64,000 nt of DNA from Patescibacteria group bacterium (GTDB lineage: Bacteria > Patescibacteriota > Minisyncoccia > Phycocordibacterales > PALSA-1337), in contig JAGXAG010000005.1 of assembly GCA_018971685.1 (NCBI GenBank), positions 1,842-65,841 of the forward strand, read 5' to 3'. Numbering within the stretch: position 1 is the first letter of the stretch; each line of letters starts with the position of its first letter. This document shows positions 1 through 64,000 of the stretch, piece by piece. The position numbers and the translations under genes were made by a program. Below the pieces are notes generated by a model. It did no database searches. It had not been told where the DNA came from and saw nothing but the letters and a program-made list of their open reading frames with translations.

Positions 1-1
1 A

Positions 2-805
2 CTGAATCCTGGCATCGACTTTACCGGAGGTACACTCATCGATGTGGCGTATTCTTCGGGCAGGCCGGACCAATCTGCGGTTACACAGGCATTGAGCCCG
101 ATCGATCCGACGGCTTCGGTCCGTCCCAGCGGTGACAATGAATTTATCATTCGCATGAAAGCTTTGGACGAGAATCAACACGCGACAGTCAAAAAAGCGT
201 TGACTTTGAACGGATCAGCTCAGCCGATGGAAAAAACTTACGATTCGATCGGTCCGGTTCTTGGCGCGGAAGCCCTGCGCAAAGCATATGTCTCGATCGC
301 TTTGGTCATAATAGGAATCGTCCTTTACATCACTTTCGCTTTCAGGAAAGTTTCTGAGCCGGTCTCTTCCTGGAAATACGGCTTGGTGGCCATAGCCGCT
401 CTGGTGCACGATGTCATCATTCCGACCGGCGCGTTCTCCATTCTGGGCCATTTTGCCGGCTACGAAGTGGACACTTTGTTCGTCACGGCGCTTTTGGTCA
501 TTCTGGGCTTTTCGGTGCACGATACCATCGTAGTCTTTGACCGCGTGCGCGAGAATTTGAAATATTCCTCGGCCAAGAAGCCGTTCAGTGAAGTCGTCGG
601 CGCTAGTATCAGCCAGACTTTCACTCGCTCGATCAACACTTCGGCGACGACCCTGATCGCCCTGGTTGTTCTATACTTCGTCGGGGGCGTTTCGACCGAA
701 CATTTCTCTCTCGCCCTCATCATCGGCATCGCCGCCGGCACCTATTCCTCCATCTTCATCGGCTCGCCGCTCCTGGTTACGATTGAGAGGTGGCAAAAAA
801 AGTGA
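2..805 (+). CDS. secF: Protein translocase subunit SecF (SecD/SecF family), 5'-truncated by window edge
   Basis: The frame is open from base 2 (...LNPGIDFTGGTLID...). GIDFTGG and FSVHDTIVVFDRVREN motifs and C-terminal TM helices are typical of SecF. The listed ORF 44..805 only starts at an internal GTG. Confidence 0.8.
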   Translation: MNPGIDFTGGTLIDVAYSSGRPDQSAVTQALSPIDPTASVRPSGDNEFIIRMKALDENQHATVKKALTLNGSAQPMEKTYDSIGPVLGAEALRKAYVSIALVIIGIVLYITFAFRKVSEPVSSWKYGLVAIAALVHDVIIPTGAFSILGHFAGYEVDTLFVTALLVILGFSVHDTIVVFDRVRENLKYSSAKKPFSEVVGASISQTFTRSINTSATTLIALVVLYFVGGVSTEHFSLALIIGIAAGTYSSIFIGSPLLVTIERWQKK

Positions 806-833
806 TCTTCTTTTTTACAGAAAGGAGTCAGAT

Positions 834-989
834 ATGGCGAAGAAGAAACATAAAAAAATTTCGCGCACTACCAGTCGCAGGTTCACTCGAATATACCGAT
901 CGGAAATGGAAAAACTTGCGCCGGAGTTTGAAAAGATAAAAGCGGCAGAGACGATTACTGCGAAAGACATGGAGATCACAGTAACTTGA
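834..989 (+). CDS. Small basic hypothetical protein (51 aa, MAKKKHKKISRTTSRRF...)
   Basis: ATG at 834 with an AAAGGAG Shine-Dalgarno 5 nt upstream. The N-terminus is Lys/Arg-rich. A strong terminator follows. No family recognised. Confidence 0.35.
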   Translation: MAKKKHKKISRTTSRRFTRIYRSEMEKLAPEFEKIKAAETITAKDMEITVT

Positions 990-1002
990 TTACTTGATCT
1001 CA

Positions 1003-1037
1003 GACCGGCCACAACCATTGTGGCCGGTCGATTTTTA
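1003..1037 (+). terminator. Rho-independent terminator (12-bp perfect stem GACCGGCCACAA/TTGTGGCCGGTC, loop CCAT, then GATTTTT)
   Basis: Perfect inverted repeat plus T-run directly downstream of the secF/small-ORF unit. Confidence 0.7.
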
Positions 1038-1055
1038 TTTGCTATAATTGCGTTC

Positions 1056-1601
1056 ATGTCAAAAACGATCCAAGAGAAAAAGGCATCAGTAATTCCCGTC
1101 GAATCGATCGTGCGGCGCATTTACCTTATTCGCGGGCAGAAGGTGATGCTTGATGCGGATTTGGCGGAATTTTATGGAGTCACAACCAAATATTTAAACA
1201 GAGCAGTATTTAGAAATGTTGGACGATTTCCACAAGATTTTATGTTCCAATTGAGTCGAGAAGAATATCAATCTTTGAGGTGCCAATTTGGCACCTCAAA
1301 GATTGGTAGAGGCGGCAGGAGATATTATCCATTTGTCTTTACGGAACACGGCGTTATGATGTTATCTTCCGTCTTGAGAAGCGAACGGGCCATCCAGATG
1401 AATATATTCATAGTACGAGCTTTTATAAGGATCAGAGAATTATTAGTATCAAACAAAGAACTTGCTTACGAAGTGGACAAATTAAAACAGGAACAAAAGT
1501 TGCAAAACAGGCACATCAATGCCCTGTATTCAATTCTCGGAAAGCTGATCGAAGAACCGGTCAAGAAAAGGGAACCGATGGGATTCCGGCACAGCCCTTG
1601 A
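1056..1601 (+). CDS. ORF6N/KilA-N-like DNA-binding domain protein (phage antirepressor-type N-terminal domain)
   Basis: IRGQKVMLDADLAEFYGVTTKYLNRAVFRNVGRFPQDFMFQLSREE...YPFVFTEHGVMMLSSVLRSERAIQMNIFIVRAF matches the ORF6N domain pattern. TATAAT at 1043-1048 lies 7 nt upstream of the ATG at 1056, so the listed 1020 start is upstream of the -10 box. Confidence 0.7.
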   Translation: MSKTIQEKKASVIPVESIVRRIYLIRGQKVMLDADLAEFYGVTTKYLNRAVFRNVGRFPQDFMFQLSREEYQSLRCQFGTSKIGRGGRRYYPFVFTEHGVMMLSSVLRSERAIQMNIFIVRAFIRIRELLVSNKELAYEVDKLKQEQKLQNRHINALYSILGKLIEEPVKKREPMGFRHSP

Positions 1602-1640
1602 CTTTATTTTGGCCTCAAGTAGTATATAGAACACGCTACG
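1599..1640 (+). promoter_or_regulatory. Candidate 16S rRNA promoter (TTGACT ... TA-rich -10)
   Basis: TTGACT at 1599-1604 with a GTATATAG -10-like box ~18 nt downstream, about 150 nt upstream of the 16S 5' end. Confidence 0.3.
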
Positions 1641-1783
1641 GAGAGTAGCGCGGTACTTTGAAAATTAAAAGTAAGTAGAGAATGTAAATGTGCAAGTAAA
1701 CGAAAATATTCCAAATGAGCTGGAAGCGAATATTAAGTAGGCGCATGTAAAAGTGCTTTCTATTTTGTTCCGTTCGCTTATAG

Positions 1784-3722
<1,939 letters not shown>

Positions 3723-3911
3723 TCTTTGGAGCGGAAAAGGGAAACTTATGTCGATTCGTTCCAACCATTGGGATGAAGGTGATCGCTCTTTGACCGTAAA
3801 CAAGAGCGCTTAGTCTCCGAAGATAGGGGACATACATGGGCGTTTGCAATTGAAACGCTCATGGGTGAACGGAACAAAATAGAGAGCATAGTATCCACTA
3901 TTTAGTGGAGC

Positions 3912-3942
3912 GAAAATACCGCCTAACATGGCGGTATTTTTC
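3912..3942. terminator. Rho-independent terminator after the 16S trailer (stem ATACCGCC/GGCGGTAT, loop TAACAT, TTTTT)
   Basis: 8-bp perfect stem with an A-run upstream and a T-run downstream. Confidence 0.6.
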
Positions 3943-4292
3943 GTGTTTGACTTTCGATTGTATTAATGGTATCTTGTCACAAGATGAAAACTAGACTTGA
4001 GTTCGTCAAAGCACCGATGGTGGAGATAAGCCCGGTGCCAATCAGTATAAACTTCGAGCCACTTCGGAAAGGGGTCGAAAGACTAATTCCGTCGTGGCGG
4101 ACGATATTCTGGATTGCGGTCGCGGGGTTCGCCACACTGTGTGTGGCCATCTTCGCGGAGTGCTTGAAGAACGAGCATTTTCTGGAGTCAATCAAATACT
4201 GATCAGAGTAACCAATCTCAGATCTACAAGGCACCAAGAACCGCAGGGTGCCTTTGTTTTCTGTCATTATTTATCATATAGTAATGCTTACG

Positions 4293-4332
4293 GACGCGTG
4301 GCGGAATCGATACGCATGTACGCTTGATGAGC
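4293..4332 (+). repeat. Degenerate 5'-half copy of the downstream tRNA-Leu gene (pseudo-tRNA fragment)
   Basis: GACGCGTGGCGGAATCGATACGCATGTACGCTTGATGAGC aligns to positions 2-45 of the tRNA at 4367 (GGCGCGTGGCGGAACTGGTATACGCGTACGCTTCAGGAGC). No T-arm or 3' acceptor follows. Confidence 0.5.
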
Positions 4333-4366
4333 TTAATCAGAGTTCGTTATATATTCGAGAAATAAT

Positions 4367-4448
4367 GGGCGCGTGGCGGAACTGGTATACGCGTACGCTT
4401 CAGGAGCGTATGGAGCAATCCTTGGAGGTTCAAATCCTCTCGCGCCCA
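4367..4448 (+). tRNA. tRNA-Leu (anticodon CAG), type II with long variable arm
   Basis: Hand-folded: 7-bp acceptor GGGCGCG/CGCGCCC, 3-bp D-stem with GG in the loop, anticodon stem TACGC/GCGTA with loop TTCAGGA, 13-nt variable arm, T-arm GGAGG-TTCAAAT-CCTCT, discriminator A. CCA is not encoded. Confidence 0.7.
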
Positions 4449-4540
4449 CATCGGCATGGAGTAGCGGTTAACGAAGATTTTTGATAGTATCTTCTTTGTC
4501 GAAGAAGTGTCGATTTTGGTTCGGAAATATAATACGCAAT

Positions 4541-4613
4541 GCGCGCATAGCTCAGCTGGTAGAGCATTCGACTGATACTCGAAAGGTCCTAGGTTCGACC
4601 CCTAGTGCGCGCA
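4541..4613 (+). tRNA. tRNA-Ile (anticodon GAT)
   Basis: Hand-folded cloverleaf: acceptor GCGCGCA/TGCGCGC, D-arm GCTC-AGCTGGTA-GAGC, anticodon stem TTCGA/TCGAA with loop CTGATAC, T-arm CTAGG-TTCGACC-CCTAG. CCA is not encoded. Confidence 0.85.
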
Positions 4614-4721
4614 CAAATTCGCGAAAGGTTAGTAATCAACGGAAAGGTAAAGACAAAAAGAAAACTTGAAATACAAGACCCGGTCGGGCAATTTTCGCTA
4701 CTTTATTGTACAATATAGACC

Positions 4722-5669
4722 ATGAAAACAACCCCGAAAGACTTCTTCCTGCATTTGGGAGCGACTGTCGCTCTGTTTGTATCAGCGGGCGCATTACTCA
4801 ACCTGTACTTCAGCGTCATCAATTACTTCATGCCCGACCGTTTGACCGGTTACTTCTACGCCAGTTCGGTAGTGTGGCCTATATCGATGCTCATAGTGCT
4901 GGTGCCGGTATTGTATGTCCTGGAATGGAACATCGCCCGCGATATTTCCAAGACGCCGGACAAAAGGGAAGTTTGGATCAGAAAGTGGAGAATATACCTG
5001 ACACTGTTCTTGGCCGGAGCGCTGATCATAGGCGACCTAATCGCGCTCATCAATACTTACCTGAACGGGGAAATTTCCGCTCGGTTTATTTCCAAGATCA
5101 TAGCCGTCTTGCTGATCGCGGCGATAATTTTCGCATATTACATATTGGTGCGGTCGGCCGGGGCCAAGAAAACGGCGCAAAAAATTTTAGCGTGGCTGGG
5201 CATCCTGATCGTCATAGCCGGAATCGTGGGCGGTTTCATGGCTGTCGGTTCGCCGGAAAAACAAAGAAATCTGCGTTTCGACGATCAGAGAATTTCAGAC
5301 CTCGAAAATATTCAATGGCGAACGATCGCTTATTGGCAGCAAAAAGGGAAATTGCCGGACACACTCGCAAGCTTGAATGATGCAATAAGCGGGTTTACGG
5401 TACCGACCGATCCGGCCGATCATTCAAGCTATCAATACATCGCGAAAAGCGGCACCCAATTCGAGCTCTGCGCCACATTCGCTTTGCCGTCGCAGGATAC
5501 TAGCGTAATAAGTGTCCCGGGCGCCGGTCCGGTCGCCGTGCCGATGGCCTACTCGGCTGTTTCCGGCAACGACAACTGGGCGCATGAAGCCGGCAAAGCG
5601 TGTTTCGATAGGATGATAGATCCGCAAGCGTATCCGTCTTTTAAAAACCAATCATCAATAACAAAATGA
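4722..5669 (+). CDS. Hypothetical integral membrane protein (N-terminal multi-TM domain plus soluble C-terminal domain)
   Basis: 315-aa ORF with 4-5 hydrophobic helices in the first ~180 aa. TACAAT at 4709-4714 is 7 nt upstream of the ATG. No family recognised. Confidence 0.6.
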   Translation: MKTTPKDFFLHLGATVALFVSAGALLNLYFSVINYFMPDRLTGYFYASSVVWPISMLIVLVPVLYVLEWNIARDISKTPDKREVWIRKWRIYLTLFLAGALIIGDLIALINTYLNGEISARFISKIIAVLLIAAIIFAYYILVRSAGAKKTAQKILAWLGILIVIAGIVGGFMAVGSPEKQRNLRFDDQRISDLENIQWRTIAYWQQKGKLPDTLASLNDAISGFTVPTDPADHSSYQYIAKSGTQFELCATFALPSQDTSVISVPGAGPVAVPMAYSAVSGNDNWAHEAGKACFDRMIDPQAYPSFKNQSSITK

Positions 5670-7081
5670 ACCTGGGCAAAAAAACAAAGATTGTGTGCAC
5701 GATCGGTCCGGCGAGCGAATCGGCAGAGAAGATGGAGCAGTTGGCTGAAGCGGGCATGAATGTGGCGCGGCTCAACTTTTCGCACGGCGATTTCAACGAG
5801 CACCAGCGGCGCGTCGATAACATAAAGAAAGTGACCGTCAAGACCGGCAAGACGATCGCGATCTTGCAGGATCTGTGCGGGCCAAAGATCAGAATCGGCA
5901 CTTTCAAAGATGGTATGATAACGCTTCATGAAGGCCAGCAATTCACTTTAACCACCGAAGAAGTCGAAGGCACATCGGATAAAGTCCATGTCAATTACGC
6001 CGATCTGCCCAAGGAAGTCAAAAAGGGCGGCTTCATCATGCTCCAAGACGGCACCAAGAAACTCGAGGTCGTCAAAGTCGACGGCAACGACATAGTCACC
6101 AGGGTGGTGATCGGCGGCCGATTGTCCAACCACAAGGGCGTCAATGTGCCCGGCGCCAATCTTTCACTGAGCTCGCTTACCGACAAGGATAGGGCTGACA
6201 TCGAATTCGGGGTCAAAAATAAAGCCGATTTTGTGGCGCTTTCATTCGTGCGTAAAGCCGGCGACATACAAGAATTGCGTTCGATTTTGCGGCAAAAAGG
6301 ATCGAATTCGCACATTATCGCCAAGATTGAAACGCCCGAAGCGTTGGCGGACATTGATGGTATTATCGAAGCCGCCGACGGCGTGATGGTGGCCAGGGGC
6401 GATCTGGCGATCGAGATTCCGGCCGAAGAAGTGCCGCTGGTGCAAAAACTGATCATCCATAAATGCAATTCGGCCGGCAAGCCGGTCATTACGGCGACAC
6501 AAATGATGGAATCGATGGTCAAGAACCAGACGCCGACGCGCGCTGAAATTTCCGATGTGGCGAACGCGATCATCGACGGCACTGACGCGGTCATGCTTTC
6601 GGAAGAGACGGCGATCGGCGACTTTCCGGTGGAAGCAGTCGAAGTGATGACCAGGATCGCGCAGAGGATCGAAAGAGAAGTTTATACTCGCGACACGATC
6701 GCCGAATACGACGATGCGCACGGCGTCACGGATACGGTTTCGCAGGCGGCGGTGAGGACGGCGCATACTGTTGGCGCAAAATTGATCGTGGCGTTGACGC
6801 ATTCCGGGCGTACGGCCAGAATGATCGCGCGATATCGCCCGGCGGAGCACATTCTGGCCTTTACCGACGCGGCGGAAAACGCCGACAAGTTGATGCTTTC
6901 TTTCGGCTGTTATCCGATGACGGTACCGACGATGAAGACGGTTGACGAGATTATGGAAATTGTCCGCAAAACGGCCCTTGACCGTGAATTGGCCGGCGCC
7001 GGCGACAAAGTAGTTATCGCGGCAGGCATGCCGTTCGGGACTTCGGCGGAGACAAATATGGTGTTGGTTGAAACATTATGA
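5666..7081 (+). CDS. pyk: Pyruvate kinase
   Basis: KIVCTIGPAS...MNVARLNFSHGDF and MVARGDLAIE motifs; full length with the C-terminal domain. Confidence 0.93.
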   Translation: MNLGKKTKIVCTIGPASESAEKMEQLAEAGMNVARLNFSHGDFNEHQRRVDNIKKVTVKTGKTIAILQDLCGPKIRIGTFKDGMITLHEGQQFTLTTEEVEGTSDKVHVNYADLPKEVKKGGFIMLQDGTKKLEVVKVDGNDIVTRVVIGGRLSNHKGVNVPGANLSLSSLTDKDRADIEFGVKNKADFVALSFVRKAGDIQELRSILRQKGSNSHIIAKIETPEALADIDGIIEAADGVMVARGDLAIEIPAEEVPLVQKLIIHKCNSAGKPVITATQMMESMVKNQTPTRAEISDVANAIIDGTDAVMLSEETAIGDFPVEAVEVMTRIAQRIEREVYTRDTIAEYDDAHGVTDTVSQAAVRTAHTVGAKLIVALTHSGRTARMIARYRPAEHILAFTDAAENADKLMLSFGCYPMTVPTMKTVDEIMEIVRKTALDRELAGAGDKVVIAAGMPFGTSAETNMVLVETL

Positions 7082-7119
7082 GGTTGCATTTATAACGCGT
7101 GTCTGATAAGGTGTTCTGC

Positions 7120-7521
7120 ATGTTAGCAATACGACTTCAAAGAACCGGCAGGAAGCACGAACCGACTTTTCGCGTGGTCTTGACCGATTCAAAGAACGGC
7201 CCGAAGAGCGGAAAGTATTTGAAAAACTTGGGATGGTACGATACGCGGCTCAAGAACAAAGCCGAACAATTGAAGACCGATGAAATAAAACACTGGGTAT
7301 CCAAAGGCGCGAAGCTCTCGATCACTTTGCACAATTTTCTGGTAAATCAAAAAATCATCGATGGCAAGAAGTTAAATGCTCTGCCCAAAAAGACGCCGAT
7401 CAAGAAAGAGGTTCCGGCGGAACCGGTGTCGGCACCCGCCGCACCCGTGCCCGTGCCTGCTCCTGTTGAAAAAGCCGCTCACACTTCCGCGCCTGAACAA
7501 GAAACTCCCGCAGTCAAATAA
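7120..7521 (+). CDS. rpsP: 30S ribosomal protein S16 with a Pro/Ala-rich C-terminal extension
   Basis: MLAIRLQRTGRKHEPTFRVVLTDSKNGPKSGKYLKNLGWYD. AAGGTG lies 8 nt upstream of the ATG at 7120. The C-terminal ~50 aa (PAEPVSAPAAPVPVPAPV...) are an extension. Confidence 0.85.
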   Translation: MLAIRLQRTGRKHEPTFRVVLTDSKNGPKSGKYLKNLGWYDTRLKNKAEQLKTDEIKHWVSKGAKLSITLHNFLVNQKIIDGKKLNALPKKTPIKKEVPAEPVSAPAAPVPVPAPVEKAAHTSAPEQETPAVK

Positions 7522-7533
7522 CACTGCGTTCTC

Positions 7534-7695
7534 AATAAACTTCGGCACTTCCTTTTTGTGAGCCTCCGGGACTCATGTCGTTGAATTGCAAGGTTTTGTC
7601 GCTCTCCAATCCGCGTTCGCGACAAAACCTAGCAATTCGTACTCCATTCGAACAGGTCCTCGGCTCACAAAAAGGAAGTGCCGAAGTTTATTGCG
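7534..7695. repeat. Family-A hairpin element, intergenic copy: 32-bp perfect terminal inverted repeat around a ~98-bp structured core
   Basis: Arms are CAATAAACTTCGGCACTTCCTTTTTGTGAGCC (7534-7565) and the exact reverse complement (7664-7695). The core (GGGACTCATGTCGTTGAATTGCAAGGTTTTGTCGC...GCGACAAAACCTAGCAATTCG...AACAGGTCCTC) is homologous to the cores at 32361-32457 and 60565-60661. Confidence 0.65.
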
Positions 7696-7720
7696 ACTAT
7701 TTGAGATAGTGCAGACAAGT

Positions 7721-7749
7721 TGACGAAAAACTCAATACTGATAGAATGT
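7721..7749 (+). promoter_or_regulatory. Sigma70-like promoter TTGACG-N16-TAGAAT upstream of the KH-domain gene
   Basis: Near-consensus -35 and -10 hexamers with 16-nt spacing, 47 nt upstream of the ATG at 7796. Confidence 0.45.
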
Positions 7750-7795
7750 GCGCAGTACAGCGAACTGTACGATTACAAATTTATCGGAAAATACC

Positions 7796-8143
7796 ATGAA
7801 TCAGCACGCAGACCAGCAGTTCCTAGAGTTTATTATCAAAGCGTTAGTCGACAATCCCGATCAAGTGAAAGTTGCGCGTTCGGTCGATGAGATGGGTGTA
7901 CTCCTGACTCTCGAAGTTGCCGCCGCCGATATGGGCAAAATCATAGGCCGCCAGGGCAATACAGCCAAATCAATCCGCACCCTTCTGCGCGTTGTAGGCA
8001 TGAAAAATAATTCTCGCGTCAACCTAAAGATCAATGAACCCGAAGGCGGATTGAAGTCCCAGCCGCAATCACAAGGTCCGTCCGCCGCCGAGAAGGCCAC
8101 CAAATCAGTCGACGAAGCCATGGCCGATCTCAAGATCGATTAA
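7796..8143 (+). CDS. KH-domain RNA-binding protein (KhpA/UPF0109-like) with C-terminal extension
   Basis: FLEFIIKALVDNPDQVKVARSVDEMGVLLTLEVAAADMGKIIGRQGNTAKSIRTLLRVV. The listed ORF start 7748 lies inside the promoter, so the start is taken at the ATG at 7796. Confidence 0.75.
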   Translation: MNQHADQQFLEFIIKALVDNPDQVKVARSVDEMGVLLTLEVAAADMGKIIGRQGNTAKSIRTLLRVVGMKNNSRVNLKINEPEGGLKSQPQSQGPSAAEKATKSVDEAMADLKID

Positions 8144-8184
8144 CTGAATTTCGCCGTAATAACTGTCTGTTTACGAAAATGTGG

Positions 8185-8221
8185 CAAAAAACCGATCCGC
8201 TATCCAGCGGGTCGATTTTTT
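8185..8221. terminator. Bidirectional intrinsic terminator/attenuator (AAAAAA-CCGATCCGC-TATCCA-GCGGGTCG-ATTTTTT)
   Basis: 8-bp stem (one G·U pair) flanked by an A-run and a T-run, between the KH-domain gene and trmD. Confidence 0.5.
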
Positions 8222-8245
8222 GCCTGTTTGTGATAGATTTAATCT

Positions 8246-8965
8246 ATGATCCATTTCCACATCGTTGCGTTGTTTCCAGAAAGCTTCGAATCCTACCTGG
8301 ACGCGTCGATAATCAAACGCGCTCGAAAGAACAGCCATATTTCCATCAAGTATTACAACCCCAGAGATTTTGTCGTGCCAAAGAAGTCCAGCAAACAATT
8401 GACTTATGCCGATAGGCGGGTTGATGACCGGCCGTACGGCGGCGGGCCGGGCATGGTGATCGAAGCGTTGCCGGTGGCAAGAGCGATTGAGAAGGCGATC
8501 GAAGGAATTAAAAAAAGAAAAGCCAAAAACAAAAGATCGCAAATACGGCCGAAAATCAAAATCATATTTTTCAGCCCGGCCGGGGAACAGTTTACCAATA
8601 AAGCTGCCGATGCTTGGAAAAAGTATTCGGACATAATATTGGTCTGCGGCCGGTATGAGGGTATAGACGCGCGAGTCAATAAAATGTTCAAAATGGCCGA
8701 AGTTTCTGTCGGGCCGTACACTTTGACCGGTGGGGAATTGCCGGCGATGATTGTGATTGATGCTGTGGCCAGGAGAATAGAAGGGGTGCTCGGTGACGAT
8801 ATGTCCGTAGAAGAAAGGAGAGTAGCTGGCCATGAAGTTTACACGCGGCCCGAAGAGGTCAAATTCAAAGGGAAAAGATATCGGGTGCCGAAGATCTTGA
8901 TTAGCGGACACCACGCCAAGATCAACGATTGGAAAATGAAGTTTACTGAAATCAGACACCGATAA
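8246..8965 (+). CDS. trmD: tRNA (guanine37-N1)-methyltransferase TrmD, with a Lys-rich insert
   Basis: MIHFHIVALFPESFESYLDASIIKRARKN..., LVCGRYEGIDARV and SVGPYTLTGGELPAMIVIDAVAR motifs. Insert KAIEGIKKRKAKNKRSQIRPK. Confidence 0.9.
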   Translation: MIHFHIVALFPESFESYLDASIIKRARKNSHISIKYYNPRDFVVPKKSSKQLTYADRRVDDRPYGGGPGMVIEALPVARAIEKAIEGIKKRKAKNKRSQIRPKIKIIFFSPAGEQFTNKAADAWKKYSDIILVCGRYEGIDARVNKMFKMAEVSVGPYTLTGGELPAMIVIDAVARRIEGVLGDDMSVEERRVAGHEVYTRPEEVKFKGKRYRVPKILISGHHAKINDWKMKFTEIRHR

Positions 8966-9160
8966 AAACCCCACTTGTCGATGTCGGGTTGCATAAAATA
9001 AGAAATAGTTATCCATATGTGTCAATATTGACAGGGATAATGTGTATGCTATGGTACCAATCAACTTCGCCGATTGAGTTCTGGCACGGCGCGGAGGATT
9101 AGAGAGGCATAAAATTAATCCTACCCAGTGATTCTCAATCACTAATTTATGCAGCCAAAT

Positions 9161-9186
9161 AACCGTTCAAAAAACGGCGTTTTTTA
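9161..9186 (+). terminator. Weak terminator-like hairpin CCGTT-CAAAAA-AACGG followed by CGTTTTTT
   Basis: 5-bp stem plus T-run at the end of the trmD unit, just before the AT-rich rpoB leader. Confidence 0.3.
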
Positions 9187-9198
9187 ATGTTTAAATAG

Positions 9199-9262
9199 TA
9201 AATTATAAACAAATTGTAATTTATAATATTTAAAATTTACTTATTATTGTTTGTTTATAATT
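9199..9262. promoter_or_regulatory. AT-rich inverted repeat AAATTATAAACAA ... TTGTTTATAATTT upstream of rpoB
   Basis: Arms at 9200-9212 and 9249-9261. The same pair of arm sequences recurs at 62508-62548 upstream of obg. Confidence 0.4.
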
Positions 9263-9284
9263 TTAAATTTACATTACAACCAAA

Positions 9285-12200
9285 ATGACTACCACTTCCG
9301 CCCCCCGTCCCAAAAAGTATTTCTCCCGCTACCAAGCTCCATTGGCGGAGATGCCAAATTTGGTAGAAGCACAGCTTGCTTCGTTCGGTCAATTTCTGAA
9401 AGAGGGCATGCCGAATCTGCTCAAGGAATTCTCTCCGATAAAAGATTACGCCGAGAAAAAGTTCGAACTCTCGCTCGGCGGTTTCGAGATAGTCAAACCA
9501 AAGTACGACGAACATTATGCCAAGAACAACAAGCAAAATTATGAAGGACAAATAAAGGTCAAAGTCACGCTCAAGAATAAATCTTTGGCCGTGGAGAAAG
9601 AACAGGAGATGTTCCTGGCAGACTTGCCGCTCATGACCGATCATGGAACTTTCATAGTAAACGGCGTGGAAAGGGTCATAGTGCCGCAGCTTGCGCGCTC
9701 TTTCGGCGTTTTCTTCACCGGCAACGAAGCCCGCGGCAAAATATATTATGGCGCGAAAATAATCCCGGCGCGCGGCGTTTGGATGGAAATAGAGACGGAT
9801 GTCGACGGGACTATATATTGCCGTATTGATCGCAAGAGAAAATTTCCCATAACCTCGCTTTTGAGAGTACTGGGTGCCGCAAAAGATGAGGAAATCCTGG
9901 CTCTATTCAAGAACGATGTCGTCGCGGAAAAAGCTATAAAACTGACGCTCTCAAAAGACCACGCCAAAACTGTCGACGAAGCTTACATGGAGATCCACAA
10001 GCGATTGCGCGACGGCGACTTGGCTACTGCCGAGAACGCTCGTTCTTTTGTTCAGGCCATACTGAGTCCGGAAAGGTACGATATTTCCAGAGTAGGCCGT
10101 TTCCGGTTCAACAAGCGTTTCAACAAGCCCATGGATGAGAAGTCTTTGGAGCGGCGTACTGTTGACAATGACGATATAGCCACTACAGTCAAACGCGTTG
10201 CGGCATTAGCCGCGGATCCGGATATGCAGGCCGATGACATCGACCATCTAGGTTCGCGACGCGTCAGATATGTTGGAGAACTGCTTGAACAGCGCGTGCG
10301 CCTAGGCTTGACTCAAATGAAAAGAAATATCATGGACCGCATGTCCACCGTTGAGCCGGATGTCACCCTGCCGGTCTCGTTTGTGTATCCTCGGCCTCTG
10401 CAGGCGCGCATCAAAGAGTTTTTTACGACCAATCAGTTGTCACAATTCATGCAGCAATCAAACACGCTCGACGAGATCGAACATATGCGTTTGATGTCAG
10501 CCTTGGGTCCGGGCGGATTGTCGCGCGAACGCGCCGGTTTCGAAGTACGCGATGTACACCCTTCGCACTATGGACGACTTTGCCCGATACACACGCCCGA
10601 AGGACCGAATATCGGTTTGGTATTGCATTTGGCGACCTATGCCAAGATAAATGATTTTGGCATGATAGAAACACCTTACGCCAAAGTCAAAAACGGCAAA
10701 GTAACAGGGGAGATCGTCTATCTGAATGCTCTTGAAGAGGAGAATTATCGTATTGTCCACGCGGCGACGCCGCATGATGCCGATGGTAATATTACCACCG
10801 ACGAAGTCGAAGCGCGCGAGAACGGCAAACCGGTTATGGTCAGCAAAGATAAAGTCGACTTTATGGATGTATCAGCCAATCAAGCGTTTTCCATAGCCAC
10901 ATCGCTTATTCCTTTTTTGAATCATGACGATGCCAACCGCGCGCTCATGGGCTCAAATATGCAAAAACAAGCCACGCCCTGTTTGGTCCCCGAGGCCCCT
11001 ATCGTTGCTACTGGCATGGAGAAAAAGGCCGTACTAGAGACAAGTCGGGTTTTGGTGGCGCCGGAAGATGGAGAGATCATGTCCGTGGATGCCAAAGGAA
11101 TATCTTTCAAATCCGCCAAAGGACAAAAGAAAGATCTCAACCTGATCCTGTTCTCAAGAACCAACGGTTTTACCGTATTCCACCAGCGGCCGGTCGTGTT
11201 TGTCGGGCAAAAAGTTAAAAAAGGTGACATCTTGGCTGACACTTCAACTTCCGATAATGGCGAGATTGCCTTGGGTCACAATGCCTTGGTGGCGTTTATG
11301 TCTTGGTCTGGTTCAAACTACGAAGACGCTATCATACTTTCGGAGCGCGTAGTCAAGAATGCCAAATGGAGCTCTATACACATAGAAGAATTTGTAGTCA
11401 ATGTACGCGACACCAAACTCGGTCCCGAAGTTACCACTTGCGACATACCGAATGTGGGCGAGGCCAAGTTGCGCAATCTGACGGAAGAAGGCATAGTGAG
11501 AATAGGCGCCGAAGTCAGGCCCGGCGATCTTTTGGTCGGCAAGATAAGTCCAAAGAGCGAAACGCAACTCACTCCCGAGGAACGCCTGCTCAGGTCAATC
11601 TTCGGCGAGAAGGCGCGTGATGTAAAAGATACTTCAAAGCGCATGGAAAACGGCAAGCGCGGCCGCGTCATTTCTATCAAAGTGTTTTCTCGAGAAAAAG
11701 GCGACAAACTCGAATCCGGTATCATCAAGAGGATATATGTAGAAGTTGCTCAGGTCAGGAATGTCTCTGTTGGCGACAAAATGGCCGGACGGCACGGCAA
11801 CAAAGGCGTTATCTCGAGGATTTTGCCGGAAGAAGACATGCCGTACATGGAAGACGGCACGCCGATCGATGTCATCTTGACTCCTCTGGGCGTGCCTTCA
11901 CGCATGAATTTGGGACAGATTTTGGAATTGCATTTGGGTTTGGCGGCAAACTCTCTGGGCTATCAAGCAATAGTGCCGCCATTTATGGGCGCTACTGAGC
12001 CGGAGATCAAAGAGGAACTTGTCAAGGCTGGTTTTGACGCTTCGGGCAAAATGAAACTGCGCGATGGCCGCACTGGGGAATATTTCGACCAGCCGGTCGC
12101 TGTCGGTTACATGTACATCATGAAATTGCATCACATGGTCGAAGACAAGATCCACATGCGTTCGATCGGCCCTTATTCGCTCATAACTCAGCAACCATTG

Positions 12201-12473
12201 GGCGGCAAAGCGCAAGGCGGCGGCCAACGCTTCGGCGAAATGGAAGTTTGGGCGCTCTTGGGACATGGCGCCGCACATACCTTGCGCGAGATCCTCACCG
12301 TAAAGTCCGACGATATCATAGGCCGCTCCTCTACTTTCGACTCTATAGTCAAAGGCGAATTGATGAAACAGCCGAACCTGCCGGCATCGTTCAATGTCCT
12401 CTTGAAGACTTTGAGGGGTTTGGCCTTGAATGTGGAACTGCTTAAAAGGTCATCGGATGACGAAAATAATTAA
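9285..12473 (+). CDS. rpoB: DNA-directed RNA polymerase subunit beta
   Basis: 1062-aa ORF with canonical beta-subunit blocks (GRHGNKGV..., MNLGQILELHLG, QRFGEMEVWAL). Confidence 0.97.
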   Translation: MTTTSAPRPKKYFSRYQAPLAEMPNLVEAQLASFGQFLKEGMPNLLKEFSPIKDYAEKKFELSLGGFEIVKPKYDEHYAKNNKQNYEGQIKVKVTLKNKSLAVEKEQEMFLADLPLMTDHGTFIVNGVERVIVPQLARSFGVFFTGNEARGKIYYGAKIIPARGVWMEIETDVDGTIYCRIDRKRKFPITSLLRVLGAAKDEEILALFKNDVVAEKAIKLTLSKDHAKTVDEAYMEIHKRLRDGDLATAENARSFVQAILSPERYDISRVGRFRFNKRFNKPMDEKSLERRTVDNDDIATTVKRVAALAADPDMQADDIDHLGSRRVRYVGELLEQRVRLGLTQMKRNIMDRMSTVEPDVTLPVSFVYPRPLQARIKEFFTTNQLSQFMQQSNTLDEIEHMRLMSALGPGGLSRERAGFEVRDVHPSHYGRLCPIHTPEGPNIGLVLHLATYAKINDFGMIETPYAKVKNGKVTGEIVYLNALEEENYRIVHAATPHDADGNITTDEVEARENGKPVMVSKDKVDFMDVSANQAFSIATSLIPFLNHDDANRALMGSNMQKQATPCLVPEAPIVATGMEKKAVLETSRVLVAPEDGEIMSVDAKGISFKSAKGQKKDLNLILFSRTNGFTVFHQRPVVFVGQKVKKGDILADTSTSDNGEIALGHNALVAFMSWSGSNYEDAIILSERVVKNAKWSSIHIEEFVVNVRDTKLGPEVTTCDIPNVGEAKLRNLTEEGIVRIGAEVRPGDLLVGKISPKSETQLTPEERLLRSIFGEKARDVKDTSKRMENGKRGRVISIKVFSREKGDKLESGIIKRIYVEVAQVRNVSVGDKMAGRHGNKGVISRILPEEDMPYMEDGTPIDVILTPLGVPSRMNLGQILELHLGLAANSLGYQAIVPPFMGATEPEIKEELVKAGFDASGKMKLRDGRTGEYFDQPVAVGYMYIMKLHHMVEDKIHMRSIGPYSLITQQPLGGKAQGGGQRFGEMEVWALLGHGAAHTLREILTVKSDDIIGRSSTFDSIVKGELMKQPNLPASFNVLLKTLRGLALNVELLKRSSDDENN

Positions 12474-12494
12474 TAAGCCCTTAACAAGACAACC

Positions 12495-15400
12495 ATGCCC
12501 ACGCAAACTATCCAAACAAAAAAACCGCACGATCCGCAGGATTTCGATATCATCAAACTAACTTTAGCGTCGCCGGAAAAGATCCAGGAATGGTCGTTCG
12601 GCGAAGTGACCAAGCCGGAGACTATCAATTACAGGACGCAAAGATCCGAGAAAAGCGGTTTGTTCGACGAGCGTATATTCGGGCCGGATAGAGACTATGA
12701 ATGCTACTGCGGCAAATACAGAGGCATCAGATATAAAGGCATTGTCTGCGAGAAATGCGGTGTTGAGATAACCCGTTCTATTGTCAGGCGCGAAAGAATG
12801 GGCCACATAGAACTTGCAACACCGGTGTCGCATGTGTGGTTCTTGAGAAGCGTTCCTTCCAGGATCAGCTTGGTTCTAGGCATGACCTCGGCGGATTTGG
12901 AAAGAGTTGTATATTTTGCCGGCTATATCGTAACTAAAGTGCACGAACAGGAAAAGACCAAATTTTTGAAAGAGCTGGATGGCGAATACAAGGTCAAGGT
13001 GAAAACCGCCCAGGACGATAAGACCAAAGAAGCGCTTAAAGAATTGTTGCTTTCCGCGCGGCGCGAGATCGAAACGATCACGCCCGGTTTTGTCATGGAC
13101 GAGGTTGCGTATCATAAATATGCCCTGAAATATGGCTCACTGTTCGAGTCTGGCATAGGCGCCGAAGCGATCTACGAAATATTGAAGAAGATAGACATGC
13201 CCAAGCTCAAAGAAGAATTGGAAAAAACATACGAGGCGTCCGGTGCCGCCGAACGCGAAAGGATCGCCAAGCGTCTTTCATTGGTGAAACAGATGATCAA
13301 GGCCGATTTGCGGCCTGAGTGGATGTTCCTGACAAAGATACCGGTGATTCCGCCCGGACTGAGGCCGATGGTCGCTCTTGACGGCGGCCGTTTTGCGACC
13401 TCCGATGTCAATGATTTGTATCGCCGTGTCATCAACCGCAACAACCGTCTGCTCAAGTTACGGGAAATCAACGCGCCGGAAGTTATATTGCGCAACGAAA
13501 AACGCATTTTGCAGGAAGCCGTGGACGCGCTCATAGACAATTCCATCCGCCACAGTTCGTCCGCCGGTGCCGCTGCCATCGCGGCTCAGAAGCGCGCGTT
13601 GAAATCACTCTCCGATTCGCTCAAATCAAAGCGTGGATTGTTCCGCCAAAATCTTTTGGGAAAGCGCGTAGATTATTCCGGCCGTTCCGTCATCGTCGTA
13701 GGTCCTGAATTGCGCCTGGACCAATGCGGCTTGCCCAAGCATATGGCTCTCGAATTGTTCCGCCCGTTTGTCATTTCCGGATTGCTAAAGAGGGAACTGG
13801 CGTACAACATTCGCGGCGCCAATCGCCTGATAGACGATGGCGCCAAGGAGGTTTGGGAGATATTGGAAGAAGTGATCAAAGGCAAATATGTACTTTTGAA
13901 CCGCGCACCGACTTTGCACCGCTTGGGCATCCAAGCCTTCCAGCCGATCTTGATCGAAGGCAACGCTATCCAGGTTCATCCTTTGGTTTGCACCGCGTTC
14001 AATGCCGACTTCGATGGCGATCAGATGGCCGTGCATATACCGCTTTCGGCCGAAGCTCAGCTCGAAGCCAAGGAAATCATGGCTTCGGACAAGAATATCT
14101 TGAAACCCGGCAATAATGATCCAACAGTTGTAGCCAAGATGCTCGACATAGTGCTCGGTTGTTTCTGGGTGACGAAGGCAGTTCCGAAGGCTGACGGCAA
14201 CGCCAGATATTTCGAATCGCCGGAAGCCGCCGTGAGAGCTTATGATTTCAATGTGGTCGGTTTGCGCGAGCCGGTAAAGATCATGACCCCAAAAAATGAC
14301 AAATATGCCCAGTTCAGCGAGCAATTGTTAGAGACAACGGTTGGCAGAATACTATTCAATGCGGTTTTGCCGGAGGATTACCCGTTCGTTAATGAAGAAG
14401 TTGGTCGCAAGCGTTTGGGTGCGACCATCGATGACATGATCGCCTTGCACGGAGCCGAAAATATTTCGCCTATCCTGGACAAGATCAAAAATTTCGGTTT
14501 CGGCTATACCACTTATTCCGGTACGACCTGGGGTATCGATGATATAAAGATCCCGGAATCAAAGGACAAGATCATTGCCGGCGCCAAGCGATTGGCCAAT
14601 CTGACCACCGAACAGTTCAACGAAGGACTTTTGACGGAAGAAGAGCGGATAAGGAAGCACATCGAGATTTGGCAAAAAGCAAAAAGCGAAGTTGAGAAAT
14701 CAATACCCCCGTCTCTCGACAAAATGGGCTCGGTTTACGATATGATCACCTCCGGCGCCCGCGGCTCGCTCTCGCAGATTACCCAAATGGCCGGGATGAA
14801 AGGCTTGATCTCATCGGTTTCAGGCGCGACTATCGAATTTCCGATATTATCGTGCTCCAAGGAAGGCTTAACCCCGATCGAATACTTTATTACGACTCAC
14901 GGTTCGCGCAAGGGTCTTACCGATACGGCTCTGAATACCGCCAAAGCAGGATACCTTACCCGTAAACTTTTCGTAGTGGCGCAAGACGTGGTCGTCTCTG
15001 AAGGCGATTGCGGTACAAAAGAATCAATTGTCATACGCAGACAGACTGCTTCGGGCATGAATATACCTTTGAGTAAGAGCGTTAGAGGCAGGGTGCTGGC
15101 TGAAACGGTGAAAAATTCCGCCGGCGAGACATTGTTCGAGAAAGGCCACTTAATAACCAAAAGCGACGCGCAAAAGATCGAAGACGCGGAAATAAGCGAT
15201 GTGCGCGTGCGCTCACCCCTATCGTGCAAAACGCCGCGCGGTGTTTGCGCGCAATGTTACGGTCTTGACCTGGGCAAGAATCGCCTGGTGGAGCTCGGCG
15301 AAGCGGTCGGCACCGTGGCCGCGCAAGCGATCGGCGAGCCGGGTACTCAGCTAACCATGAGGACTTTCCATGCCGGCGGCACAGCGTCGCAAGGCGGAGA

Positions 15401-16172
15401 TATAACCGCTGGATTGCCGCGCGTTGAGGAAATATTCGAGAAGAGAAGGCCGAAGACGCCGGCGGTAGTGGCCACCGTGGATGGTGTTGTTGTGGAAGTC
15501 AAAGATATGGGCAGGGAAAAGCTCATTCGCGTTTTGCCAGAATTGGAAGGCCAAGGCAAGAAGAAGCCGAGCGAAGTTGAGTATATATTTCCCTATCGTA
15601 GAACGACGCTGGTGCGCGTGGGCGACCGCGTCAGGAAAGGCGATCTATTGACTGATGGTTCCGCCGATATTGATGAAGTTTTCAATCATGGCGGCGAAGA
15701 GCGTGCCAAGGATTATGTCATAACCGAGGTTGGTAAAATATACGAACTTCAAGGCGAAACGGTCTCGCGCAAGCACATAGAAATCATCGTCAAACAAATG
15801 TTCTCCCGCCGGCGTGTTATCGATGGCGGCGGTACCAACCTGAATGAAGGCATGATCGTGGATGACGAACAATTGTCCCGAGAGAACGCCGCGGCCAAAG
15901 CCAAGGACGGTAACCCGGCCAAAGTTGAAAAAGTGGTTATGGGTATCACCGAAACTTCGCTCACCCGCCAGAGCTTCTTATCCGCGGCCTCGTTCCAGCA
16001 CACCACGCGCGTCTTGATCGCCAATGCCGTTCGCGCGGCGGAAGACGATCTCAAAGGCCTGATGGAAAATGTCATTATCGGCCGTCTCGTTCCGGCCGGA
16101 ACCGGATTTGACGGATCACCGAAGCAGGAGATGATAAGGGCGGGCGCGCCGAAGGAGGTTATTGAAGATTAA
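12495..16172 (+). CDS. rpoC: DNA-directed RNA polymerase subunit beta'
   Basis: 1225-aa ORF with zinc-finger CGKYRGIRYKGIVCEKCGVE, the NADFDGDQMAVH catalytic motif, and trigger-loop region. Confidence 0.97.
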   Translation: MPTQTIQTKKPHDPQDFDIIKLTLASPEKIQEWSFGEVTKPETINYRTQRSEKSGLFDERIFGPDRDYECYCGKYRGIRYKGIVCEKCGVEITRSIVRRERMGHIELATPVSHVWFLRSVPSRISLVLGMTSADLERVVYFAGYIVTKVHEQEKTKFLKELDGEYKVKVKTAQDDKTKEALKELLLSARREIETITPGFVMDEVAYHKYALKYGSLFESGIGAEAIYEILKKIDMPKLKEELEKTYEASGAAERERIAKRLSLVKQMIKADLRPEWMFLTKIPVIPPGLRPMVALDGGRFATSDVNDLYRRVINRNNRLLKLREINAPEVILRNEKRILQEAVDALIDNSIRHSSSAGAAAIAAQKRALKSLSDSLKSKRGLFRQNLLGKRVDYSGRSVIVVGPELRLDQCGLPKHMALELFRPFVISGLLKRELAYNIRGANRLIDDGAKEVWEILEEVIKGKYVLLNRAPTLHRLGIQAFQPILIEGNAIQVHPLVCTAFNADFDGDQMAVHIPLSAEAQLEAKEIMASDKNILKPGNNDPTVVAKMLDIVLGCFWVTKAVPKADGNARYFESPEAAVRAYDFNVVGLREPVKIMTPKNDKYAQFSEQLLETTVGRILFNAVLPEDYPFVNEEVGRKRLGATIDDMIALHGAENISPILDKIKNFGFGYTTYSGTTWGIDDIKIPESKDKIIAGAKRLANLTTEQFNEGLLTEEERIRKHIEIWQKAKSEVEKSIPPSLDKMGSVYDMITSGARGSLSQITQMAGMKGLISSVSGATIEFPILSCSKEGLTPIEYFITTHGSRKGLTDTALNTAKAGYLTRKLFVVAQDVVVSEGDCGTKESIVIRRQTASGMNIPLSKSVRGRVLAETVKNSAGETLFEKGHLITKSDAQKIEDAEISDVRVRSPLSCKTPRGVCAQCYGLDLGKNRLVELGEAVGTVAAQAIGEPGTQLTMRTFHAGGTASQGGDITAGLPRVEEIFEKRRPKTPAVVATVDGVVVEVKDMGREKLIRVLPELEGQGKKKPSEVEYIFPYRRTTLVRVGDRVRKGDLLTDGSADIDEVFNHGGEERAKDYVITEVGKIYELQGETVSRKHIEIIVKQMFSRRRVIDGGGTNLNEGMIVDDEQLSRENAAAKAKDGNPAKVEKVVMGITETSLTRQSFLSAASFQHTTRVLIANAVRAAEDDLKGLMENVIIGRLVPAGTGFDGSPKQEMIRAGAPKEVIED

Positions 16173-18120
16173 AGATCTGCTATTTAAGATTTATGAGTCG
16201 TTGGATTATAATTCACTCATGAATCACACAACCGTCGAAGAGATAAAAGCCAAATTGACGATCGAGGATGTTATCGGATCGTATGTCAAGCTGGAAAAAG
16301 CCGGCAAATCATTCAAGGCAAGATGCCCGTTCCACAACGAGAAAACCGCCAGCTTTTTCGTCTCGCCTGAACGAGGCGGCTACTATTGTTTCGGTTGCGG
16401 CGCCAAGGGCGACATCTTCAGTTTCGTCGAACAATTCGAGGGCCTCGATTTTCGCGGGGCTTTGAAGTTATTGGCCGAAAAAGCCGGCGTCACTCTCTCA
16501 TTCGACCGCAAAGCCGACAGTGAACGCGACATGTTTTTGCAAGCCACGGAAGAGGCCGCCAAGTATTTCGAAACGCAATTCGATAAGTCAAAAGCCCCGC
16601 AAGCGTATGTCAAAAGCCGCGGAATCTCCGACGCCACCCGCAAATCATTCCGCATCGGTTGGGCTCCCGACGGCTGGCGCAACCTATCCGTTTACCTCAA
16701 AGGCAGAGGTTACAGCGACGCCATTCTCGAAAAAGTCGGTTTAATAAAGCGCAAGGATTCAAGTTCAATTATTGTAGACAAGTCCGCCGCTCTCGAAGCC
16801 GGTACTCCCTCCGCGAGCCTTACCGGCGGGATGCGACGCGGCTCGACGGGGGGAGCCGTCGGCAAAGAGAGCGGCGGGCTCGGAACCTCGAACGCTCTCA
16901 GTAATAACTACGACCGTTTTCGCGGCCGAATCATGTTTCCGATAAGCGATTCCAGCGGCCGCGTTATTGCATTTTCCGGCAGGATCCTGCATGACGACGG
17001 CAAATCGGCCAAGTACTTGAACAGTCCCGACACGCCGCTTTACGACAAATCAACCGTTCTCTACGGCCTCGACAAGGCCAAAAGCGAGATTCGACGCCTC
17101 AACTATTCCATTCTCGTCGAAGGCCAAATGGACCTCGTTATGTCCCACCAGTCCGGCATCAAAAATACTGTCGCCGCTTCCGGCACCGCCCTTTCCGACG
17201 AAACATTCAATGAAAATGGCATAATCAGCAATCTTGGCCTGGTCAGGCGACTGTCGCCAAACATCATCATAGCTTTTGATTCGGACGCTGCCGGTCGCAA
17301 AGCCGCTTTGCGCGCTTCCGGCATCGCGCTTTCGCTCGGCATGGATGTCAAAATCGCCGATATTGTCGGCGGCAAAGATCCTGCCGACCTGATCAAGGAA
17401 AATGCCGATAATTGGAAAGCGGTATTGCGCGCCGCCAAGCCGATCATCGAATTTGAATTGAATAATGTCATGCGCGAAGTCGCCGATGCGCGCAAGCTGC
17501 CCAAGGCTCTGGAGGAGCGCGTTCTGCCGTTATTGGCGAAAATCGAAAGCGGCGGCGACAGGTCGTATTTTGTGCAAATGATAGCCGTCAAAGCTAAGAT
17601 ACCGATCGACATTGTCTGGCAGGATTTGCGGATCGTCGAGGGTCGTACAAAGGCAGCTGACAGGTCCGGGCACGCAAATCTGGCCGCGGCCGTTCACACT
17701 TCCGGTGAACAGAACAAGAGGATAGATCTGATAGAAAGACGGTTATTTGGCTTGTTAAATTTGATGGAAAAGGACGGCATGTCGCAAGCCGAAGATATTA
17801 GAAAGGAAATGGAAAAATTGGCCGGCAATTCATTCGAGGCGCGGAAAGAACGCGCGAAAAAAATCATGGATGATCTGGCATTCGAGGCGGAAGCTTTCTT
17901 TGGCGGAGATAAAACAGGTTGGCAAAAGAACGCGCGGGAATTACTGTTCAATTTCGAGGAGGATATAATAAATGAAGAATTGATCCAAGCTATGCAAGAA
18001 TTAAGAGCCGTCGAAATCGCCGGCAACAGGGAACTCTTGGCCGAATTGGCGAAAAAGTGCCAAGCGCTTTCCGTCCGCAAAGCGGAGATCGGCCGTCGCA
18101 GGACGAAAATATCAAATTAA
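16162..18120 (+). CDS. dnaG: DNA primase DnaG (with Gly-rich insert)
   Basis: CPFHNEKTASFFVSPERGGYYCFGCGAKGDIFSFV zinc-ribbon and a TOPRIM region (LVEGQMDLVMSHQSG). TTG start at 16162 sits 3 nt after AGGAGG and overlaps rpoC by 11 nt. Alternative ATG at 16219. Confidence 0.88.
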   Translation: MKIKDLLFKIYESLDYNSLMNHTTVEEIKAKLTIEDVIGSYVKLEKAGKSFKARCPFHNEKTASFFVSPERGGYYCFGCGAKGDIFSFVEQFEGLDFRGALKLLAEKAGVTLSFDRKADSERDMFLQATEEAAKYFETQFDKSKAPQAYVKSRGISDATRKSFRIGWAPDGWRNLSVYLKGRGYSDAILEKVGLIKRKDSSSIIVDKSAALEAGTPSASLTGGMRRGSTGGAVGKESGGLGTSNALSNNYDRFRGRIMFPISDSSGRVIAFSGRILHDDGKSAKYLNSPDTPLYDKSTVLYGLDKAKSEIRRLNYSILVEGQMDLVMSHQSGIKNTVAASGTALSDETFNENGIISNLGLVRRLSPNIIIAFDSDAAGRKAALRASGIALSLGMDVKIADIVGGKDPADLIKENADNWKAVLRAAKPIIEFELNNVMREVADARKLPKALEERVLPLLAKIESGGDRSYFVQMIAVKAKIPIDIVWQDLRIVEGRTKAADRSGHANLAAAVHTSGEQNKRIDLIERRLFGLLNLMEKDGMSQAEDIRKEMEKLAGNSFEARKERAKKIMDDLAFEAEAFFGGDKTGWQKNARELLFNFEEDIINEELIQAMQELRAVEIAGNRELLAELAKKCQALSVRKAEIGRRRTKISN

Positions 18121-18199
18121 GTCCTTGATGTGTCTCATATCAAGAACCGGCCTGGATATTTTCACCCTTGACCGCTTGTAAATATGCTACAATATAGCT

Positions 18200-18931
18200 A
18201 TGCAGTCATACGCCATCAGACCTAGCGCGCTTATACTCGATCCGCCGACGGGCCGCGAGTACATACTCACGATCCGCGATTTGCCTGCGGAAGAAAAGCC
18301 GCGTGAAAAGCTGATTTTGCAAGGACCGGAAGCTTTGAGCATACGGGAGCTCATGGCTGTGGTTTTTACGACCGGCACTGTCAAGGAAGATGTCCTGGAA
18401 ATGGCCGATCGCGTGGTTCGAGAATATGGCGAAAGGACCATATTGGCCGAACGGGATCCGGAAAAGTTATCGCGCGAGTCAAAATTGCCGATTGTCAAAG
18501 CGTGCCAAGTCGTAGCTGTCGGCGAGCTTGGCAGGCGCTTTTACGATCGTAACCAATCCGGCTTCACAACCATACGGAATGCCAAGGAAGCGTACGAATA
18601 TCTGCATGATATGCGCAATTTATCCAAAGAGCATCTGCGGGGACTTTATCTGAACAGCCGCAACCGTGTTATCAGAGATGAAGTTATATCCATCGGTACT
18701 GTCAATTCCAACATAGTACATCCGCGCGAAGTTTTCAGGCCTGGCATAGAATACAATGCCGCCGCCGTGATCTTGGCGCACAATCATCCTTCTGGAGATG
18801 CGGCGCCCAGCGATGAAGACACAAAGATAACCGAACAGCTTATCAGAGCTGGGAAAATTCTGGGCATATCGATACTCGACCATATTATCGTCGCGAAAGA
18901 CGCCTTCGCCAGCGTTAAGGCGGACTATTAA
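18200..18931 (+). CDS. radC: RadC-like JAB/MPN domain protein
   Basis: C-terminal LAHNHPSGDAAPSDEDTKITEQL (HxHPSG...S..D JAMM motif). TACAAT at 18188-18193 is 6 nt upstream of the ATG. Confidence 0.85.
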   Translation: MQSYAIRPSALILDPPTGREYILTIRDLPAEEKPREKLILQGPEALSIRELMAVVFTTGTVKEDVLEMADRVVREYGERTILAERDPEKLSRESKLPIVKACQVVAVGELGRRFYDRNQSGFTTIRNAKEAYEYLHDMRNLSKEHLRGLYLNSRNRVIRDEVISIGTVNSNIVHPREVFRPGIEYNAAAVILAHNHPSGDAAPSDEDTKITEQLIRAGKILGISILDHIIVAKDAFASVKADY

Positions 18932-18935
18932 CAAA

Positions 18936-19277
18936 ATGATCAGGGATTACCAGGTAGTTTCTCCGTCACTTGACGGAGTTTTGACGCGTGAGACTTTGGC
19001 TTACGATGGTTTGGAAAGGCCGGATGGATTGGATCGATTGTTCGACAGATCGCCGGAATATGAACTAACCGATCTTAACGAATCATCGGATAGGCGTTGT
19101 GCCATCGAACAGTATTTCCACGACCTGTACGGCATTCTCGTCAAGAACATTTCCCAATTCGCCATCGAATCCGAGCCGACGCCGGACGAGTCGGTAAGAT
19201 TGATTGCCATGCTGCAAGAGTTTGTGAAAGTGAAAGGGTTGCTGGTTAGCGGCACGCCAAGATCCGTCCCGCAATAA
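18936..19277 (+). CDS. Hypothetical protein (113 aa, acidic)
   Basis: ORF immediately after radC; no recognisable motifs. Confidence 0.4.
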   Translation: MIRDYQVVSPSLDGVLTRETLAYDGLERPDGLDRLFDRSPEYELTDLNESSDRRCAIEQYFHDLYGILVKNISQFAIESEPTPDESVRLIAMLQEFVKVKGLLVSGTPRSVPQ

Positions 19278-19298
19278 GTGTAGTAAATAAAAAAGGTG

Positions 19299-19322
19299 TC
19301 GCATCTCGCAGGTAAGATGCGA
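19299..19322 (+). terminator. Hairpin TCGCATCT-CGCAGGTA-AGATGCGA downstream of the 18936 gene (T-run is distant)
   Basis: 8-bp perfect stem; the nearest T-run lies ~14 nt further on, so this is a weak terminator candidate. Confidence 0.3.
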
Positions 19323-19366
19323 TGCTTAGACTTTCAATTTTTCTCGCCAGAATGTAAACTGTCGTC

Positions 19367-20665
19367 ATGACAGCTAAAGATTACTTCAAGGGTAAAAGGA
19401 TAGCGCTTATCGGTTTGGGATCATACGGAGAGGAGGTCGAAGATGCCAAATTCATGATAAGGGCCGGCGCTATATTGTCGATATACGACTTGCGCAGTGA
19501 AGCCAGGCTTAAAAGCCATCTTGTCTTTTTGCGTTCTGTCGGTTTGGCCAATTATGTTTGCGGTTCTATTCCGGCCGAAGATCTTCCCGATATGGACCTG
19601 ATAATCTTGTCCAGAGAATATTCACGCAGTTCTTCTTTCTTGGAGAAAGCCACGGAAAAAGGCGTGATGATAGAATATCCGGAAACTTTGTTTTTCAAAT
19701 TGGCTCCGCCCATAACGGTGGTGGGCGTTATGGGCGCGTGCGGCAAGACGACCGTTATTTCTATGTTGGCACCGATGCTATCCGAATCTTGCGGCGGACT
19801 GTACATAAGTGACGGCGCATCCGGCGGCTTGCTGCTTTTCCTGAAGAAGATAAGGAATGGAGACATATTGATCATGAGAATTGACAGTGTGATCGCGGCT
19901 GAACTTAAGGGATTGAATATAAGCCCCCAAGTGGCGGTGCTTACGGGCGTGCCGCCAAAAGGCGTTTACAGCGATTCTCCGTTCGATGTGTTAGCCAACC
20001 AAACTTACAACAATTTCATTGTAGCTTCAGACGAAGTTATCGATGCCACGCGCGTTTACGGATTCAAGCCGCGGGCAAAGATGCTCAGGACGAAAACTTC
20101 CGTCATCCCGGAATCATGGCTGTTCAATGGTCGCACACATGACCGTGAAAATGCAGCGCTGGCCTTACAAACCGCCAAATTGTTCAAGGTGTCGGAAGAT
20201 ACGGCACAAAAAGTTCTCGAAGTATGGAAACCGCTCAAAGGCAGAGTTGAGCTAGTAAAAAAGGTAAAGATGGTCGAGTTTTACAACGACGCCGCCTCGG
20301 CGGTGCCGGAAGCGACCATGGCCGGTATTATTTCGTTGGCACAAAACCGTAATATAGTTTTGATTTTAGGCGGTGCGCACAGTGGTCATGATTACCGCGC
20401 GCTAAACGCGCTTATCCCGCAATATGCGCATACTGTGGTGCTATTGCCCGGCAGCGGGACCATCTTGGAGCGCAAGGAATTGGAGCGTTTGGACAATGTG
20501 GATGTTTTATCGGCACCATCAGTCGAAGAGGCCGTCAGGTTGGCGCAGGATCATGCGCGTTCCGGGGACCGAGTTTTGTTCAGTCCGGGCTTTGATGCCG
20601 CCGGGATCGATTCTTCGTGCAAGGAAAGAGGTGAAAGGTTCGTCAGGGCGGTTAGAGCGTTGTGA
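19367..20665 (+). CDS. murD: UDP-N-acetylmuramoylalanine--D-glutamate ligase-like Mur ligase
   Basis: VVGVMGACGKTTVISMLA P-loop in the Mur ligase central domain; about 430 aa; C-terminal Mur ligase domain. Confidence 0.7.
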   Translation: MTAKDYFKGKRIALIGLGSYGEEVEDAKFMIRAGAILSIYDLRSEARLKSHLVFLRSVGLANYVCGSIPAEDLPDMDLIILSREYSRSSSFLEKATEKGVMIEYPETLFFKLAPPITVVGVMGACGKTTVISMLAPMLSESCGGLYISDGASGGLLLFLKKIRNGDILIMRIDSVIAAELKGLNISPQVAVLTGVPPKGVYSDSPFDVLANQTYNNFIVASDEVIDATRVYGFKPRAKMLRTKTSVIPESWLFNGRTHDRENAALALQTAKLFKVSEDTAQKVLEVWKPLKGRVELVKKVKMVEFYNDAASAVPEATMAGIISLAQNRNIVLILGGAHSGHDYRALNALIPQYAHTVVLLPGSGTILERKELERLDNVDVLSAPSVEEAVRLAQDHARSGDRVLFSPGFDAAGIDSSCKERGERFVRAVRAL

Positions 20666-20675
20666 GTCGTACGGT

Positions 20676-21569
20676 TCAATCGCCGCAAATCAAGCATACG
20701 GCCGAACCGTTGACCTTGAAATTCATGCGCGCGGCTTGCATAACGCCGACAACTGACAGGGCGCCGTTACTTGAGATCTTCAAGCCAGCATGTTTCTCCA
20801 CCAATTCCCGCACAGATCTGATCTCTTCATTCGAAGCGATCCAGCCGTGGCCGCCGGTTTTCTCTATAAGCGGCACCAGTGTATTTTTACGGTAGGCAAT
20901 ATGGTCGACAACGGCGTCAGCGTCTGATTTTTCTTCCGGAATATCGAAAGGACCGAATGCGTCGGCAATCGGGTGACAAGACGAAGTCTGGACAATGTGA
21001 ACCTGTGTCGGCTGTTTATTTTCCAAGAATGATTGGGCGAGCGCTTGCGCCGTCGTACCAGAAGATGTGCCGATAAATACGGCGCCAACATTTTCGATAC
21101 CAGCCAATTCTTCGGCAAGCGTTTTGTAGCCGATGAGCGCTGTGTCATCTGTGGACTGTCTCAAGCTCCGCGAACCGTCGCCGGTCGCCTGCGCCAAAGC
21201 TTGCAGTGGCCGATCCTTCTTTTTTACTTGAATGTTATCGTCAACCAGTGCTTTCAACTTATCGAGCTTTGCGGGTGATATATTCGATCCGACAAATACG
21301 GCCAAATGCACAGGTCCGACCTGTGACACATGTCCGACATCGGCATTGAGCCGTTTTATGTGCATTGCGGCGGCCAAAGCGGCGTTGCCGGAAGAGGAGA
21401 TAGCGAATTTACGATCCCCGCGTTCGAGATAGTAGCTGATCATTACGGGAATGGAACGTCCCTTATGCGAACCGTAAGGGTGCAAATCCTCGCGTTTGAA
21501 GTATAGATCGGACGCGTTGATCGCTTTCGCCAACTCAGGGTAATGTCCGGTAGGGGTTATGGTATTCAC
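20676..21569 (-). CDS. PLP-dependent fold-type-II enzyme, ACC deaminase/D-cysteine desulfhydrase-like
   Basis: YFKREDLHPYGSHKGRSIPVMISYYLERGDRKFAISSSGNAALAAA resembles the KREDL...GGNKxRKLE...SxGGxQSN pattern of that family. Confidence 0.6.
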   Translation of the reverse strand: MNTITPTGHYPELAKAINASDLYFKREDLHPYGSHKGRSIPVMISYYLERGDRKFAISSSGNAALAAAMHIKRLNADVGHVSQVGPVHLAVFVGSNISPAKLDKLKALVDDNIQVKKKDRPLQALAQATGDGSRSLRQSTDDTALIGYKTLAEELAGIENVGAVFIGTSSGTTAQALAQSFLENKQPTQVHIVQTSSCHPIADAFGPFDIPEEKSDADAVVDHIAYRKNTLVPLIEKTGGHGWIASNEEIRSVRELVEKHAGLKISSNGALSVVGVMQAARMNFKVNGSAVCLICGD

Positions 21570-21639
21570 ATTGTCATATTACTATTTTTCCGTTAGTATT
21601 GAAAGCGCGTTACCAAGGTTGGACCTTGGAAATAAAACA

Positions 21640-21834
21640 ATGATTCAACAAAATATCAAAGACGAAAATTCGTTGCTCGTTTGTCCGGAATGCAAGAATG
21701 CAGTCGATCTCTCCCGTTATCCCAACCTCGCGCCCGGCATGGTGGTTGAATGCAACCACTGCGGCATGACGCTTTTGGTCAAGGAGATTATGAGTAAAGA
21801 GATCAAGGCCGATATAGTTGACGAGGGGAAATAG
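21640..21834 (+). CDS. LysW-like zinc-ribbon small protein (64 aa)
   Basis: MIQQNIKDENSLLVCPECKNAVDLSRYPNLAPGMVVECNHCGMTLLVKEI follows the CPECx...L...GxxVxCxxCGxxLxV arrangement of LysW carrier proteins, but the C-terminus ends ...VDEGK rather than in Glu. Overlaps convergently with the end of the Mpl-like gene. Confidence 0.4.
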   Translation: MIQQNIKDENSLLVCPECKNAVDLSRYPNLAPGMVVECNHCGMTLLVKEIMSKEIKADIVDEGK

Positions 21835-23248
21835 TCTCTTCAATCATTCCCCTGAATCCGTGAGAACCCAGAAAGACGATGATATCGCCATCGACGGTTT
21901 GTGATTTCAAGAAAGAAACAACTTCTTCATCGTCTTCAAAATAATGAACAGAATGATGCGTCTTGCCAATGATCTCTGCCAATTCGGCGCCTTCGAGAGA
22001 CGTATTTGATTTTTCAGATCCATCCTCGACAGTCTTTAGTTTGGTCAATCTCGGAATAACCACAATATCCGCGTCTTTGAAAGCGCGGTCGTATTTCAGG
22101 GTCGATTTCCGACTGCGTCCGCCGATGTTCGGCTCGAAAACCGCGATGATTTTTCCGGAATAAATTTCCCTAAGGTTCCTCAATACCGAAGCCGCCTTTT
22201 CCGGAGAATGGGCGATATCGTCGAACACGGTAACGCCTTTTCCGTCAGAGCTGTCATTCGAAGGATCGCCGATCATCCTTTTCTCAAGCCTCCTTTTAAG
22301 CCCCTTGAATCGGGCAACCGCTTTGATTATTGTTTCGGGGTTTATGCCGATGCTATGTGCCATGGCGAAACAGCCGGTGATATTCTCCGCTTGGAACGCG
22401 CCGATCATTGGCGAATGTATGTCGAACGAATCATGTCCATGTTTTATGGTAAAATAGATGCCATTTTCTGATTGCCTGACATTTTCATAAGAATATTCAA
22501 CGCCACTCTTGCCGTATGAAATAGCCTTGCCGCGATAATCGCCCAAAACCTTGCTTACTCCCGGTGCGTTTGTGTTTGCGACGATAAACCCGGTTTTTGG
22601 CATGGAAACAATCAGCCGTCCAAAGGCCTTGAAGTAACTCTCCTCCGTAGGATACAGGTCGGCATGATCCCAAGAAACAGCCGTCAATAATAGGTGAGTC
22701 GGCTTGTAGTAGAAAAATTTCGCGGTCGGATCGGTCGGCGAGCTCTTGTATTCATCGCCCTCGAAAACACCCCAATCGCCGCCGGCCAATTTTGCCGATT
22801 GATGGGAAAGGGAAATGCCGCCGAACATATAGCTAGGATCATAGCCGGCTTGGTCAATGATGAACGACAAAAGCGCCGCCGAAGAAGTCTTGCCCCAGGT
22901 GCCGGCGCAAACGATATTGTTTTTGCGGGTGAAAAATTCACCTATGGCTCCGGCGAAAGAATAAATCGGGATGCCGTGTTCTTTGGCGTAAACAGTTTCC
23001 GGATTGCGGCTGCCGGAAGCCGTGCCGACGATGATCGCTTCCGGTACGCCGCCGGCGACCATTTTGTCCGGATGCCAACCGGCGTAATATTCGACGCCGG
23101 TTTCAGCAAGATATGTGGATACCGGCGGATAGAAACCTTTGTCGGAGCCGGTCACTTTGACGCCCACTTTGTGCAAGGCAACAGCTAAAGCGCTTGTTGC
23201 TACGCCGCATATGCCTATTACATGGATCCGTTTCGGCAGTTCCATCAT
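21803..23248 (-). CDS. Mur ligase of the MurC/Mpl subfamily (UDP-MurNAc:tripeptide ligase-like)
   Basis: N-terminus RIHVIGICGVATSALAVALHKVGVKVTGSD...YPPVSTYL and AGTWGKTSSAALLSFII closely parallel Mpl/MurC (HILGICGT...VTGSD...YPPMST; AGTHGKTTT). Confidence 0.8.
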   Translation of the reverse strand: MMELPKRIHVIGICGVATSALAVALHKVGVKVTGSDKGFYPPVSTYLAETGVEYYAGWHPDKMVAGGVPEAIIVGTASGSRNPETVYAKEHGIPIYSFAGAIGEFFTRKNNIVCAGTWGKTSSAALLSFIIDQAGYDPSYMFGGISLSHQSAKLAGGDWGVFEGDEYKSSPTDPTAKFFYYKPTHLLLTAVSWDHADLYPTEESYFKAFGRLIVSMPKTGFIVANTNAPGVSKVLGDYRGKAISYGKSGVEYSYENVRQSENGIYFTIKHGHDSFDIHSPMIGAFQAENITGCFAMAHSIGINPETIIKAVARFKGLKRRLEKRMIGDPSNDSSDGKGVTVFDDIAHSPEKAASVLRNLREIYSGKIIAVFEPNIGGRSRKSTLKYDRAFKDADIVVIPRLTKLKTVEDGSEKSNTSLEGAELAEIIGKTHHSVHYFEDDEEVVSFLKSQTVDGDIIVFLGSHGFRGMIEETISPRQLYRP

Positions 23249-23949
23249 GGCTGGTTAATGTTATTAGACGCTAGTATTCTTTTCACTTCCTCGATATCAC
23301 CCGACCATTTTTTGCCGTCGAACCATTCAATACCATGGAATTGGAGTTTGTAGGTGTCGCTTGGCCGTTGAAGTGAACCCATGTAGAAAAAATTTTTGCC
23401 AACATCCTTGGCGTGTTGGATCGCCATGATCATCATGCCGAGCCCGATGTCTTTGGGCGAAGCGTTAAGATCATAGAACGGATAAGAATAATGCATGAAT
23501 GAAGCTACGGAATAGACAATCGCGTATCCGACATGCTGCGGTACGACCTCGGTGCTCTGAAGTCGTACCGCAGTAGAATAAGTCAATAATCGGTTGAAAT
23601 TGCTTTTTGTTTCATCCGTAATCATCTCTTTGATTTTTTGTGCACTCATTATTCCGGGCCCGAATTTTGTGTCGTAAAAATCTTTTGCCATTTTCGCAAT
23701 CTTCCAATCGTATTTTTCCGGCGGCATGGGCAAACTGACTTTTTTCGGTTTTATGTCGCCGACCTTTTTCAGTATTCTGCGATTTTCGCTTGTCAATTCG
23801 AATTTCGACAGATCTATTCTGGCGCTTCGGGTCTGATCCATGATCCCTTTGCCGAGGCGAGTGAAAAGGTAACCGCGGCTGTACATTCCGGCGACATTTG
23901 GTTCCGAAAAATCGGTTATTATTTTTTCATCCCATTTTAAATACGGCAT
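23245..23949 (-). CDS. Bpt/ATE-like aminoacyl-tRNA--protein transferase family protein (GNAT fold)
   Basis: FELTSENRRILKKV matches the ATE_C ...SxxxRRVLKxN motif. HYSYPFYDLNASPKDIGLGMMIMAIQHAKDVGKNFFYMGSLQRPSDTYKLQFHGIEWFDGKKW matches the YxYYDP...G...YLGY...MxYK..F.P.E...G.W block. Confidence 0.5.
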   Translation of the reverse strand: MPYLKWDEKIITDFSEPNVAGMYSRGYLFTRLGKGIMDQTRSARIDLSKFELTSENRRILKKVGDIKPKKVSLPMPPEKYDWKIAKMAKDFYDTKFGPGIMSAQKIKEMITDETKSNFNRLLTYSTAVRLQSTEVVPQHVGYAIVYSVASFMHYSYPFYDLNASPKDIGLGMMIMAIQHAKDVGKNFFYMGSLQRPSDTYKLQFHGIEWFDGKKWSGDIEEVKRILASNNINQP

Positions 23950-23953
23950 GAGA

Positions 23954-25081
23954 TCAATGCAACGCCAGCCAGAATCCGAATACGACGAAAATAAAATGAA
24001 TCACCCAGAACCTCATGACTGTTTTCTCCTCGCTCCATCCTTTGAGCTCGAAATGGTGATGCAGCGGTGCCATCGCAAACACTTTTTTGCCGAAAAGATA
24101 TTTCGAGATCACTTGGATGATTACTGACAACGCTTCGACATAGAACATAAAACCCAAGAAAGGCAAAGAGCCGATCTCTCCGATTGCCATCGCATTCACG
24201 GCCAGAAGTGCGCCCAAGCCCAATGAACCGACATCGCCCATCATGAATCGCGCCGGTTTGATATTGAAATAAGTGTAAGCCGACAGTGCGCCGACGGCCG
24301 TGGCGTTCAGGATCGCGATCTCACCGAAGCCGTTGATCCACGAGATCAACGAGAGTGCACTGAAAGTGATGATGAGCATGCCGCCGGTCATGCCGTCCAT
24401 GCCGTCGGTGATGTTGACCGCATTGGCGGTGAACATGACGATGAATATCACTATGGGTACGATCAGCCAGCCGGCGTTCCAGTCAAAACCGAAAGGAAAA
24501 TAGACGAAATGCCAAGCCGGGCCGAGCTTTGCGTATATCCAATACGCGGCGATGGCGCCGGCCGCGAATTGTAATAAAAGTTTCTCGTGAACGAAGACGC
24601 CGCGGCGGGTGCGCGAGCCGAACCAGACAGACAGGCGCTTGAAAGCGGTCCATGGCAAAGAAATGAGGTACCAAAGACGCATGCGCCATTCTTTATGGAC
24701 TTTGATCAGATTCCAGACATGGCCGATCTTGCGCGAGCGGCGCTCGGTGCCGTAAATATTCAAAAGGTCGTCGATGGCGCCCAACAGGGCGGCGATTATC
24801 ATTATTCCCACCGGCACCCAGGTGAAGCTCCGGGACCAATTCAAGGCGTAAGTGACGACGGCGATGGTGACTATGACGAGCAATCCGCCCATGACCGGGG
24901 TGGATGTTTTGTAGGCGTGGGAACCGACGGCGGCGAGTTCGGTTTTGGCGCCTTTGACGACCTTGAAATGGTAAAGGATGCGAGTCAGAAATGGCGCCCA
25001 CGCGAATGCGACAACGGCGCTGATCAGCATGAAACTGATGATGTAAGCGAGATCGGCGGTGCCCTGCAAAATCGTTAACAT
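23954..25081 (-). CDS. mraY: Phospho-N-acetylmuramoyl-pentapeptide transferase (GT4 MraY/WecA family)
   Basis: About 10 TM helices; NAVNITDGMDGMTGG (NxxNxxDGxDGL signature); PLHHHFEL near the C-terminus. Confidence 0.85.
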   Translation of the reverse strand: MLTILQGTADLAYIISFMLISAVVAFAWAPFLTRILYHFKVVKGAKTELAAVGSHAYKTSTPVMGGLLVIVTIAVVTYALNWSRSFTWVPVGIMIIAALLGAIDDLLNIYGTERRSRKIGHVWNLIKVHKEWRMRLWYLISLPWTAFKRLSVWFGSRTRRGVFVHEKLLLQFAAGAIAAYWIYAKLGPAWHFVYFPFGFDWNAGWLIVPIVIFIVMFTANAVNITDGMDGMTGGMLIITFSALSLISWINGFGEIAILNATAVGALSAYTYFNIKPARFMMGDVGSLGLGALLAVNAMAIGEIGSLPFLGFMFYVEALSVIIQVISKYLFGKKVFAMAPLHHHFELKGWSEEKTVMRFWVIHFIFVVFGFWLALH

Positions 25082-25162
25082 GACGGCATATTACCATATT
25101 TTTCAGGCCTTGAATATGGACGCGAACGCCCCGCTCCCGAAATTATCTCGTGAGCGGGGCGT

Positions 25163-25933
25163 TCAGAACCAATTGAGGCGCCGGATTTCGGTCTTTGAAT
25201 TTCGGGCGCGTTCGAAGATACGGAGATTGTCGCCGAGCCACTTTTGTTCAACGAGCGATTTTTCCGTATCAGTGATTTCGATGGCGCCTTGCCTGACGCC
25301 GGTGCCGTATAGGCCATCTTCAGGATAGGCGACGGCGTGAGTGTAATAAAGTTTGGTCGGTGTGAAATTTTGGTAGTCGGCTTGGTGAATTATCAACACA
25401 TGATCCCTGTCATCGCCGCGCGCGGTTACTGATTTTCCGATCATGGTGATGATGTCTCCCGGCCGGATTTCTTTGATGCTGATCGTACCGCTGTTTCTAT
25501 TGTTTGCCAATGTGGCAATATCGCAGTTTTCGGCGGGACGCATGGAGCAGCGGATCTTGCCGACAATGCCTTTACAATTTACAAAATGAAGATGTTTGTC
25601 GATGACGCCTTTGCCGCGGTCTCCGTTCTCGGCGTTCAGTACATAATACGCGAATCCGGAACAGTCAATGCCGATATTTTCGTCAACCAACAACATCTTC
25701 AAGGACTGGTCGGCCAAAGAATCTGCGGTTATGTGATTTTTCGTTGCGACGGCTTGGATTTCCTCGAATATGTCTTTGGGACTGCCCTTGCCGACTCTGG
25801 CTCTGAGCGCGGCTCTCATCCGCGCGGTTTTATTGTTGAAATACGGGACCGAGCAAACGGCGTTGCCAAATTTGAAGTGTATATATTGATCGATCACTGA
25901 CAGCGCGCGATTTGAAACAGTTTTGGTGTTCAT
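25163..25933 (-). CDS. Cytoplasmic NlpC/P60 (C40) family cysteine peptidase-like protein
   Basis: IGIDCSGFAYYVL (catalytic Cys motif), then RPGDIITM...DHVLIIHQ (pGDLxff...HVgIy motif). No signal peptide or TM segment. Confidence 0.55.
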   Translation of the reverse strand: MNTKTVSNRALSVIDQYIHFKFGNAVCSVPYFNNKTARMRAALRARVGKGSPKDIFEEIQAVATKNHITADSLADQSLKMLLVDENIGIDCSGFAYYVLNAENGDRGKGVIDKHLHFVNCKGIVGKIRCSMRPAENCDIATLANNRNSGTISIKEIRPGDIITMIGKSVTARGDDRDHVLIIHQADYQNFTPTKLYYTHAVAYPEDGLYGTGVRQGAIEITDTEKSLVEQKWLGDNLRIFERARNSKTEIRRLNWF

Positions 25934-27126
25934 GGCCGTTGTTTGATAATTTCCGCGATCTCTTTCCCGCTTTTATTCAGTTTGCCGTGGCTCTCTACGA
26001 AACTGTGAATGCTTCGGATCCTCAACAGATCGGAATTTATCTTAACATTTGAATAAACGGTTGTCTTATATCCGGCGGATTCCATGGCAGAGATGGCGTT
26101 GGCGGGAACTTCGACGGTATCCTTGGTGACGCGCTGGATGATCTGTCCGCCATCGGAGATTTTAATCAGCGGCTGATCTATAGGCTGTTCGAGCAGAGCG
26201 AGCAGATGGGCTTCGAATATACTGAGGTCGGACTTCGATGTTGAGCTCAGGTCGGACCTCGGTAAACTTTGCAACTGCGATTCGAAAGTGGCCGAAGCCG
26301 GCTGGCGGGCATTGATCTCTATAAGGAAAATACGGCCGGATTGTTCGTCTTTGATGGCATCGACGCCGAAAAGGCCGCGCCAACCATCGGCGCGCATCCG
26401 TTCGCCGATCTCACGCGCAATGGTTTCAATCTGCGCGATTTCATTGTCGGCCAAGATCGTATGCGCGGCGCCCCAATCATTGCCGACGGTGCTGAACGGA
26501 TTGTCGGTAAACGGCGCCATGCCGGTTATTTGGTAACTGACATTGCCAACCATGATTTTGTTTTTCGCCGCGACGACATTTGCCGTGAATGACGGGCCGG
26601 CCACAAATGTCATCGCGCGCGCGGGGCGTTCCGTGAATTTTTCTTGAACCGCGCGCAATTCCTCGGCGGATCCTATTGAGACAGTGCCGTCGCCGGTATG
26701 TCCGTGCGCCCATTGAACGACCATTTTGGAGGATTTACACATGTCCGACATGTGCAGATCTTTGGTTGGAGCGATCTTATGCGCCGGCAAATACTTCAAG
26801 GCCAAGTCGCCAAGCCATTCAACTTGAGTTATTTTGTTCTCGATCTTCTCGGCGAGCGCTGCGGACGGATTCAATAATTCCCAACCGTTCTTGTTGCATA
26901 TATCTTCTATTTGCGAATTATTTTTGAACACCAGCACCGCCGCACCGCTGTTGCCGATAATTTTACGCGTCGAGTCAAGTTGTAACAATTCGGCGGTTGA
27001 GAGCGGCCTCGAATCGCGTCGCGAACTGTCGTTTGAGATTATTTTATAATCATCGCTTTCCGGCACGCCCTGCGCGCGTTCCGCATCCCGCGTTACATAA
27101 ACGATTTTCTTTTTGAACGGCTGCAT
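25930..27126 (-). CDS. ATP-grasp family ligase of unknown specificity
   Basis: WRGLFGVDAIKDEQSGRIFLIEINARQPAS is a typical ATP-grasp C-terminal Mg/ATP motif; ~400 aa. Confidence 0.55.
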   Translation of the reverse strand: MQPFKKKIVYVTRDAERAQGVPESDDYKIISNDSSRRDSRPLSTAELLQLDSTRKIIGNSGAAVLVFKNNSQIEDICNKNGWELLNPSAALAEKIENKITQVEWLGDLALKYLPAHKIAPTKDLHMSDMCKSSKMVVQWAHGHTGDGTVSIGSAEELRAVQEKFTERPARAMTFVAGPSFTANVVAAKNKIMVGNVSYQITGMAPFTDNPFSTVGNDWGAAHTILADNEIAQIETIAREIGERMRADGWRGLFGVDAIKDEQSGRIFLIEINARQPASATFESQLQSLPRSDLSSTSKSDLSIFEAHLLALLEQPIDQPLIKISDGGQIIQRVTKDTVEVPANAISAMESAGYKTTVYSNVKINSDLLRIRSIHSFVESHGKLNKSGKEIAEIIKQRP

Positions 27127-27224
27127 GCTGAAAGTTTAGTACAGTTTTAATTTGGAAACAATCTGCCAAAACGATGACTTTCTTGTCGTTTGAAGATCGA
27201 AGCCTCTCGTGTTAATTTGAATTA

Positions 27225-28028
27225 ATGGCATCATTATCCGTCGTCGGCACGCCGATAGGCAATATGGGCGACATTTCATTGAGGGCGCTCGAAACGCTGA
27301 AAAACGCCGACCTTATTTTGTGCGAAGATACCAGGGTGACGCGCAAATTATTGGACAAGTATGAAATAAAAACGGCGACGCTTTCATACCATTCGCACAG
27401 TAAAATATCGAGAATCGAAGAAATAATCGGGCGGTTGAAAGAAGGCAAAAATATCGCATTAGTCTCGGACGCCGGCACGCCGGGGATTTCCGATCCGGGC
27501 GCAGAATTGGTCGGGCGTGTCAGGCAAGAATTGAAAAGCGAGATCTGTTCCGGAGAATTGAAAATCGTTTCGGTGCCCGGTCCGTCGGCTCTGATTGCCG
27601 CGCTTTCGATCGCCGGAATCAGGTGCGACCAAAGTGCCGGCGGTTTCGTCTTCCTCGGATTTTTGCCGCACAAAAAGGGCAGGGAAACGCTTTTTCGGGA
27701 GATGGCGGTTTCAAAGCGCACCACGATATTTTACGAATCGCCGCACAGGATTATAAAGACGCTGGAGTCGTTACAAAAATCCAACGCTTCATTTCCCGAA
27801 GCAGCCTGTCTTAAAAAAGCGGATTCCGCACGGTCCACATCGTCAACTTCTTTAAAAAAGGCAGTACCCGAACAGAGGAAAATTCTCGACAAGCGGATAA
27901 CTGTTTGCCGCGAGCTTACGAAAATCTTCGAAGAAGTCACAAGCGGCACCGCCGAGGAAGTCAAGGAGTTTTTCGAGAAAAATCCCGATAAGATCAGGGG
28001 GGAATTCGTGGTGATTGTTTCCAAATGA
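27225..28028 (+). CDS. rsmI: 16S rRNA (cytidine1402-2'-O)-methyltransferase RsmI, with C-terminal region insert
   Basis: SLSVVGTPIGNMGDISLRALETLKNADLILCEDTRVTRKLL and LVSDAGTPGISDPG are tetrapyrrole-methylase-fold RsmI signatures. Confidence 0.85.
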   Translation: MASLSVVGTPIGNMGDISLRALETLKNADLILCEDTRVTRKLLDKYEIKTATLSYHSHSKISRIEEIIGRLKEGKNIALVSDAGTPGISDPGAELVGRVRQELKSEICSGELKIVSVPGPSALIAALSIAGIRCDQSAGGFVFLGFLPHKKGRETLFREMAVSKRTTIFYESPHRIIKTLESLQKSNASFPEAACLKKADSARSTSSTSLKKAVPEQRKILDKRITVCRELTKIFEEVTSGTAEEVKEFFEKNPDKIRGEFVVIVSK

Positions 28029-28031
28029 AAA

Positions 28032-28067
28032 CCTCCGCCACGACCTCTCGGGGTTTAGTGGCGGAGG
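28032..28067. terminator. Bidirectional hairpin terminator between convergent rsmI and the 28055-28414 gene (CCTCCGCCAC/GTGGCGGAGG)
   Basis: 10-bp perfect stem, preceded by AAAA, overlapping the stop codon of the minus-strand gene. Confidence 0.45.
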
Positions 28068-28414
28068 ATGATGAGTCCTTCTCTCACAAGCGACATAACA
28101 ACCGAAGTGTCTTCGTGCATGCAAGAGAGGATTATCAGGTCTCCTTCCATTGACCTGACCTTGATGCGTTGAACGGAATTCTTTTCCACCGAGCAATCGA
28201 ATTTGAATTCGTAATCCGTAAACATTTTCCCGTTCCCGTCGCAATGCCATTCTGCTGGCACGCTGCCATTTTTTCGTATCCGTACCATCAAGTCGAACAC
28301 TAATGACAGGTGCCGCCCGACAAATTCGACGCTTTTGATCAGTCCGGCGTAATGATCGCCAGATACCGCGTGGATCCAGCCAACTTTGTATGTTTCGGTA
28401 GCCATAGTAGCCAC
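28055..28414 (-). CDS. Hypothetical protein (119 aa)
   Basis: Strong SD GGAAAGGAGGTGGC (reverse complement of 28420-28433) upstream of the ATG; no family recognised. Confidence 0.5.
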   Translation of the reverse strand: MATMATETYKVGWIHAVSGDHYAGLIKSVEFVGRHLSLVFDLMVRIRKNGSVPAEWHCDGNGKMFTDYEFKFDCSVEKNSVQRIKVRSMEGDLIILSCMHEDTSVVMSLVREGLIILRH

Positions 28415-28550
28415 CTCCTTTCCGGCACCATAATATCATTTTGTGCCATATTCGCAAGGACTGCATACATTAGATTTAGTACACAGCATATATTCCGGCA
28501 CATACATAAAAATGTTGCCATATGCCATCACTTGCCGTTATAATAGCGAT

Positions 28551-28829
28551 ATGTCGAAAAGGCAATGGCTGATAATATTCGGAGTCATCGTAGTCGCTTT
28601 GCCTTTTTTGGGATTTCCGTTGAATTGGAACGCGGCGTTCTCGGTCGCGTTAGGATTGCTGATAATAATCGTAGCGTATAGGATAGCGCCAACAACTGAG
28701 GCAATGGCAACAAACAGTGAAGACTTGCCTTACGCGGAACATCATTCAGATATTGCGACAAAGACAATACCGAAACAAGCGAATATTCCGGAAGAGAGCA
28801 TTACCAGCGACAGTCAATCAAATCAGTAA
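28551..28829 (+). CDS. Small membrane protein (2 TM helices)
   Basis: MSKRQWLIIFGVIVVALPFLGFPLNWNAAFSVALGLLIIIVAY... TATAAT at 28539-28544 is 6 nt upstream of the ATG. Stop TAA abuts the ATG of the next gene. Confidence 0.4.
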   Translation: MSKRQWLIIFGVIVVALPFLGFPLNWNAAFSVALGLLIIIVAYRIAPTTEAMATNSEDLPYAEHHSDIATKTIPKQANIPEESITSDSQSNQ

Positions 28830-30257
28830 ATGAGCATACCGTGGCGCAAGTTTGGAGCGACCAAAATCGCCACACTGGTGATAGGAACGCTCGTTATTTT
28901 GCTTATAGGACTGTGGATAACATGGGGATTTCCTGTGGGCACCATTGATTACGCTACACAGCCTATCGCTTCCAATACCGATAATGACCCGAGCGCGGCA
29001 AGTACGGGTATTGCCTCATCAACCGAAAATGATTTGCCGTCCAAACCGATCGTGACTCATTTGCCGACACCCGATCCGCTCAAGGCTGTGTACATAACCG
29101 CTTGCACTGCCAGCGAAAGGCGTTTGCGCGACAAAGTAGTATCACTTTTCAGCGGTTCGGAATTGAATGCCATTATTATAGATATAAAGGATTACACGGG
29201 CACTCTGGCTTATTCGTCGTCCACATTACGCACTGGCCGGACCGGAAACGGCTGTGTGATCATTGACCTGCCGGAGTTTTTACATAAGCTTCATGAAAAA
29301 GGAATTTATACGATAGCACGCGTTACCGTTTTTCAGGATCCGCTATACGCCGAAGAGCATCCTGAATCTGCTATTAAAAAAGTTTCAAATCCCCAAGCAT
29401 TGTGGCGCGATCCGAAAGGTTTGGCCTATATAGATCCGGGCGCGGTTCCATTCTGGGACTATATAGTGAATATTTCCAAAGAGGCGTACTCGATAGGTTT
29501 CGATGAAATCAATTATGATTACATACGCTTCCCGTCGGACGGCGATTTGAAAGATATGAAGTTGCTGCCCGAGGATAATCGTCCGGTTCATGTGAGTGTG
29601 GCCGCCTCGATCTCAACTCCGACAAGCGCTTCGACCTCGGGTTCGTTTTTAGGTGCGGCAACTACCACATCGGCTGGCCAAAAGATAAATACCGGGCAGC
29701 GTATATTGTCGTATGAAACTTCAAAGTCGAGAATCATTACCGAATTCTTCAAATATTTGAAAGAACATATGGCGGACACGCCGGTGAAATTGTCAGCGGA
29801 TTTATTCGGCCTGACGACAAGCGCCGAGAGCGACTTGGGCATAGGCCAAATTCTGGAAAACGCCTTGCCTTATTTCGACTATGTTTGTCCGATGGTGTAT
29901 CCGTCGCACTTCGCTTACGGCTTCATCGGCATACCGCGCCCGGCGACGAAGCCGTACGAGGTGATCAGTTATTCCATGAGCCACGCGATCATGAAGGTTG
30001 ACGCGGCGTCTTCCACGCCGTCGAAATTGCGCCCATGGCTGCAGGCTTTCGATCTGGGGGCGGTTTATACGCCGGCTATGGTGGAGGCCGAGAAGCAAGC
30101 GGTCTACGATTCGGGACTTTCGAGCTGGTCTCTCTGGAATGCGGGGAGTATTTACACTTCCGCGGAATTGGCGCCGGCGACAAAGATGGTTACATACAAG
30201 AACGCTTCGACTTCCGCTGAAATCTCGGCTTCAACCGCCACTACTACAGTTAGATAA
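28830..30257 (+). CDS. Membrane-anchored putative glycoside-hydrolase-like protein (DUF4015/GHL-type TIM-barrel)
   Basis: N-terminal TM helix; KAVYITACTASERRLRDKVVSLFSGSELNAIIIDIKDYTG resembles the family's conserved start; Ser/Thr-rich C-terminal tail. Confidence 0.45.
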   Translation: MSIPWRKFGATKIATLVIGTLVILLIGLWITWGFPVGTIDYATQPIASNTDNDPSAASTGIASSTENDLPSKPIVTHLPTPDPLKAVYITACTASERRLRDKVVSLFSGSELNAIIIDIKDYTGTLAYSSSTLRTGRTGNGCVIIDLPEFLHKLHEKGIYTIARVTVFQDPLYAEEHPESAIKKVSNPQALWRDPKGLAYIDPGAVPFWDYIVNISKEAYSIGFDEINYDYIRFPSDGDLKDMKLLPEDNRPVHVSVAASISTPTSASTSGSFLGAATTTSAGQKINTGQRILSYETSKSRIITEFFKYLKEHMADTPVKLSADLFGLTTSAESDLGIGQILENALPYFDYVCPMVYPSHFAYGFIGIPRPATKPYEVISYSMSHAIMKVDAASSTPSKLRPWLQAFDLGAVYTPAMVEAEKQAVYDSGLSSWSLWNAGSIYTSAELAPATKMVTYKNASTSAEISASTATTTVR

Positions 30258-30436
30258 CAAAATTTGTTATCCACTTGCGCATATTTTCTTTTGGTGGTAA
30301 TTTATTACTCCGGAGCGTGCGATGAAGCGTCTCGATTCAAAACGACGCAAGCTGAGTATTTTCGGATCGACTGGAGCCGATCTATTAATACTCGGGTCGA
30401 GATTGAAGTAATCGCACACAAGTCAGAAACAACTAT

Positions 30437-30652
30437 ATGGCAAAATCAGGAAGTGGAAAAACGGTTGGACGAGCGTCTTCTGTTGAGATTCTCGGCATGT
30501 GTGAGACAAGAAAACCTTCAGATGAAGAACTGAAGGAACAACGCCAACATTTTCGTGAAGCGATGAAAAGTTGCGCGAGGGCGTTTGGCAACGATGTGAG
30601 TGCTGGTGTCGCACGAGTGATGGCTTCAGAGTACAGACCGTTCATCTATTGA
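30437..30652 (+). CDS. Hypothetical small protein (71 aa, MAKSGSGKTVGRAS...)
   Basis: ORF only; shares the MAKS N-terminus with the next ORF. Confidence 0.25.
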   Translation: MAKSGSGKTVGRASSVEILGMCETRKPSDEELKEQRQHFREAMKSCARAFGNDVSAGVARVMASEYRPFIY

Positions 30653-30664
30653 CATTACAGGGTT

Positions 30665-30883
30665 ATGGCAAAGTCTATCTTGGTGACAGAAGAAACCATT
30701 GGAATAGCTGTTCCACTGACTCTTTCCGAGAGGAAGGTCAATGGAAACAGAATCACTCTCCGTTTGCAGGGGAAAAGTGGGCGTGAGTTTTTCAAAGACG
30801 CCCAGCCATACCCGAGGGCAGTGACTGCGGTTCTGACAACCTGCGTCAGACAGCATGGTGGTGCGGTAACTCTGAGGCTCTAA
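30665..30883 (+). CDS. Hypothetical small protein (72 aa, MAKSILVTEETIGIAVPL...)
   Basis: ORF only; followed by hairpin CCGGCG-N17-CGCCGG plus CTTTTTG (30906-30942). Confidence 0.25.
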   Translation: MAKSILVTEETIGIAVPLTLSERKVNGNRITLRLQGKSGREFFKDAQPYPRAVTAVLTTCVRQHGGAVTLRL

Positions 30884-30971
30884 TCTCTGAAACAGTTTTT
30901 TACCCGGCGTACTATATGGAGCAGTGCGCCGGCTTTTTGTATTCGACTTTTCCGTTCCGTGGTACAATACT

Positions 30972-33074
30972 ATGCATCAATCGTTCGCGGGAACGGCAAC
31001 CGCATTTAATTCAATGGACGAGAATCGCGTAACATATTTTGCGGAGACAGACGCGCGTAACAAGCGGGTCAAATTTGGCATAAAGAGCAAGGACAGGACC
31101 AAGCATCTGTACGCCATCGGCAAAACCGGCATGGGCAAATCCACCATGTTGGAAAACATGGCCGTGCAAGACATTCAGGCCGGAGAAGGAATGTGTTTCA
31201 TCGATCCGCATGGCAAGACCGCCGACCTGCTCTTGGAATATGTGCCCAAAGAGCGCGTGAACGATGTCATATACATCGCGCCGTTCGATACCGACTTTCC
31301 GATATCGTTCAATGTGCTCGAAAGCGTCGATCCGGACAAGAGGCACTTGGTGGTGTCTGGCCTCATGAGTACATTCAAGAAAATCTGGGTCGACGCCTGG
31401 TCCGCCAGAATGGAATACATATTGACCAACACCCTTTTGGCATTGCTCGAAGCGCCGGGTTCCACGCTTCTCGGCGTGAATAGGTTGCTGTCGGACAAGG
31501 AATACAGGAGAGACATCGTGTCGAAAGTGCAGGATCCGTCGGTCAAAGCTTTCTGGACCAAGGAGTTCGCCAATTACAGCGAACGCATGGCTCAAGACGC
31601 TGTGCCCGCCATCCAGAACAAAGTCGGCCAATTCACCGCGAACCCGCTCATCAGGAACATGATCGGCCAGCCGCAGTCGTCGTTTGATTTCCGCCAGGCG
31701 ATGGATAACAGGAAAATAGTCATTATCAACCTTTCCAAAGGCCGGGTCGGCGACGAGAACATGAAGCTTTTGGGCGGCATGCTGGTGACGAAGATTTATT
31801 TGGCGGCAATGTCCAGGGCCGATACGCCGGATCGTATAGCCAGGACTCTGCCGAACTTCTATTTGTTCGTCGATGAATTCCAGAACTTCGCCAACGCCTC
31901 GTTTGCCGATATTCTTTCGGAGGCCAGGAAGTACAAGCTGAATTTGACGATCGCGCATCAATATATCGAGCAGATGGACGAGGATGTGCGCGCGGCGGTC
32001 TTCGGCAATGTGGGCACGATGATAGCTTTTCGGGTCGGCGCGACCGATGCGGAAGCGCTGGAGAAGGAATTTGCGCCGACTTTCACGATCGAGGATTTGG
32101 TGAATCTTGGATTCACCCAAATTTACCTAAAGTTAATGATCGACGGCCTGACCTCGTCGCCTTTTTCGGCGGTGACTTTGCCGCCGATCGCGCACCCGGG
32201 TTCTTCATTTGTAAAAGAAATTATCGAGGCGTCTAGAACACAATTCGCGCGGCCGCGAGTAATGGTTGAAGCTGAGATAGTGAAATTCCACGAACCGACG
32301 CAGAAATCGGCGCGGTCTGCTATTCCCGCGCCCGCAGGCGAAGCGCTTGCCGGTTCGAGTCTGCGGAACTCGCGTCGTGAAGTTGCCAGGTTTTCGGGCT
32401 CGACAGCGCGACCCGAAAACCTGGCAACTTCTACGCCGCTCAAACAGAGTCCTCGACTCGAACCGGCAAGCGCTTCGCCTGCGGGCGCGGCTGACGCAAG
32501 TACTTCAGTCGCTGCCAATATTTCCACTGATTCCAAAACTTCATCAGCGCCGTCGGCAAAGACGGATACGGTTTCCGAACCCTCTTCGGAGACGGGTTGG
32601 AGACAAAATCCGCATACTACCGACTCCCCGCCGAGAAAAGGCGGCGACGGCGGGCGTCCTGTTGTTCCGCTGTCACCGACCGTGGGTGAGGGAAACCGTG
32701 TTCGTAGAGCCGAAAAGCGCGAAGAGCTTGGACAGCATAACCAACAACATATTTCACTATCGTCGCTCAGTCGCAATCAACCCAAGCGCGACCTGAAGAC
32801 GCAATCGAAAGAGAATGTCAGTCAATTGAGAAACGCCCTGCAAGCCGCGCTCGGCAAGACCGAACGCGCCGCGCCCACTTTCTCGCCGACCGATGCCGCC
32901 GCGTCCGTTCCAGCCACAGCGCCTGCCGCGACAACCCAAAATACAATTGCCTCACAACCCGTACGGCAAAACCAAGCACTTCAAAAAACACCTGAAATTC
33001 CAAAAGTTCCGAAAACCGATAAAGTTCCTGAAGTCCCCGAAGAAGTCTTGAAAAAGGTCTTGAAAGTTGATTGA
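30972..33074 (+). CDS. Soluble VirD4/TraD-like type IV coupling-protein-family ATPase with ~250-aa low-complexity C-terminal tail
   Basis: Walker A AIGKTGMGKST; Walker B FYLFVDEFQNF; LTIAHQYIEQMDEDVRAAVFGNVGTMIAFRVGATDAEALEKEF matches the T4CP C-terminal block. No N-terminal TM. An extended -10 TGGTACAAT lies just upstream. The start is ambiguous (30972 or 31014). Confidence 0.65.
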   Translation: MHQSFAGTATAFNSMDENRVTYFAETDARNKRVKFGIKSKDRTKHLYAIGKTGMGKSTMLENMAVQDIQAGEGMCFIDPHGKTADLLLEYVPKERVNDVIYIAPFDTDFPISFNVLESVDPDKRHLVVSGLMSTFKKIWVDAWSARMEYILTNTLLALLEAPGSTLLGVNRLLSDKEYRRDIVSKVQDPSVKAFWTKEFANYSERMAQDAVPAIQNKVGQFTANPLIRNMIGQPQSSFDFRQAMDNRKIVIINLSKGRVGDENMKLLGGMLVTKIYLAAMSRADTPDRIARTLPNFYLFVDEFQNFANASFADILSEARKYKLNLTIAHQYIEQMDEDVRAAVFGNVGTMIAFRVGATDAEALEKEFAPTFTIEDLVNLGFTQIYLKLMIDGLTSSPFSAVTLPPIAHPGSSFVKEIIEASRTQFARPRVMVEAEIVKFHEPTQKSARSAIPAPAGEALAGSSLRNSRREVARFSGSTARPENLATSTPLKQSPRLEPASASPAGAADASTSVAANISTDSKTSSAPSAKTDTVSEPSSETGWRQNPHTTDSPPRKGGDGGRPVVPLSPTVGEGNRVRRAEKREELGQHNQQHISLSSLSRNQPKRDLKTQSKENVSQLRNALQAALGKTERAAPTFSPTDAAASVPATAPAATTQNTIASQPVRQNQALQKTPEIPKVPKTDKVPEVPEEVLKKVLKVD
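32329..32489. repeat. Family-A hairpin element, in-frame copy inside the T4CP-like gene (32-bp perfect terminal inverted repeat)
   Basis: GCGCCCGCAGGCGAAGCGCTTGCCGGTTCGAG (32329-32360) is the exact reverse complement of 32458-32489. Inner stem GTTGCCAGGTTTTCGGG/CCCGAAAACCTGGCAAC around loop CTCGACAGCGCGA. Encodes ...PAGEALAGSSLRNSRREVARFSGSTARPENLATSTPLKQSPRLEPASASPAG... Confidence 0.7.
32633..32700. repeat. Family-B GC-rich repeat, in-frame copy in the T4CP-like gene
   Basis: ACTCCCCGCCGAGAAAAGGCGGCGACGGCGGGCGTCCTGTTGTTCCGC...CGTGGGTGAGGGAAACC is ~80 percent identical to 58881-58958 in secA. Confidence 0.55.
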
Positions 33075-34285
33075 ATGCGATTATGCGCCGCATCCTCATA
33101 TTTTCGCTGGTGTACTATCCGAACATGATCGGCGGGGCCGAGGTGGCGATAAAAGAAATCACCGATCGGATTCCGGACAGTGAAATCGAATTCGACATGG
33201 TGGCATTGCGATTGGACCGTAAACTCCCTAAGTTCGAAAAGATCGGCAATGTAAATATTCACAGAATCGGCTGGACAGGCAAACAAAAGACATTGTCAGA
33301 TTCTTTGCCGCCATATCTGCATTTGAATAAATACGCGTATCTCGCCCTGGGACTATTCAAGGCAATTTCCTTGAATCGAAAAAGGAAATATGACGCCATC
33401 TGGTCGCTAATGGCGACATATAATTCATTCGCGGCCGTGCTTTTCAAATTGGCGCATCCGAAAATACCGTTCATCTTCACTCTACAAGACGGCGATCCGA
33501 TCCCGTATTTGAAAAGGCGCGCCCGGCCGCTATATCCAATGTTCAAGATGATGTTTACCCGCGCGGACGCCATTCAGGCCATTTCGAAATATCTTGCAGA
33601 TTGGGCGCTGGATATGGGCGCGAAATGTCCCGTTACAATCGTGCCAAACGGGGTAGATTATCGATTTTTCTCAAAACAGGTCTCCGGCGGGCGTTTAGGG
33701 GCTTTAAAAGCGCAACTAGGCAAGCGGGAAGGCGATATTTTCCTCATTACGGTCTCTAGATTGGTAGCCAAAAACGCCGTTGGCGACATCATTCAAGCTT
33801 TGAATTATTTGCCGATTAATATCAAGTTGCTCATCGCGGGAACAGGCTATGAAGAGGAAAGGTTGAAGAAGATGGTTCGCACCGGTCCGACCGGTGTACA
33901 CCGGTCGGACCGGTGCGAACCCAGCGTCATATTCCTAGGACATGTGCCGCATGCAGATCTGCCGATGTATCTCCAAGCCTCGAACATATTCATCCGCCCG
34001 TCGCTCTCCGAAGGTTTCGGCAATTCATTTGTCGAAGCGATGGCCGCCGGCATTCCCGTCATCGCCACGCCGGTCGGCGGTATTGTTGACTTTTTGCGCG
34101 ACGGCGAAACCGGACTTTTCTGTGAAGTTAGAAACCCAAGATCGATCGCGGAAAAAGTCGAACGGTTGATCGACAACGAGGGGTTGCAGAATTCTTTGGT
34201 GATAAATGCGAGGAGAATGGTTGAAGACAAATATGACTGGAATAAAATTGCCAATGAAATGAAAATGATATTTGCCGGAGTCTGA
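33071..34285 (+). CDS. Glycosyltransferase family 4 (GT-B, Glycos_transf_1)
   Basis: SLSEGFGNSFVEAMAAGIPVIATPVGGIVDFL (E-x7-E motif). Contains the in-frame 48-bp palindrome at 33875-33922 encoding VRTGPTGVHRSDRCEP. Confidence 0.85.
   Translation: MNAIMRRILIFSLVYYPNMIGGAEVAIKEITDRIPDSEIEFDMVALRLDRKLPKFEKIGNVNIHRIGWTGKQKTLSDSLPPYLHLNKYAYLALGLFKAISLNRKRKYDAIWSLMATYNSFAAVLFKLAHPKIPFIFTLQDGDPIPYLKRRARPLYPMFKMMFTRADAIQAISKYLADWALDMGAKCPVTIVPNGVDYRFFSKQVSGGRLGALKAQLGKREGDIFLITVSRLVAKNAVGDIIQALNYLPINIKLLIAGTGYEEERLKKMVRTGPTGVHRSDRCEPSVIFLGHVPHADLPMYLQASNIFIRPSLSEGFGNSFVEAMAAGIPVIATPVGGIVDFLRDGETGLFCEVRNPRSIAEKVERLIDNEGLQNSLVINARRMVEDKYDWNKIANEMKMIFAGV
33875..33922. repeat. Family-D motif as a perfect 48-bp palindrome GGTTCGCACCGGTCCGACCGGTGTA|TACACCGGTCGGACCGGTGCGAACC, in-frame in the GT4 gene
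   Basis: Exact reverse-complement symmetry. Contains the CACCGGTCCGACCGGTG motif, which is also tandemly repeated at the obg 3' end. Confidence 0.7.
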
Positions 34286-34330
34286 CCTCAGTAATCGCGG
34301 CGCCAACACTATTATGCTAGACTTTGAATC

Positions 34331-35371
34331 ATGAAAATCTTGATTGCCACCGGCATTTATCCGCCTGATATTGGAGGCCCCGCCCAGTACGCCCGGAATC
34401 TCTATGAAACTTGGAAGAACGCCAAAGGCGCCGACGGCAAACCGCTTCATCGCGTAAAGGTAGCGGCGTATCGTTGGGAGCGTGCGTTTCCGCCAGGCGT
34501 GCGGCACTTGTTGTATTTATTGAAAGTAATCCGAAAAGGATGGGATGCGGATCTTATCTTGGTCTTAGATACCTGGTCGGCGGCGATGCCGGCGATGCAC
34601 GCATGCAATATTATGCATAAAAAATATGTTATCCGCACCGGCGGCGACTTTCTCTGGGAAACTTACGCCGAAAGGACCGGCGATCTGGTTAGATTTAAAA
34701 ACTTTTACGGAACGAGGATGGAAAAATTTTCCAGAAAAGAGAAATTGATTTTCAGGCTTGGCGGTCAGGCACTCCGTAAGGCGAAGGTGGTTATATTCAG
34801 TACGGCATGGCAAAAGGAAATATTCGAGAAGGCGTATGGTTTGGACCCTAGAAAGTCCGCGATCGTCGAGAATTATTGCGGCGAGAGATTGGAACCGACG
34901 GAACCGGAAAACCGCGCGTTCGTTGCCGCGACGCGACCGCTCAAATGGAAAAATGTTGAATTATTGAAAGAAGCGTTCGAGGCGGCGAGAGTCAAGGTCA
35001 AGAAGGCGGGTCTGCAAGATATTGAACTCGATACCGGCAAGGCGGTCTACGACAGCTTCGTGGAGAAAATAAGGCACTCGTATGCGGTTATTCTGGCGTC
35101 TTTGGGCGATATCAGTCCGAATATGATATTTGACGCAATACGCGCCGGCACGCCGTTTATTTTGACGAAAGAGACAGGGATTGCGGAGAGGGTCAAAGAT
35201 TGCGCGGTATTCGTCGATCCGGAAGACGAGAACGAGATCGCGGACAAAATTACATGGCTTTCCGAACCGGGCAACCGCGCGCGGCAGGCGGAGTTGGTGA
35301 GAAAGTTTTCTTGGAAACATTCGTGGCGGGAAATTGCGGATGAAATAGTAGCGGTTTGGGAAAAATTTTAA
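34331..35371 (+). CDS. Glycosyltransferase (GT-B, GT4-like)
   Basis: N-terminal MKILIATGIYPPDIGGPAQYARNL is typical of GT4 N-domains; ~345 aa. Confidence 0.65.
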   Translation: MKILIATGIYPPDIGGPAQYARNLYETWKNAKGADGKPLHRVKVAAYRWERAFPPGVRHLLYLLKVIRKGWDADLILVLDTWSAAMPAMHACNIMHKKYVIRTGGDFLWETYAERTGDLVRFKNFYGTRMEKFSRKEKLIFRLGGQALRKAKVVIFSTAWQKEIFEKAYGLDPRKSAIVENYCGERLEPTEPENRAFVAATRPLKWKNVELLKEAFEAARVKVKKAGLQDIELDTGKAVYDSFVEKIRHSYAVILASLGDISPNMIFDAIRAGTPFILTKETGIAERVKDCAVFVDPEDENEIADKITWLSEPGNRARQAELVRKFSWKHSWREIADEIVAVWEKF

Positions 35372-35387
35372 CTTAAACACTATACGC

Positions 35388-36548
35388 ATGAATAATGCAA
35401 GCAAGAAACTGTTAATGATCTCGTCGGACCGCGATATTTTCAGAGAGGACAGTGCGGTACGCGCGCGACAGGCGGAGTACGCGAAAAACTACGATGAAGT
35501 GCATATCGTGGTGTTCGAGAAACGAAATAGTCGGCGGACGCCGCCTCCCCCGTCGCAGGTGCCGCTAAGTGTCAAACGAGGCGATCCGCCAATCGGCGGA
35601 GAATGTGAGACACTATGTCGCGCTGAGGAGGGAGAGGCGGCTGACGCGGACGCGTTGTCGAATAACTGCTTTGCGTATTCGACGAGGTCATGGTCGAAAT
35701 TTCTTTATCCACTGGACGCTATAAGACTGGGCAGATTCATTGTCGATAGGAGACATATAGACGAAGTCACTTGCCAGGATTCGGTCGCGGCGGTGGCGGG
35801 AATTTCGCTGAAAAAACAATTTGACATTCAGCTTGAAATTCAGGTCCATGAAGATATCGGCAGTCCTTACTATGCGACGAATGTGATGCGCAAAATCCGC
35901 AAGTATCTTTATCTGTCGTATTTGCCGAAGGCGGACAAAATAAGGGTGGTTTCGGACAGGATCAGACTGTATCTTATCGATGCATTCGGCCGGAATAGTG
36001 AGGCGGGCGGCATAAATGATCCCGAGCTTGCCTCAAAGATTGAAGTCAGGCCGATCGCCGTCGATGTCGAAAAGATAAAGAGCGCGCCGATTTTGGAAGG
36101 CGCGGATCTGCGGCGGAAATATCCGCAGTTCGAAAAGATTGTCTTGATGGCCTCGAGGTTGGAGAAAGAGAAAAATATCGAGCTCGCAATTCATTCATGG
36201 AAAAAGGTGGTTGAGAAGATTCCAAGGGCGGGATTGATAATAGTTGGCCGCGGCTCGTTGCTCGCAAACCTTAAATCGTCAACCATAAATCTCGGCCTAG
36301 TCGATTCTGTCATCTTCGAAAATTGGATTGACCGGCCGACTCTCTTTTCGTACTATAAAACCGCCGACTTATTACTAAACACTTCACTGTTCGAAGGCTA
36401 TGGCATGGCGCTGGTCGAGGCAAAAGCGGCGGGATGCAGGATTGTATCGACGGATGTCGGGGTGGCGAAGGAGGTGGGGGCGGAGATTGTTGGGCGGGAT
36501 GAAAAAGCGGTTACTAATGCCATTATTCTAATTTTAGAAAAATTATGA
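35388..36548 (+). CDS. Glycosyltransferase family 1/4 with a Pro-rich N-terminal insert
   Basis: SLFEGYGMALVEAKAAGCRIVSTDVGVAKEV. Insert RRTPPPPSQVPLSVKRGDPPIGGECETLCRAEEGEAADADA is encoded by GC-rich hairpin-forming DNA. Confidence 0.8.
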   Translation: MNNASKKLLMISSDRDIFREDSAVRARQAEYAKNYDEVHIVVFEKRNSRRTPPPPSQVPLSVKRGDPPIGGECETLCRAEEGEAADADALSNNCFAYSTRSWSKFLYPLDAIRLGRFIVDRRHIDEVTCQDSVAAVAGISLKKQFDIQLEIQVHEDIGSPYYATNVMRKIRKYLYLSYLPKADKIRVVSDRIRLYLIDAFGRNSEAGGINDPELASKIEVRPIAVDVEKIKSAPILEGADLRRKYPQFEKIVLMASRLEKEKNIELAIHSWKKVVEKIPRAGLIIVGRGSLLANLKSSTINLGLVDSVIFENWIDRPTLFSYYKTADLLLNTSLFEGYGMALVEAKAAGCRIVSTDVGVAKEVGAEIVGRDEKAVTNAIILILEKL

Positions 36549-37489
36549 AGGAAAATCTAAAGAATAAGAAAATCGCAGTTATAGGAGGGGCCGGATTTAT
36601 CGGTTCGCACATTGTCGAAGCGCTTGTCAAGATCGGGTCGAAAGTGATCGTGATAGATGACCTGTCTACAGGTAACATTGATAATATAAATGAGGTAAAA
36701 GATGTTATTGAGTTTGTGCGGCAATCTGTCGTTGATACAGACAAACTGGCCGATTTATTGACGGGAGTAGACATGGTCTGCCATCAGGCAGCTTTGCCGT
36801 CTGTTCCTAAAAGTATAAATTTGCCAATGGAGACTAACGCCGCCAATTTGACCGGCACGCTTTCGATGTTTACTGCCGCCGTTAAGGCCAAAGTGCCGCG
36901 CGTGGTTTACGCTTCTTCAAGTTCCGTATACGGCAATACCCCCGTTTTGCCAAAGGTCGAAACGATGCCGGCAAATCCGCTGTCGCCTTATGCCGCACAA
37001 AAATTTGGCGGGGAAATATATGCCAAGATTTTTCATTCGCTCTACGGGTTGGAAACGATCGGTCTGAGATATTTCAATGTTTTTGGTCCTAAGCAAAATC
37101 CAAATTCCGAATACGCGGCGGTCGTGCCGAAATTTATCTCGTCTATGAAGAGGGGTAAACGGCCTGTCATATACGGCGACGGCACACAGACCAGGGATTT
37201 CACTTTTGTAGACAATGTGGTAGCGGCGAATCTGGCGGCGCTTTCATCTAGCGGCGGCGCCGGAGAAGTCTTCAATATAGCGAGCGGCGGCAGAATATCG
37301 CTCAATGAACTTATGTCGAAATTGAATTCGTTGCTGGCCGTGAATATCAAGCCGGAATATGCGAATCCGAGGATAGGCGACATCAAAGACAGCTATGCCG
37401 ATATTTCCAAGGCTGGTAAAATTCTGGGCTACAGACCGGAAGTCTCTTTTGACGAGGGGCTAAAAAAGACGATAGAGTGGTATTCATGA
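36545..37489 (+). CDS. NAD-dependent sugar-nucleotide epimerase/dehydratase (UDP-hexose 4-epimerase-like SDR)
   Basis: KKIAVIGGAGFIGSHIVEAL (GxxGxxG), YASSSSVYG and YAAQK (YxxxK) motifs. Confidence 0.85.
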   Translation: MKENLKNKKIAVIGGAGFIGSHIVEALVKIGSKVIVIDDLSTGNIDNINEVKDVIEFVRQSVVDTDKLADLLTGVDMVCHQAALPSVPKSINLPMETNAANLTGTLSMFTAAVKAKVPRVVYASSSSVYGNTPVLPKVETMPANPLSPYAAQKFGGEIYAKIFHSLYGLETIGLRYFNVFGPKQNPNSEYAAVVPKFISSMKRGKRPVIYGDGTQTRDFTFVDNVVAANLAALSSSGGAGEVFNIASGGRISLNELMSKLNSLLAVNIKPEYANPRIGDIKDSYADISKAGKILGYRPEVSFDEGLKKTIEWYS

Positions 37490-38406
37490 AATTACTCATC
37501 ATCACCCAAAAAGTAGACAAGGACGACCCGATCCTGGGCTTTTTTCACCGCTGGATAGAGGAATTCGCCAAGAGGTTCGAAAAGGTGACAGTCGTATGCT
37601 TGGAGAAAGGTCGGAATGAATTGCCGGCCGAAGTGAAAGTGCTGTCGCTAGGCAAAGAAAACGGCCGCTCGAGGATGAAGTATTTGGCCTGGTTCTATAG
37701 GTATATTTGGCAAGAACGCAAGAATTACGACGCGGTCTTCGTGCATATGAATCAGGAATATGTCATTTTGGGCGGTCTTGTCTGGAAGCTATTTGGCAAG
37801 AAGGTAGCGCTGTGGAGGAATCATCGCAAGGGGAATTGGCTGACTCGCCTGGCGGTGTCGCTTGCCGATATTGTTTTCTACACTTCGCCGCAATCATTCA
37901 CGGCCGGGTTCAAGAAGGCCATGATGATGCCTGTAGGCGTAGATACCGATCTGTTCAGACCGCATCCGGAGATAGAGCGCAACCCGAATTCCATATTGTT
38001 CCTAGGGCGGATATCGCCGGTAAAGAGAGTGGATGTTTTCGTCGAGCGCCTGAAGGAGATGCGGCGGGCGGGCAAACCATTCACGGCTACTATAGTTGGA
38101 AGTCCGACGGATAGGGACGGCGCGTATCACGAGAAAATAAAGAAGATGATAAGTGATTACAGCCTGGGCGATCTCGTAATCATGAAGCCGGCCGTGAAGC
38201 ATGAGGATACGGTCGGGTATTACTGCAGTCACGAAATATACGCGAATTTTACTGAAATCGGCAGTATGGACAAGACTATATTTGAAGCGGCTGCCTGTGG
38301 AGCCAAGGTGGAGACGGAAAACGGGATTATATGGAAAGATGTCGATCTGAAGGGTCAGGGATTAGAGAGGCTTGCCGATAAAATCACACATGAAATATCT
38401 GCTTAA
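37477..38406 (+). CDS. Glycosyltransferase (GT-B)
   Basis: ILFLGRISPVKRVDVFVERL and EIGSMDKTIFEAAACGAKV (GT1 C-domain E-x7-E-like). Confidence 0.6.
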   Translation: MVFMKLLIITQKVDKDDPILGFFHRWIEEFAKRFEKVTVVCLEKGRNELPAEVKVLSLGKENGRSRMKYLAWFYRYIWQERKNYDAVFVHMNQEYVILGGLVWKLFGKKVALWRNHRKGNWLTRLAVSLADIVFYTSPQSFTAGFKKAMMMPVGVDTDLFRPHPEIERNPNSILFLGRISPVKRVDVFVERLKEMRRAGKPFTATIVGSPTDRDGAYHEKIKKMISDYSLGDLVIMKPAVKHEDTVGYYCSHEIYANFTEIGSMDKTIFEAAACGAKVETENGIIWKDVDLKGQGLERLADKITHEISA

Positions 38407-39172
38407 AAATATATTTTTCAAATCAGCCAATTTGTTTGCCGGCCATCCCGTCGGCAAGGCCAGTATACTTATGTACCATTCTATAGGTTACAACAGGGCT
38501 TTTTTTACTGTAACACCGGAAAATCTAGAAGAGCAACTCTTATACCTAAGATCAAACAATTTCAATGTAATCAGCTTATCTGAATTGGTAAACAAAATCA
38601 AAACCGGCGCCGATCTCTCTCACTGCGTGTCCATAACATTAGATGACGGCTATCATGACAATTTGGCGCACGCTTTTCCTATATTTGAGAAATACAATAT
38701 GCCAAGGACATATTTTATAGCCACAGACCCAATCGGCCGTTACATGAATACGAGCGACGGCGTAAGTCTTTCGATTATGACCGAAGATGAATTGAAAAAA
38801 GTCAGCAAGAGCAGTCTGGTCGAAATCATGCCGCATACAGCCTCGCACAAACTTTTAACGACATACAACGACGATTCCTGGAAAGATGATATTGAGAAGT
38901 CACGCCGGTTCTTGATAGAAAGGTTCGGCTCCAGGGCGGACATATTCGCCTATCCGCAAGGTAAATTTTCTGACAAGCACGCGAATTATCTGAAGAATTC
39001 CGGATATATAGCCGCAGTTACCGTAAAAGAAGGTTTAGTGAAATCCAGAGACGATACATATAGACTTGATAGGAATTCCATAGATTCCACGACCACGATC
39101 GATCAATTCGCCGGTAAATTGTCCGAAACGATCGAATGGTATTCAAAGATCAAGCGCTATATCCGATCATGA
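38372..39172 (+). CDS. Polysaccharide deacetylase (NodB homology, CE4)
   Basis: VSITLDDGYHDN (TFDDG motif) and HTASHKLL (His motif); alternative start at 38390. Confidence 0.75.
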   Translation: MPIKSHMKYLLKNIFFKSANLFAGHPVGKASILMYHSIGYNRAFFTVTPENLEEQLLYLRSNNFNVISLSELVNKIKTGADLSHCVSITLDDGYHDNLAHAFPIFEKYNMPRTYFIATDPIGRYMNTSDGVSLSIMTEDELKKVSKSSLVEIMPHTASHKLLTTYNDDSWKDDIEKSRRFLIERFGSRADIFAYPQGKFSDKHANYLKNSGYIAAVTVKEGLVKSRDDTYRLDRNSIDSTTTIDQFAGKLSETIEWYSKIKRYIRS

Positions 39173-40225
39173 AGATGATAATTTATCGTGAATTGCCATG
39201 ATCACATCTTCCACGGTCAAATCATAAGTGCAACGCCGGTATTCTTTGCCATCTTCATATGTTGTACAAGAGCCGACCTTGTCTCCTTTGCATAGGCACC
39301 GTGAATTATTCGTCAATATGACTCCATTAGGATTGTATCGCGGTAACCACATCGGATCGGTATTATGGCCTATCACTACGCTTTTTATTCCCTGAACCGC
39401 CGCCAGATGGGTGATGCCGGTATCGACACCTATATAAAGAGCGGAATCATGGATAATACTAGCCACTTCCAATACCGGACGGTTTATGAATAGTAATATC
39501 CCTTCGATGCCCGACGTGATTTCTTTTATGATGACTTCGTCTTTTTTGGCGCCGGTCAAGACCAATCTATATCCAGGAAATATCCTGCGCAGTTCGTATA
39601 ATAATGAGCGCCATCTTTTTGGCGGAAATGAATAACGGGCGCGTGTGCCGAACATGTGTACTACGAAATACCCGCCGGATTTGAAGGGAAAATCAACCGG
39701 CTTGTGAAGATTGAGATTGACGCGCGGCGGCCGCGGCTCGAGGTTTTTGCCCGGCAGAAAATCGGGAATAAGCCGGCGATAATTGTTGATAATGGACATC
39801 TTGAAATCGTAGCCGTAAGATTTGTCGAAAGGCAGCCAGCCCTGCATGCCAGTCCATTCCTTGAAGCCCACGACCAGATTGCCCGGCCTCATCGAGAGTA
39901 GATAAAAAAAGTATTTCAATCGAGACGAATATGTTCTTGCCACTCCGGGTACAATTACTGTGGATTGATATCTGAACAGTTTGGCAAGGAACGGTAACAT
40001 GCCGAGTATTTCCGGGATTTGGACGACTTCGATCGATGGATAGGCCGATGACAATTCACGGATAATCTTTACATTTGTGCTGGCCAATACCGTGAACCGC
40101 ATGTCCGGTTCCAATCGAAGCAGATCGTCGAAGAAGGCCAGCATAAGCAGAGTATCGCCGATCGGACCGAATGACATCCATATGATTCTATTAGTACTTC
40201 CTTTTTTCATGAATAAATTATACAC
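39167..40225 (-). CDS. Glycosyltransferase family 9 (heptosyltransferase-like)
   Basis: RIIWMSFGPIGDTLLMLAFFDDL (GT9 GDxL motif) and GVDTGITHLAAVQGIKSVVI. Confidence 0.75.
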   Translation of the reverse strand: MYNLFMKKGSTNRIIWMSFGPIGDTLLMLAFFDDLLRLEPDMRFTVLASTNVKIIRELSSAYPSIEVVQIPEILGMLPFLAKLFRYQSTVIVPGVARTYSSRLKYFFYLLSMRPGNLVVGFKEWTGMQGWLPFDKSYGYDFKMSIINNYRRLIPDFLPGKNLEPRPPRVNLNLHKPVDFPFKSGGYFVVHMFGTRARYSFPPKRWRSLLYELRRIFPGYRLVLTGAKKDEVIIKEITSGIEGILLFINRPVLEVASIIHDSALYIGVDTGITHLAAVQGIKSVVIGHNTDPMWLPRYNPNGVILTNNSRCLCKGDKVGSCTTYEDGKEYRRCTYDLTVEDVIMAIHDKLSSS

Positions 40226-40234
40226 TTTCTTGAT

Positions 40235-40831
40235 ATGAGCGAGCCAACCTTAGCGGAACGGGTATTTACCAGGAATGGTGTCACTACGGATAATGTAGTG
40301 AACGGATTAACTGTCATAGACATAGGTTCTGGCGGCCACAAGCTTCCGGGATCCGTCGGTCTTGATATATTGCAATCGTTCAGTCCCGATATACTGCATG
40401 ACATCACAATCTTTCCATGGCCTGTAAAAAGCGGATCATTCGACGCGGCAGTGCTCAGTCATGTTCTCGAGCATGTGCCTGATGTTATAAGGACAATGAA
40501 TGAAGTTCATCGGATCCTGAAACCCGGAGGCAGGGCATTGATTCAGGTGCCATATTTCAGATCAATAGATTCGGTGACCGATCCTACTCATATCCATTTT
40601 TTCACATCTCGTTCCCTTGATTATATATGCCAGGGCACGAAACTGTCGCTACGCGCTTATACGAAATCTTTTTTTCGCAAAGAAAGGTTCTGGTACGGTC
40701 CGCCGCACAATCCGACTACCGGTATAGGCCGTCTAAAAAAGATGTTGCAGAAAGATAATTTCTTCTACGATCAATATATATCGGTTCTATTACCGGCTCA
40801 AACACTGACCTGGCAACTCATCTCTATCTAA
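40235..40831 (+). CDS. Class I SAM-dependent methyltransferase
   Basis: VIDIGSGGHKL (motif I) and LKPGGRALIQVP. Confidence 0.75.
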   Translation: MSEPTLAERVFTRNGVTTDNVVNGLTVIDIGSGGHKLPGSVGLDILQSFSPDILHDITIFPWPVKSGSFDAAVLSHVLEHVPDVIRTMNEVHRILKPGGRALIQVPYFRSIDSVTDPTHIHFFTSRSLDYICQGTKLSLRAYTKSFFRKERFWYGPPHNPTTGIGRLKKMLQKDNFFYDQYISVLLPAQTLTWQLISI

Positions 40832-40838
40832 AGAATCC

Positions 40839-41954
40839 ATGAGACTTGTCTATTTGACCACATTGAATTATCCGTCCGAGACGGCCACTAATCAGCAGGC
40901 CAAAGCGATGGCCGTCGCTTTTCATGGTCTTCTTGGCAATCAATTTGTTTTTGTGGCTAATCGTATTCGCAATCCGGAAATATTTAGCGGAATAAAAGTC
41001 GAGAATATCGATTGCAATTGGAGACGATTTAGAACGATCTATGGTATCTGGTGGCTCATCAGGCACGCCAAGATTTTAATAGCCGGCGACCGACAGGCAG
41101 TCTTATACACTAAAGATTCGTACCTATGTGCCATCGCCATTCTTTTAAGACCATTCTTAGGTTACCGAGTCGCATTTGAGTCGCATTTGATCTATCACAG
41201 CTGGCGCGATCTTTTGATAGCCAAGCAATGTGACGCCATCTTCACCGTAACTGCTTTTCTGAAGTCTAGTCTCGTAAAAGATTTTGGCGCGGCCGAATCC
41301 AAAGTCACAGTCGCGCCGGACGCCGTTGACTTATCAGTCTTTGACATCAGTATGGATCGAGAAACTGCTCGTGAACGGCTCGATCTTCCAAAAGACAAAA
41401 AGATCTTCGTCTATACTGGCCGGTTCAAGACGCTCGGCATGGACAAAGGCATCGCTGTCGCATTAGAGGCCTTGAAGTCCATGAATGATCAACAGCTCGT
41501 TGTTTTAGCAATAGGCGGTTCGAAATCGGATGTCGATGAATATAAGGCCATAGCTAACCGCCTTGGTGTCGGCGGCCAATCCATATTCATCGGATATGTT
41601 TCGCAATCGAAGCTGGCTCTTTATCAGAAAGCCGCTGATGCGCTCCTGATGCCGTTCCCTTATTCAGAGCACTTCGCCTACTATATGTCGCCGCTGAAGA
41701 TGTTCGAGTACATGGCGAGCCGCGTGCCCATCATCGCTTCCGACCTGCCGGCCGTCCGCGATGTTCTTGATGAATCGACTGCGCTTATCGTCAAACCAGG
41801 CGATCCTAAGAGTCTGGCCGAAGCCATGAATGAGGTGGCTTACGGCGGCCAGCGCGTTGAAGAATTAGCTATGGCTGCTTATGAAAAGGTCAAAGAGTAT
41901 ACTTGGCAAAAGCGAGCTAGAAAGATTATAGATTTTATATCGCATCGAACTTAA
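40839..41954 (+). CDS. Glycosyltransferase family 4
   Basis: MPFPYSEHFAYYMSPLKMFEYMASRVPIIASDLPAVRDVL. Confidence 0.8.
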   Translation: MRLVYLTTLNYPSETATNQQAKAMAVAFHGLLGNQFVFVANRIRNPEIFSGIKVENIDCNWRRFRTIYGIWWLIRHAKILIAGDRQAVLYTKDSYLCAIAILLRPFLGYRVAFESHLIYHSWRDLLIAKQCDAIFTVTAFLKSSLVKDFGAAESKVTVAPDAVDLSVFDISMDRETARERLDLPKDKKIFVYTGRFKTLGMDKGIAVALEALKSMNDQQLVVLAIGGSKSDVDEYKAIANRLGVGGQSIFIGYVSQSKLALYQKAADALLMPFPYSEHFAYYMSPLKMFEYMASRVPIIASDLPAVRDVLDESTALIVKPGDPKSLAEAMNEVAYGGQRVEELAMAAYEKVKEYTWQKRARKIIDFISHRT

Positions 41955-41958
41955 ATAT

Positions 41959-43059
41959 ATGCGTGTTCTGATTATAACCAACCATATGGAAGGCACAGAC
42001 GGCTGGAGCCGATACAGTCTAGATCTTGCCAACGAACTGGAGCGGCGCCATGTAGAGATTGTTTGTGTTGTCTCCCGAAAGAGCCGTGCCGGCTTATCCG
42101 AACGCGTATGTCTTGCAGGGCCGATGGAATATCTCTGCAACATGGCCATGTCTAGGTTAGATGCGCAGAAAATGCAATCTGTTATAAATGAATTCAGGCC
42201 CGATGCTATCCATGTAGTTGTCGAACCATACTTATCTCTGCTTCCATTTATAGAAGTGCCTGATAAGACCCGGATTGTTGCCACTATGCACGGCACTTAT
42301 GCATATATTCCCGGCATATTCAGAAATCCTATAAAGAAAGCGGTGTCGGCATTAATGTATCTTAGGAGCACGAAGAAAGTTGACAAATTTATTATTGTCA
42401 GTGATTACACAAAAAATAAAATCGTCCAGAAACCACTTTCCAGAATTGCCGGAGTTTTAGGTAAAATGGTAGTGATAAAGAACGCTATTGATTTTGATTC
42501 CATAAAACCTGCTGATTTGTTAGCAAGAGTTGATGGCAGGAAACATGTCTTATTTGTAGGAGCCATTAAACCGCGCAAAGGCATTGCCAATCTCATAAGA
42601 GCATTCCATTTGTATAACGAAAAGTATAACAGAAAAGCTGTTCTTGATATCGTAGGCTCTGGCGATATGAGCAATCTGGTGACCAATGGTGATGTGAGGA
42701 TTCATGGCCGAGTCAAAGCTGACGAGCTAGATCGCCTATACTCAGCAACAGATGCTTTCGCGCTCCTGGCTGTCCCGAATAAGCATACTTTCGAAGGGTT
42801 TGGACTTGTTTATTTGGAGGCAAATGCACGAGGGGTGCCAACTTTGGGTTCTCGTGATTCGGGGGCCAGCGATGCCATAGTTCACGGCAAGACAGGATAT
42901 TTGGCAGATGATCCTTATGATATCGATGAATGCGCTTGGTATCTGCACAAGATCCTAGATGAAAAGGCGATCATGCCGGGAGATTGTATAGAATGGGCTA
43001 AAGCTCACGATGTTAAGCTTGCTGTCGACAAGATCATCAGCCAATATCAAATAATATGA
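41959..43059 (+). CDS. Glycosyltransferase family 4
   Basis: VPNKHTFEGFGLVYLEANARGVPTLGSRDSGASDAIVHGKTGYL. Confidence 0.8.
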   Translation: MRVLIITNHMEGTDGWSRYSLDLANELERRHVEIVCVVSRKSRAGLSERVCLAGPMEYLCNMAMSRLDAQKMQSVINEFRPDAIHVVVEPYLSLLPFIEVPDKTRIVATMHGTYAYIPGIFRNPIKKAVSALMYLRSTKKVDKFIIVSDYTKNKIVQKPLSRIAGVLGKMVVIKNAIDFDSIKPADLLARVDGRKHVLFVGAIKPRKGIANLIRAFHLYNEKYNRKAVLDIVGSGDMSNLVTNGDVRIHGRVKADELDRLYSATDAFALLAVPNKHTFEGFGLVYLEANARGVPTLGSRDSGASDAIVHGKTGYLADDPYDIDECAWYLHKILDEKAIMPGDCIEWAKAHDVKLAVDKIISQYQII

Positions 43060-44300
43060 AAATATTAGTATTATCTGATGATTTTCCCCCACACAGTTTC
43101 GGCGGTGCCGGCATGGTTGCTTTCAATTTGTCCAAGGAGATGCAAAGGCGCGGCCATCAGGTCAGAGTAGTCACAACAGTCCGCACAGATTCGGATGCGG
43201 GTCGCTTTGAATATGAAGGTCTCGCTATCGATCGTATTGCCTCCGATTACGATCTCAAATGGCAATCATTCAGGTGCCTGAAGAATCAACTGACGGTCGA
43301 TAAGGTCGCGGCGATTATCGCCGAATACAAACCGGATGTTGTCCATGCGCATAATATTCACGCACATCTCTCGTATCATTCACTCTCGCTTGCCAAGCAA
43401 TCCGGAGCCAAAGTGATTCTCACATGCCACGACATTATGACCTTCCATTTCGGCAAGTTCACTGAATACATCGATCCACATTTTCTGGACATGCCCCAGT
43501 CGTTTGATTATCACATCAGTCCGTTCCGCCAGCTTCGGGCCTACAGATTGCGTTACAACCCATGGAGGAATATGGTCATTCGCCGTGTCCTACGGCAATC
43601 CGTCGATAATGTCGTGGCCGTGAGCGATTCTTTGAAGCAAGCCATGGAGCAGAATGGCATTACGAATGTCGAGCGCATCTACAACGGCATTGGCGTGAAT
43701 GAATGGCAAGTGCCGATGTTGACGGTTCAGGCATTCAAGGCGAAGCATGGTTTGGCAGGGAAGAGAGTCGCGATGTTTTCCGGCCGCCTCGAGGGCGCCA
43801 AGGGCGCTTGGGAGCTTTTCAAATCATTTGAGAAGATCGCTGCAGAGATGCCCGAAGCTCGATTGCTGGTCGTCGCCAAGCGCGACAGATCGGCTGAATC
43901 GAAGCTCGCCTATGCCGCAGAGAAGGGCTTTGCCGATAAGGTAGTCTTTACCGGCTGGCTCTCCGGTTCGGATCTGCACGCGGCGTATGCGGCCGCCGAT
44001 GTCATCGTGAATCCATCAGTCTGCCTGGACACATTCGGTCTGGTGAATATCGAAGCCATGGCCTTGAGGAAGCCGGTCGTCGCCACCTGCTTTGGCGGCT
44101 CGCCGGAGATCGTCGTCGATGGCCAGACGGGATATATCGTGAATCCCCTCGATTTGGACTTGATGGCGCAGAAAGTGAAAAGCTTGCTTACCGATCACGC
44201 GAAAGCGGTGCGGTTTGGGGAGGCAGGATATGCTCGGGTGAAAAACGATTTCTCACTGGTGAAGCAAGCCGACGAATACGAGAAGGTCTATCGAGGATGA
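43056..44300 (+). CDS. Glycosyltransferase family 4
   Basis: MKILVLSDDFPPHSFGGAGMVAFNL and PSVCLDTFGLVNIEAMALRKPVVATCFGGSPEIVVDGQTGYIV. Confidence 0.85.
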   Translation: MKILVLSDDFPPHSFGGAGMVAFNLSKEMQRRGHQVRVVTTVRTDSDAGRFEYEGLAIDRIASDYDLKWQSFRCLKNQLTVDKVAAIIAEYKPDVVHAHNIHAHLSYHSLSLAKQSGAKVILTCHDIMTFHFGKFTEYIDPHFLDMPQSFDYHISPFRQLRAYRLRYNPWRNMVIRRVLRQSVDNVVAVSDSLKQAMEQNGITNVERIYNGIGVNEWQVPMLTVQAFKAKHGLAGKRVAMFSGRLEGAKGAWELFKSFEKIAAEMPEARLLVVAKRDRSAESKLAYAAEKGFADKVVFTGWLSGSDLHAAYAAADVIVNPSVCLDTFGLVNIEAMALRKPVVATCFGGSPEIVVDGQTGYIVNPLDLDLMAQKVKSLLTDHAKAVRFGEAGYARVKNDFSLVKQADEYEKVYRG

Positions 44301-44352
44301 TCGGCCAATCCTGGCTCTACCGATTTTCGTCCATGTATGATAATGTCCTTTC

Positions 44353-45426
44353 ATGTCAATAAGCGCCGATAACATAAATCCCCATCCTCGCCTCATCGAG
44401 CATCTGGTCGGCAAAAAAGTTTTTTCGAAATCGCCGCTCGTCGTTATCGATGTTGGCGCACGAGGCGGCGCCGGCAAGGAATGGAAAGTATTTGGGGATC
44501 AATACAAGGTTATCGGCTTCGAAGCCGACCCGACAGAGTGCGAGCGCCTCAATCAGGCGGCGCCGAACCATGAGCGCTATTATCCCGCCGCGCTGTGGTC
44601 CAAGAAGGGAAAGCGCAAGTTCTATATCCATGGCCGCCATGCGCCGACTTCCAGCTTCTATGATTCTGACTCCGAATACCTATCCCGTTTCCCGGGCTGG
44701 GAGCCCTGGATGCCGCATCGCACGGTTACATTGAATACGACTGACTTCGCTTCATTCCTGAAAGAGAACCGCATCCGTGAACTCGATGTCATGAAGCTCG
44801 ATGTCGAAGGTTCCGAGCTCGAGGTGCTCCGTGGCCTCGGCGCGAAGGCGTGGAACGAGCTCGTGGCCGTCAGTCTCGAAGCGTACTTCCAGTCCTGGGG
44901 GAAGGGCATGCCCACATTTTCGGAAATAGATGCTCTCATGCGCAAGAAAGGATTCGTCCTCTACGATTTACCGACATTCCGGTGGGAGAGGAGGCCGACA
45001 TCGCCGTACATGTTCACTGATGGCATATTCGGGCCGACGGATAGGGGACAGGTCATATTCACACAGGCGCTTTATGTACGCGATGCCGCAGCCGAGCTCA
45101 AGGATGCGCGGCGACGGAAATTCTGGACAAGCGATAAGGTTTTGAAATTGGCGGCTGTCATGGAGCTCTTCAGATTCGAGGATAGCGCTATGGAGCTCAT
45201 ACAGGAAGCAGCTTCGAAAGGCTTGCTCAAGGGTCATGATCTCGATACGATGCTCGACCTCCTTACTCCGGACATAGATGGGAGGCAGGTGAGCTACAAG
45301 AATTTTGTTGAACATATCAGGCGCGAAGGTCCGCCGCGCTACATTCAAGGCCGCCGCGTCAGCCAGACGGATTACGCCAAGCATCTCGAGGAGAAGGCTA
45401 AAAAGGAAAAAGAAAAGCGGGCCTAA
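44353..45426 (+). CDS. FkbM-family methyltransferase
   Basis: VIDVGARGGAGKEW...VIGFEADP...MKLDVEGSELEVLRG are FkbM-domain hallmarks. Confidence 0.75.
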   Translation: MSISADNINPHPRLIEHLVGKKVFSKSPLVVIDVGARGGAGKEWKVFGDQYKVIGFEADPTECERLNQAAPNHERYYPAALWSKKGKRKFYIHGRHAPTSSFYDSDSEYLSRFPGWEPWMPHRTVTLNTTDFASFLKENRIRELDVMKLDVEGSELEVLRGLGAKAWNELVAVSLEAYFQSWGKGMPTFSEIDALMRKKGFVLYDLPTFRWERRPTSPYMFTDGIFGPTDRGQVIFTQALYVRDAAAELKDARRRKFWTSDKVLKLAAVMELFRFEDSAMELIQEAASKGLLKGHDLDTMLDLLTPDIDGRQVSYKNFVEHIRREGPPRYIQGRRVSQTDYAKHLEEKAKKEKEKRA

Positions 45427-46259
45427 GCTCGCTTTTTATCTGGATGTCGGCGCCTAAATTCCTCTACCATCCGTTTCAAGCCTTCTTCCAAGCTGATCTG
45501 TGGTTCCCAACCAGGAATTCTATCGTGGCTCGGCAAGTTTCTATGCGAGAATCCTATTTTCTCTCCGGGAATGACTTTGGCGCCCGTCATGCCAGCGATC
45601 ATCTCGGCCACTTCGCGGATAGATGTCCATCTTCCCGAGCTGATGTCATAGATGCCGCCCTTTATCTTTTCTGTGAGTATTTTGTGATAGGCACGGGCGC
45701 TGTCTTCGACATGAATGAACTGGCGCATCTCCTCGCCGGTCGTCATCATGACGATGGTGCCGGTGGTAAATGCCTGGTTGATGAAGTCGCCGATAACATG
45801 ACTGCGGTCATTCGAGTCCTCGAGCTCGCCATAGACGTTCCATTGGCGGCCCCAATAGCCATGCGGGACGAGGCGGACCCAGATCTCTCCCAAGCGCTTG
45901 GTGGCGCCATAGGGCGTGCCGTATTCCTCGGCGAACTGGCTTGAGACGTAAAAGAAGGGAACTGAATTGGATTGGAGCTGCTTCATGACATTCTCGAGGA
46001 GCTTCATGTTCCATTCGAGCTGGTGGATGAGAGCATCCTCGCGGAAAAGGTATTTGGCGCCGCCCACATCCCAGGCCAGGAAGTAGACACGGTCGACTTT
46101 GTCGAGAGGCAGCGTGGCAAATCGGGCATCCTCATCGGGGCTCCTGCGGATATCGAAAGGCACGACTTCCTCGCCCTGCGCCTCTAGAAATCGGCAGAAT
46201 GGCACGCCGATGAAACCGCTTGAGCCGAGTACGAGGTTTCGTATCTTTCCTTCTTGCAT
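45423..46259 (-). CDS. NAD(P)-dependent epimerase/dehydratase/reductase (short SDR, sugar-nucleotide modifying)
   Basis: NLVLGSSGFIGVPFCRFL and YGATK (YxxxK). Confidence 0.7.
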   Translation of the reverse strand: MQEGKIRNLVLGSSGFIGVPFCRFLEAQGEEVVPFDIRRSPDEDARFATLPLDKVDRVYFLAWDVGGAKYLFREDALIHQLEWNMKLLENVMKQLQSNSVPFFYVSSQFAEEYGTPYGATKRLGEIWVRLVPHGYWGRQWNVYGELEDSNDRSHVIGDFINQAFTTGTIVMMTTGEEMRQFIHVEDSARAYHKILTEKIKGGIYDISSGRWTSIREVAEMIAGMTGAKVIPGEKIGFSHRNLPSHDRIPGWEPQISLEEGLKRMVEEFRRRHPDKKRA

Positions 46260-46288
46260 AACGATAATAGTCGTATATACTTTGATTT

Positions 46289-47326
46289 ATGTCAACGAAA
46301 TGTCCTCCAGTCCTCTTCATCATCTATCGCCGGCCGGAGACGACCAAGCGCGCCTTTGAGGCTATCCGACAGGCCCGGCCAGCAAAACTATTCATCAGCC
46401 AAGAAGCCCTGCCCGCTGACCGCCTCGAGCAGTCCGGCTTTGCCGAGAGGCACGCCGAAGCGCGCAAGATCGCCACGGATGTCGACTGGCCTTGTGAAGT
46501 GAAGACGCTCTTCTTCACGGAGCACCAAGGCATCATCCAAGGCTTCAAGAAATCGCTCGACTGGTTCTTCGAGAACGTCGAGGACGGCATGATGATCGAG
46601 GATGATGAGATCATCGAGCCGACATATTTTCGATTTGCGGCGGAGATGCTCGAAAAATATAAAAACAACGAGCGCGTCATGTGCGTGACCGGCAGCGACG
46701 CGCTCCATTATTATAATCAGCCGTACAAGGAAAATAGTTATTATTTTCTTTCCATCCCGTGCGTCTGGGGCATGGCCACCTGGCGCCGCGCTTGGAAATT
46801 GTACGATCCGGAGGTAAAACAATGGCCACAGGTTCGCGACAGCAAGCTACTCTACGACCTTCTGCCGACTCGAGCGGCCGCGCATTATTTCAGCCAGAAA
46901 TTCCAACTCTATCACGACCACCTAGTGAACAGTTGGGACGGCCAATGGATATTCGCTTGTCTGGCGAACAAAGGCCTCACTATCTATCCGACCAAGAATC
47001 TGATCTCAAACATTGGCTTCGGCAGTGTCGGAGCTTTGCACAAAGCTGTGCCGGGAGATAATCTATGGGCCGACCTCGCCATGGAGCCGCTCTCGTTCCC
47101 GCTCAAGCATCCGCCCGAAGTTGCCGTGAATAAAGTCTGGGATGAATATGCCGTCGGCGCCCGCTACGCAAAATCGAAACTATCGACCGTTCAGAAACTG
47201 AAATGGTCAGTCGAGTCCGCGTTTCCGGGCGCGTATATCGCCGTGAAAAAATTCTATGACCGGATCTTCCGACCGAAGCAGTTCGCGTCGCATGATTACA
47301 AAGCCGAGAGGCAGCTTTTACCTTAG
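46289..47326 (+). CDS. Hypothetical protein, possibly a GT-A-like nucleotide-sugar transferase
   Basis: PVLFIIYRRPETTKRAFEAIRQARPAKLFISQEA resembles some GT-A N-termini; this is a weak call. Confidence 0.35.
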   Translation: MSTKCPPVLFIIYRRPETTKRAFEAIRQARPAKLFISQEALPADRLEQSGFAERHAEARKIATDVDWPCEVKTLFFTEHQGIIQGFKKSLDWFFENVEDGMMIEDDEIIEPTYFRFAAEMLEKYKNNERVMCVTGSDALHYYNQPYKENSYYFLSIPCVWGMATWRRAWKLYDPEVKQWPQVRDSKLLYDLLPTRAAAHYFSQKFQLYHDHLVNSWDGQWIFACLANKGLTIYPTKNLISNIGFGSVGALHKAVPGDNLWADLAMEPLSFPLKHPPEVAVNKVWDEYAVGARYAKSKLSTVQKLKWSVESAFPGAYIAVKKFYDRIFRPKQFASHDYKAERQLLP

Positions 47327-48336
47327 TTCGTCAGTCCAGATTTGAACATGCGCCGCAGGGTAGTAATGACAAGTTCGCGGCGCATGTCTTTGTAGCATAG
47401 TATAGCTTGCCACTGTTCCTCGGTTGTATGTGCGCCCTTCGCAACATATTCTTGTACGATCAGTTTGTATCTTTTGAGCGAAGCAAAGGCCGGCCCCGTT
47501 TTCATTGGCCAGCCATTTATAAAAGCAATCATATCCTCCAGTTGGGGGCGCGTCAGCTTTAGATATGGTTTCAAGTTCCTCTCGTTTACTTGATACGCAT
47601 GTTCGGCTTGGATCTTTTGTGTGGAGGAGGCGAGCACAGATACTGAACCCGGTTGGCTGCGGAATCTGATGAGTATTTCCGGTATATTGGCGAGCTCATA
47701 GCCGGCATCCGCATATCGGCACCAGAGGTCATAGTCTTCGGCATAGAGATAGTTTGTATCATAACCGCCGAGCATGTTGAAAGCGTCCTTGCGCATCATC
47801 ACAGCCGAGTGGATGAATTGCGTGCCGAGGATGAGCTTGAAATGTATGCGTTCGTTGTTTTCGGCTTTTATTTTTATTTTTTGCGGCGTCCCGTTTTGAT
47901 CGATCATTTGGGCATAAGATCCGACAGCCGACACATTCGGGTGCGAATCGAGGAAGGCGACTTGTTTGGCGAAGCGTTCAGGAAGGCATAGGTCATCGGC
48001 ATCGAGCACGGCCAGATATTCGCCTCGCGCGATCTTCACCGCTTCATTCCGGGCAATGGCTTGGCCGGAATTCTTGGATAGGTGAATGACATTGATGCGA
48101 GGATCTTTCCTTGCGTATTCGTCGGCAATGCGGCCAGTTGCGTCTTTGGCCGCATCATCCGCGATTATGAGCTCCCAGTTCGTGTAGGTCTGCGCCTGCA
48201 CGCTCTCGATGGCTTCGCCGATGTACTTCTCGGCGTTATACGCGGCCATGATGACGGAGACTAGAGGTTTGCGGGTATTCGTATCCATGTTGGTGGACAA
48301 ATGTCCTTGTTTTCCAGGCGTGGGTCGCGGAACCAC
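47323..48336 (-). CDS. Glycosyltransferase family 2
   Basis: PLVSVIMAAYNAEKYIGEAIESVQAQTYTNWELIIADDAAKD and YLAVLDADD (DxD). Confidence 0.85.
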   Translation of the reverse strand: MVPRPTPGKQGHLSTNMDTNTRKPLVSVIMAAYNAEKYIGEAIESVQAQTYTNWELIIADDAAKDATGRIADEYARKDPRINVIHLSKNSGQAIARNEAVKIARGEYLAVLDADDLCLPERFAKQVAFLDSHPNVSAVGSYAQMIDQNGTPQKIKIKAENNERIHFKLILGTQFIHSAVMMRKDAFNMLGGYDTNYLYAEDYDLWCRYADAGYELANIPEILIRFRSQPGSVSVLASSTQKIQAEHAYQVNERNLKPYLKLTRPQLEDMIAFINGWPMKTGPAFASLKRYKLIVQEYVAKGAHTTEEQWQAILCYKDMRRELVITTLRRMFKSGLTN

Positions 48337-49142
48337 GGTATGGGCGCGATAACAATTTTATCAGGTCTTGGGTCCAGCCAGGCACCCCACCAGGAGAATG
48401 AGCTGTTCGAGATGACATGTCGGCGGCAGAGGCTCATGAGGCGCATCTCCTCCCAATCCTTGAGGTCGAGCTCGGATACATAGACGGTATTAGTCGGCAG
48501 ATCGAGCGAGCTTCGTACCCAGGCGATGTCGTCAGAAAATGCGAAGATCCGCGGATAGCCCAAAGCATCGGCCGCTTTTTGCAGAGCCGCTTTGTAATAA
48601 TCGGCGCTCTTCGCTCCGATCACTTCTGCAGCGCCTCGGTGCGTCACATAATCGCCGCGGCGGACATGAAGAGATACGCTTGATTCATCTATCATGCGTT
48701 GTAGATCCGAGGCCGTTGAACTCAAGGGAGGAAAATGCGAGAAAGCCTTGCGGATCTCATCTTGTACGGAGGCGAAATATCTTTCGCTTTGCCAATTGCC
48801 GCGGAAGTAGGCATTGCCCCGGACCTTGAATACGAACGGGTCGAAAGAGCCGAATCGTTCAGAGATATATGCGGGCGAGCTCGGTCGGATGGCGTGCGTA
48901 ATGAATGAGACTTTCGGGTGCGCGCGGCCGCACTGGAAGACGGCCGATTCTCCAGCCGATGCCAGCCGGGCTTCTATACCGAAGACTTCTTTCAAGCGAT
49001 ATTCGCGTTTCGCGTCATTCGGCGTGATGAGTCCAACGAGGTCGAGCGCGATCTCGTCGCCGGTTGATGCGGCAAGGCTGTGCGCAAAAGCGTACTGGAA
49101 CATCTGATTGCCCAAGCCTCCTTCTATGCGGATAATCTTCAT
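48261..49142 (-). CDS. Alpha-1,2-fucosyltransferase (GT11)
   Basis: MKIIRIEGGLGNQMFQYAFAHSLA is the GT11 N-terminal signature. C-terminal HVRRGDY and ...WWGAWL blocks. Confidence 0.85.
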   Translation of the reverse strand: MKIIRIEGGLGNQMFQYAFAHSLAASTGDEIALDLVGLITPNDAKREYRLKEVFGIEARLASAGESAVFQCGRAHPKVSFITHAIRPSSPAYISERFGSFDPFVFKVRGNAYFRGNWQSERYFASVQDEIRKAFSHFPPLSSTASDLQRMIDESSVSLHVRRGDYVTHRGAAEVIGAKSADYYKAALQKAADALGYPRIFAFSDDIAWVRSSLDLPTNTVYVSELDLKDWEEMRLMSLCRRHVISNSSFSWWGAWLDPRPDKIVIAPIPWFRDPRLENKDICPPTWIRIPANL

Positions 49143-50371
49143 AGCGATTTCAATTGGTCGATGAATGAGGCGGCGCGATGATATGTCGTATGCTTTTCGA
49201 ATACCTCTTTCTGTGCCGCGAGCGCGTGCCTGGTACCGATGTCAGGATTATGGATTATATTCTCGAAATGCGCCAGGTATGCTTCAGGCGTATCGGCGAT
49301 GAAAAGCGAGTCAGGGCCGAATATTTTATCGAGCAGCTTGGCATGGTCGGTCACTTGCGGCACGCCGCAGGCAGCCAGTTGGTATGTCCTTTCATTTGTC
49401 TCACAGGGCCAATTGATTTGTTCCGGCAAGTGCAGATTGAGTCCGACTTTCGCCCGAGCATAGACATAACGATCTCTGTCACGATTGAATCTGAATTTTT
49501 TTATGCGTTCCCAACCGGGTCCATCGATGAATCCAGGATATTCGGTCATTATCGGTGATAAAAAATCCAGCATAGCGGGCTTCGAGCTCTGCTTTGAGGC
49601 CAAGTATACATAATTGAGGTCGCGCTCGAATCCGGCGACAGGGAAGTAGCGGCTTATGTGCGCGCCGAAAGGCATGAAGAGCACTTTGTATCCAGCGTCA
49701 AAGAATGGCCGGTATTCTTTCCGTGAATGGATGTATTCCGGATCGCGGAACGAATAATAGAAATCGACGCTGTGAGCTTTGGCCCAAGCCAATCTGCCGG
49801 CCAATGGCGAATTCCCGTATTCCTCGAGGGAAGCGGTCAGTCCAATCTTCAGATGATGAATCTTTTTCCGATCTTTGACCGTTCGCCAGTCTATCTTTTC
49901 CAAGTAGCTCGCGTGATCGCTCGTGAGGAGAATGGTCGGCTTAAAAGAATCCAAGATCGGGCCTATCGGCTCATTCCAGTCAAGCTCTTTGGTTGGTACG
50001 CCAATGAACTCAAAGGCCTCTTTGAAATTCGTGAACAAGGAATAACCGGCTGGCGATATATTCTGGTCAGGTATGTGGATGACGATGCGTTCAAAGTGTC
50101 GGTTTTCGAGTATGCCGCTGAATTCCGTTTCAATCTTCTTTTTCAGCGTATGTCCTTGAATGACAATCGGATCGTTCGAAACCCCGTAGGCTTCTTCCGA
50201 TTCGTATGAGCCGCGATCGGCGAGGGCCAATTCCGCGTTTGCCAATATGCCGGCCCGATTTTTCCAAGTATCCTTTTTTATGCGATCCTCAAAAACGGTT
50301 TTATGCCACGCATGGTCTGGCCGACCCAGGATCTTTTTTATGTAATGTTTTGTATATCTGTTGAATTTCAT
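49139..50371 (-). CDS. CgeB-like/Glyco_trans_1_2-type glycosyltransferase
   Basis: C-terminal LNLHLPEQINWPCETNERTYQLAACGVPQVTDHAKLLDKIFGPDSLFIA...HTTYHRAASFIDQL resembles the CgeB/DUF3880 family. Confidence 0.5.
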   Translation of the reverse strand: MKFNRYTKHYIKKILGRPDHAWHKTVFEDRIKKDTWKNRAGILANAELALADRGSYESEEAYGVSNDPIVIQGHTLKKKIETEFSGILENRHFERIVIHIPDQNISPAGYSLFTNFKEAFEFIGVPTKELDWNEPIGPILDSFKPTILLTSDHASYLEKIDWRTVKDRKKIHHLKIGLTASLEEYGNSPLAGRLAWAKAHSVDFYYSFRDPEYIHSRKEYRPFFDAGYKVLFMPFGAHISRYFPVAGFERDLNYVYLASKQSSKPAMLDFLSPIMTEYPGFIDGPGWERIKKFRFNRDRDRYVYARAKVGLNLHLPEQINWPCETNERTYQLAACGVPQVTDHAKLLDKIFGPDSLFIADTPEAYLAHFENIIHNPDIGTRHALAAQKEVFEKHTTYHRAASFIDQLKSL

Positions 50372-50381
50372 CTGCTATTGC

Positions 50382-51110
50382 TCAAGGTTTGACGAACCAA
50401 AAACAGCCGCAGCCGTAAGATTGCTTGTCGGCGAACGCAGGGTCGGCCTTCGGTATTAAGCCGACTTTTTCTCCATTGTCAGGCACCATGCTAAAATCTT
50501 TAAGCTCGAACCCGTCAAACATGCTCATAACCATATCGTAAGAATAAATACGATGGGCGTTGAAAATTATTTGCGGTTTGCCTATAGGGACAACGAAAAG
50601 TATAGTACCTCCGTGAGCCGCGACCCTTTTTAGTTCCATGACGGCCTTAAGATCGCCTTCAGGATCTAGCGGATCCCCATATCGCCCCAGACCAATATGT
50701 TCTATTACATGCATACATGATAAAGAATCGATGCTATTGTCCAGGAATGGCAAAGCCGTCAAGTCAGCACGCTTTGATGTAAGGTTGCTGAGCCTGATGT
50801 TGGCGGGCCGGTAATCATAAAAATCGACAGGTATAAAGGCTGAAACTATTGAACAAAAATATAGCGTTGAAGAGAAATCAACATGCTTTGCCGGTTTTGT
50901 TACGGCCAAGATACGAGCGGCCCATGAGGGATGATATATATAATGGGCGTCAAAGCGTGTTTCCGTATCATTTTCATACATAGCCTGATGTTCTCGCCAT
51001 GACAGATGGAATGGACGGTTTGATGAGATCATATTTTTAAATACATCAAAATCACGGCGAAGTTTTCGGTTTAGAGAACCTCTATATATTATTTTTCGCA
51101 ATACCTTCAT
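50382..51110 (-). CDS. DUF268-like putative SAM-dependent methyltransferase
   Basis: LSCMHVIEHIGLGRYGDPLDPEGDLKAVMELKRVAAHGGTILFVVPIG. Confidence 0.55.
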   Translation of the reverse strand: MKVLRKIIYRGSLNRKLRRDFDVFKNMISSNRPFHLSWREHQAMYENDTETRFDAHYIYHPSWAARILAVTKPAKHVDFSSTLYFCSIVSAFIPVDFYDYRPANIRLSNLTSKRADLTALPFLDNSIDSLSCMHVIEHIGLGRYGDPLDPEGDLKAVMELKRVAAHGGTILFVVPIGKPQIIFNAHRIYSYDMVMSMFDGFELKDFSMVPDNGEKVGLIPKADPAFADKQSYGCGCFWFVKP

Positions 51111-51685
51111 TTTGGGATGATAGTTATCATATCGTCTTTAATTGATGACCTGTACCCATTTTTTGTGGCTAGTTCAAATACAGCTTTTTGAACAGGATAA
51201 TTGTTAGTTCCGTCGAACAGCCTAGCGTCGTCAATCAATATTACATGTCGGCGCACGGGGTGAGACATGATTGCTTGGAGCTCTTTTACGATCGGAGTAT
51301 CTATTTGTCCGCGGGCAGTGATACCGCCAGAGTAATGTCCGTCTAACCAAAATAATGCAGGCTCCACGAGCTCGTTTATTACTGTGGGCAATATCACACC
51401 ACTATCTCCTTTGTATAAGCGGACATTTCGGTATTGCGCAAAGCGTCTTTGCGCTGCGATGAACAGATCTGTATCAAGCTCTATAGATATCACGGAAGCG
51501 AACATGTCTTTGGCCCGATTGAGCGTATCTCCCAGGTATGTTCCTGTTTCAATGAATATTTCGGTACCATAGCGCTTCCGAAGCCTGTATATAGTCTTTA
51601 TTTTAACTTCGAATAAGGCGGGATGTTTTCCATCAGTCATCGCTTTTCGTATACGAGACAGTGATTCCGATAATATAGACATCAT
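51107..51685 (-). CDS. Class I SAM-dependent methyltransferase (FkbM/TylF-like)
   Basis: EIFIETGTYLGDTLNRA...VISIELD...WLDGHYS. Confidence 0.55.
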   Translation of the reverse strand: MMSILSESLSRIRKAMTDGKHPALFEVKIKTIYRLRKRYGTEIFIETGTYLGDTLNRAKDMFASVISIELDTDLFIAAQRRFAQYRNVRLYKGDSGVILPTVINELVEPALFWLDGHYSGGITARGQIDTPIVKELQAIMSHPVRRHVILIDDARLFDGTNNYPVQKAVFELATKNGYRSSIKDDMITIIPK

Positions 51686-52941
51686 CGGTATTCGTGATCA
51701 AGATTCCATTCCGAAATAGCATTCATAGGGCCCCTGTTTTCCTGTATAGTCATTTGTTTGCCGTGCGGGCTGACTTCAAGGACGGCCTGGTATGGTTCGT
51801 AGTAGCTTATCTCCTTGTCGCGCGTTATGCCTAAGCCGATATGATAATTGCCCGGGCGCAGCATATGTTCTATTTTTACATCAAATTCGTGCCGGCCCGG
51901 TTCCAATGTCTCGCCGGCGTGCTCTTTTTGGTCTGAGTTTCTGACAATGAATAACAATTGATCGTTTAAGCTATTGCATGAAATAGCAAAGTTCATGTTC
52001 TCTAACCGCTCATTCACTTCTATGGAAAGCTTAAGATGAATCGGTTGATCATAGGCGATACCGAATGTACCGATCATACCATCGACGAGCTCAATTGAGG
52101 TTATTTTGTACCCTTTTCCCGCGAACGCATCAGATTCTGGTATTACCTTATGGGCAGTGCGGCTTACATTGAGATAATGGCTTATGATATCCCTCGTGTC
52201 ACCGGTCATGGCCACGCGCCCTTTTTCGAGTAGCACCGTTTTCTTGCAGAGTCGTTCGATTGCTGACATTGAATGGCTGACGAATATAATGGTCCGGCCG
52301 TCTTTGTGTGTAACCTCCTCCATTTTATTCAGACACTTGCGTTGAAATTCCGCATCGCCAACGGCCAAGACCTCGTCAACAAGCAAAATATCCGGCTCCA
52401 TATGCGCCGCGACTGAGAATGCCAATCTCACATACATGCCGCTTGAATAGTACTTGACCGGCGTGTCCAAAAACTTCGATATGCCCGCGAAATCAACGAT
52501 TTGGTCGAATTTTCGGGATATTTCTCGTTTGGTCATGCCGATAATGGCTCCGTTTAGGAATATATTCTCGCGCCCGGTTAATTCTGGATTGAAACCGGTA
52601 CCAACCTCCAAAAGTGATCCGACCTTGCCGCGGATGATTACCTCGCCTTTGGTCGGGGGAGTTATTTGCGAAAGAATCTTGAGCAATGTTGATTTGCCGG
52701 CGCCGTTGTGGCCTATGATGCCTATAACATCCCCGCGGTTGATTTCAATATTTATGTTATCAAGAGCCCAAAATTCTTCTTTCTTCTCGAATCCTGCCAC
52801 AGTCCGTGCCTTCTCTTTGACGAAAGAAAAAGGACTTTTGATGACATTCATGATCACATCCCGCAACGCTATATAGCCACCCCTCTCATGAGAGATCTTG
52901 TAACTTTTCGATATGCTTTTTATTTCGATGACTGGTTTCAT
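51682..52941 (-). CDS. Polysaccharide ABC transporter ATP-binding protein (Wzt/TagH-like) with ~170-aa C-terminal beta-rich extension
   Basis: GIIGHNGAGKSTLLKIL (Walker A), YSSGMYVRLAFSVA (ABC signature), ILLVDEVLAVGD (Walker B). The likely start is the ATG at 52941 (MKPVIEIKSISKSYK), not the listed 53010. Confidence 0.85.
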   Translation of the reverse strand: MKPVIEIKSISKSYKISHERGGYIALRDVIMNVIKSPFSFVKEKARTVAGFEKKEEFWALDNINIEINRGDVIGIIGHNGAGKSTLLKILSQITPPTKGEVIIRGKVGSLLEVGTGFNPELTGRENIFLNGAIIGMTKREISRKFDQIVDFAGISKFLDTPVKYYSSGMYVRLAFSVAAHMEPDILLVDEVLAVGDAEFQRKCLNKMEEVTHKDGRTIIFVSHSMSAIERLCKKTVLLEKGRVAMTGDTRDIISHYLNVSRTAHKVIPESDAFAGKGYKITSIELVDGMIGTFGIAYDQPIHLKLSIEVNERLENMNFAISCNSLNDQLLFIVRNSDQKEHAGETLEPGRHEFDVKIEHMLRPGNYHIGLGITRDKEISYYEPYQAVLEVSPHGKQMTIQENRGPMNAISEWNLDHEYR

Positions 52942-53762
52942 ACGATATCTGCGAAATATCTTTCGACCTTTTTGAACATATATACTCCTGCAACAAGCAA
53001 GATCACACACCCCATGAACGATATTGCCAAAAGAAACCAGTTGATCGGCGCCGTGCCCAAGAGCGCGGCGCGAGCGTTTTGGATGACGCCGGTCATGGGG
53101 TTTATGGCTAACAGTTTGGAATATTTTCCAGCAATCGATGCCGGATATATTACCGGGGTGACAAACAGGAGTATTTGTACGAAGTAAGGTAATACATAAC
53201 GAACATCCCTGTATTTAACATTAATTGCTGCCAGGAATAGGCCGCCGCCGACCGAAGCCATGAATGTGATGACAAGCAATAGCGGTATCATAAGAAGTCC
53301 GGTGAAGCTCGGCATGAACCCGTAATATATCATGAGTCCGACCATGATTATCGCGGCTATGAAGAAATCAACAAGTTGGGTAATGACCGAAGATATCGGC
53401 AATATTAGGCGCGGGAAGTAGACTTTGGTGATCAGGGCCTGATTGCCAACCAATGAATTGGCCGTGCCGGAAAGAGCCGCGGAGAAGAATTGCCAGAATA
53501 ATAGACCTGTGTATACAAAGATTGGATAGGGCACATTGTCAGAGGGTATTTTTGCCAGACCGCCGAAGAAGACCGAAAAGACCACCATAGACATGAACGG
53601 CTGGAATACGGCCCATGCCGCTCCTATAAAGGTTTGCTTGTATCTGACTTTAAGATCACGCCAGGTAAGGAAATATAGTAGCTCCTTGTATATCCATAAC
53701 TCTTTCAGATCCGACAGGTGGAATATTTTCTTGGGGCGGATGACTGTTACTTGTGTGGACAT
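52938..53762 (-). CDS. ABC-2 type polysaccharide export permease (Wzm-like)
   Basis: Six TM helices; LVGNQALITKVYFPRLILPISSVITQLVDF is the ABC-2 signature. Confidence 0.85.
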   Translation of the reverse strand: MSTQVTVIRPKKIFHLSDLKELWIYKELLYFLTWRDLKVRYKQTFIGAAWAVFQPFMSMVVFSVFFGGLAKIPSDNVPYPIFVYTGLLFWQFFSAALSGTANSLVGNQALITKVYFPRLILPISSVITQLVDFFIAAIIMVGLMIYYGFMPSFTGLLMIPLLLVITFMASVGGGLFLAAINVKYRDVRYVLPYFVQILLFVTPVIYPASIAGKYSKLLAINPMTGVIQNARAALLGTAPINWFLLAISFMGCVILLVAGVYMFKKVERYFADIV

Positions 53763-53876
53763 GCGGCTATCCTATCACATTACAAAGTCGTTGTTGAGCT
53801 TTTGTCTGCCATGATATATGATAGTTTCATTACTCTAAGCCGCACGACGATTAGTCGCGGAATTACCATAACGCAC

Positions 53877-56132
53877 ATGACCATCAAAAAAACCACTCGC
53901 TTTGTAACGATCGCCGCTCTCTTCCTCGTCCCCATTTTCGCTCTGATCGTAGCCAACTCGCTCTTTTTCCCGTTTATTACCGGCAAGGCATTCTATTTCC
54001 GCCTCATGGTTGAGATCGCTTTCGCCGCCTGGGTGATTCTGGCTTTTCTTGATGCCAGATACCGGCCGAAGCTGAATGCTCTCACGGTCGGCGTGACACT
54101 TTTTACTGTTGTCGCCCTCATTGCCGACCTTCTGGGCGTGAATCCGATCCGAAGCATGTGGTCCAATTTCGAACGCATGGAGGGCTGGATAACGATCGTT
54201 CATCTGTGGGCGTTCTTCATCGCGGCGGCGGCGGTGTTCGGCGCGGAAGGGGAGGCGAAAAAGTGGTGGCATCGGTTCTTCAATTTCGAATTGGCGGTGG
54301 CTTTTGTCGTCGGGCTTTACGGCTTGGGACAATTGCTCGGCTGGTTCGCGATCCATCAGGGTTCGACCAGGATCGACGCGTCGCTGGGCAATGCGGCGTA
54401 CATGGCGGTTTACATGCTCATGAACGCCGGTTTGGCGGCGTACTTGTTCCTGGCGGAAAAGGCGAAGCGCGCGGCGGCAAAATCGCCGGGCATTTCATTC
54501 ATGGGCTGGATATATATTGTTCTTACCGTACTCTTTTCTTTCCTCCTCTTTGAAACTTCCACTCGCGGCACGATTCTCGGCTTTACCGGCGGACTCATGC
54601 TGGCGCTTTTCCTCTATGCGCTTTTTGCCAAGAATGGATCCAAGCGGTCGCGCATGATCTCAGGCGGCGTCGTGGCGCTCATTGTGATCGCGGGCATCGG
54701 CATTTACGCTTTGCGCAACCAGCCGATCGTCAAGAACAACGAGGTCTTGAACCGCATGACGAGCATTTCCTTGAGCAATACCGAGTCGACGGCGCGCCTT
54801 TATATCTGGCAAATGGCTCTGACCGGCTGGACCGAAAGGCCGGTTTTGGGTTGGGGCCAGGAGAATTTCAACTACATCTTCAACGCCAATTACAATCCGA
54901 AAATGTGGTCGCAGGAGCAGTGGTTCGATCGCGCGCACAGCGTATACTTCGACTGGCTGGTGGCTGGAGGGTTGGTGGGACTCATGGCTTATCTCGCGCT
55001 GTATGTATTGTTGTTGCGCGGAATTTGGAAATCGGGATTTACCATGTCCGAAAAGTGCGCCTTGACCGGACTGGTGGCCGGCTACGCGGTGCACAACATA
55101 TTTGTGTTCGATAACTTGGCGAGCTATGTCTTGTTCTTTACTCTGCTCGGATTCGTTGCGTCGATAAAATCCTCCGCTGCTTTGCGGCACCCCCTTTTGC
55201 AAAGGGGGAATTCATCGCAAGAATCTTTCACTAACGGCGCTTCAACCATAGGCGGAACGAAGGAAGTCAGGCCCGAGATAGTCGAATATGTGGTGGCGCC
55301 GATATCGATCGTCGCCTTGGTTATCGTGATTTTCTTCTTTGAACTGCGCCCATACCAAGCCAATACCGCTCTTATCACCGCTTTGCAATCATGCTCCGGA
55401 CCGACGCCGGACGCTACATTGTTCGACAAGGCGCTTGCCGTGAACACTTATGTTGCCAACCAGGAAATCCGCGAGCAGTCGCTCTCTTGCGCCGGTTCGG
55501 TCATCGGAAGCCAGAGTGCGCCCGGACCGACGAAGCAGGCTTTCTTCCAGTTGGCCGTGAATAATATCCAGGCTCAGATTGCCGCCACGCCGAAAGATGC
55601 GAGGATGTATGTGCTCGGCGGCGGATTCTTGCTGGGTGCGGGACAAAACGCGCAAGCCCTGCAGCTGCTCGTCGACGCGCACGCGCTGTCGCCGGCCAAA
55701 CAGTCGATTGATTTTCAATTGGCGCAAGCGTATTTGAATGCCGGCCAGATACCGGAATCAGTGGCGGTATTGCGGCAAGCCTATGAAGGCGATCCGTCGT
55801 ATGGCGAAGCGCGCTCGGCCTATGCCACCGGGTTGGTTCTGACCGGGCAGGAAAGTTTGGCGCACCAATTGTTCGGCGACGATCCGGCGGTATTCCAGAC
55901 CGAGCAGATGGCGGGCGTATATGCCAACCTGAAGCAATACCAAAAAGCGATCTCGATCTATGTTGCGCTCATCAAAAACAGCCCGACGGATGTCAACTTG
56001 CTTTCCAGGCTTGCGCAAATACAATACGCGGCGGGCATGAAGACGCAAGCGATTGCGACCTTGCGCAGTATTGAGAAGGATCATCCGGAATACAAAGACC
56101 AGATCGAGGCGGCGATCAAGCAGGTGCAGTAG
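53877..56132 (+). CDS. O-antigen ligase/Wzy_C-domain polytopic membrane protein fused to C-terminal TPR repeats (candidate glycan ligase/O-oligosaccharyltransferase)
   Basis: About 12 TM helices with a large loop (Wzy_C-like); the C-terminal ~250 aa carry TPR-like repeats (AQAYLNAGQIPESVAVLRQAYEGDPSYGEA...). The start is taken at the ATG at 53877; the listed 53718 start overlaps Wzm. Confidence 0.65.
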   Translation: MTIKKTTRFVTIAALFLVPIFALIVANSLFFPFITGKAFYFRLMVEIAFAAWVILAFLDARYRPKLNALTVGVTLFTVVALIADLLGVNPIRSMWSNFERMEGWITIVHLWAFFIAAAAVFGAEGEAKKWWHRFFNFELAVAFVVGLYGLGQLLGWFAIHQGSTRIDASLGNAAYMAVYMLMNAGLAAYLFLAEKAKRAAAKSPGISFMGWIYIVLTVLFSFLLFETSTRGTILGFTGGLMLALFLYALFAKNGSKRSRMISGGVVALIVIAGIGIYALRNQPIVKNNEVLNRMTSISLSNTESTARLYIWQMALTGWTERPVLGWGQENFNYIFNANYNPKMWSQEQWFDRAHSVYFDWLVAGGLVGLMAYLALYVLLLRGIWKSGFTMSEKCALTGLVAGYAVHNIFVFDNLASYVLFFTLLGFVASIKSSAALRHPLLQRGNSSQESFTNGASTIGGTKEVRPEIVEYVVAPISIVALVIVIFFFELRPYQANTALITALQSCSGPTPDATLFDKALAVNTYVANQEIREQSLSCAGSVIGSQSAPGPTKQAFFQLAVNNIQAQIAATPKDARMYVLGGGFLLGAGQNAQALQLLVDAHALSPAKQSIDFQLAQAYLNAGQIPESVAVLRQAYEGDPSYGEARSAYATGLVLTGQESLAHQLFGDDPAVFQTEQMAGVYANLKQYQKAISIYVALIKNSPTDVNLLSRLAQIQYAAGMKTQAIATLRSIEKDHPEYKDQIEAAIKQVQ
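55184..55213. repeat. Family-C small hairpin element (CCCCCTTT-TGC-AAAGGGGG) in-frame in the Wzy_C-TPR gene
   Basis: GCGGCACCCCCTTTTGCAAAGGGGGAATTC is the near reverse complement of 60714-60742 in secA. Confidence 0.5.
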
Positions 56133-56157
56133 TATCGGAATACCTCGCGCTCAAAGC

Positions 56158-56196
56158 AACAATCAACAGAGGGGCACCCTCTGTTGATTGTTTTGT
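56158..56196 (+). terminator. Intrinsic terminator (15-bp perfect stem AACAATCAACAGAGG/CCTCTGTTGATTGTT, loop GGCAC, then TTG/T-rich)
   Basis: Directly after the Wzy_C-TPR gene stop. Confidence 0.6.
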
Positions 56197-56251
56197 CAAG
56201 GTTGTCCGGTAATGTGCACACACATATGGCGGTTTCTCCTAGAATGGAGGA

Positions 56252-56608
56252 ATGAGCATTGATCCTATAGGTTTTGTAGGCCCGATGACCGAAGCAGCGA
56301 TCGAATCAGCGGTCCAGAGTCTTTCGAACGCATCATCCACACCCGCCGCCGCTCCACAGACTTCGGTCGGTTTGACTTCGGCGGCTTTGATCCGCACTCT
56401 GTCGGTCGGTGAATCAGGCGCCGATGTCACGGCCCTGCAGACATTCTTGGAAAACAAAGGGTATCTGACGATCCCGCCGGGAATCGCCAAGGGCTACTTT
56501 GGCGCTTTGACTAAAAAGGCGGTAGTCGTCTTCCAGAAAGAAAACAGCATCGATCCGATCGGCATCGTCGGACCCATGACCCGCGCGGCAATCGAGAAAC
56601 TGCAGTGA
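56252..56608 (+). CDS. Small protein with two peptidoglycan-binding-like (PG_binding_1) repeats
   Basis: ADVTALQTFLENKGYLTIPPGIAKGYFGALTKKAVVVFQKENSIDPIGIVGPMTRAAI, with the internal repeat IDPIGFVGPMTEAAIE / IDPIGIVGPMTRAAIE. GGAGGA SD upstream. Confidence 0.65.
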   Translation: MSIDPIGFVGPMTEAAIESAVQSLSNASSTPAAAPQTSVGLTSAALIRTLSVGESGADVTALQTFLENKGYLTIPPGIAKGYFGALTKKAVVVFQKENSIDPIGIVGPMTRAAIEKLQ

Positions 56609-56683
56609 TTTCATGGTGCCTCCGGCGCGGAGTTATCCACTCCCATAACTTGCAAAATCTGTCAAATGTGCTATATTAGGAGC

Positions 56684-56745
56684 GTGTGAGTGTGTGAGAA
56701 ACCAAGAAAATGTCTACGCAAAGCCCCGCCCTCGGCGGGTTTTTG
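56684..56745 (+). ncRNA. Candidate small RNA between a TTGCAA-N16-TATATT promoter (56650-56677) and a terminator (CCCGCC-CTC-GGCGGG-TTTTT, 56725-56745)
   Basis: Promoter and terminator bracket ~60 nt in a 350-bp intergenic region. No known family recognised. Confidence 0.2.
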
Positions 56746-56957
56746 CGTGTTTTTCGGCACCCTTGTCGTGCAAAGCCGATTCATACTATAATAATTTCAG
56801 ATTGCACCAAGTGACGGCCGCGGCTGTACTCACATATATTTAGACATTATATTTTGGAGCTCACACCCGCGGCCATCATTTGGCGCAAAGACAATTGAAT
56901 ATTGAACAAATTTAATATTGAGAATTGGCGATTGTGGATCGGCGCAGTCTTTAATTT

Positions 56958-58160
56958 TTGATGAAGATATCGAAAAATATTCTCTTGGCGCAATATACGA
57001 CTTTCAAGATCGGCGGCCCGGCGCGCTTTTTCTGCGCAGTTGCGGATGAAAAAGAGTTGGTTGAAGCGGTCAAATTCGCCAAAGAAAAAAGTCTCAGGAT
57101 TTTCGTCCTGGGCGGCGGGTCGAACATTTTGGTTTCCGATGACGGTTTCAGCGGATTGGTCATAAAAAACGAGATGAAAGGCGTCGGCGGCGGTAATAAT
57201 TTTTATTTCAAGACGGATGAGGAAGCCGGAAACGCTCTCGGTGGCGGTAACAGTATCGACAATGAATCGATCGCGGCCGCGGCAGGGGAAATCTGGGACG
57301 ATCTGGTCAAATATACCGTTGAGAGAAATCTGGCTGGCATAGAAAATTTGTCGGGGATACCGGGTACCGTCGGCGCCGCGCCGGTGCAAAACATCGGCGC
57401 TTACGGCACCGATGCGGCCCAGACGATCGAAACAGTAAGAGTGCTTGATTTAAACAGCATGAAATTCAAGGAGCTGACAAACAAAGAATGCGAATTTGGT
57501 TACAGGGATAGTATTTTCAAGAAACAAAAAGGGCGGTATATCGTCACGGCGGTTTCATTCCGGCTCAAAAAGGGCGGCCGGGCCAATATTGACTATGCTG
57601 ATCTGCAGGAATATTTCGGCCGCAAACAAGCCCGGAATCCCATGCCGAAAACGGCCAAACTGCCGATTTTCAATCCGAAACGGTCAAGCGCCGACGGTTC
57701 CGGCGGCGCGATTGCCGGAATACACGCCGCCGCGGGCGGGTTTGATGAGCCGCTGAAGTTCGAGCCGAGCATCGTCGATGTGCGTGATGCGGTTGTGGAA
57801 ATTCGCCGGAATAAATTGCCGGATTGGACGCATTGGGGAACAGCCGGATCGTATTTCAAGAATCCGGTAGTGGACGAGGCCAAGTGCCGAGAATTGACGA
57901 ACAAATTTCCGGGAATTGTCTGTTTTCGCGAAAGCGCCGGCATGCACAAATTTTCGTTAGGATGGATCATCGACAAAATCTGCCACATGAAAGGCGTTAC
58001 CGTCGGCAATGTCGGCACGCACGATCGCCAAGCGCTCGTTCTGATCGCCAAGCCAGGCGCTTCCGCCAAAGAAGTAGTGGCATTGTCGGAAAACATCATG
58101 CGGCGCGTGCGCGAAGAAACCGGCCTTGAGATCGAGATGGAGGTGGAGTGGGTGAATTGA
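56958..58160 (+). CDS. murB: UDP-N-acetylenolpyruvoylglucosamine reductase MurB, with ~50-aa Gly/Ala-rich insert
   Basis: LAQYTTFKIGGPARFF, RIFVLGGGSNILVSD and GTAGSYFKNPVV. Insert ...KRSSADGSGGAIAGIHAAAGGFDEP... Confidence 0.85.
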   Translation: MMKISKNILLAQYTTFKIGGPARFFCAVADEKELVEAVKFAKEKSLRIFVLGGGSNILVSDDGFSGLVIKNEMKGVGGGNNFYFKTDEEAGNALGGGNSIDNESIAAAAGEIWDDLVKYTVERNLAGIENLSGIPGTVGAAPVQNIGAYGTDAAQTIETVRVLDLNSMKFKELTNKECEFGYRDSIFKKQKGRYIVTAVSFRLKKGGRANIDYADLQEYFGRKQARNPMPKTAKLPIFNPKRSSADGSGGAIAGIHAAAGGFDEPLKFEPSIVDVRDAVVEIRRNKLPDWTHWGTAGSYFKNPVVDEAKCRELTNKFPGIVCFRESAGMHKFSLGWIIDKICHMKGVTVGNVGTHDRQALVLIAKPGASAKEVVALSENIMRRVREETGLEIEMEVEWVN

Positions 58161-58237
58161 CGAGGTTAGTCCTCGAGGACTAACCTCGAAGCGAAAGTAT
58201 GTTATAGTAGCGATTACCGAGATCGAATCTCGGCACT

Positions 58238-61200
58238 ATGTCATTTTTCGGCAAATTATTGGGCAATACGCAACATACGCAGAGCGTCAAACACTTCGAG
58301 CCTTTAGTAGCGAAAATCAACGCGCTTGAGGAATCTTTTAAGGCGCTTTCGGACCAAGAATTAAAGGCGAAGACGGTTGAATTTCGCAGGCGTTTGGGGG
58401 TAGCGCCATCGGTTTCGCCGCTTCCTGCAGTTGCAGAGGGTGCTCCTATGCAAGCCTCTGTAGAGGCCGTCATCCCCGGTGACATCCTGTCCGAAGCCTT
58501 TGCCGCCGTGCGCGAGGCGGCCAGGAGAACGCTTGGCCAGAGGCATTTTGATGTGCAGCTTATAGGCGGCATGGTCCTCGATTCCGGAGCGATCGCGGAG
58601 ATGAGGACCGGCGAAGGCAAAACGCTCGTAGCGACCTTGTCGGCGTATTTGAATGCTCTTTCCGGCAAAGGCGTCCACATTGTCACTGTCAACGATTATC
58701 TTTCCCGCCGAGATGCTGTGTGGATGGGGCAGATTTACGATTTTCTAGGTTTGACTGTAGGAGTAATAAACCATGAAGCCAGCTTTCTGTACGATTCGAG
58801 CATCGCGCCCCAAGGTGCAGCGGGAACGGATTCTGGACCCTCTTCGGAGGCGGGGGGTGTACCAACTTCACCTACCTCGTACTCCCCGCCGAGAAAAGAC
58901 GGCGCCGGCGGGCGTTCCGTTGTTCCGCCGGCGACGATCGTGGGTGAAGAACCCGTTCCCGCGAAGCCGACAGGACGCGATACCGATGTTCGTGTCGACC
59001 ATAAACTCGACAAGGAGCGTGACGATGTTGGCGCGTTCAAGGTCGTCCACGAATTTTTGCGGCCGTGTACCCGCCGTGAAGCCTATGCCGCCGATATCAC
59101 CTACGGCACCAACAACGAATTTGGCTTCGACTATCTGCGCGACAACCTCGAATATTCTCCGGCCGCTTTGCGCCAACGGCCATTCAACTACGCCATAGTC
59201 GACGAAATCGACTCCATCTTGATCGACGAGGCGCGTACGCCCTTGATCATCTCCGCGCCATCGCGCGACGCCGAGAGCACTTACAAACAGTTCGCCGCGC
59301 TTGTTGTTTCATTCAAGGAAAATGAAGACTATGAAAAAGACGAGAAGAGAAAAGCCATATCGCTTTTGCCGGCCGGCATAGAGAAAGCCGAGAAAGCGCT
59401 CGGCATCGACAATATTTACACCAATGCCGGCATAAAATATGTGCACCATTTGGAGACGGCGGTCAGAGCCAAAGCGCTGTTTAAGCGCGACAAAGAATAT
59501 GTCGTCAAGGACAACCAGATAGTGATCGTCGATGAATTCACCGGCCGATTGCAGCCCGGACGAAGATGGTCGGAAGGATTGCACCAGGCCATCGAAGCCA
59601 AAGAAGGCGTGGTGATACAGCAGGAGTCCAGGACTTACGCCACGATCACATTCCAAAATTTCTTCCGCATGTATCCGAAGCTTTCCGGCATGACCGGCAC
59701 GGCGGCAACTTCCAGCGAAGAATTTTATAAAGTCTACGGCTTGGATGTGTATATGGTGCCGCCGAATGTGCCGGTGGTGCGCGCCGATAAGAACGACCAA
59801 ATATTCAGGACCGAGCCGGGCAAATTCAAGGCCATTGCCAGGAAAGTGAAAGAACTGCACGACAAGGGCCAGCCGGTTCTGATCGGCACGGTGTCGATCG
59901 AGCGCAACGAGCTCTTGTCACAATTCTTGAAAGCCGAAGGCATACCGCATACGATGTTGAATGCCAAGCCGGAATATGCCGAGCGCGAAGGCGAAACGGT
60001 GGCGCAGGCGGGCAAGAAAGGCGCGGTCACGATCGCGACCAACATGGCGGGCCGCGGCGTGGACATCAAGCTCGGCGGCAATCCGAATACCAAGGAAGCG
60101 TATGAAGAAGTAAAACGCCTGGGCGGGCTTTTCGTCTTGGGCACGGAAAGGCACGAAGCGCGGCGCATCGACAATCAGCTTCGCGGGCGATCGGGCAGGC
60201 AGGGCGATCCGGGCGAGACGCAATTCTTCGTTTCGTTGGAAGACACGCTGATGCGAGTGTTCGCGTCGGATACCTTGAAGTCGATGATGGGGCGCCTGGG
60301 CATGGCGGAAGACGAGCCGATCGAGCATCGGCTGATTTCTAAGGCGTTGGAGAGCGCGCAGGAGAAAATAGAGGGTTTCAATTTCGATTCGCGCAAGCAT
60401 GTGCTGGAATTTGACGATGTGATCAATACGCAACGCTCGAGTGTGTATTCGAGGCGCAGGAGATTGCTCTTGGGCAATGTTGACGATGTGGAAAAAGAGC
60501 TGTTTGAGATTTTGGGCTTGAATGACACCGCCGCCTCGCCGGACGGAACATTCTCGGCCGCGAGTCTGCGGGACTCGCGTCGTGAAATTGCAAGGTTTTC
60601 CGGCTCGACAGCGCGACCGGAAAACCTTGCAATTTCAACGCCGCTCAAACAGAGTCCTCGCCTCGCGGCCGAGAATGTTCCGTCCGGCGAGGCGGCGGCT
60701 GACGCGATTGATGGAAATTCTCCCTTTGGAAAAGGGGGTGCTCCGGAGCGAAGCGGAGGGGCGGGGGATTTTGAGTCGGTAATTCAAAAGAAAATCTCCG
60801 AATTCGGACGCGATAACTTCTTGAATGCGGCGCGAATAATATTACTGCAGACGATTGACATGTACTGGGTGGAGCATCTGGAGGTGATGGATTACACCAG
60901 GGGCAGCGTGAATTTGCGGGCGTACGGGCAGAGGGATCCATTGGTGGAATACAAAAAGGAGGGTTTGCGGCTGTTTCGGGAAATGCAAAACGCCGTGCGC
61001 GAGCAGGTTGTGCGCATTTTGCCGAACATCGTGCCGGTCATTCAGGGCCAGGCGGCGCAAAACATTTCATCGAACGCCGCGCCGAAGAATTCGGTTCTAA
61101 CTCCCGAAATGCGCGAAGTGCACGAAAACGCGCGAATCATCGGATCGCAAGACGGCTCCGGCAAAGCGGTTCAGTCTGCCAAAAAGGAGCCGCAGTTTGG

Positions 61201-61267
61201 CCGGAATGATCCCTGCTGGTGCGGCAGTGGGAAAAAGTACAAGAAGTGCCATGGGAAGAATGTCTAA
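58238..61267 (+). CDS. secA: Preprotein translocase ATPase SecA with C-terminal zinc-binding tail and two repeat-element-derived inserts
   Basis: LHAMRTGEGKTLVATL (Walker A) and VTIATNMAGRGVDIKLGG (motif VI); the C-terminus is CWCGSGKKYKKCHG. Foreign inserts at 58881-58958 and 60528-60698. Confidence 0.97.
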   Translation: MSFFGKLLGNTQHTQSVKHFEPLVAKINALEESFKALSDQELKAKTVEFRRRLGVAPSVSPLPAVAEGAPMQASVEAVIPGDILSEAFAAVREAARRTLGQRHFDVQLIGGMVLDSGAIAEMRTGEGKTLVATLSAYLNALSGKGVHIVTVNDYLSRRDAVWMGQIYDFLGLTVGVINHEASFLYDSSIAPQGAAGTDSGPSSEAGGVPTSPTSYSPPRKDGAGGRSVVPPATIVGEEPVPAKPTGRDTDVRVDHKLDKERDDVGAFKVVHEFLRPCTRREAYAADITYGTNNEFGFDYLRDNLEYSPAALRQRPFNYAIVDEIDSILIDEARTPLIISAPSRDAESTYKQFAALVVSFKENEDYEKDEKRKAISLLPAGIEKAEKALGIDNIYTNAGIKYVHHLETAVRAKALFKRDKEYVVKDNQIVIVDEFTGRLQPGRRWSEGLHQAIEAKEGVVIQQESRTYATITFQNFFRMYPKLSGMTGTAATSSEEFYKVYGLDVYMVPPNVPVVRADKNDQIFRTEPGKFKAIARKVKELHDKGQPVLIGTVSIERNELLSQFLKAEGIPHTMLNAKPEYAEREGETVAQAGKKGAVTIATNMAGRGVDIKLGGNPNTKEAYEEVKRLGGLFVLGTERHEARRIDNQLRGRSGRQGDPGETQFFVSLEDTLMRVFASDTLKSMMGRLGMAEDEPIEHRLISKALESAQEKIEGFNFDSRKHVLEFDDVINTQRSSVYSRRRRLLLGNVDDVEKELFEILGLNDTAASPDGTFSAASLRDSRREIARFSGSTARPENLAISTPLKQSPRLAAENVPSGEAAADAIDGNSPFGKGGAPERSGGAGDFESVIQKKISEFGRDNFLNAARIILLQTIDMYWVEHLEVMDYTRGSVNLRAYGQRDPLVEYKKEGLRLFREMQNAVREQVVRILPNIVPVIQGQAAQNISSNAAPKNSVLTPEMREVHENARIIGSQDGSGKAVQSAKKEPQFGRNDPCWCGSGKKYKKCHGKNV
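58881..58958. repeat. Family-B GC-rich repeat, in-frame copy in secA
   Basis: ACTCCCCGCCGAGAAAAGACGGCGCCGGCGGGCGTTCCGTTGTTCCGCC...CGTGGGTGAAGAACCCGTTCC; flanked by GCGGGAACGG (58819-58828) / CCGTTCCCGC (58953-58962). Confidence 0.55.
60528..60698. repeat. Family-A hairpin element, in-frame copy inside secA (about 37-bp perfect terminal inverted repeat)
   Basis: CCGCCGCCTCGCCGGACGGAACATTCTCGGCCGCGAG (60528-60564) is the reverse complement of 60662-60698. Inner stem ATTGCAAGGTTTTCCGG/CCGGAAAACCTTGCAAT with the same loop CTCGACAGCGCGA as the 32329 copy. Encodes ...SAASLRDSRREIARFSGSTARPENLAISTPLKQSPRLAAENVPSGEAAA... Confidence 0.7.
60714..60742. repeat. Family-C small hairpin element, in-frame copy in secA (inverted relative to 55184-55213)
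   Basis: GAAATTCTCCCTTTGGAAAAGGGGGTGCT versus reverse complement of 55184-55213 GAATTCCCCCTTTGCAAAAGGGGGTGCC. Confidence 0.5.
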
Positions 61268-61412
61268 ATCAAAAATAAAAATAGCTGAAGAAATCTTGTC
61301 GCATTTCTGTTGCGGCTTCTGCGGCAAATGGTGGACGATCGGGGACGCGCCGAAAAAGAGGAAGATGTGGTTTTGTCCGTGGTGTGGCAAGAAGACTGAT
61401 TTTACGAAATGA
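61260..61412 (+). CDS. Small C4 zinc-ribbon protein (50 aa)
   Basis: MSKSKIKIAEEILSHFCCGFCGKWWTIGDAPKKRKMWFCPWCGKKTDFTK; ATG at 61260 overlaps the secA stop (61265-61267). Confidence 0.45.
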   Translation: MSKSKIKIAEEILSHFCCGFCGKWWTIGDAPKKRKMWFCPWCGKKTDFTK

Positions 61413-61437
61413 CCGGGGCGTGTTATGATGCTGGCAA

Positions 61438-62505
61438 ATGAATTCGCGCATTTCGTCGTACTTTTTCTTCATATTATTACTCCTCGCAGCGATCGCGGCG
61501 GTTTTCATATTCTTGCCTTTTTTGACTCCGCTCGTGCTCGGCGCGGCGGCGGCGGTCGTGGCGCACCCGATATACAGGGGAGTCGGCAGAATGCTCGGCG
61601 TCAGGGGGCAGAGAAGCAATTTGGCGGCTTTGATCACGGTCATACTGGTATTGGTCATCGTGCTCGTTCCGTTATTCTTGGTTATCGGCAACATGTATTC
61701 GGAAGTGCAATCGCTCTACGCGTCGCTCACCGACGAGGGCGGGCGTTCGCAGACGATCACGACACTGAATAATTTCTCGCAAAAATTATCCGATGCCGTT
61801 TTCGGAGTTTTCCCGGCGTACAGTTTCGACAACTTGAATGTTACCGACTATATCAAGAGCGCGCTCGAATGGGTGTTCGCCAACCTCGACACGATCGTCG
61901 GCGGACTCATCAAGGTTGCCGGTTACGCCTTCATTTTCCTGGTGTCGCTATTTTATTTTCTGCGCGACGGGGAACTGTTCAAGCGGCGGTTTATCGCTTG
62001 GAGTCCGCTTTTGGACGACCGAGATGAATATATCACGCGCACGATGAGGCGCGCGGTCTTCTCGGTTTTTGCCGGAACTTTGGCTGTTTCCGTCATCCAG
62101 GGCGCACTGACCGGATTGGGGTTCTACCTTTTTCATATACCTGCGCCGGTCGTTTGGGGCAGTGCCGCATCGGTAGCTTCGATGATACCGGGCATAGGCA
62201 CCAGCTTGATCATTGTTCCCGGCATTGTTTATCTCGTCATTACCGGACAGTATCTTTATGGCATAGGTCTGGCAATCTGGGGAATATTCGCTGTCGGATT
62301 GGTGGATAATTTTCTCGGGCCGCATTTGGTCAACAAGGGAGTCAATGCGCACCCGTTCCTCATCTTGATATCAGTTTTGGGCGGAATCGCAACATTCGGA
62401 CCGATCGGATTTGTTTTGGGACCGCTAATTTTGGCGTTTTTGTTCGCATTGCTGGATATTTATAAAGTTTCATTTGCGGATAAAAATAATAAAGAGCGAG
62501 AATAA
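61438..62505 (+). CDS. AI-2E family transporter (PerM/UPF0118)
   Basis: 8 TM helices; ...LDDRDEYITRTMRRAVFSVFAGTLAVSVIQGALTGLGFYLFHIPAPVVWG... is typical of this family. Confidence 0.75.
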   Translation: MNSRISSYFFFILLLLAAIAAVFIFLPFLTPLVLGAAAAVVAHPIYRGVGRMLGVRGQRSNLAALITVILVLVIVLVPLFLVIGNMYSEVQSLYASLTDEGGRSQTITTLNNFSQKLSDAVFGVFPAYSFDNLNVTDYIKSALEWVFANLDTIVGGLIKVAGYAFIFLVSLFYFLRDGELFKRRFIAWSPLLDDRDEYITRTMRRAVFSVFAGTLAVSVIQGALTGLGFYLFHIPAPVVWGSAASVASMIPGIGTSLIIVPGIVYLVITGQYLYGIGLAIWGIFAVGLVDNFLGPHLVNKGVNAHPFLILISVLGGIATFGPIGFVLGPLILAFLFALLDIYKVSFADKNNKERE

Positions 62506-62507
62506 AG

Positions 62508-62548
62508 AAATTATAAACAATTAGTAAATCGTAAATTGTTTATAATTT
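62508..62548. promoter_or_regulatory. Perfect 15-bp inverted repeat AAATTATAAACAATT-N11-AATTGTTTATAATTT embedding TATAAT 8 nt upstream of the obg ATG
   Basis: Same arm sequences as the rpoB-upstream repeat at 9199-9262. TATAAT at 62541-62546. Confidence 0.45.
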
Positions 62549-62554
62549 ACTCAA

Positions 62555-63592
62555 ATGTCATTCATCGACGAAATAACTTTCCATGCATCAGCCGGCCGCG
62601 GCGGCAATGGGGTTGTCCGCTGGCGTCATGAGAAGGCGAAAGAATTCGCCGGCGCGGCGGGAGGCAACGGCGGCCGAGGCGGTTCGGTATTCGTGCGCGC
62701 GGTTAGGGATATCAATATCCTCTCGCGGCACAAAACGACCAAAAACTTCAGGGCGGGGAACGGGGAAGACGGCATGGGTCTTTCCAAGCACGGCAAGAAT
62801 GGCGAGGACTTTTTCATAGACTTGCCGATCGGTTCGATCGCCGTCAATCGCGAAACCGGACGGACGGTGGAATTGCTCGAAGAAGGCCAGACGATATTGA
62901 TCCTTCACGGCGGGCGAGGCGGACTGGGCAATGAGCACTTCAAAGCATCGACCAATGTTAAGCCTGAACAGTCGACAAATGGAATGCCCGGCGAAGAAGC
63001 CGACTTTACCGTCGAGCTGAACTTGATCGCCGATATCGGACTGGTCGGTTTGCCCAATGCCGGCAAATCGAGTTTGCTCAATGCTATGACCGGCGCGCGC
63101 GCCAAAGTCGCCTCCTACGCTTTCACCACCCTCGATCCCAATCTCGGAGTCTTGCCGGGCGGCTTTATCGTCGCTGACATTCCCGGCCTCATCGAAGGCG
63201 CCGCCGAAGGCAAAGGCCTCGGCGACAAATTCTTGCGGCACATAAAACGCACCAAGATGATCATGCACCTGATCTCCCTCGAAGAAAGCAATAATATCTC
63301 CAATAAAACTGTGGATAACTCGTATCGCGTAATTCGTCGCGAGTTGGAAAAATTCGGTAACGGTCTTGCCGACAAGCGCGAAATAATTGTCCTGACAAAA
63401 ACCGATCTCGCTAGCCCAGAAGAGGTTGCAGCCGCCGAAGCAACATTACTAAAGTATAATAAAGAAATATCAAAGGTTACTATTCTGGACGACTATTCCG
63501 TTAAGAAATTGACCGAAGCCGTCATCAAGAAGGTCTCGGTCACCGGTCCGACCGGTGCCACCGGTCCGACCGGTGTTTGCGCGGGCGTATAA
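62555..63592 (+). CDS. obg: GTPase Obg/CgtA with C-terminal GPTG tandem motif
   Basis: MSFIDEITFHASAGRGGNGVVRWRHEKAKEFAGAAGGNGGRGGSV (Obg fold), GLVGLPNAGKSSLLNAMT (G1) and DIPGLIEGA (G3). The C-terminus VSVTGPTGATGPTGVCAGV is encoded by a tandem CACCGGTCCGACCGGTG motif. Confidence 0.9.
   Translation: MSFIDEITFHASAGRGGNGVVRWRHEKAKEFAGAAGGNGGRGGSVFVRAVRDINILSRHKTTKNFRAGNGEDGMGLSKHGKNGEDFFIDLPIGSIAVNRETGRTVELLEEGQTILILHGGRGGLGNEHFKASTNVKPEQSTNGMPGEEADFTVELNLIADIGLVGLPNAGKSSLLNAMTGARAKVASYAFTTLDPNLGVLPGGFIVADIPGLIEGAAEGKGLGDKFLRHIKRTKMIMHLISLEESNNISNKTVDNSYRVIRRELEKFGNGLADKREIIVLTKTDLASPEEVAAAEATLLKYNKEISKVTILDDYSVKKLTEAVIKKVSVTGPTGATGPTGVCAGV
63541..63575. repeat. Family-D motif CACCGGTCCGACCGGTG in direct tandem (x2) at the obg 3' end
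   Basis: CACCGGTCCGACCGGTGCCACCGGTCCGACCGGTG; the same motif forms the 48-bp palindrome at 33875-33922. Confidence 0.6.
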
Positions 63593-63653
63593 TTCGTGTT
63601 AAAAAAACGAGTTTTTTGCTTGCGTCAATGGAAACCGATGCTAGACTGTGCGC

Positions 63654-64000
63654 ATGGAATATTTGCCGACCATCGGGCTCGAAATCCACGCGGAATTGGC
63701 GACCGCTTCGAAGATGTTTTGTTCCTGCAAAAACGATCCCGACGAAGAATGCTCGAATACAAATGTTTGTCCGATCTGTCTCGGACACCCCGGCACTTTG
63801 CCGGTGTTAAATCGCGAAGCCATAGGCAAAGTGCTTTCGATCGGCGTCGCCGTGAATGGAACGCCGGCTGATTTTACCGAATGGGACCGCAAACAATATT
63901 TCTATCCGGATATTCCGAAAGGTTACCAGATCAGCCAATACGCGTATCCGTTGGTCTCGGGCGGCGCGTTAGCCGGCGTCGAGCTCGAACGGATTCATCT
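63654..64000 (+). CDS. gatB: Asp/Glu-tRNA amidotransferase subunit B (GatB), 3'-truncated by window end
   Basis: MEYLPTIGLEIHAEL...FCSC...CPICLGHPGTLPVLN...WDRKQYFYPDIPKGYQISQ; the ORF runs off the window end. Confidence 0.85.
   Translation, partial: MEYLPTIGLEIHAELATASKMFCSCKNDPDEECSNTNVCPICLGHPGTLPVLNREAIGKVLSIGVAVNGTPADFTEWDRKQYFYPDIPKGYQISQYAYPLVSGGALAGVELERIH

Follow-up and report, generated by a model that had tools for sequence, protein, structure and literature searches.

A hitherto undescribed hairpin repeat of ~170 bases in candidate-phyla-radiation bacteria, with a conserved core and copy-specific arms

Rickettsia palindromic elements (RPEs) are short (~100–150 nt), palindromic, non-coding repeats that occur between genes and in frame within essential genes, where a copy adds a tolerated peptide segment. 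As far as is known, their copies keep conserved ends. Classical bacterial MITEs (Correia, ERIC, RUP and others) are small, structured, multi-copy and non-autonomous, have no transposase of their own, are often co-transcribed at gene ends and sometimes lie inside open reading frames (ORFs). REP and REPIN repeats, mobilized by RAYT (Y1 HUH) transposases, and the elements of IS200/IS605-type single-strand transposition form hairpins without classical terminal inverted repeats (TIRs) or target-site duplications (TSDs); REPs and REPINs are extragenic at gene ends, show compensatory evolution in the hairpin and are presumed to be recognized as folded single-stranded DNA, as reported for REPINs by Bertels & Rainey. 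Two further papers deal with REPs and REPINs (PMC3337134 and PMC3733652). Template switching between the arms of inverted repeats homogenizes and extends the arms, according to PMC8604942, PMC13100816 and PMC7202029, and in the mitochondria of Nematomorpha functional protein genes carry embedded perfect inverted repeats (PMC6649704).

Here we describe a ~170-base hairpin repeat of candidate-phyla-radiation bacteria, three copies of which lie in a 64-kb stretch of DNA that was analysed as a whole (the window). A MITE- or RPE-like structured element was among the explanations originally proposed, and this description holds for a unit that is small, non-coding, multi-copy and located either between genes or in frame within ORFs. 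The repeat shares with the RPEs the preservation of the ORF around two of its window copies (c2 and c3), and with REPs, REPINs and classical MITEs its position at gene ends.

Anatomy and distribution of the hairpin family

The three window copies (c1, c2 and c3) are real and lie where they were originally predicted, with spans a little wider than claimed; the predicted architecture of a conserved core between variable arms is borne out in each. The core of the window copies is asymmetric, ~95 nt long, and is enclosed by arms of 35–37 bp with 0–1 mismatches. Copy c1 (positions 7530–7696, forward strand) has 35-bp arms (7530–7564 and 7662–7696), with one mismatch and a perfect stretch of 32 bp, on either side of a 97-nt core (7565–7661), and represents a separate sub-lineage. 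Copy c2 (32326–32490, forward strand) has perfect 36-bp arms with 93 nt between them. Its left arm (32326–32361, forward strand) is a unique 36-nt sequence that forms an in-frame part of the host ORF and is 100% complementary to the 36-nt right arm (32455–32490, forward strand), after which comes CTGACGC, the same as in c3. The c2 core (32362–32454, forward strand; nhmmer score of 89–109 bits) consists of a basal helix (GGAACTC/GAGTCC), an asymmetric internal loop, a 20-bp inner stem and a 13-nt apical loop. Copy c3 (60528–60698, forward strand) has perfect 37-bp arms (60528–60564 and 60662–60698) and a 97-nt core (60565–60661). Exact re-checking of the arms as reverse complements thus gave perfect pairing in c2 and c3 and the single mismatch in c1. 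The three cores do align (91% between c2 and c3; 61–64% between c1 and either of the others), and the compensatory substitutions quoted earlier for the inner stem are present.

The structure is not due to chance. With z-scores of −14 to −21, the window copies fold as RNA at −95 to −146 kcal/mol, and none of 200 shuffles folded equally well. In an alignment of 15 copies, 92% of the cells are paired, compared with 67% in shuffles and 34–46% when the partners are slid, and double changes occur in 48 of 67 pairs; none of 500 shuffles matched the observed values. Folded as DNA, either strand is about equally stable, and folding energies therefore give no choice of strand.

The window and at least 6 other Patescibacteria MAGs or metagenome populations contain 15 full copies between them, all distinct, and 3 partial copies. 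Twelve of the full copies lie outside the window genome, each with its own near-perfect arms. The unit is 149–185 nt (~170 nt) long without an ORF of its own, its arms are of fairly constant length (20–42 bp), and there are 3 copies in 64 kb here and 2–5 in the fragments fetched from other MAGs. An independent NCBI assembly (L130) carries exactly the same c1 sequence, and relatives of the element occur across many independent MAGs, which rules out an assembly artefact. The family is real and lineage-wide in Patescibacteria (candidate phyla radiation), the host group being judged from SecA and S16 relatives and from record titles.

All 12 copies outside the window genome are intergenic, usually 1–30 nt past a stop codon and often between convergent genes, and the window genome alone has in-frame copies (c2 and c3). 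A peptide search with the four open core frames returned a sole match, the window organism's own fragment, and in-frame copies are therefore not widespread. Among copies in unidirectional contexts, 7 of 9 are co-oriented with transcription. In locus L101, two convergent genes terminate within the arms, both with a GQVA(K/R)* tail.

The family had been described as unrecognized, and indeed no curated RNA family in Rfam matches it: against Rfam 15, only rRNA and tRNA matches pass in the window, and at permissive thresholds the element itself gives only generic miRNA-hairpin noise, with scores well short of the threshold (46.9 versus 268 bits in one instance). Our literature search found no paper that describes the hairpin family. 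A wider superfamily, proposed from the pattern TTGCNAGGTTTT...AAAACCTNGCAA, was rejected. Matches in Cardinium, Saprospiraceae, a gammaproteobacterium and elsewhere have only a 12-bp stem in common, those in Cardinium belong to a 395-bp classical MITE rather than to the hairpin family, and the matches outside Patescibacteria are judged to be due to chance given the number of hairpins in the 596 Gb searched.

Watson–Crick arms diverge around conserved cores

Approximately 455 of ~470 arm pairs are Watson–Crick pairs, 3 are G·T pairs and ~12 are other mismatches. Changes in the arms are nearly always two-sided, without wobble intermediates, and G·T pairs are no more frequent than random transitions would yield. 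The core has two conserved G·T positions on the sense strand. Arms that are almost purely Watson–Crick fit templating at the level of DNA better than selection on RNA. The original prediction had offered either selection on structure or regeneration of palindromes; the second of these is favoured, both by Watson–Crick-only arms without wobble enrichment and by copies that combine identical cores with diverged arms.

These observations bear on whether the repeat is a functional RNA or cis-regulatory hairpin (a terminator, a stabilizer of mRNA 3′ ends, an RNase III site or a small-RNA precursor) that is maintained by selection on RNA folding, which we consider very unlikely. The very strong structure and covariation would be expected of such an RNA, yet its arms show no enrichment in G·U pairs and, as DNA, the two strands differ little in how well they fold. 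Placement right after stop codons, the frequent location between convergent genes and the predominant co-orientation with transcription would suit a role at mRNA 3′ ends, as the conserved sense-strand G·T positions would suit a folded transcript; however, a U-tract is absent after the hairpin, a perfect double-stranded RNA of 36–37 bp would be costly in the mRNA of the essential secA gene, the corresponding sites of relatives are empty, so that a locus-specific function is not conserved, and Rfam offers no matching family.

The arms diverge where the cores do not. The cores of L015 and L043 are identical at 97 of 97 positions and those of L063 and L097 at 104 of 105, and the arms are strongly diverged in both pairs. 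Neutral birth–death drift of the arms around a constrained core fails for these two pairs (cores 100% and 99% identical) and was rejected. In the window, the arms of c2 and c3 are ~70% identical with 5 gaps and those of c1 cannot be aligned to either. The inner 16 nt of the arms are partly conserved, with similarity inside sub-lineages reaching z = 7.7, and the outer 15–25 bp of most copies cannot be aligned with one another (mean z = 0.05). An outer block is common to c2 and L065 (z = 6.1) and, judged by eye from the printed arms, recurs as a CGCAGGCGAAGCG-like sequence in c3 and L043. Some blocks recur across genomes and at unrelated loci, including outer blocks 16–33 nt from the core. Because the inner parts and some outer blocks are homologous, the arms descend with the element while diverging faster than the core. 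In the CAZHHB copies the arms have decayed (2–3 mismatches in 21–26 bp), and a population SNP that distinguishes L119 and L125 from L043 creates an A·C mismatch in their arms; arms thus decay in place in some genomes.

A unique arm of 32–37 nt in a constant scaffold superficially resembles spacer and shRNA designs, and would suggest that the arms are acquired, foreign, spacer-like sequences expressed as long double-stranded RNA guides. We regard this as extremely improbable, as an exact search of 2.9 million viral contigs found nothing that matches the c1, c2 or c3 arms, no second match to an arm occurs in the window or the fetched loci, the arms are partly homologous between copies, the copies are dispersed singly with two inside ORFs, and the window has no associated effector genes.

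Our preferred reading, which we put forward tentatively, is that of a non-autonomous hairpin element of the MITE/RPE/REPIN kind whose stem is made perfect again by fold-back or template-switch copying. It would be a selfish hairpin repeat of Patescibacteria in which the inserting unit is the whole hairpin, both arms and core, and which inserts mostly into very short spacers right after stop codons; in the window genome, stop-free inserts of 55–57 residues would be tolerated in a variable loop of SecA and in the tail of a coupling ATPase. The core, with its conserved asymmetric internal loops, would be the part whose sequence matters, and is probably recognized as folded single-stranded DNA by a trans-acting factor encoded elsewhere. 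Near-identical cores within a genome may stem from recent spread, or from gene conversion or replacement of one core by another. The basal stem would be under almost no sequence constraint and drift fast, with a DNA polymerase presumably re-synthesizing one arm from the other from time to time, for which fold-back (snap-back) priming and an intra-hairpin template switch are candidate routes. Such copying of arm from arm would yield pure Watson–Crick pairing and symmetric substitutions and indels. Renewal may take place at transposition, during replication in place, or both. The preferred reading has its costs. Identical cores with diverged arms require the extra assumption of core homogenization or replacement, or of arms made de novo; efficient correction in place needs special pleading to accommodate the arm decay of the CAZHHB copies and the conserved bulges of the core; and renewal at transposition only leaves unexplained the divergence of arms between copies with identical cores.

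Insertion of whole units and core-less palindromes

Copy c1 lies between genes: it begins 9 nt past the rpsP stop codon and precedes the khpA promoter. Three relatives (L136, L137 and L138) have no insert at this site, and in them the distance from the rpsP stop to the khpA −35 box is 7, 36 and 23 nt, respectively, without a palindrome; the window has 8 nt, the 167-nt unit and 23 nt over the same interval. Without the c1 unit, the rpsP stop lies 11 nt from a conserved TTTGAGATA block, compared with 10 nt in L137. Because the window minus these 167 nt matches the spacing of L137 to within 1 nt, the whole unit, with both arms, appears to have been inserted, and it is unlikely that one arm was native to the site. 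The c1 junctions are deduced from distant orthologous sites (S16 ~80–90% identical), as no close presence/absence polymorphism was found: other assemblies with the window's S16 or Obg protein are all 100% identical at the strain level, and the nearest SecA relatives are ~72–75% identical overall, their loci (L131–L134) being without a copy.

The two in-frame copies lie in unrelated proteins. The host ORF of c2 (30924–33074, forward strand) encodes a type IV coupling-protein-like ATPase (TrwB/TraD/VirD4) with its ATPase domain at amino acids 55–376, and c2 corresponds to approximately amino acids 468–522, within the low-complexity C-terminal tail. The host ORF of c3 (58238–61267, forward strand) encodes SecA (1,009 amino acids), in which the insert sits between ...VEKELFEILG and ...IQKKISEFGRDN, and the segment encoded by c3 includes the peptide ...SLRDSRREIARFSGSTARPENLAISTPLKQSPRL...; this position is a hypervariable hot spot at which close homologues carry 0 to ~100 extra residues. 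Both copies are stop-free, in frame and multiples of 3 in length (c2, 165 nt; c3, 171 nt or 57 codons), and both are translated in one shared frame as SLR[ND]SRRE[VI]ARFSGSTARPENLA[TI]STPLKQSPRL. Whole-unit lengths thus fit the reading frame, whereas the core plus one arm of c3 (134 nt) is not a multiple of 3; as arm–core boundaries are fuzzy, this arithmetic on the net insert is weak evidence.

The flanks of the 15 copies contain no direct target-site duplication, searched for as suffix/prefix repeats of at least 3 nt; when offsets of 0–2 nt were allowed, the longest flank repeat was 4 nt, in one copy. As regards a target motif of the IS200/IS605 kind, CT[AG] opens the right flank in 5 of the 15 copies. 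The right boundary of both c2 and c3 is spanned by the 11-mer GCGG|CTGACGC, for which a target motif is a better fit than drift. None of the 55 window ORFs has a transposase, reverse transcriptase, Y1/HUH or recombinase domain.

Independently of the family, fold-back copying occurs in the window genome. A core-less perfect palindrome of 24 + 24 bp (33874–33921, forward strand) lies inside a GT4 glycosyltransferase ORF (33071–34285), where the segment has 41 amino acids, compared with exactly 33 in 96 of 104 homologues. The excess of 8 amino acids, or 24 nt, is one arm; the 48-bp palindrome therefore contains exactly one extra arm, made by inverted duplication. The window has seven core-less perfect palindromes (0.05 expected) with arms of 11–24 bp, two of them loop-less, and their centres do not carry the inner-arm signature of the family. 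One is a loop-less perfect palindrome of 28 bp (58161–58188, forward strand) between murB and the secA promoter; at the orthologous position, a full element is present in L124, the closest relative, and ordinary terminators in L131 and L132.

An inverted duplication of exactly one arm length in the same genome is also what would be expected if only the core were mobile and each insertion made its own arms, with one arm supplied by the native flank and the other copied from it in inverted orientation. The core would be joined to the target, and the nascent strand would fold back on the core hairpin and copy 20–40 nt of adjacent DNA, possibly by fold-back priming at a break or by the kind of snap-back second-strand synthesis known from reverse transcriptases. 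We consider this unlikely. It would account for identical cores with differing arms, for purely Watson–Crick arms that pass into the core stem without a loop remnant, for their fairly constant length and for the shared tails of the two L101 genes; but the empty c1 sites of the three relatives have room for neither arm, inner arms and some outer blocks are homologous across unrelated loci and genomes, and the reading frame of c3, within the limits set by the fuzzy arm boundaries, does not accommodate the core plus one arm.

The original prediction had also suggested insertion into the centre of pre-existing palindromes, which the 7–36-nt, palindrome-free spacers at the c1 site of three relatives disfavour. 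The core would home into the exact centre of perfect palindromes, terminator-like or made by template switching, so that the arms would be older and unrelated. The seven core-less palindromes of the window would supply such targets, although their centres lack the inner-arm signature. The series of terminator, 28-bp palindrome and full element upstream of secA, and an outer arm of L043 that resembles an A-tract/GC-stem/T-tract terminator, point in the same direction, but the arms are 2–3 times as long as ordinary terminator stems and a trailing T-run occurs in one copy only. Identical cores in different arms would likewise be accounted for, yet inner arms are homologous across copies, are diverged even where cores are identical and join the core without loop remnants. 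On balance this scenario is improbable.

It is possible, if doubtful, that the ~97-nt core represents a mobile hairpin of a new type, in which transposition or maintenance has an obligatory stage of fold-back DNA synthesis that writes a perfect, copy-specific palindromic stem of 20–40 bp around the core. If so, the obligatory step would be a generator of inverted rather than direct duplications, or there would be continuous gene conversion from arm to arm; to our knowledge, no bacterial mobile element has been reported to do either. This fold-back activity would also seed core-less perfect palindromes in the genes of these reduced genomes.

Patescibacteria have minimal repair and recombination machinery, and if the arms are rebuilt by fold-back copying, the family would be a natural reporter of hairpin-templated DNA synthesis in them, as well as a means by which long perfect palindromes arise and essential proteins, SecA among them, gain new peptide segments. 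It would also be a testable system for the concerted evolution of hairpin arms relative to a core. In public short-read MAGs of the window organism, the sequence is broken at c1 and c3, as it probably is at c2; assemblies are therefore fragmented by the family, which also truncates gene calls (SecA is annotated as ‘partial’) and can mislead annotation.

Comparison with described systems

Several described processes act on hairpins of this kind. Quasipalindrome template switching and fold-back priming fit both the extra arm at 33874–33921 and the Watson–Crick-only arms, but act at arbitrary loci, whereas this is a dispersed family with a conserved core; here a specific mobile hairpin seems either to nucleate the process or to be coupled to it. 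The attC sites of integrons are similar as recombination-type hairpins in which structure takes precedence over sequence, with asymmetric extrahelical bases and a variable apical part. The attC boxes (R''/L'' and L'/R') are conserved at the base of the hairpin, which is the variable part here, and attC sites flank cassettes near an integrase, whereas the copies described here are single and dispersed, with no integrase in the window. Intrinsic (Rho-independent) terminators, which are short GC-rich hairpins with a U-tract directly behind them, differ from the ~170-nt hairpin, the right arm of which is not followed by a T-run in 14 of 15 copies, and the ordinary terminators at orthologous sites look different.

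Among mobile repeats, REPs are 20–40 nt long and combine a variable middle with a conserved head (GTAG/CGTC) at the outer end. The hairpin described here is arranged the other way round, with conservation at the centre, variable ends and no conserved tetranucleotide head. REP genomes have a cognate RAYT gene, typically with REPs on its flanks; no RAYT or Y1/HUH gene was found among the 55 window ORFs. PATE, derived from IS200/IS605, also lacks TIRs and TSDs and inserts beside a specific target of 4–5 nt, but has distinct subterminal hairpins at its left and right ends in place of one continuous hairpin. Classical MITEs have conserved TIRs, to which the transposase binds, and direct target-site duplications, both of which are absent here, and the Cardinium MITE, by contrast, has 18-bp conserved TIRs and near-identical copies. 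The MITE concept may accordingly need refinement, as a definition by conserved TIRs plus TSDs misses some small bacterial repeats. RPEs, with which the family was compared by features rather than by sequence, are hosted by Rickettsiales and not by Patescibacteria. The basal 20–40 bp of the present hairpin differ from copy to copy yet remain perfectly paired, and its in-frame copies are confined to one organism, none of the 12 copies elsewhere lying in an ORF. The family thus resembles MITEs, REPINs and RPEs in behaviour and meets the definition of none of them.

Structure and distribution of the repeat family

Direct reading and, independently, a repeat finder located three copies in the window: c1 (7530-7696; 35-bp arms at 97%, 32 bp of them perfect, with 97 nt between the arms), c2 (32326-32490; perfect 36-bp arms, 93 nt between) and c3 (60528-60698; perfect 37-bp arms, 97 nt between). 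As the original prediction stated, they combine a common core with paired arms, and the cores do align, with 91% identity between c2 and c3; c1, at 61–64% identity to either, belongs to a separate sub-lineage. Each unit folds into a single continuous rod (-95 to -146 kcal/mol, z = -14 to -21) whose base is the variable arm. Above the arm come a 6-bp helix (GGGACTC/GAGTCC), an internal loop that is asymmetric (~10 nt in its 5' strand, ~20 nt in its 3' strand), a conserved stem and, at the tip, a variable apical hairpin. The conserved inner stem of the core comprises 20 bp (TTGCAAGGTTTT.../...AAAACCTTGCAA), and the compensatory changes claimed for it were found, both as GTTGCCAGG/CCTGGCAAC versus ATTGCAAGG/CCTTGCAAT and as three versions of a TTTTnnnn/nnnnAAAA stem.

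Scans of species-representative genomes and JGI/ENA metagenomes, followed by profile searches, recovered 12 more distinct full copies and 3 partial copies, all in hosts labelled Candidatus Saccharibacteria or Patescibacteria. The full copies are in CAYHFU01 (loci L015, L033 and L043, also present in Hainich groundwater contigs), CAYIQG01/Hainich (L057, identical to L120, and L127, from a Hainich contig whose coverage is similar and which is taken to belong to the same population), CAZHHB01 (L063, L086 with two copies, L097 and L101), CAIKAN01 (L065) and UBA5187 (L078); the partial copies lie at the ends of Hainich contigs (L124, L125 and L128). By SecA N-terminus, the L124 population is the nearest relative of the window organism. 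The viral contigs searched held no copies, no Rfam family matched and no published description was found in the literature; the family, unrecognized in the original prediction, is real and apparently undescribed. Matches to a first, palindromic pattern in Cardinium, Saprospiraceae and proteobacteria were rejected as unrelated hairpins. Among these, the Cardinium endosymbiont of Tipula unca (NZ_OZ026476.1; L003 and ~70 other loci) carries at least 79 near-identical copies of a 395-bp classical MITE with 18-bp TIRs (TAGTCGATCCTGAAGTAT), matched by chance through a 12-bp stem in common.

Genomic locations and empty sites

The 12 copies found outside the window all lie between genes, usually 1–30 nt past a stop codon, and often occupy the entire gap of convergent gene pairs; at L101, both convergent genes end within the arms with an identical GQVA(K/R)* tail. 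Copy c1 is intergenic, starting 9 nt after the rpsP (S16) stop and upstream of the khpA promoter. Copy c2 (165 nt, 55 codons) is in frame within a TrwB/TraD/VirD4-like coupling ATPase (ORF 30924-33074), whose domain ends at residue 376, and forms approximately residues 468–522 of the low-complexity tail. Copy c3 (171 nt, 57 codons) is in frame within SecA, between ...VE.EL..I.G and ...I..KI.EFGRE. Copies c2 and c3 are translated in the same element frame and encode peptides that are nearly identical; of the six frames of c3, just three are open. A protein search with the open core frames as peptides matched the window organism's own protein alone, indicating that in-frame copies are peculiar to this genome.

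Comparison of SecA among relatives, as the original prediction had proposed, showed that close homologues vary at this hot spot (60480-60900, approximately residues 750–860), where Patescibacteria have between 0 and ~100 added residues, of low complexity and unrelated to one another; absence of the insert is ancestral. Two further repeats occur in the window. Family 'B' (32563-32689 and 58821-58947, 77% identical over 127 nt) is in frame in the coupling-ATPase tail and SecA, the hosts of c2 and c3, and has its own imperfect arms (58820-58840 and 58942-58962). A GC-rich hairpin module (CCCCCTTTTGCAAAGGGGG-like; 55187-55212 and 60716-60741, an inverted pair, 92%) lies in a Wzy_C/TPR ORF and in SecA directly after c3; a comparable peptide, SPFEKGG, is present at this SecA hot spot in a different organism (P0035). 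Public short-read MAGs of the window organism are split at element copies (L130, GCA_028870795.1; L135, GCA_028865255.1; P0001; P0121): one contig ends ~20 nt past c1, another begins inside the c3 right arm, and a 28.3-kb contig appears from its length and two partial end proteins to be flanked by c2 and c3. Because contigs break at copies, SecA has been deposited as 'partial' (P0001 ends within c3).

A search with S16 yielded three loci for comparison with the c1 site (L136, L137 and L138), and L137 shares the window gene order (DUF5671, pyruvate kinase, S16, KhpA). The window and all three loci have a khpA promoter (TTGACG-17-TA(C/G)AAT) and leader hairpin (GTACAGCGAACTGTAC) in common, which may constitute a cis-regulatory element of the rpsP-khpA operon; the window version is TTGACG-17-TAGAAT (region 7720-7770), with the hairpin at 7755-7770. 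From the rpsP stop to the khpA -35 box there are 7, 36 and 23 nt in L136, L137 and L138, respectively, with no palindrome in any of the three, and 8 + 167 + 23 nt in the window. The right flank of c1 (CTATTTGAGATAGTGCAG) is homologous to GATTTTTGAGATATATTTGCAG in L137. The TTTGAGATA block lies 10 nt from the rpsP stop in L137, against 11 nt in the window after subtraction of the whole 167-nt unit. This match in spacing is strong but not conclusive evidence, given the distance of the relatives (S16 80–90% identical), that the net insertion at c1 was the complete unit with both arms. It speaks against both a pre-existing 70-bp palindrome and one full arm as native flank; the suggestion that the element inserts at the centre of existing palindromes is disfavoured, three relatives showing no palindrome at the c1 site. 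Upstream of secA, an ordinary terminator (GC stem, T-run) stands ~9 nt ahead of the conserved promoter in two SecA relatives, L131 and L132. At this position the window carries a perfect 28-bp palindrome without a loop (58161-58188), and in L124 a full element stops 11 nt short of the promoter. The site of the L127 element is empty in the window organism (L135, just past the window end), L133 and L134.

Pairing and proposed copying of the arms

Every copy has its own 20–42-bp arms with 0–3 mismatches. Across an alignment of 15 copies, pairing holds in 92% of cells and double changes are seen at 48 of 67 pairs; shuffle and slide controls are all far lower. The original prediction attributed such pairing to selection on structure or to a mechanism that regenerates palindromes. 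RNA-level selection normally tolerates G·U. Among ~470 arm pairs, however, ~455 are Watson–Crick, 3 are G·T and ~12 are other mismatches; column statistics show two-sided changes, with one-sided wobble states essentially absent. Purely Watson–Crick arms are the pattern expected if one arm is copied from the other, which favours regeneration over RNA-level selection. As DNA, the two strands of the element fold about equally well.

Sequence comparison links the arms of different copies by descent. A family signature (a T-run 5–8 nt from the core, then GTGAnCC-like) marks the inner ~16 nt, which are very alike within sub-lineages (GTTTTGTGAATC in L033 and L128; GTGAsCC in L015, L124 and c1). Outer blocks are common to c2 and L065 (z = 6.1) and, by eye, to c3 and L043 (CGCAGGCGAAGCG-like); the arms of c2 and c3 align at ~70% with 5 gaps. 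The cores of L015 and L043 are identical at 97/97 positions and those of L063 and L097 at 104/105, unconstrained apical loop included, despite arms that are diverged or unalignable, so simple inheritance with neutral drift is insufficient. Either cores are homogenized or replaced between copies, or arms are rewritten at each insertion; core-limited gene conversion would additionally account for the identity gradient at the core–arm border. Five CAZHHB copies have 2–3 mismatches per 21–26-bp arm and an unpaired layer beside the core, and the L043 copy has a population variant (L119, L125) with an A·C arm mismatch, so correction is not immediate.

In addition to the elements, the window contains seven perfect short-loop palindromes with arms of 11–24 bp (~0.05 expected). 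The largest (33874-33921; 24 + 24 bp, zero spacer) consists of four CACCGGTG-type units. It falls within the gene for a GT4 glycosyltransferase, whose segment from LLIAGTG to VIFLGHVP spans exactly 33 residues in 96 of 104 homologues and 41 (+8) in the window. The 24-nt excess is exactly one arm, indicating that a native 24-nt stretch gained an adjacent inverted self-copy, the signature of core-independent snap-back or template-switch synthesis. The other six (1003-1029, 1269-1305, 3913-3940, 19707-19736, 56158-56192 and 58161-58188) have 11–18-bp arms; 3913-3940 resembles a bidirectional terminator following the 16S gene. That rRNA gene (1780-3702) is 1,923 nt long versus a 1,533-nt model, an insertion of ~390 nt within which a 23-bp hairpin (3266-3344) may fall. 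AT-rich imperfect inverted repeats upstream of rpoB (9192-9271) and the Obg gene (62508-62551) have AAATTATAAACAA motifs in common.

None of the 55 ORFs of the window encodes a transposase, reverse transcriptase, HUH enzyme or recombinase. The best-supported interpretation is of a selfish, non-autonomous hairpin repeat, the stem pairing of which is restored by DNA-templated arm copying. The central core would be the functional sequence and the basal stem would be free to vary, its pairing rebuilt by copying one arm from the other, either during each transposition, with a single-stranded hairpin as intermediate, or through template switching of the quasipalindrome type in place. Identical cores inside diverged arms would reflect gene conversion or replacement of cores, or arms made de novo. 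The upkeep of perfect arms is akin to quasipalindrome template switching and fold-back priming (PMC7202029, PMC8604942, PMC13100816). Hypervariable arms that nevertheless pair perfectly are an unusual and mechanistically informative trait of the family.

Boundary motifs and relation to known elements

Both c2 and c3 are followed by CTGACGC (32491-32497 and 60699-60705), and a common 11-mer, GCGG plus CTGACGC (GCGGCTGACGC), spans the right arm boundary. Right flanks begin with CT[AG] in 5 of 15 copies, an excess, and this pattern is a candidate target motif. A DnaA-box-like motif (CTGTGGATA(A/G) / TTATCCACAG) adjoins three element copies; it occurs in L127 (5605-5630, 5865-5880), the L033 and L043 flanks, L133 (18120-18420) and L135 (4955-5115). 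Several genomes also conserve it in the merR/large-protein spacer, where it forms an inverted pair; it may be an operator or origin-like region.

No direct target duplications were found at element copies, and no T-run consistently follows the hairpin across copies. The element lacks the conserved TIRs and TSD that define classical MITEs, the conserved GTAG/CGTC head at the ends of REPs and the U-tract of intrinsic terminators, and it fails the defining tests of attC sites. Perfect inverted repeats alongside coding function are known from Nematomorpha mitochondrial genes (PMC6649704). In behaviour, Rickettsia RPEs, with their in-frame copies, are among the closest systems. Also close are REPIN/REP or IS200/IS605-type hairpin elements, which the family resembles in having neither TIR nor TSD, in its location at gene ends and in the compensatory evolution of its hairpins.

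Follow-up and report, generated by a model that had tools for sequence, protein, structure and literature searches.

The DNA analyzed here, a 64,000-nucleotide stretch of a Patescibacteria contig (the window), holds two genes that carry members of the same two repeat families. The first, at 30924-33074 on the plus strand, encodes a T4SS coupling-protein-like ATPase (TrwB/TraG/DUF87; T4CP-like) with an ATPase domain at about aa 48-376 and a hypervariable C-terminal linker in which lie one copy of family A (A1) and one of family B (B1). The second is secA (58238-61267, plus strand); loop 1 of its product (aa ~195-243) contains the second family B copy, B2, and loop 2 (aa ~765-845) contains the family A copy A2 together with a third small hairpin. 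The original prediction, that the two genes share a family B repeat, is borne out: in the window, the 18-mer ACTCCCCGCCGAGAAAAG is present at 32623-32640 and 58881-58898 and nowhere else, and 100 shuffles give an expectation of 0. The secA copy had been placed correctly at 58881-58958, and the T4CP-like copy had been started at 32633, a slip of 10 nt, since the motif begins at 32623. The proposed DNA identity of about 80% agrees with 62 of 78 positions (79.5%) between 32623-32700 and 58881-58958, both copies are indeed read in the host frames, as the peptides SPPRKGGDGGRPVVP and SPPRKDGAGGRSVVP, and the sequences GCGGGAACGG and CCGTTCCCGC said to bracket the secA copy are located at 58820-58829 and 58953-58962. 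The repeat is nevertheless twice as long as had been stated. B1 and B2 share their codon phase and align without gaps over 127 nt at 77% identity (32563-32689 and 58821-58947), and the structured unit measures 146 nt in both.

B1 (32561-32706, plus strand) and B2 (58819-58964, plus strand) fold into the same branched hairpin, with MFE values of -69.4 kcal/mol (z -3.8) and -78.7 (z -4.0), respectively. In B1, the 5' arm of the closing stem P1 (32562-32584) includes a conserved GAACCC and pairs with 32682-32705, where the 3' arm is accompanied by the conserved GUGGGUGA. Between the arms lie, first, a segment at 32585-32639 that contains the invariant CUCUUCGGAG block and the conserved CGAGAAAAG junction as well as P3, a hairpin in which 32594-32602 pairs with 32617-32626, and second, the 16-bp P4 hairpin (32640-32681). 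In B2 the equivalent stems are P1 at 58820-58842 / 58940-58962, P3 at 58849-58859 / 58880-58890, and P4 at 58898-58914 / 58921-58939. A covariance model of the family scores B1 at 123.6 bits (E ~1e-26) and B2 at 135.7 bits (E ~1e-29), with cores at 32566-32701 and 58824-58958; outward of the B1 core there is a weaker pairing, GTCGGC ... GCCGA. With all filters off, the same model finds nothing above 17 bits in the rest of the window.

Is family B a repeat of DNA or of protein? The original prediction argued from DNA identity that a shared ancestral protein domain would not explain the similarity, and this holds: B1 and B2 are 77-80% identical as DNA and 48% identical as peptides. Their differences fall evenly over codon positions 1, 2, and 3 (14, 16, and 13), and 25 codon differences are non-synonymous against 4 synonymous. 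Judged by these counts, protein-level selection is absent between the two copies. A module or low-complexity linker that the two proteins share by descent or by exchange as protein sequence would account for both copies keeping the frame and agreeing in codon phase, and the peptide is rich in proline, serine, and glycine, as linkers are. However, in addition to the counts above, six other hosts read the DNA on the opposite strand, so that the same element encodes a different peptide, and base-pair covariation is strong. An HMM profile built from three B peptides and run against 1.84 billion cluster representatives (50% clustering) matched only this genome's own T4CP fragment and low-complexity noise, a result that is uninformative on distribution because the clustering hides insert-bearing members. 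The protein-module explanation is thus already contradicted by the present data and highly improbable; given a DNA identity far above the protein identity, the even codon-position differences, and the opposite-strand copies, family B is a repeat family at the level of DNA.

Searches beyond the window identified 15 further distinct copies, bringing the total to 17, in one lineage and many host genes. The searches combined pattern matching against GTDB species genomes and JGI metagenomes with the covariance model and with orthology of secA; loci L013-L024 stem from groundwater metagenomes of the Hainich wells H41, H43, and H51. All 17 come from Patescibacteria MAGs or from contigs with host genes of patescibacterial type, and they span several Patescibacteria classes. 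Two pattern matches from elsewhere, one in Omnitrophota without a covariance-model score and one in Dehalococcoidia at 18.6 bits, were rejected as chance. IMG/VR, the INPHARED phages, and the PLSDB plasmids gave no family B match, and full-text literature searches yielded no account of such elements in CPR/Patescibacteria. Copies are sparse, with two per 64 kb in the window, one or two per 8-kb locus elsewhere, and some 17 distinct copies in ~600 Gb plus the JGI metagenomes, a count from which exact-block patterns omit divergent members. The original prediction therefore found the repeat but missed its full extent, its conserved branched fold, and its spread across Patescibacteria.

Across the family, the core is ~135 nt long, and the unit with its closing stem measures 143-195 nt. 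One strand folds into a three- or four-way junction consisting of the long closing stem P1 and the hairpins P3 and P4, with an invariant CUC-UUCG-GAG block and the conserved junction strands GAACCC / CGAGAAAAGAC / GAUCGUGGGUGA. Junction invariance is partly built in by the search patterns; the copy L025, obtained through secA orthology and free of that bias, keeps the junction with a single change. Over the 17 sequences, 95.1% of cells are paired, where shuffles give 71.5% and sliding the partners gives 38-45%; 28 of 40 pairs show double-sided changes, and none of 500 shuffles reaches any of the covariation measures. G·U outnumbers A·C by 26:4 on the element's own strand, and does so in sense copies (16:3) as well as antisense ones (8:1). 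The fold preference belongs to the element's own strand and is independent of host orientation. Rfam 15 returned only spurious weak matches (window; four loci at E<=1; the B1 region at E<=10). Known ribozymes and introns were set aside for want of Rfam matches, and the hammerhead on inspection of the junction strands. Likewise, we rejected the idea that the element's plus strand always occupies the lagging-strand template, as local GC skew on the element strand, which is noisy over 8 kb, is positive for 9 and negative for 8 of the 17 copies.

The confirmed hosts are SecA (two loops), UvrA, PcrA/UvrD, RecG (two sites), DnaE, PolA, and ArgS, in addition to the T4CP-like gene of B1. Homologous copies thus occupy at least ten non-homologous sites, from which we conclude that the element has moved. 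Several sites are shared by orthologues (UvrA, three copies; UvrD, three; RecG site a, two; SecA loop 1, two), and the copies there are 59-80% identical, about as diverged as the surrounding host DNA (60-75%), without decay. RecG site a is empty in the L002 genome and carries an additional 61 aa in L006 and 64 aa in L014; similarly, P0004 and P0006 have short SecA loops. Neither arm has a counterpart at these empty RecG and SecA sites, so that the inserted unit is the whole hairpin, and a target-derived inverted duplication, in which one arm would be ancestral host sequence, is rejected for family B.

With respect to the host gene, ten copies are sense, six antisense, and one intergenic. Within genes, the frames in use are confined to +0 and -2, the two stop-free frames; the host frame stays open through 140-195 nt in 16 of 16 copies, and both frames are open in most. 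These observations bear on two alternatives. The first is an intragenic inverton, in which the inverted arms flip the core so that the peptide toggles between two versions. The segment lies within a coding sequence, has inverted repeats at both ends, and is coding in either orientation; moreover, orthologous UvrA and UvrD loops hold it in opposite orientations, as does the most similar orthologous pair, L003 and L007 (80%). The orientation differences observed, however, are all between species, there is no known invertase, palindromy alone tends to open the mirror frame, and the antisense copies L002 and L012 have a stop in the other frame. We regard an inverton as improbable. The second alternative is an intron-like, intein-like, or translationally bypassed segment that is removed before the protein matures. 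It would suit a highly structured RNA that interrupts conserved housekeeping genes of the type favored by inteins. But a segment destined for removal would have no need of the open frames, restricted to two stop-free ones, that every genic copy shows, and there is no Rfam intron or ribozyme match. An intein can be discounted because the insert is ~48 aa and has no Hint-domain match; Pfam detects only host domains, and no Hint or splicing domain, in the T4CP-like protein and the SecA homologues. Removal is accordingly very unlikely.

The original prediction also raised the possibility that these genes tolerate inserts, and the comparison of host proteins agrees with it. In 26 SecA orthologues, the two loops differ widely, some having no additional residues and others over 60, and they hold several unrelated repeat-derived peptides. 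Aligned to T. maritima SecA (3DIN), the window SecA leaves aa 180-243 and 759-848 unaligned. We used this alignment in place of an AlphaFold2 model of SecA, which, built from a 27-sequence alignment, was too poor for loop mapping (mean pLDDT 47). The low-complexity C-terminal linker of T4CP-like proteins is hypervariable, and total lengths range from 577 to 770 aa.

Family A does lie in the same two genes, as had been noted. A1 (32326-32490, plus strand), 165 nt or 55 codons long, forms a rod-like hairpin in which perfect 36-nt arms surround a conserved core of ~100 nt, and A2 (60528-60698, plus strand) is 171 nt long (57 codons) with perfect 37-nt arms; the two cores are 91% identical and the arms are unrelated in sequence. 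There is a third, intergenic copy at 7530-7696 (plus strand) with 35-nt arms. In short-read assemblies of this organism, contigs end at the family A palindromes. The suggestion that families A and B travel together is not supported: their order is A-B in the T4CP-like gene, 73 nt apart, and B-A in secA, ~1.57 kb apart, and nhmmer found no family A in any of the fetched loci from other genomes that hold the 15 other B copies, a set that included two full secA genes carrying B.

Could the palindromes be artefacts of assembly or amplification, that is, fold-back chimeras? MDA or mis-assembly can create palindromes, and the breakage of short-read contigs just described might be read in the same way. 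Yet B2 is present and identical in an independent NCBI MAG contig (L026), and homologous copies with compensatory changes occur in many independent MAGs and metagenomes. An artefact is contradicted by these data and is scarcely conceivable. The window's SecA has no exact entry on record, but a partial protein that is 100% identical to it is on record from GCA_028865255.1.

We propose that family B comprises previously undescribed mobile palindromes that are non-autonomous, non-coding, and defined by structure, that are confined to Patescibacteria and tolerated in disordered loops, and that resemble the Rickettsia palindromic elements (RPEs); on balance, we consider this account probable. The whole hairpin would insert as a unit in either orientation. 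To persist within a gene, a copy would need a stop-free frame in register, a length that keeps the frame, and a solvent-exposed loop or disordered linker, and it would then be translated, as the open frames imply, as a harmless hydrophilic peptide. A trans-acting enzyme may recognize the folded single strand, either ssDNA or element-sense RNA; hairpin-templated correction or template switching may keep the stems near-perfect; and recombination between the arms may flip copies. The shared fold, the covariation, the two orientations, the open frames, the placement in variable loops, and the extra arms all favor mobility. Against it stand the low copy number, the lack of a transposase, recombinase, or reverse transcriptase in the flanks of any copy (up to 8 kb), and, at the hairpin base of the 17 copies, the lack of a target-site duplication, consistent direct repeat, or conserved target. 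The annotated neighbors likewise include no IntI or TnpA Y1.

Orthologous copies that have not decayed and have diverged like host DNA fit selection at each locus better than they fit a selfish repeat that is dead on arrival. This leads to the alternative that family B is a functional structured nucleic acid retained by the host rather than simply a parasite, selected per locus for some benefit to the cell, for instance as a cis DNA or RNA signal in replication/repair genes or a strand-specific ssDNA signal. Stems and junction are intact at orthologous sites where the flanking DNA is only 60-75% identical, covariation is strong, and the fold is strand-specific in any host orientation. Furthermore, 7 of 10 independent sites are in DNA-handling proteins (DnaE, PolA, RecG at two sites, UvrA, UvrD, and the T4CP), and the cUUCGg block is a stable tetraloop of the RNA type. 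On the other hand, both orientations occur within the same orthologous loop of UvrA and UvrD, and thus a function in the host mRNA cannot explain the antisense copies. SecA and ArgS are also among the hosts, many close orthologues lack the element, neither a promoter nor a partner came to light, and template switching can give near-perfect stems without selection (PMC6649704). We judge such a host function rather unlikely. A bolder proposal, for which we see a limited though slightly better chance, is that family B represents a new structure-defined class whose own strand must fold, be it as ssDNA or as element-sense RNA, in either direction of the host gene, and that has long been kept at orthologous sites in Patescibacteria replication and repair genes; it could be the substrate of a structure-specific ssDNA recombinase or retro-element, or a cis signal in DNA metabolism, and its inverted arms would in addition make it a flip-able coding cassette.

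How does the mobile palindrome that we favor compare with known systems? RPEs, in the accounts cited here, are palindromic repeats of ~150 bp that encode nothing by themselves (Ogata et al. 2000, 2002; PMC10969869, PMC6649704). According to the same accounts, they lie in frame in unrelated housekeeping genes and add translated peptides where the protein fold can accommodate them; R. conorii has 44, and no counterpart is known from outside Rickettsiales (PMC10969869, PMC6649704); one of these accounts reports that the identity of the repeats fades with time (PMC6649704). Family B is likewise a stable-hairpin palindrome in the ~100-150 bp range, it sits in frame in unrelated genes whose reading frames run through it, translation being deduced from those open frames, and both kinds of element inhabit reduced-genome, host-dependent bacterial lineages. 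In contrast to the numerous RPEs, here compared by description, family B is low-copy and distributed over several Patescibacteria classes, with a conserved branched junction, heavy covariation, and near-perfect stems at old orthologous sites. Its copies also lie in either orientation.

ORF-overlapping bacterial MITEs, such as Coxiella QMITE1/2, ERIC, and Correia, are similarly short, non-autonomous, hairpin-forming, and able to make in-frame fusions (PMC5896051, PMC10969869). In classical MITEs, however, all members of a family share terminal inverted repeats and are flanked by direct target-site duplications, and family B has neither: only the junction-proximal part of P1 is common to the copies, and the outer arms differ. 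Nor does it have a known parent IS, none being present among the window genes near B1. Long near-perfect inverted repeats are also found inside translated mitochondrial genes of Nematomorpha, where the identity of the arms is seemingly actively maintained and template switching or conversion has been proposed (PMC6649704). Family B likewise has near-perfect inverted repeats within genes, with arms whose identity seems to be maintained. In Nematomorpha, however, conserved regions of the protein are encoded by both arms and the palindromes lack a common core, whereas family B is a variable-loop insertion with a conserved asymmetric core and arms that are extra relative to empty sites.

For integron attC sites, the ends of IS200/IS605, and the forked hairpin of CTX-phage attP, structure matters more than sequence in recognition; these sites have covarying stems and a single active strand, and they do not lie in frame within housekeeping genes. 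The strand-specific fold of family B, maintained by covariation and manifest in its G·U:A·C asymmetry irrespective of gene orientation, is of this kind. For family B, no IntI, TnpA(Y1), or Xer partner was found among the annotated neighbors, and no core or cleavage motif is recognized. Finally, the host range (DnaE, PolA, helicases, UvrA, SecA) resembles the preference of inteins; family B differs in having no protein-splicing domain, in occupying variable loops rather than conserved motifs, and in being conserved at the nucleic-acid level.

In-frame "selfish" palindromes have hitherto been viewed as essentially a peculiarity of Rickettsia. That the CPR harbor family B, which is apparently unrelated to RPEs and much better structured, and that the same genes hold two or more other hairpin families besides, suggests a more general phenomenon. 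On the practical side, such palindromes break short-read CPR assemblies and inflate the apparent protein divergence and lineage-specific indels of phylogenomic marker genes. Whatever enzyme or process moves or maintains the element could be sought by way of its conserved junction, its strand-specific fold, and its bias toward DNA-handling genes. More broadly, it may be through such palindromes that bacteria with reduced genomes gain insertions in the loops of core proteins, SecA, UvrA, UvrD, RecG, DnaE, and PolA among them.

What do the T4CP-like gene and secA share? The 18-mer ACTCCCCGCCGAGAAAAG occurs exactly twice in the window, at 32623 and 58881, where chance predicts no occurrence. The in-frame repeat that the original prediction placed at 32633-32700 is real, with its start corrected for a 10-nt slip to 32623, where the 18-mer begins. 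Comparison of 32623-32700 with 58881-58958 then gives 62 of 78 identical nucleotides, in agreement with the ~80% DNA identity first reported, and the in-frame peptides of both copies and the GCGGGAACGG/CCGTTCCCGC bracket of the secA copy are as described. The similarity extends further upstream than first noted (127 nt gapless, 77%), and the unit of this repeat, family B, measures 146 nt: B1 in the T4CP-like gene at 32561-32706 and B2 in secA at 58819-58964. A shared protein domain should be similar at the protein but not the DNA level. B1 and B2 share codon phase, and their protein identity is only 48%; their 43 nucleotide differences are spread 14/16/13 over codon positions 1, 2 and 3, with 25 non-synonymous and 4 synonymous codon differences. 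This pattern is the opposite of that of a conserved protein module and decides the question in favour of a nucleic-acid repeat.

When one genome per GTDB species was scanned with a two-block pattern, 12 loci emerged. Ten have the same architecture and belong to Patescibacteria, their records bearing the labels Saccharibacteria, Paceibacterota or "Patescibacteria group"; the two others, from Omnitrophota and Dehalococcoidia, are chance hits. A looser three-block scan of JGI/ENA metagenomes also gave 12 loci, mostly from groundwater, nine duplicating the GTDB set and three new. A covariance model built from 12 copies added one that matches neither pattern (L009:5541) and, with filters off, finds exactly two copies in the window. 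Another copy, reached by secA orthology alone (protein P0003, locus L025), scores 124.9 bits and lies one base off the junction consensus. The search patterns impose part of the junction invariance; that junction conservation is real follows from these two pattern-independent copies and from conserved positions outside the pattern blocks. Orientation is well defined, since the B2 reverse strand scores only 16 bits. Family B has no match in Rfam 15, IMG/VR, phage records or plasmids, and its distinct copies total 17.

B1 and B2 fold into the same branched hairpin (MFE −69.4 and −78.7 kcal/mol, z-scores about −4). The closing stem, P1, ends in GAACCC...GGGUGA. The invariant CUCUUCGGAG block forms a C(UUCG)G mini-hairpin or pairs with GAGAA, two states that are indistinguishable because the block never varies. 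Hairpin P3, GCG(N)4-6 ... (N)4-6CGC with a loop of 20-30 nt, is separated by the purine strand CGAGAAAAGAC from hairpin P4 (10-16 bp), after which GAUCGU returns into P1. Of ten stem positions with a difference between B1 and B2, five carry compensatory changes on both sides. Across the 17 copies, pair cells are standard in 95.1%, versus 71.5% with shuffled partners and 38-45% when slid by 1-3 columns; 28 of 40 pairs show both-side changes (153 cells), and none of 500 shuffles reaches any measure. Covariation falls in P1, P3 and P4, the junction helices being invariant. The structure of family B is thus conserved by covariation. With its flanks P1 usually reaches 30-45 near-perfect base pairs; the arms are recognisably homologous (...GC(NNN)GCGAACAUGGNUUCCGAACCC...) in a subfamily with both window copies among its members, and their outer parts differ by mirrored indels as well as substitutions (L005 versus L011).

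Which strand folds? On the + strand, the element's own, all modelled pairs include 26 G·U/U·G and 4 A·C/C·A, and in 12 of 16 copies the fold of this strand is more stable than that of the complement. The G·U bias is alike whether a copy runs sense (16:3) or antisense (8:1) relative to its host gene, so the preserved fold is that of the element's own strand and not of host mRNA. The folding species suggested by this is single-stranded DNA or else an element-sense RNA, for instance a transposition intermediate. Local GC skew revealed no consistent relation of family B to the replication strand.

All but one of the 17 copies lie within long ORFs, the exception preceding a uvrD start by about 100 nt. 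The host genes, confirmed with NCBIfam and Pfam, encode SecA (loop 1 in the window, B2, and in L025; loop 2 in L017), UvrA (L003, L007, L012), PcrA/UvrD (L005, L009, L011), RecG at two different sites (L006 and L014; L002), DnaE (L001), PolA (L010), ArgS (L019) and the T4CP-like ATPase (window, B1). Relative to the host gene, ten genic copies run sense and six antisense, and all read in frame +0 or −2 relative to CCC-UCU-UCG; no other frame is free of stops, except +1 in the window copies. Host profile matches are typically divided in two by the insert, and comparison with orthologues whose site is empty shows both arms to belong to the insertion. For example, RecG site a reads RISQRQKTNQLYFSNP in L002, with L006 and L014 longer by 61 and 64 aa. 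Similarly, in P0004 and P0006 SecA loop 1 comprises only a few residues. Residues 180-243 and 759-848 of the window SecA have no aligned counterpart in T. maritima SecA (3DIN); the AlphaFold model was too poor for use. Directly beside the PolA copy, the 3' end of the element is present a second time in partial form (GTGGGTGAAGGAACCATAT; L010 ~7371-7409, host-sense peptide MVPSPTSPRDSANMASSPT), which suggests that insertions are nested or in tandem here, or that a template switch left a remnant.

Proteins of DNA replication, repair or translocation occupy seven of the 10 independent sites (DnaE, PolA, RecG twice, UvrA, UvrD, T4CP-like), in a small sample, against perhaps 6% of coding length by a rough estimate; none of the 10 lies in a hypothetical or surface protein. 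Inteins have a similar host preference. At orthologous sites, element cores are 59-80% and flanking host DNA 60-75% identical, compatible with old, vertically inherited insertions; stems there are still paired and the junction is intact. Both this persistence and the host bias favour retention of the structure for a function at each locus, the main rival explanation, which we regard as unlikely. Family B has homologous copies at ten or more sites unrelated to each other, which shows that it has moved. In UvrA and UvrD, related genomes carry it in opposite orientations, among them L003 and L007, the orthologous pair with the highest similarity; this is consistent with inversion through arm-to-arm recombination, or with a new insertion at a hot spot.

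Had the two genes simply tolerated inserts, or do the elements travel together, as was offered alternatively? Tolerance is borne out: the T4CP tail and the two SecA loops are hypervariable, and in orthologues they contain several unrelated peptides derived from repeats. Joint travel is not supported, since the order and spacing of family B and the second shared repeat, family A, differ between the two genes, and none of the fetched loci from other genomes, where the 15 other B copies lie, contains family A. The window secA holds B2, A2 (60528-60698) and a third small hairpin (CCCCCTTTTGCAAAGGGGG type, 60709-60758, loop 2), which recurs in reverse-complement orientation at 55164-55215 in a Wzy_C/O-antigen-ligase-like ORF (53718-56132); the two copies keep the host frame and encode GNSPFGKGGAPERSGGAG and SSAALRHPLLQRGNSS. 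In SecA orthologues of other CPR genomes (alignment A3: P0004, P0005, P0035, P0065), the peptide SPFEKGGGRSEAEAGGF, similar to that of the third hairpin, stands in loop 2 of P0035, GGALPRSSLRSSSGDSxHPSxGAKNS in P0005 loop 1 and P0004 loop 2, and VIPAKAGIQGETIxSSGKTLDSRxxGND in both loops of P0065. Judged from these sequences, the two loops appear to be landing pads for many hairpin families. In all T4CP-like homologues a hypervariable linker rich in Pro/Ala/Ser follows the conserved ATPase, and it bears repeat-type peptides in P0123 (e.g., SSPRKRGSAGSITFDSSRARIPASAGMT) and P0172. A ~90-nt perfect-looking hairpin at L007 1936-2026, which matches a miRNA precursor model on both strands, probably represents a further hairpin element of a CPR genome.

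Family A forms a rod-like hairpin, about 72 bp long. Its genic copies, A1 (32326-32490) and A2, measure 165 and 171 nt, multiples of 3; the third, at 7530-7696, is intergenic. The A1 and A2 cores are 91% identical over 105 nt, and each copy has its own 35-37 nt arms, 97-100% complementary and unrelated in sequence between copies. Divergence cannot explain this combination; either the arms were created at insertion or the core entered a pre-existing hairpin tip.

The window belongs to a Patescibacteria (CPR) genome. The nearest SecA and T4CP-like proteins all come from Patescibacteria MAGs, and GCA_028865255.1, a public short-read MAG of the same organism, has 100% identical partial copies of both. 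Its contigs end or start inside family A copies (window ~32304-32330 and ~60686; L026 end), its SecA is truncated at aa 816 and its T4CP-like protein at aa 460, the C-terminal fragment starting within A1 (P0001, P0121, P0241). These palindromic repeats fragment CPR assemblies and yield 'partial' proteins. Elsewhere in the window, the 16S rRNA gene (1780-3702) spans 1923 nt versus a 1533-position model, with ~390 nt of insertion, and is followed not by 23S but by tRNA-Leu(CAG) (4367-4449) and tRNA-Ile(GAU) (4541-4614). Just upstream of tRNA-Leu, 44 nt (4292-4335), 75% identical to its 5' half, form a putative truncated tRNA duplicate. AT-rich palindromic repeats (AAATTATAAACAA...), mutually inverted in two intergenic regions (9192-9271 and 62508-62551), may be promoter or terminator modules.

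How, then, should family B be classified? Its near-perfect, indel-mirrored arms would be explained most simply by hairpin-templated correction or template switching, mechanisms discussed for the coding palindromes of Nematomorpha (PMC6649704). Family B shares its lifestyle with the Rickettsia palindromic elements: palindromic, non-coding alone, and inserted in frame at permissive positions of housekeeping proteins (PMC10969869; PMC6649704). Unlike them, it has a junction that is both conserved and asymmetric, covaries much more strongly, folds in a strand-specific way, occurs in few copies and shows no visible decay. That it is a functional, strand-specific structured element, more than in-frame palindromic mobile DNA, strikes us as possible but doubtful. 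Of the classical MITE criteria, two were assessed, and neither family-wide terminal repeats nor a target-site duplication was seen; full-text literature searches yielded no report of such elements in Patescibacteria, nor is there an Rfam family. We would place family B with in-frame palindromic mobile DNA and propose, as the somewhat favoured reading, that it represents a new family of structure-defined, non-autonomous mobile palindromes.

Follow-up and report, generated by a model that had tools for sequence, protein, structure and literature searches.

What is assembled by a long glycan gene cluster with an ABC exporter in a bacterium that resembles a monoderm, and to what is the product attached? 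This question is raised by positions 33071-56132 of the window, as we call the whole 64,000-nucleotide stretch of DNA analysed here. A preliminary description presented this region as a contiguous ABC-transporter-type (Wzm/Wzt) glycan cluster ending in a Wzy_C-TPR enzyme, and the ORF listing and the Pfam matches bear this out. The region holds 22 contiguous ORFs (g01-g22) with short or overlapping junctions, and 20 of these genes were typed by Pfam as functioning in glycan assembly, tailoring or export. Pfam typing found neither a Wzx gene nor a Wzy-polymerase gene in the cluster, which agrees with the expectation for an ABC-dependent route. Almost every label of the preliminary description agrees with Pfam, and the cluster is not made of TagF-type or peptidoglycan-only enzymes. 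Since positions 33892-60685 are 100% identical to four contigs from three independent assemblies (Logan SRR32006849, Logan SRR32006850 and NCBI JAGWKR010000008.1), the cluster is neither an assembly chimera nor split by mis-assembly.

The host is an ultra-small Patescibacteria/CPR bacterium of a Paceibacteria-type, monoderm-type lineage, as the preliminary description had guessed from its monoderm-like appearance: its 16S rRNA carries insertions (NCBI MAG GCA_028865255.1), and the NCBI protein identical to the ligase g22 (P0001) is labelled 'Patescibacteria group bacterium'. An ordinary diderm LPS O-antigen cluster, with WaaL ligating the chain to its acceptor, lipid A-core, would contain the same classic components, namely Wzm/Wzt, a GT9 enzyme and a WaaL-fold ligase. 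However, Patescibacteria are a lineage without LPS and an outer membrane, and Pfam typing of the large ORFs of the window found no lpx, lpt, kdo or bam genes across the 64 kb, so that the early impression of no outer-membrane or LPS genes holds. Moreover, the GT9 match is weak, and WaaL lacks both the additional helix and the TPR domain of the present ligase. We consider this explanation scarcely credible.

By strand, the cluster is laid out in two blocks, a left + strand module (g01-g12) and a right - strand module (g13-g21); a few gene starts were shortened following gene calls on independent contigs (L001, L085). The left module begins with g01 (33071..34285, +), a GT4-type glycosyltransferase of GT-B fold (Glycos_transf_1 123.6 bits, Glyco_transf_4 59 bits), whose start overlaps by 4 nt the stop of a gene for a TraG/VirD4/HerA-like P-loop ATPase (30924..33074, +; TrwB_AAD_bind 27.9 bits, TraG-D_C 25.9 bits). 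This ATPase, a 43%-identical homologue of which borders the glycan locus in L026 on its left side, is a flanking gene and at most a possible member of the pathway. Farther left is a DUF4015 glycoside-hydrolase-like gene at 28830-30257. Next come g02 (34331..35371, +), a weakly GT4-like enzyme (Glyco_trans_1_4 29.4 bits against a cut-off of 27; 346 aa on L001), and g03 (35388..36548, +; Glycos_transf_1 86.4 bits), which is indeed a glycosyltransferase but of GT4 type and not GT1 as first labelled, because Pfam Glycos_transf_1 ('group 1') corresponds to CAZy GT4. The gene g04 (36545..37489, +) encodes an extended SDR, an NAD-dependent sugar-nucleotide 4-epimerase/dehydratase (Pfam Epimerase 197 bits); its NCBIfam scores for TviC (249.6 bits) and GalE (174 bits) are both under the equivalog cut-offs, and it is closest to TviC/WbpP-type UDP-HexNAc(A) 4-epimerases.

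The module continues with g05 (37486..38406, +, the ORF starting at 37477), a GT4-like glycosyltransferase (Glycos_transf_1 37.9 bits, Glyco_trans_4_2 26.4 bits; 306 aa on L001), and g06 (38390..39172, +, the ORF starting at 38372), a CE4 polysaccharide N-deacetylase (Polysacc_deac_1 77 bits; IcaB/PgaB-type models about 82 bits, below cut-off). No obvious signal peptide was seen in the g06 translation, and the deacetylase is probably cytoplasmic. The GT9-family glycosyltransferase g07 (39167..40210, -) matches Glyco_transf_9 in its C-terminal half only (41.7 bits) and scores 41.9 bits against the heptosyltransferase I model, the cut-off of which is 185. It is followed by a class-I SAM methyltransferase, g08 (40235..40831, +; Methyltransf_23 51 bits, Methyltransf_11 43 bits), and by three GT4 glycosyltransferases: g09 (40908..41954, +, the ORF starting at 40839; Glycos_transf_1 86 bits; 348 aa on L001), g10 (41959..43059, +; Glycos_transf_1 94.7 bits, Glyco_transf_4 55.7 bits) and g11 (43056..44300, +; Glycos_transf_1 107.6 bits, Glyco_transf_4 91 bits), the last of which has identical protein copies on 6 contigs. 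The last gene, g12 (44353..45426, +), encodes an FkbM-family methyltransferase (Methyltransf_21 63.5 bits, residues 48-202 of 357) that is extended at its C-terminus by about 150 aa.

In the right module, g13 (45423..46259, -) is a short epimerase/reductase-like SDR (Pfam Epimerase 69.6 bits) with weak NCBIfam matches, such as 46 bits to GDP-L-fucose synthase against a cut-off of 500. The g14 protein (46289..47326, +), described at first as GT-A-like, has no significant match of its own in Pfam, NCBIfam or PDB; its family occurs in 6 related loci, and a representative from another species matches GNT-I (23 bits) and GT2 (22 bits) weakly, so that a GT-A-fold glycosyltransferase is possible. The genes g15 (47323..48288, -; Glycos_transf_2 141.5 bits; 321 aa on L085), g16 (48261..49142, -; Glyco_transf_11 101.3 bits) and g17 (49139..50371, -; PF13524 56.2 bits) encode a GT2, a GT11-family and a CgeB-like (Glyco_trans_1_2) glycosyltransferase, respectively. 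The DUF268 SAM methyltransferase g18 (50382..51110, -; DUF268 69.3 bits, Methyltransf_11 25.5 bits), homologues of which (57-62% identity) adjoin the exporter in L013, L046 and L065, is a candidate chain-modifying or chain-terminating enzyme. Homologues of the 192-aa protein g19 (51107..51685, -) also adjoin the exporter (L019, L060, L065). Its methyltransferase label found no backing in Pfam or NCBIfam, where it has no match, or in PDB, where the best hit has E=1 (dimethyladenosine transferase); what it does have is an IETGTYLGD motif resembling a SAM-binding site.

The gene content bears unevenly on the predicted composition of the glycan. The term 'fucosylated' has as its basis the membership of g16 in GT11, the family of alpha-1,2-fucosyltransferases, which is present in 12 of 50 related loci, but the cluster has no gmd or fcl gene. 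Similarly, 'heptose-rich' can draw on the 42-bit match of g07, but ADP-heptose genes were not found. A methyl cap is plausible; however, it is not specifically indicated, since methyltransferases are no commoner in related loci with Wzm/Wzt (0.78 per 10 kb) than in those with Wzx (1.61).

The exporter is encoded by g20 (51682..52941, -), a Wzt with an ABC ATPase (ABC_tran 82 bits; 419 aa on L085) and a C-terminal Wzt_C domain of the carbohydrate-binding type (38 bits against a Pfam cut-off of 30.4), and by g21 (52938..53762, -), the Wzm ABC-2 permease (ABC2_membrane 59 bits). Across 17 species, the Wzt ATPase domain has a mean identity of 73% and Wzm one of 71%, whereas the Wzt C-terminal domain has one of only 17%. 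The same split is known from E. coli O8/O9a, where the carbohydrate-binding domain of Wzt is serotype-specific (Cuthbertson et al. 2005, 2007, as cited in PMC2943079). Between wzm and the divergent ligase gene lie 114 bp (53763..53876) with one promoter-like match on the + strand (53794-53822), promoter-like matches over the whole intergenic region being not clearly above chance.

The ligase gene g22 (53877..56132, +; ORF start 53718) encodes 751 aa with the WaaL (Wzy_C) fold followed by a C-terminal TPR domain some 260 aa long, in keeping with the early call of a Wzy_C ligating enzyme. Because thirteen TM helices are predicted, the TPR domain is predicted, from hydropathy and a predicted model, to be extracellular. 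Five residues (R230, R259, R307, R352 and H354) and a motif H-S-x9-G-x2-G are invariant and lie in or beside an 81-residue external loop, and the TPR domain has two invariant cysteines, C506 and C538. It resembles the TPR of OGT, a likeness that proves nothing about the ligand of the ligase, TPR domains being generic. Membership in the PglL family was ruled out, since Pfam detected neither PglL_A nor Wzy_C_2 in the ligase at E<=0.01.

The main point of this locus, overlooked in the preliminary description, is that a hypervariable glycan site lies beside a lineage-wide ligase. Throughout the lineage the ligase belongs to the conserved core: its mean identity between species (55%) is about equal to that of MurB (57%), and the order ligase-murB-secA-obg is kept in several hundred species. 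In the window, this right-flank backbone (murB, secA, an AI-2E transporter and obg; 56961..63592, +; Pfam) has the same gene order after the ligase as in most of 80 related loci. By contrast, about 50 related species carry a different gene set at the equivalent site, and only 5% of genes in the 10 kb upstream of the ligase are common between species, against 24% downstream. The cluster thus looks like a fast-changing 'serotype' cassette, peculiar to the strain or species, within a pathway for surface glycoconjugates.

The exporter itself changes too. Among 50 species, 18 have Wzm/Wzt, 18 Wzx and 6 a fused ABC exporter, so that 42 have an exporter of lipid-linked glycans within 10 kb upstream of the ligase; 8 have none within 10 kb and still conserve the ligase. 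In 28 species exporter and ligase are directly adjacent, divergently transcribed in 26 of these 28, with a median gap of 99 bp. This proximity is far above chance for genomes of about 0.9 Mb, and its recurrence across three unrelated exporter types speaks for ligase and cluster being linked in function. That one conserved enzyme accompanies all three types of locus also fits a shared last step, that is, a ligase and not a polymerase. Such conservation would fit an enzyme that accepts a range of glycans and whose acceptor is itself conserved.

These data also bear on whether ligation by the neighbouring enzyme is needed at all. The product might instead be an exopolysaccharide or capsule that is released or held only loosely at the surface, or g01-g12 and g13-g21 might be two unrelated pathways, as the division by strand would allow. 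Indeed, g12-g21 is the only block common to another species (L065, 47-86% identity), and the CE4 deacetylase and the DUF4015 gene recall EPS systems. Nevertheless, Pfam typing finds a single exporter for the entire 23 kb, and the conserved ligase-exporter pairing favours ligation. The KpsE/KpsD-type partners that diderm capsule ABC-2 exporters require are absent, although this is irrelevant in a monoderm. We judge these possibilities improbable.

If the chain is ligated, its acceptor might lie in the cell wall. Peptidoglycan-linked wall polysaccharides, such as streptococcal rhamnose polysaccharides and mycobacterial galactan, suggest a route in which Wzm/Wzt exports the chain, an LCP-family phosphotransferase encoded elsewhere attaches it, and the Wzy_C-TPR enzyme is a core envelope enzyme with a different role that happens to be encoded beside the locus. 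The best NCBIfam matches of Wzt are consistent with this, being teichoic-acid and galactan exporters (PRK13545, teichoic acids export ATP-binding subunit, 219 bits; galactan exporter 197 bits; TagH 178 bits; all below cut-off), as are the synteny of the ligase with murB and its conservation in the 8 species without a nearby exporter. In addition, a 118-aa PG_binding_1 ORF (56252..56608, +; 52.7 bits) follows the ligase. This ORF has no signal peptide and starts inside a repeat, and is possibly a remnant; 3' of it is the sole strong terminator-like hairpin (56725-56739), and larger PG_binding_1 surface proteins adjoin the ligase in L020 and L045. However, Pfam typing finds no LCP gene in the window, the adjacency of exporter and ligase (28 of 50 species; 42 of 50 within 10 kb) persists through three unrelated exporter types, and we know of no Wzy_C enzyme that acts on peptidoglycan. 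A wall polysaccharide made in this way is therefore also improbable.

Alternatively, the Wzy_C-TPR enzyme might ligate the exported chain to a membrane glycolipid, giving a lipoglycan or lipoteichoic-acid-like 'O-antigen of a monoderm'. The nearest solved structure to the ligase is the lipid-acceptor ligase WaaL, a lipid would naturally be conserved between species, as the ligase is, and no acceptor protein gene conserved beside the ligase was found in the related loci. A dedicated, conserved glycolipid anchor is nevertheless less obvious if the lipids are scavenged, as is thought of CPR bacteria. There is a monoderm precedent in TacL, a Wzy_C protein that joins Und-PP-linked teichoic chains to a glycolipid, Glc-diacylglycerol in the pneumococcus (PMC5727136). 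On the other hand, TacL and WaaL, each of about 400 aa, have neither the additional helix nor the conserved external TPR domain of 260 aa, and a Wzy_C domain with a C-terminal TPR is the architecture reported for the protein O-oligosaccharyltransferases WsfB (S-layer) and PglL (pilin) (PMC2943079). A glycolipid acceptor is thus a serious alternative, though the less likely one, and by these analogies we favour a protein or S-layer acceptor.

The search for partners proposed in the preliminary description did not extend the pathway at either end. No initiating WecA/WbaP-type transferase was found in the cluster or window, where the sole PF00953 protein, which scores 176 bits against mraY and 34 bits against WecA, is MraY. 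No MraY/WecA-family gene occurs in any of 84 related loci, and Bac_transf is not among the top 25 recurrent neighbouring-gene families listed from a scan of all but 65 of the proteins. No S-layer or pilin gene is adjacent, and the sole nearby acceptor candidate is the PG_binding_1 ORF.

We infer the following order of steps. A phosphoglycosyltransferase encoded elsewhere would start the glycan at the cytoplasmic face on a carrier, presumably polyprenyl phosphate, and seven GT4-type enzymes together with the GT2, GT9, GT11 and CgeB-like transferases would extend it. The two SDRs would tailor sugar nucleotides, CE4 would de-N-acetylate, and three to four methyltransferases would O-methylate the chain. 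The finished lipid-linked chain would leave through Wzm/Wzt, the hypervariable Wzt C-terminal domain recognising a structure-specific feature, most likely the non-reducing terminus. Outside the membrane, the conserved WaaL-fold enzyme would take the chain en bloc off the carrier and join it to a conserved acceptor. For this acceptor we favour Ser/Thr/Tyr of a secreted surface protein, such as an S-layer protein, a pilin or a protein bound to the wall, which the extracellular TPR domain would present. We give the core of this model, in which Wzm/Wzt brings a lipid-linked glycan across the membrane and g22 passes it to an acceptor of whatever kind, a probability of about 0.8; the version with a protein acceptor is more tentative, falling somewhat short of an even chance.

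Among known systems, the slg clusters, which serve S-layer protein O-glycosylation in two likewise monoderm hosts, Geobacillus stearothermophilus NRS 2004/3a and Paenibacillus alvei CCM 2051T, also pair Wzm/Wzt with a Wzy_C-TPR-type enzyme (PMC2943079). They share cytoplasmic lipid-linked assembly with several glycosyltransferases and methylation, export through Wzm/Wzt, in which Wzt is proposed to bind the modified end of the chain, and a final Wzy_C transfer with TPR, the latter being part of the enzyme in WsfB but standing apart, as WsaA, in Geobacillus (PMC2943079). Unlike them, the present cluster has no WbaP/WsaP-type initiator, rml genes or S-layer structural gene in or beside it, and its ligase is a core gene fixed by murB-secA, not a cluster-specific one, which sister species pair with Wzx or fused-ABC exporters. 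The E. coli O8/O9a-type pathway, an ABC-transporter-dependent route to O-polysaccharide in which the chain end is recognised, has the same Wzm, conserved Wzt ATPase domain and hypervariable Wzt_C, an initiating enzyme encoded outside the cluster, a variable gene set at a fixed chromosomal site and, in WaaL, a ligase of this fold with conserved Arg/His residues. Here, however, lipid A-core and the outer membrane are absent, no WbdD-like kinase/methyltransferase terminator was identified in the cluster, and the ligase adds a 13th helix and the external TPR domain. PglL/PilO(TfpO) of Neisseria, Pseudomonas and Acinetobacter share the Wzy_C catalytic domain, an essential-type His and relaxed glycan specificity, the last suggested here by one ligase serving many clusters, and PglL also has a C-terminal TPR motif (PMC2943079); the present enzyme differs in lacking PglL_A/Wzy_C_2, in its monoderm host and in having no adjacent pilin gene. 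Finally, TacL, the lipoteichoic-acid ligase of Streptococcus pneumoniae, is likewise a monoderm Wzy_C membrane enzyme. It moves a polymer linked to Und-PP onto a conserved acceptor on the outer side of the membrane, as proposed here, but it has 397 aa and no TPR domain (PMC5727136). The polymer that it handles is a teichoic acid of Wzx type (TacF), whereas Pfam typing finds no TagF, LicD or choline genes here.

CPR/Patescibacteria are ultra-small, mostly uncultured episymbionts, in which the cell surface determines host attachment and the infecting phages; to our knowledge, almost nothing has been learned about their surface glycans. Our reading, to which we give a probability of about one half, is that the Paceibacteria-type CPR bacteria as a group have a serotype system that resembles O-antigen but does without LPS. 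In it, a ligase with a WaaL fold and TPR domain, universal and of housekeeping grade, would be fixed beside murB-secA, and an adjoining recombination hot-spot would swap whole glycan cassettes together with their mode of export (by Wzm/Wzt, by Wzx or by a fused ABC exporter), with each species or strain carrying a different surface glycoconjugate that governs host-cell attachment and phage susceptibility.

The cluster in the window (33071-56132) consists, in the ORF map, of 22 densely packed genes that overlap or are separated by short gaps. Pfam typing identifies seven GT4-type transferases (at 33071, 34331, 35388, 37477, 40839, 41959 and 43056, the second being a weak match), an SDR epimerase (36545), a CE4 deacetylase (38372), a weakly matching GT9-family enzyme (39167, minus strand), a class-I methyltransferase (40235), an FkbM methyltransferase (44353), a short SDR (45423, minus strand) and an ORF with no Pfam assignment (46289). 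The minus strand then carries a GT2 (47323), a GT11 (48261), a CgeB-like transferase (49139), a DUF268 methyltransferase (50382), a 192-aa ORF with no Pfam assignment (51107), Wzt with its Wzt_C domain (51682-52941) and Wzm (52938). The last gene, starting at 53877, encodes a 751-aa protein with Wzy_C and TPR domains, hereafter called the ligase; its start and that of wzt were refined by gene calls on identical contigs.

The gene list of the preliminary description is essentially correct, with three exceptions in the labels: its "GT1" is the Pfam "group 1", i.e. CAZy GT4, and "GT-A-like" for the ORF at 46289 and "MTase" for the ORF at 51107 are without statistical support, since searches confirmed neither a GT-A enzyme nor a methyltransferase. 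The cluster is not split by mis-assembly, which is excluded because window 33892-60685 is 100% identical to independent contigs from two Logan assemblies and NCBI MAG GCA_028865255.1 (JAGWKR010000008.1). A seemingly broken DUF268 gene on one identical contig is a gene-calling artefact, the DNA being 100% identical to that of the window. Neither promoter-like sites (35 against a shuffled expectation of 25.6±5.0) nor terminator-like sites (19 against 18.5±4.1) are clearly above expectation, and the sole convincing terminator-like feature is a hairpin at 56725-56739.

The 16S rRNA gene (window 1780-3702) measures 1923 nt where the model has 1533 positions, with internal insertions at about 2000-2350 and 3265-3335. 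It is followed in the window by no 23S gene and only by tRNA-Leu(CAG) and tRNA-Ile(GAT) (4367-4449 and 4541-4614); an enlarged 16S gene without a following 23S gene is typical of CPR bacteria. The window also encodes a DUF5671 protein, together with rpoB and rpoC genes of compact size. An NCBI protein of "Patescibacteria group bacterium" is identical to the ligase, and all 80 related loci from species-representative genomes belong to Patescibacteria MAGs, labeled mostly Paceibacterota, Parcubacteria, Taylorbacteria or Nomurabacteria and in some cases Saccharibacteria. This affiliation, together with the absence of Pfam matches to LPS or outer-membrane machinery among the large window ORFs, bears out the earlier impression of a monoderm-like organism; the lineage is, as far as we know, without LPS. 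Directly upstream of the 16S gene, an ORF6N-domain protein (1020-1601; KilA-N/antirepressor-like, 114 bits) may be a mobile-element remnant.

The ligase combines a Wzy_C domain (79.1 bits against a Pfam cut-off of 31.7) with matches to TPR_19, TPR_14 and related families. Its AlphaFold model, which was calculated from a 30-sequence alignment (pLDDT 83, pTM 0.79), shows the WaaL fold of 12 TM helices, in which TM9 and TM10 are joined by a large external loop. According to hydropathy and the model helices, an intracellular N-terminus is followed by nine TM helices, an external loop of 81 residues (280-360) that contains the conserved motifs WGQENFN and WFDRAHS, three more TM helices, a poorly conserved basic linker (437-471), a 13th helix (472-490) and a 260-residue helical/TPR domain. 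Since the chain begins inside the cell and crosses the membrane a 13th time, the TPR domain should be extracellular in this predicted topology. Residues R230, R259, R307, R352, H354, C506 and C538 are invariant; in both the 30-sequence set and a 20-sequence set, the four arginines are accompanied by an invariant motif, H354-S-x9-G365-x2-G368, which matches H-[NSQ]-x9-G-x2-[GTY], presumably the conserved motif of V. cholerae and E. coli WaaL. A role as a functional LPS ligase with a lipid A-core acceptor nevertheless appears unlikely, because the window contains no LPS genes and the lineage is known to lack LPS. Neither PglL_A nor Wzy_C_2 is matched in the ligase at E<=0.01 (Pfam), and for this reason we do not file it as a member of the PglL family.

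More than 2,500 database hits were obtained for the ligase family, the best 120 at 52-66% identity, and species-representative genomes contain it in at least 586 stretches. Downstream of the ligase gene, related loci have murB, secA, in many cases an AI-2E transporter gene, and obg, in the same order as in the window (56961-63592). The ligase is conserved to the same degree as MurB (mean identity 55% vs 57%), with 67% in its external loop and 49% in its TPR domain. The window SecA (58238-61267) has 1009 aa versus about 850 aa in relatives, the surplus being an insertion or an extension. The secA of the closed genome OY969557.1 (L003/L012 13739-16426) is broken into at least four ORFs, probably due to long-read indel errors.

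The upstream side was compared among 50 species loci whose upstream sequence extends over 9 kb or more. Their 474 upstream genes form 240 families, 168 of which are singletons, and two loci share on average 5% of their genes upstream versus 24% downstream. Recurrent upstream families comprise exporters (Wzm, Wzt, Wzx and fused ABC exporters), transferases (GT2, GT4, GT11 and GT17), methyltransferases (FkbM, DUF268 and class-I), sugar-nucleotide SDRs, DegT aminotransferases and nucleotidyltransferases. AsnB-like amidotransferases, NeuB and B12-radical-SAM enzymes also belong to these recurrent families, as do, occasionally, TagF-like and PMT_2 enzymes. Export is by Wzm/Wzt in 18 loci (including L065, whose pair was masked from the automatic count by overlapping ORFs), by Wzx in 18 and by a fused ABC exporter in 6, and no exporter was seen within 10 kb of the ligase in 8. 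The exporter gene directly adjoins the ligase in 28 of the 50 loci and is divergent in 26, the median gap being 99 bp.

The adjacency of ligase and cassette is common, not universal: in L068 and L070, members of the ligase group farthest removed (about 37% identity), the 10 kb upstream hold a shared series of small genes without any exporter or glycosyltransferase, yet the ligase is kept. A comparison with L065 gave no clear signal that the right half of the cluster was acquired recently by lateral transfer, and this idea was rejected, as the identity ranges of cluster genes (47-86%) and right-flank backbone genes (46-73%) overlap; our claim for this half is restricted to patchy presence. In the cassettes of other species, NeuB (nonulosonic-acid synthase), B12-binding radical-SAM enzymes and AsnB-like amidotransferases were observed (L078 8393-9958; L023, L041 and L084; L046 3544-5058; L051 3697-5529), the NeuB of L078 being fused to a GNAT domain. 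Given these genes, sialic-acid-like sugars, as well as unusual residues of C-methyl or amidated type, are probably present in some Paceibacteria glycans.

On the left, the gene for a 716-aa TraG/VirD4/HerA-like P-loop ATPase (window 30924-33074) shares 4 nt with the first glycosyltransferase gene. Another species locus, L026, has a 43%-identical homologue (16-1056) at the left edge of its cassette of about 9 kb and a 970-aa paralogue (17814-20726) between secA and obg. Since a TraG-like ATPase stands at the left edge in both loci, it may mark a conserved left boundary of the variable site. A 475-aa DUF4015 protein (28830-30257, 281 bits), a putative glycoside-hydrolase-like TIM barrel encoded about 2.8 kb upstream of the cluster, could process a polysaccharide.

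The genes for Wzm (ABC2_membrane, 59 bits) and Wzt (ABC_tran, 82 bits) overlap by 4 nt, and Wzt_C (PF14524) is matched at residues 299-413 of the 442-aa Wzt ORF with 38 bits against a cut-off of 30.4. Among 17 species, the mean identity is 71% for Wzm and 73% for the Wzt ATPase domain, versus 17% (range 5-67%) for the Wzt C-terminal domain, which scores as Wzt_C in the window and in one relative. The same division between a conserved transporter core and a variable C-domain is found in E. coli O8/O9a Wzt, whose serotype-specific carbohydrate-binding C-domain recognizes the capped chain end, according to work cited in a review of S-layer glycosylation (PMC2943079). This split conservation supports structure-specific, probably terminus-coupled export, and the hypervariable C-domain suggests a serotype-like specificity.

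The split does not show, however, that the cap is methyl, as had been proposed. The cluster contains four or five methyltransferase-like genes, none of which resembles WbdD, and the DUF268 gene and the 192-aa ORF adjoin wzt. As a marker of Wzm/Wzt loci, methyltransferases fail: they are not enriched there and are, if anything, commoner in Wzx-type loci (1.61 versus 0.78 genes per 10 kb). The predicted fucosylated, heptose-rich composition likewise derives from family names only, as the cluster lacks gmd and fcl (GDP-fucose) and ADP-heptose pathway genes, and the GT9 match is weak. As no signal peptide is evident in the CE4 enzyme, any de-N-acetylation probably takes place in the cytoplasm.

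Neither the cluster nor the 64-kb window encodes an initiating phosphoglycosyltransferase of the WecA/WbaP type, for which the preliminary description had proposed to look. The sole PF00953 protein (23954-25081) was considered as the missing WecA and is MraY (176 bits for MraY vs 34 bits for WecA), located among mur genes. No MraY/WecA-family gene occurs in 84 related loci, and Bac_transf is not among the recurrent neighboring families in the best 25 of 138 families, with 65 proteins outside the scan. The initiating enzyme is presumably encoded elsewhere, just as wecA lies outside the O-antigen cluster for many E. coli O-antigens. The peptidoglycan block that contains mraY (19367-27126) also encodes a MurD-like ligase, a Mur ligase (21803-23248), an unassigned 256-aa ORF, an ATP-grasp enzyme (25930-27126) and, at 23245-23949, a possibly Fem-like protein with a weak match to ATE_C (Arg-tRNA-protein transferase C-terminal domain). 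The block suggests a non-standard stem peptide or cross-bridge.

In the mechanism that we propose, the glycan would be built in the cytoplasm on a polyprenyl carrier, tailored by epimerization, de-N-acetylation and O-methylation, and exported by Wzm/Wzt with recognition by the variable Wzt C-domain; the conserved WaaL-fold/TPR enzyme would then move it en bloc onto a conserved cell-surface acceptor. The ligase role is preferred to that of a Wzy polymerase because ABC-dependent chains are finished before export, because one conserved enzyme accompanies three export modes and unrelated glycosyltransferase sets, and because the fold and motifs match WaaL.

As for the acceptor, we tentatively favor a secreted protein, in view of the predicted external TPR domain and the precedent of WsfB and PglL, O-oligosaccharyltransferases for which the S-layer review (PMC2943079) describes the same pairing of Wzy_C with C-terminal TPR motifs as in the window ligase. 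A glycolipid acceptor is a serious, somewhat less probable rival: pneumococcal TacL, a 397-aa Wzy_C enzyme, joins Und-PP-linked teichoic chains to a glycolipid (PMC5727136). Enzymes of this type have about 400 aa and no extra domains; the window ligase, which shares Wzy_C with them, has 751 aa with an extra helix and a TPR domain. Separately, PG_binding_1 proteins adjoin the ligase in three species (window 56252-56608; L020 13623-15422; L045 6432-9991). The window ORF may be a remnant, given its length of only 118 aa, the lack of a signal peptide and its start inside a repeat. In the L020 protein, a signal peptide and an NHL beta-propeller are combined with an S/T-rich linker and a PG_binding_1 domain at the C-terminus. 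As candidate glycosylation acceptors, these surface proteins are a lead and no more.

If the overall reading is true, LPS-style logic, with a fixed ligase and swappable Wzm/Wzt or Wzx cassettes, is at work in a lineage without LPS. The closed chromosome of a relative is 876,331 bp long; in a genome of similar size, the 23-kb cassette would make up about 2.6%, and such cassettes would be among the largest variable investments in genomes of about 0.9 Mb. One conserved ligase with a WaaL fold and predicted external TPR domain is a marker gene that flags the site in several hundred species, and the adjoining cassette can serve in metagenomes as a readout of the glycan "type". The locus is a concrete, testable and widely usable handle on the surface chemistry of a major uncultured radiation, and the ligase would be of possible glycoengineering interest if proven to be a promiscuous O-oligosaccharyltransferase. 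In a non-exhaustive literature search, we found no description of this CPR ligase or locus, nor of a lineage-wide fixed Wzy_C-TPR ligase in CPR beside a hypervariable cassette site with interchangeable export modes. One source contains a general remark that CPR genomes encode numerous glycosyltransferases and reports "O-antigen" sugar-nucleotide genes in Patescibacteria phages (PMC12911398); the latter agrees with a glycan receptor under diversifying selection.

Several known systems resemble the locus in part. The S-layer clusters of Geobacillus and Paenibacillus use Wzm/Wzt, as stated in PMC2943079. The window cluster is without two features expected of such an slg cluster and its surroundings, namely an initiating enzyme like WbaP and a structural gene for the S-layer: no Bac_transf match or large secreted protein was found among the window ORFs. 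The teichoic-acid pathway (TagGH with TagF/TagB/TagD) differs in its Glyphos_transf CDP-glycerol/ribitol phosphotransferase and cytidylyltransferase, which are absent from the window cluster; Glyphos_transf occurs in 2 of 150 neighboring genes of other species. Wall polysaccharides of the RGP/GAC/galactan type depend on a LytR-CpsA-Psr ligase, which the locus lacks, there being no LCP domain in any large window ORF. The PglL family differs from the window ligase in having PglL_A and Wzy_C_2. The locus is not mechanistically exotic: its parts are individually of known kinds, and its pathway logic matches that of Gram-positive S-layer glycosylation and ABC-dependent O-antigen synthesis.
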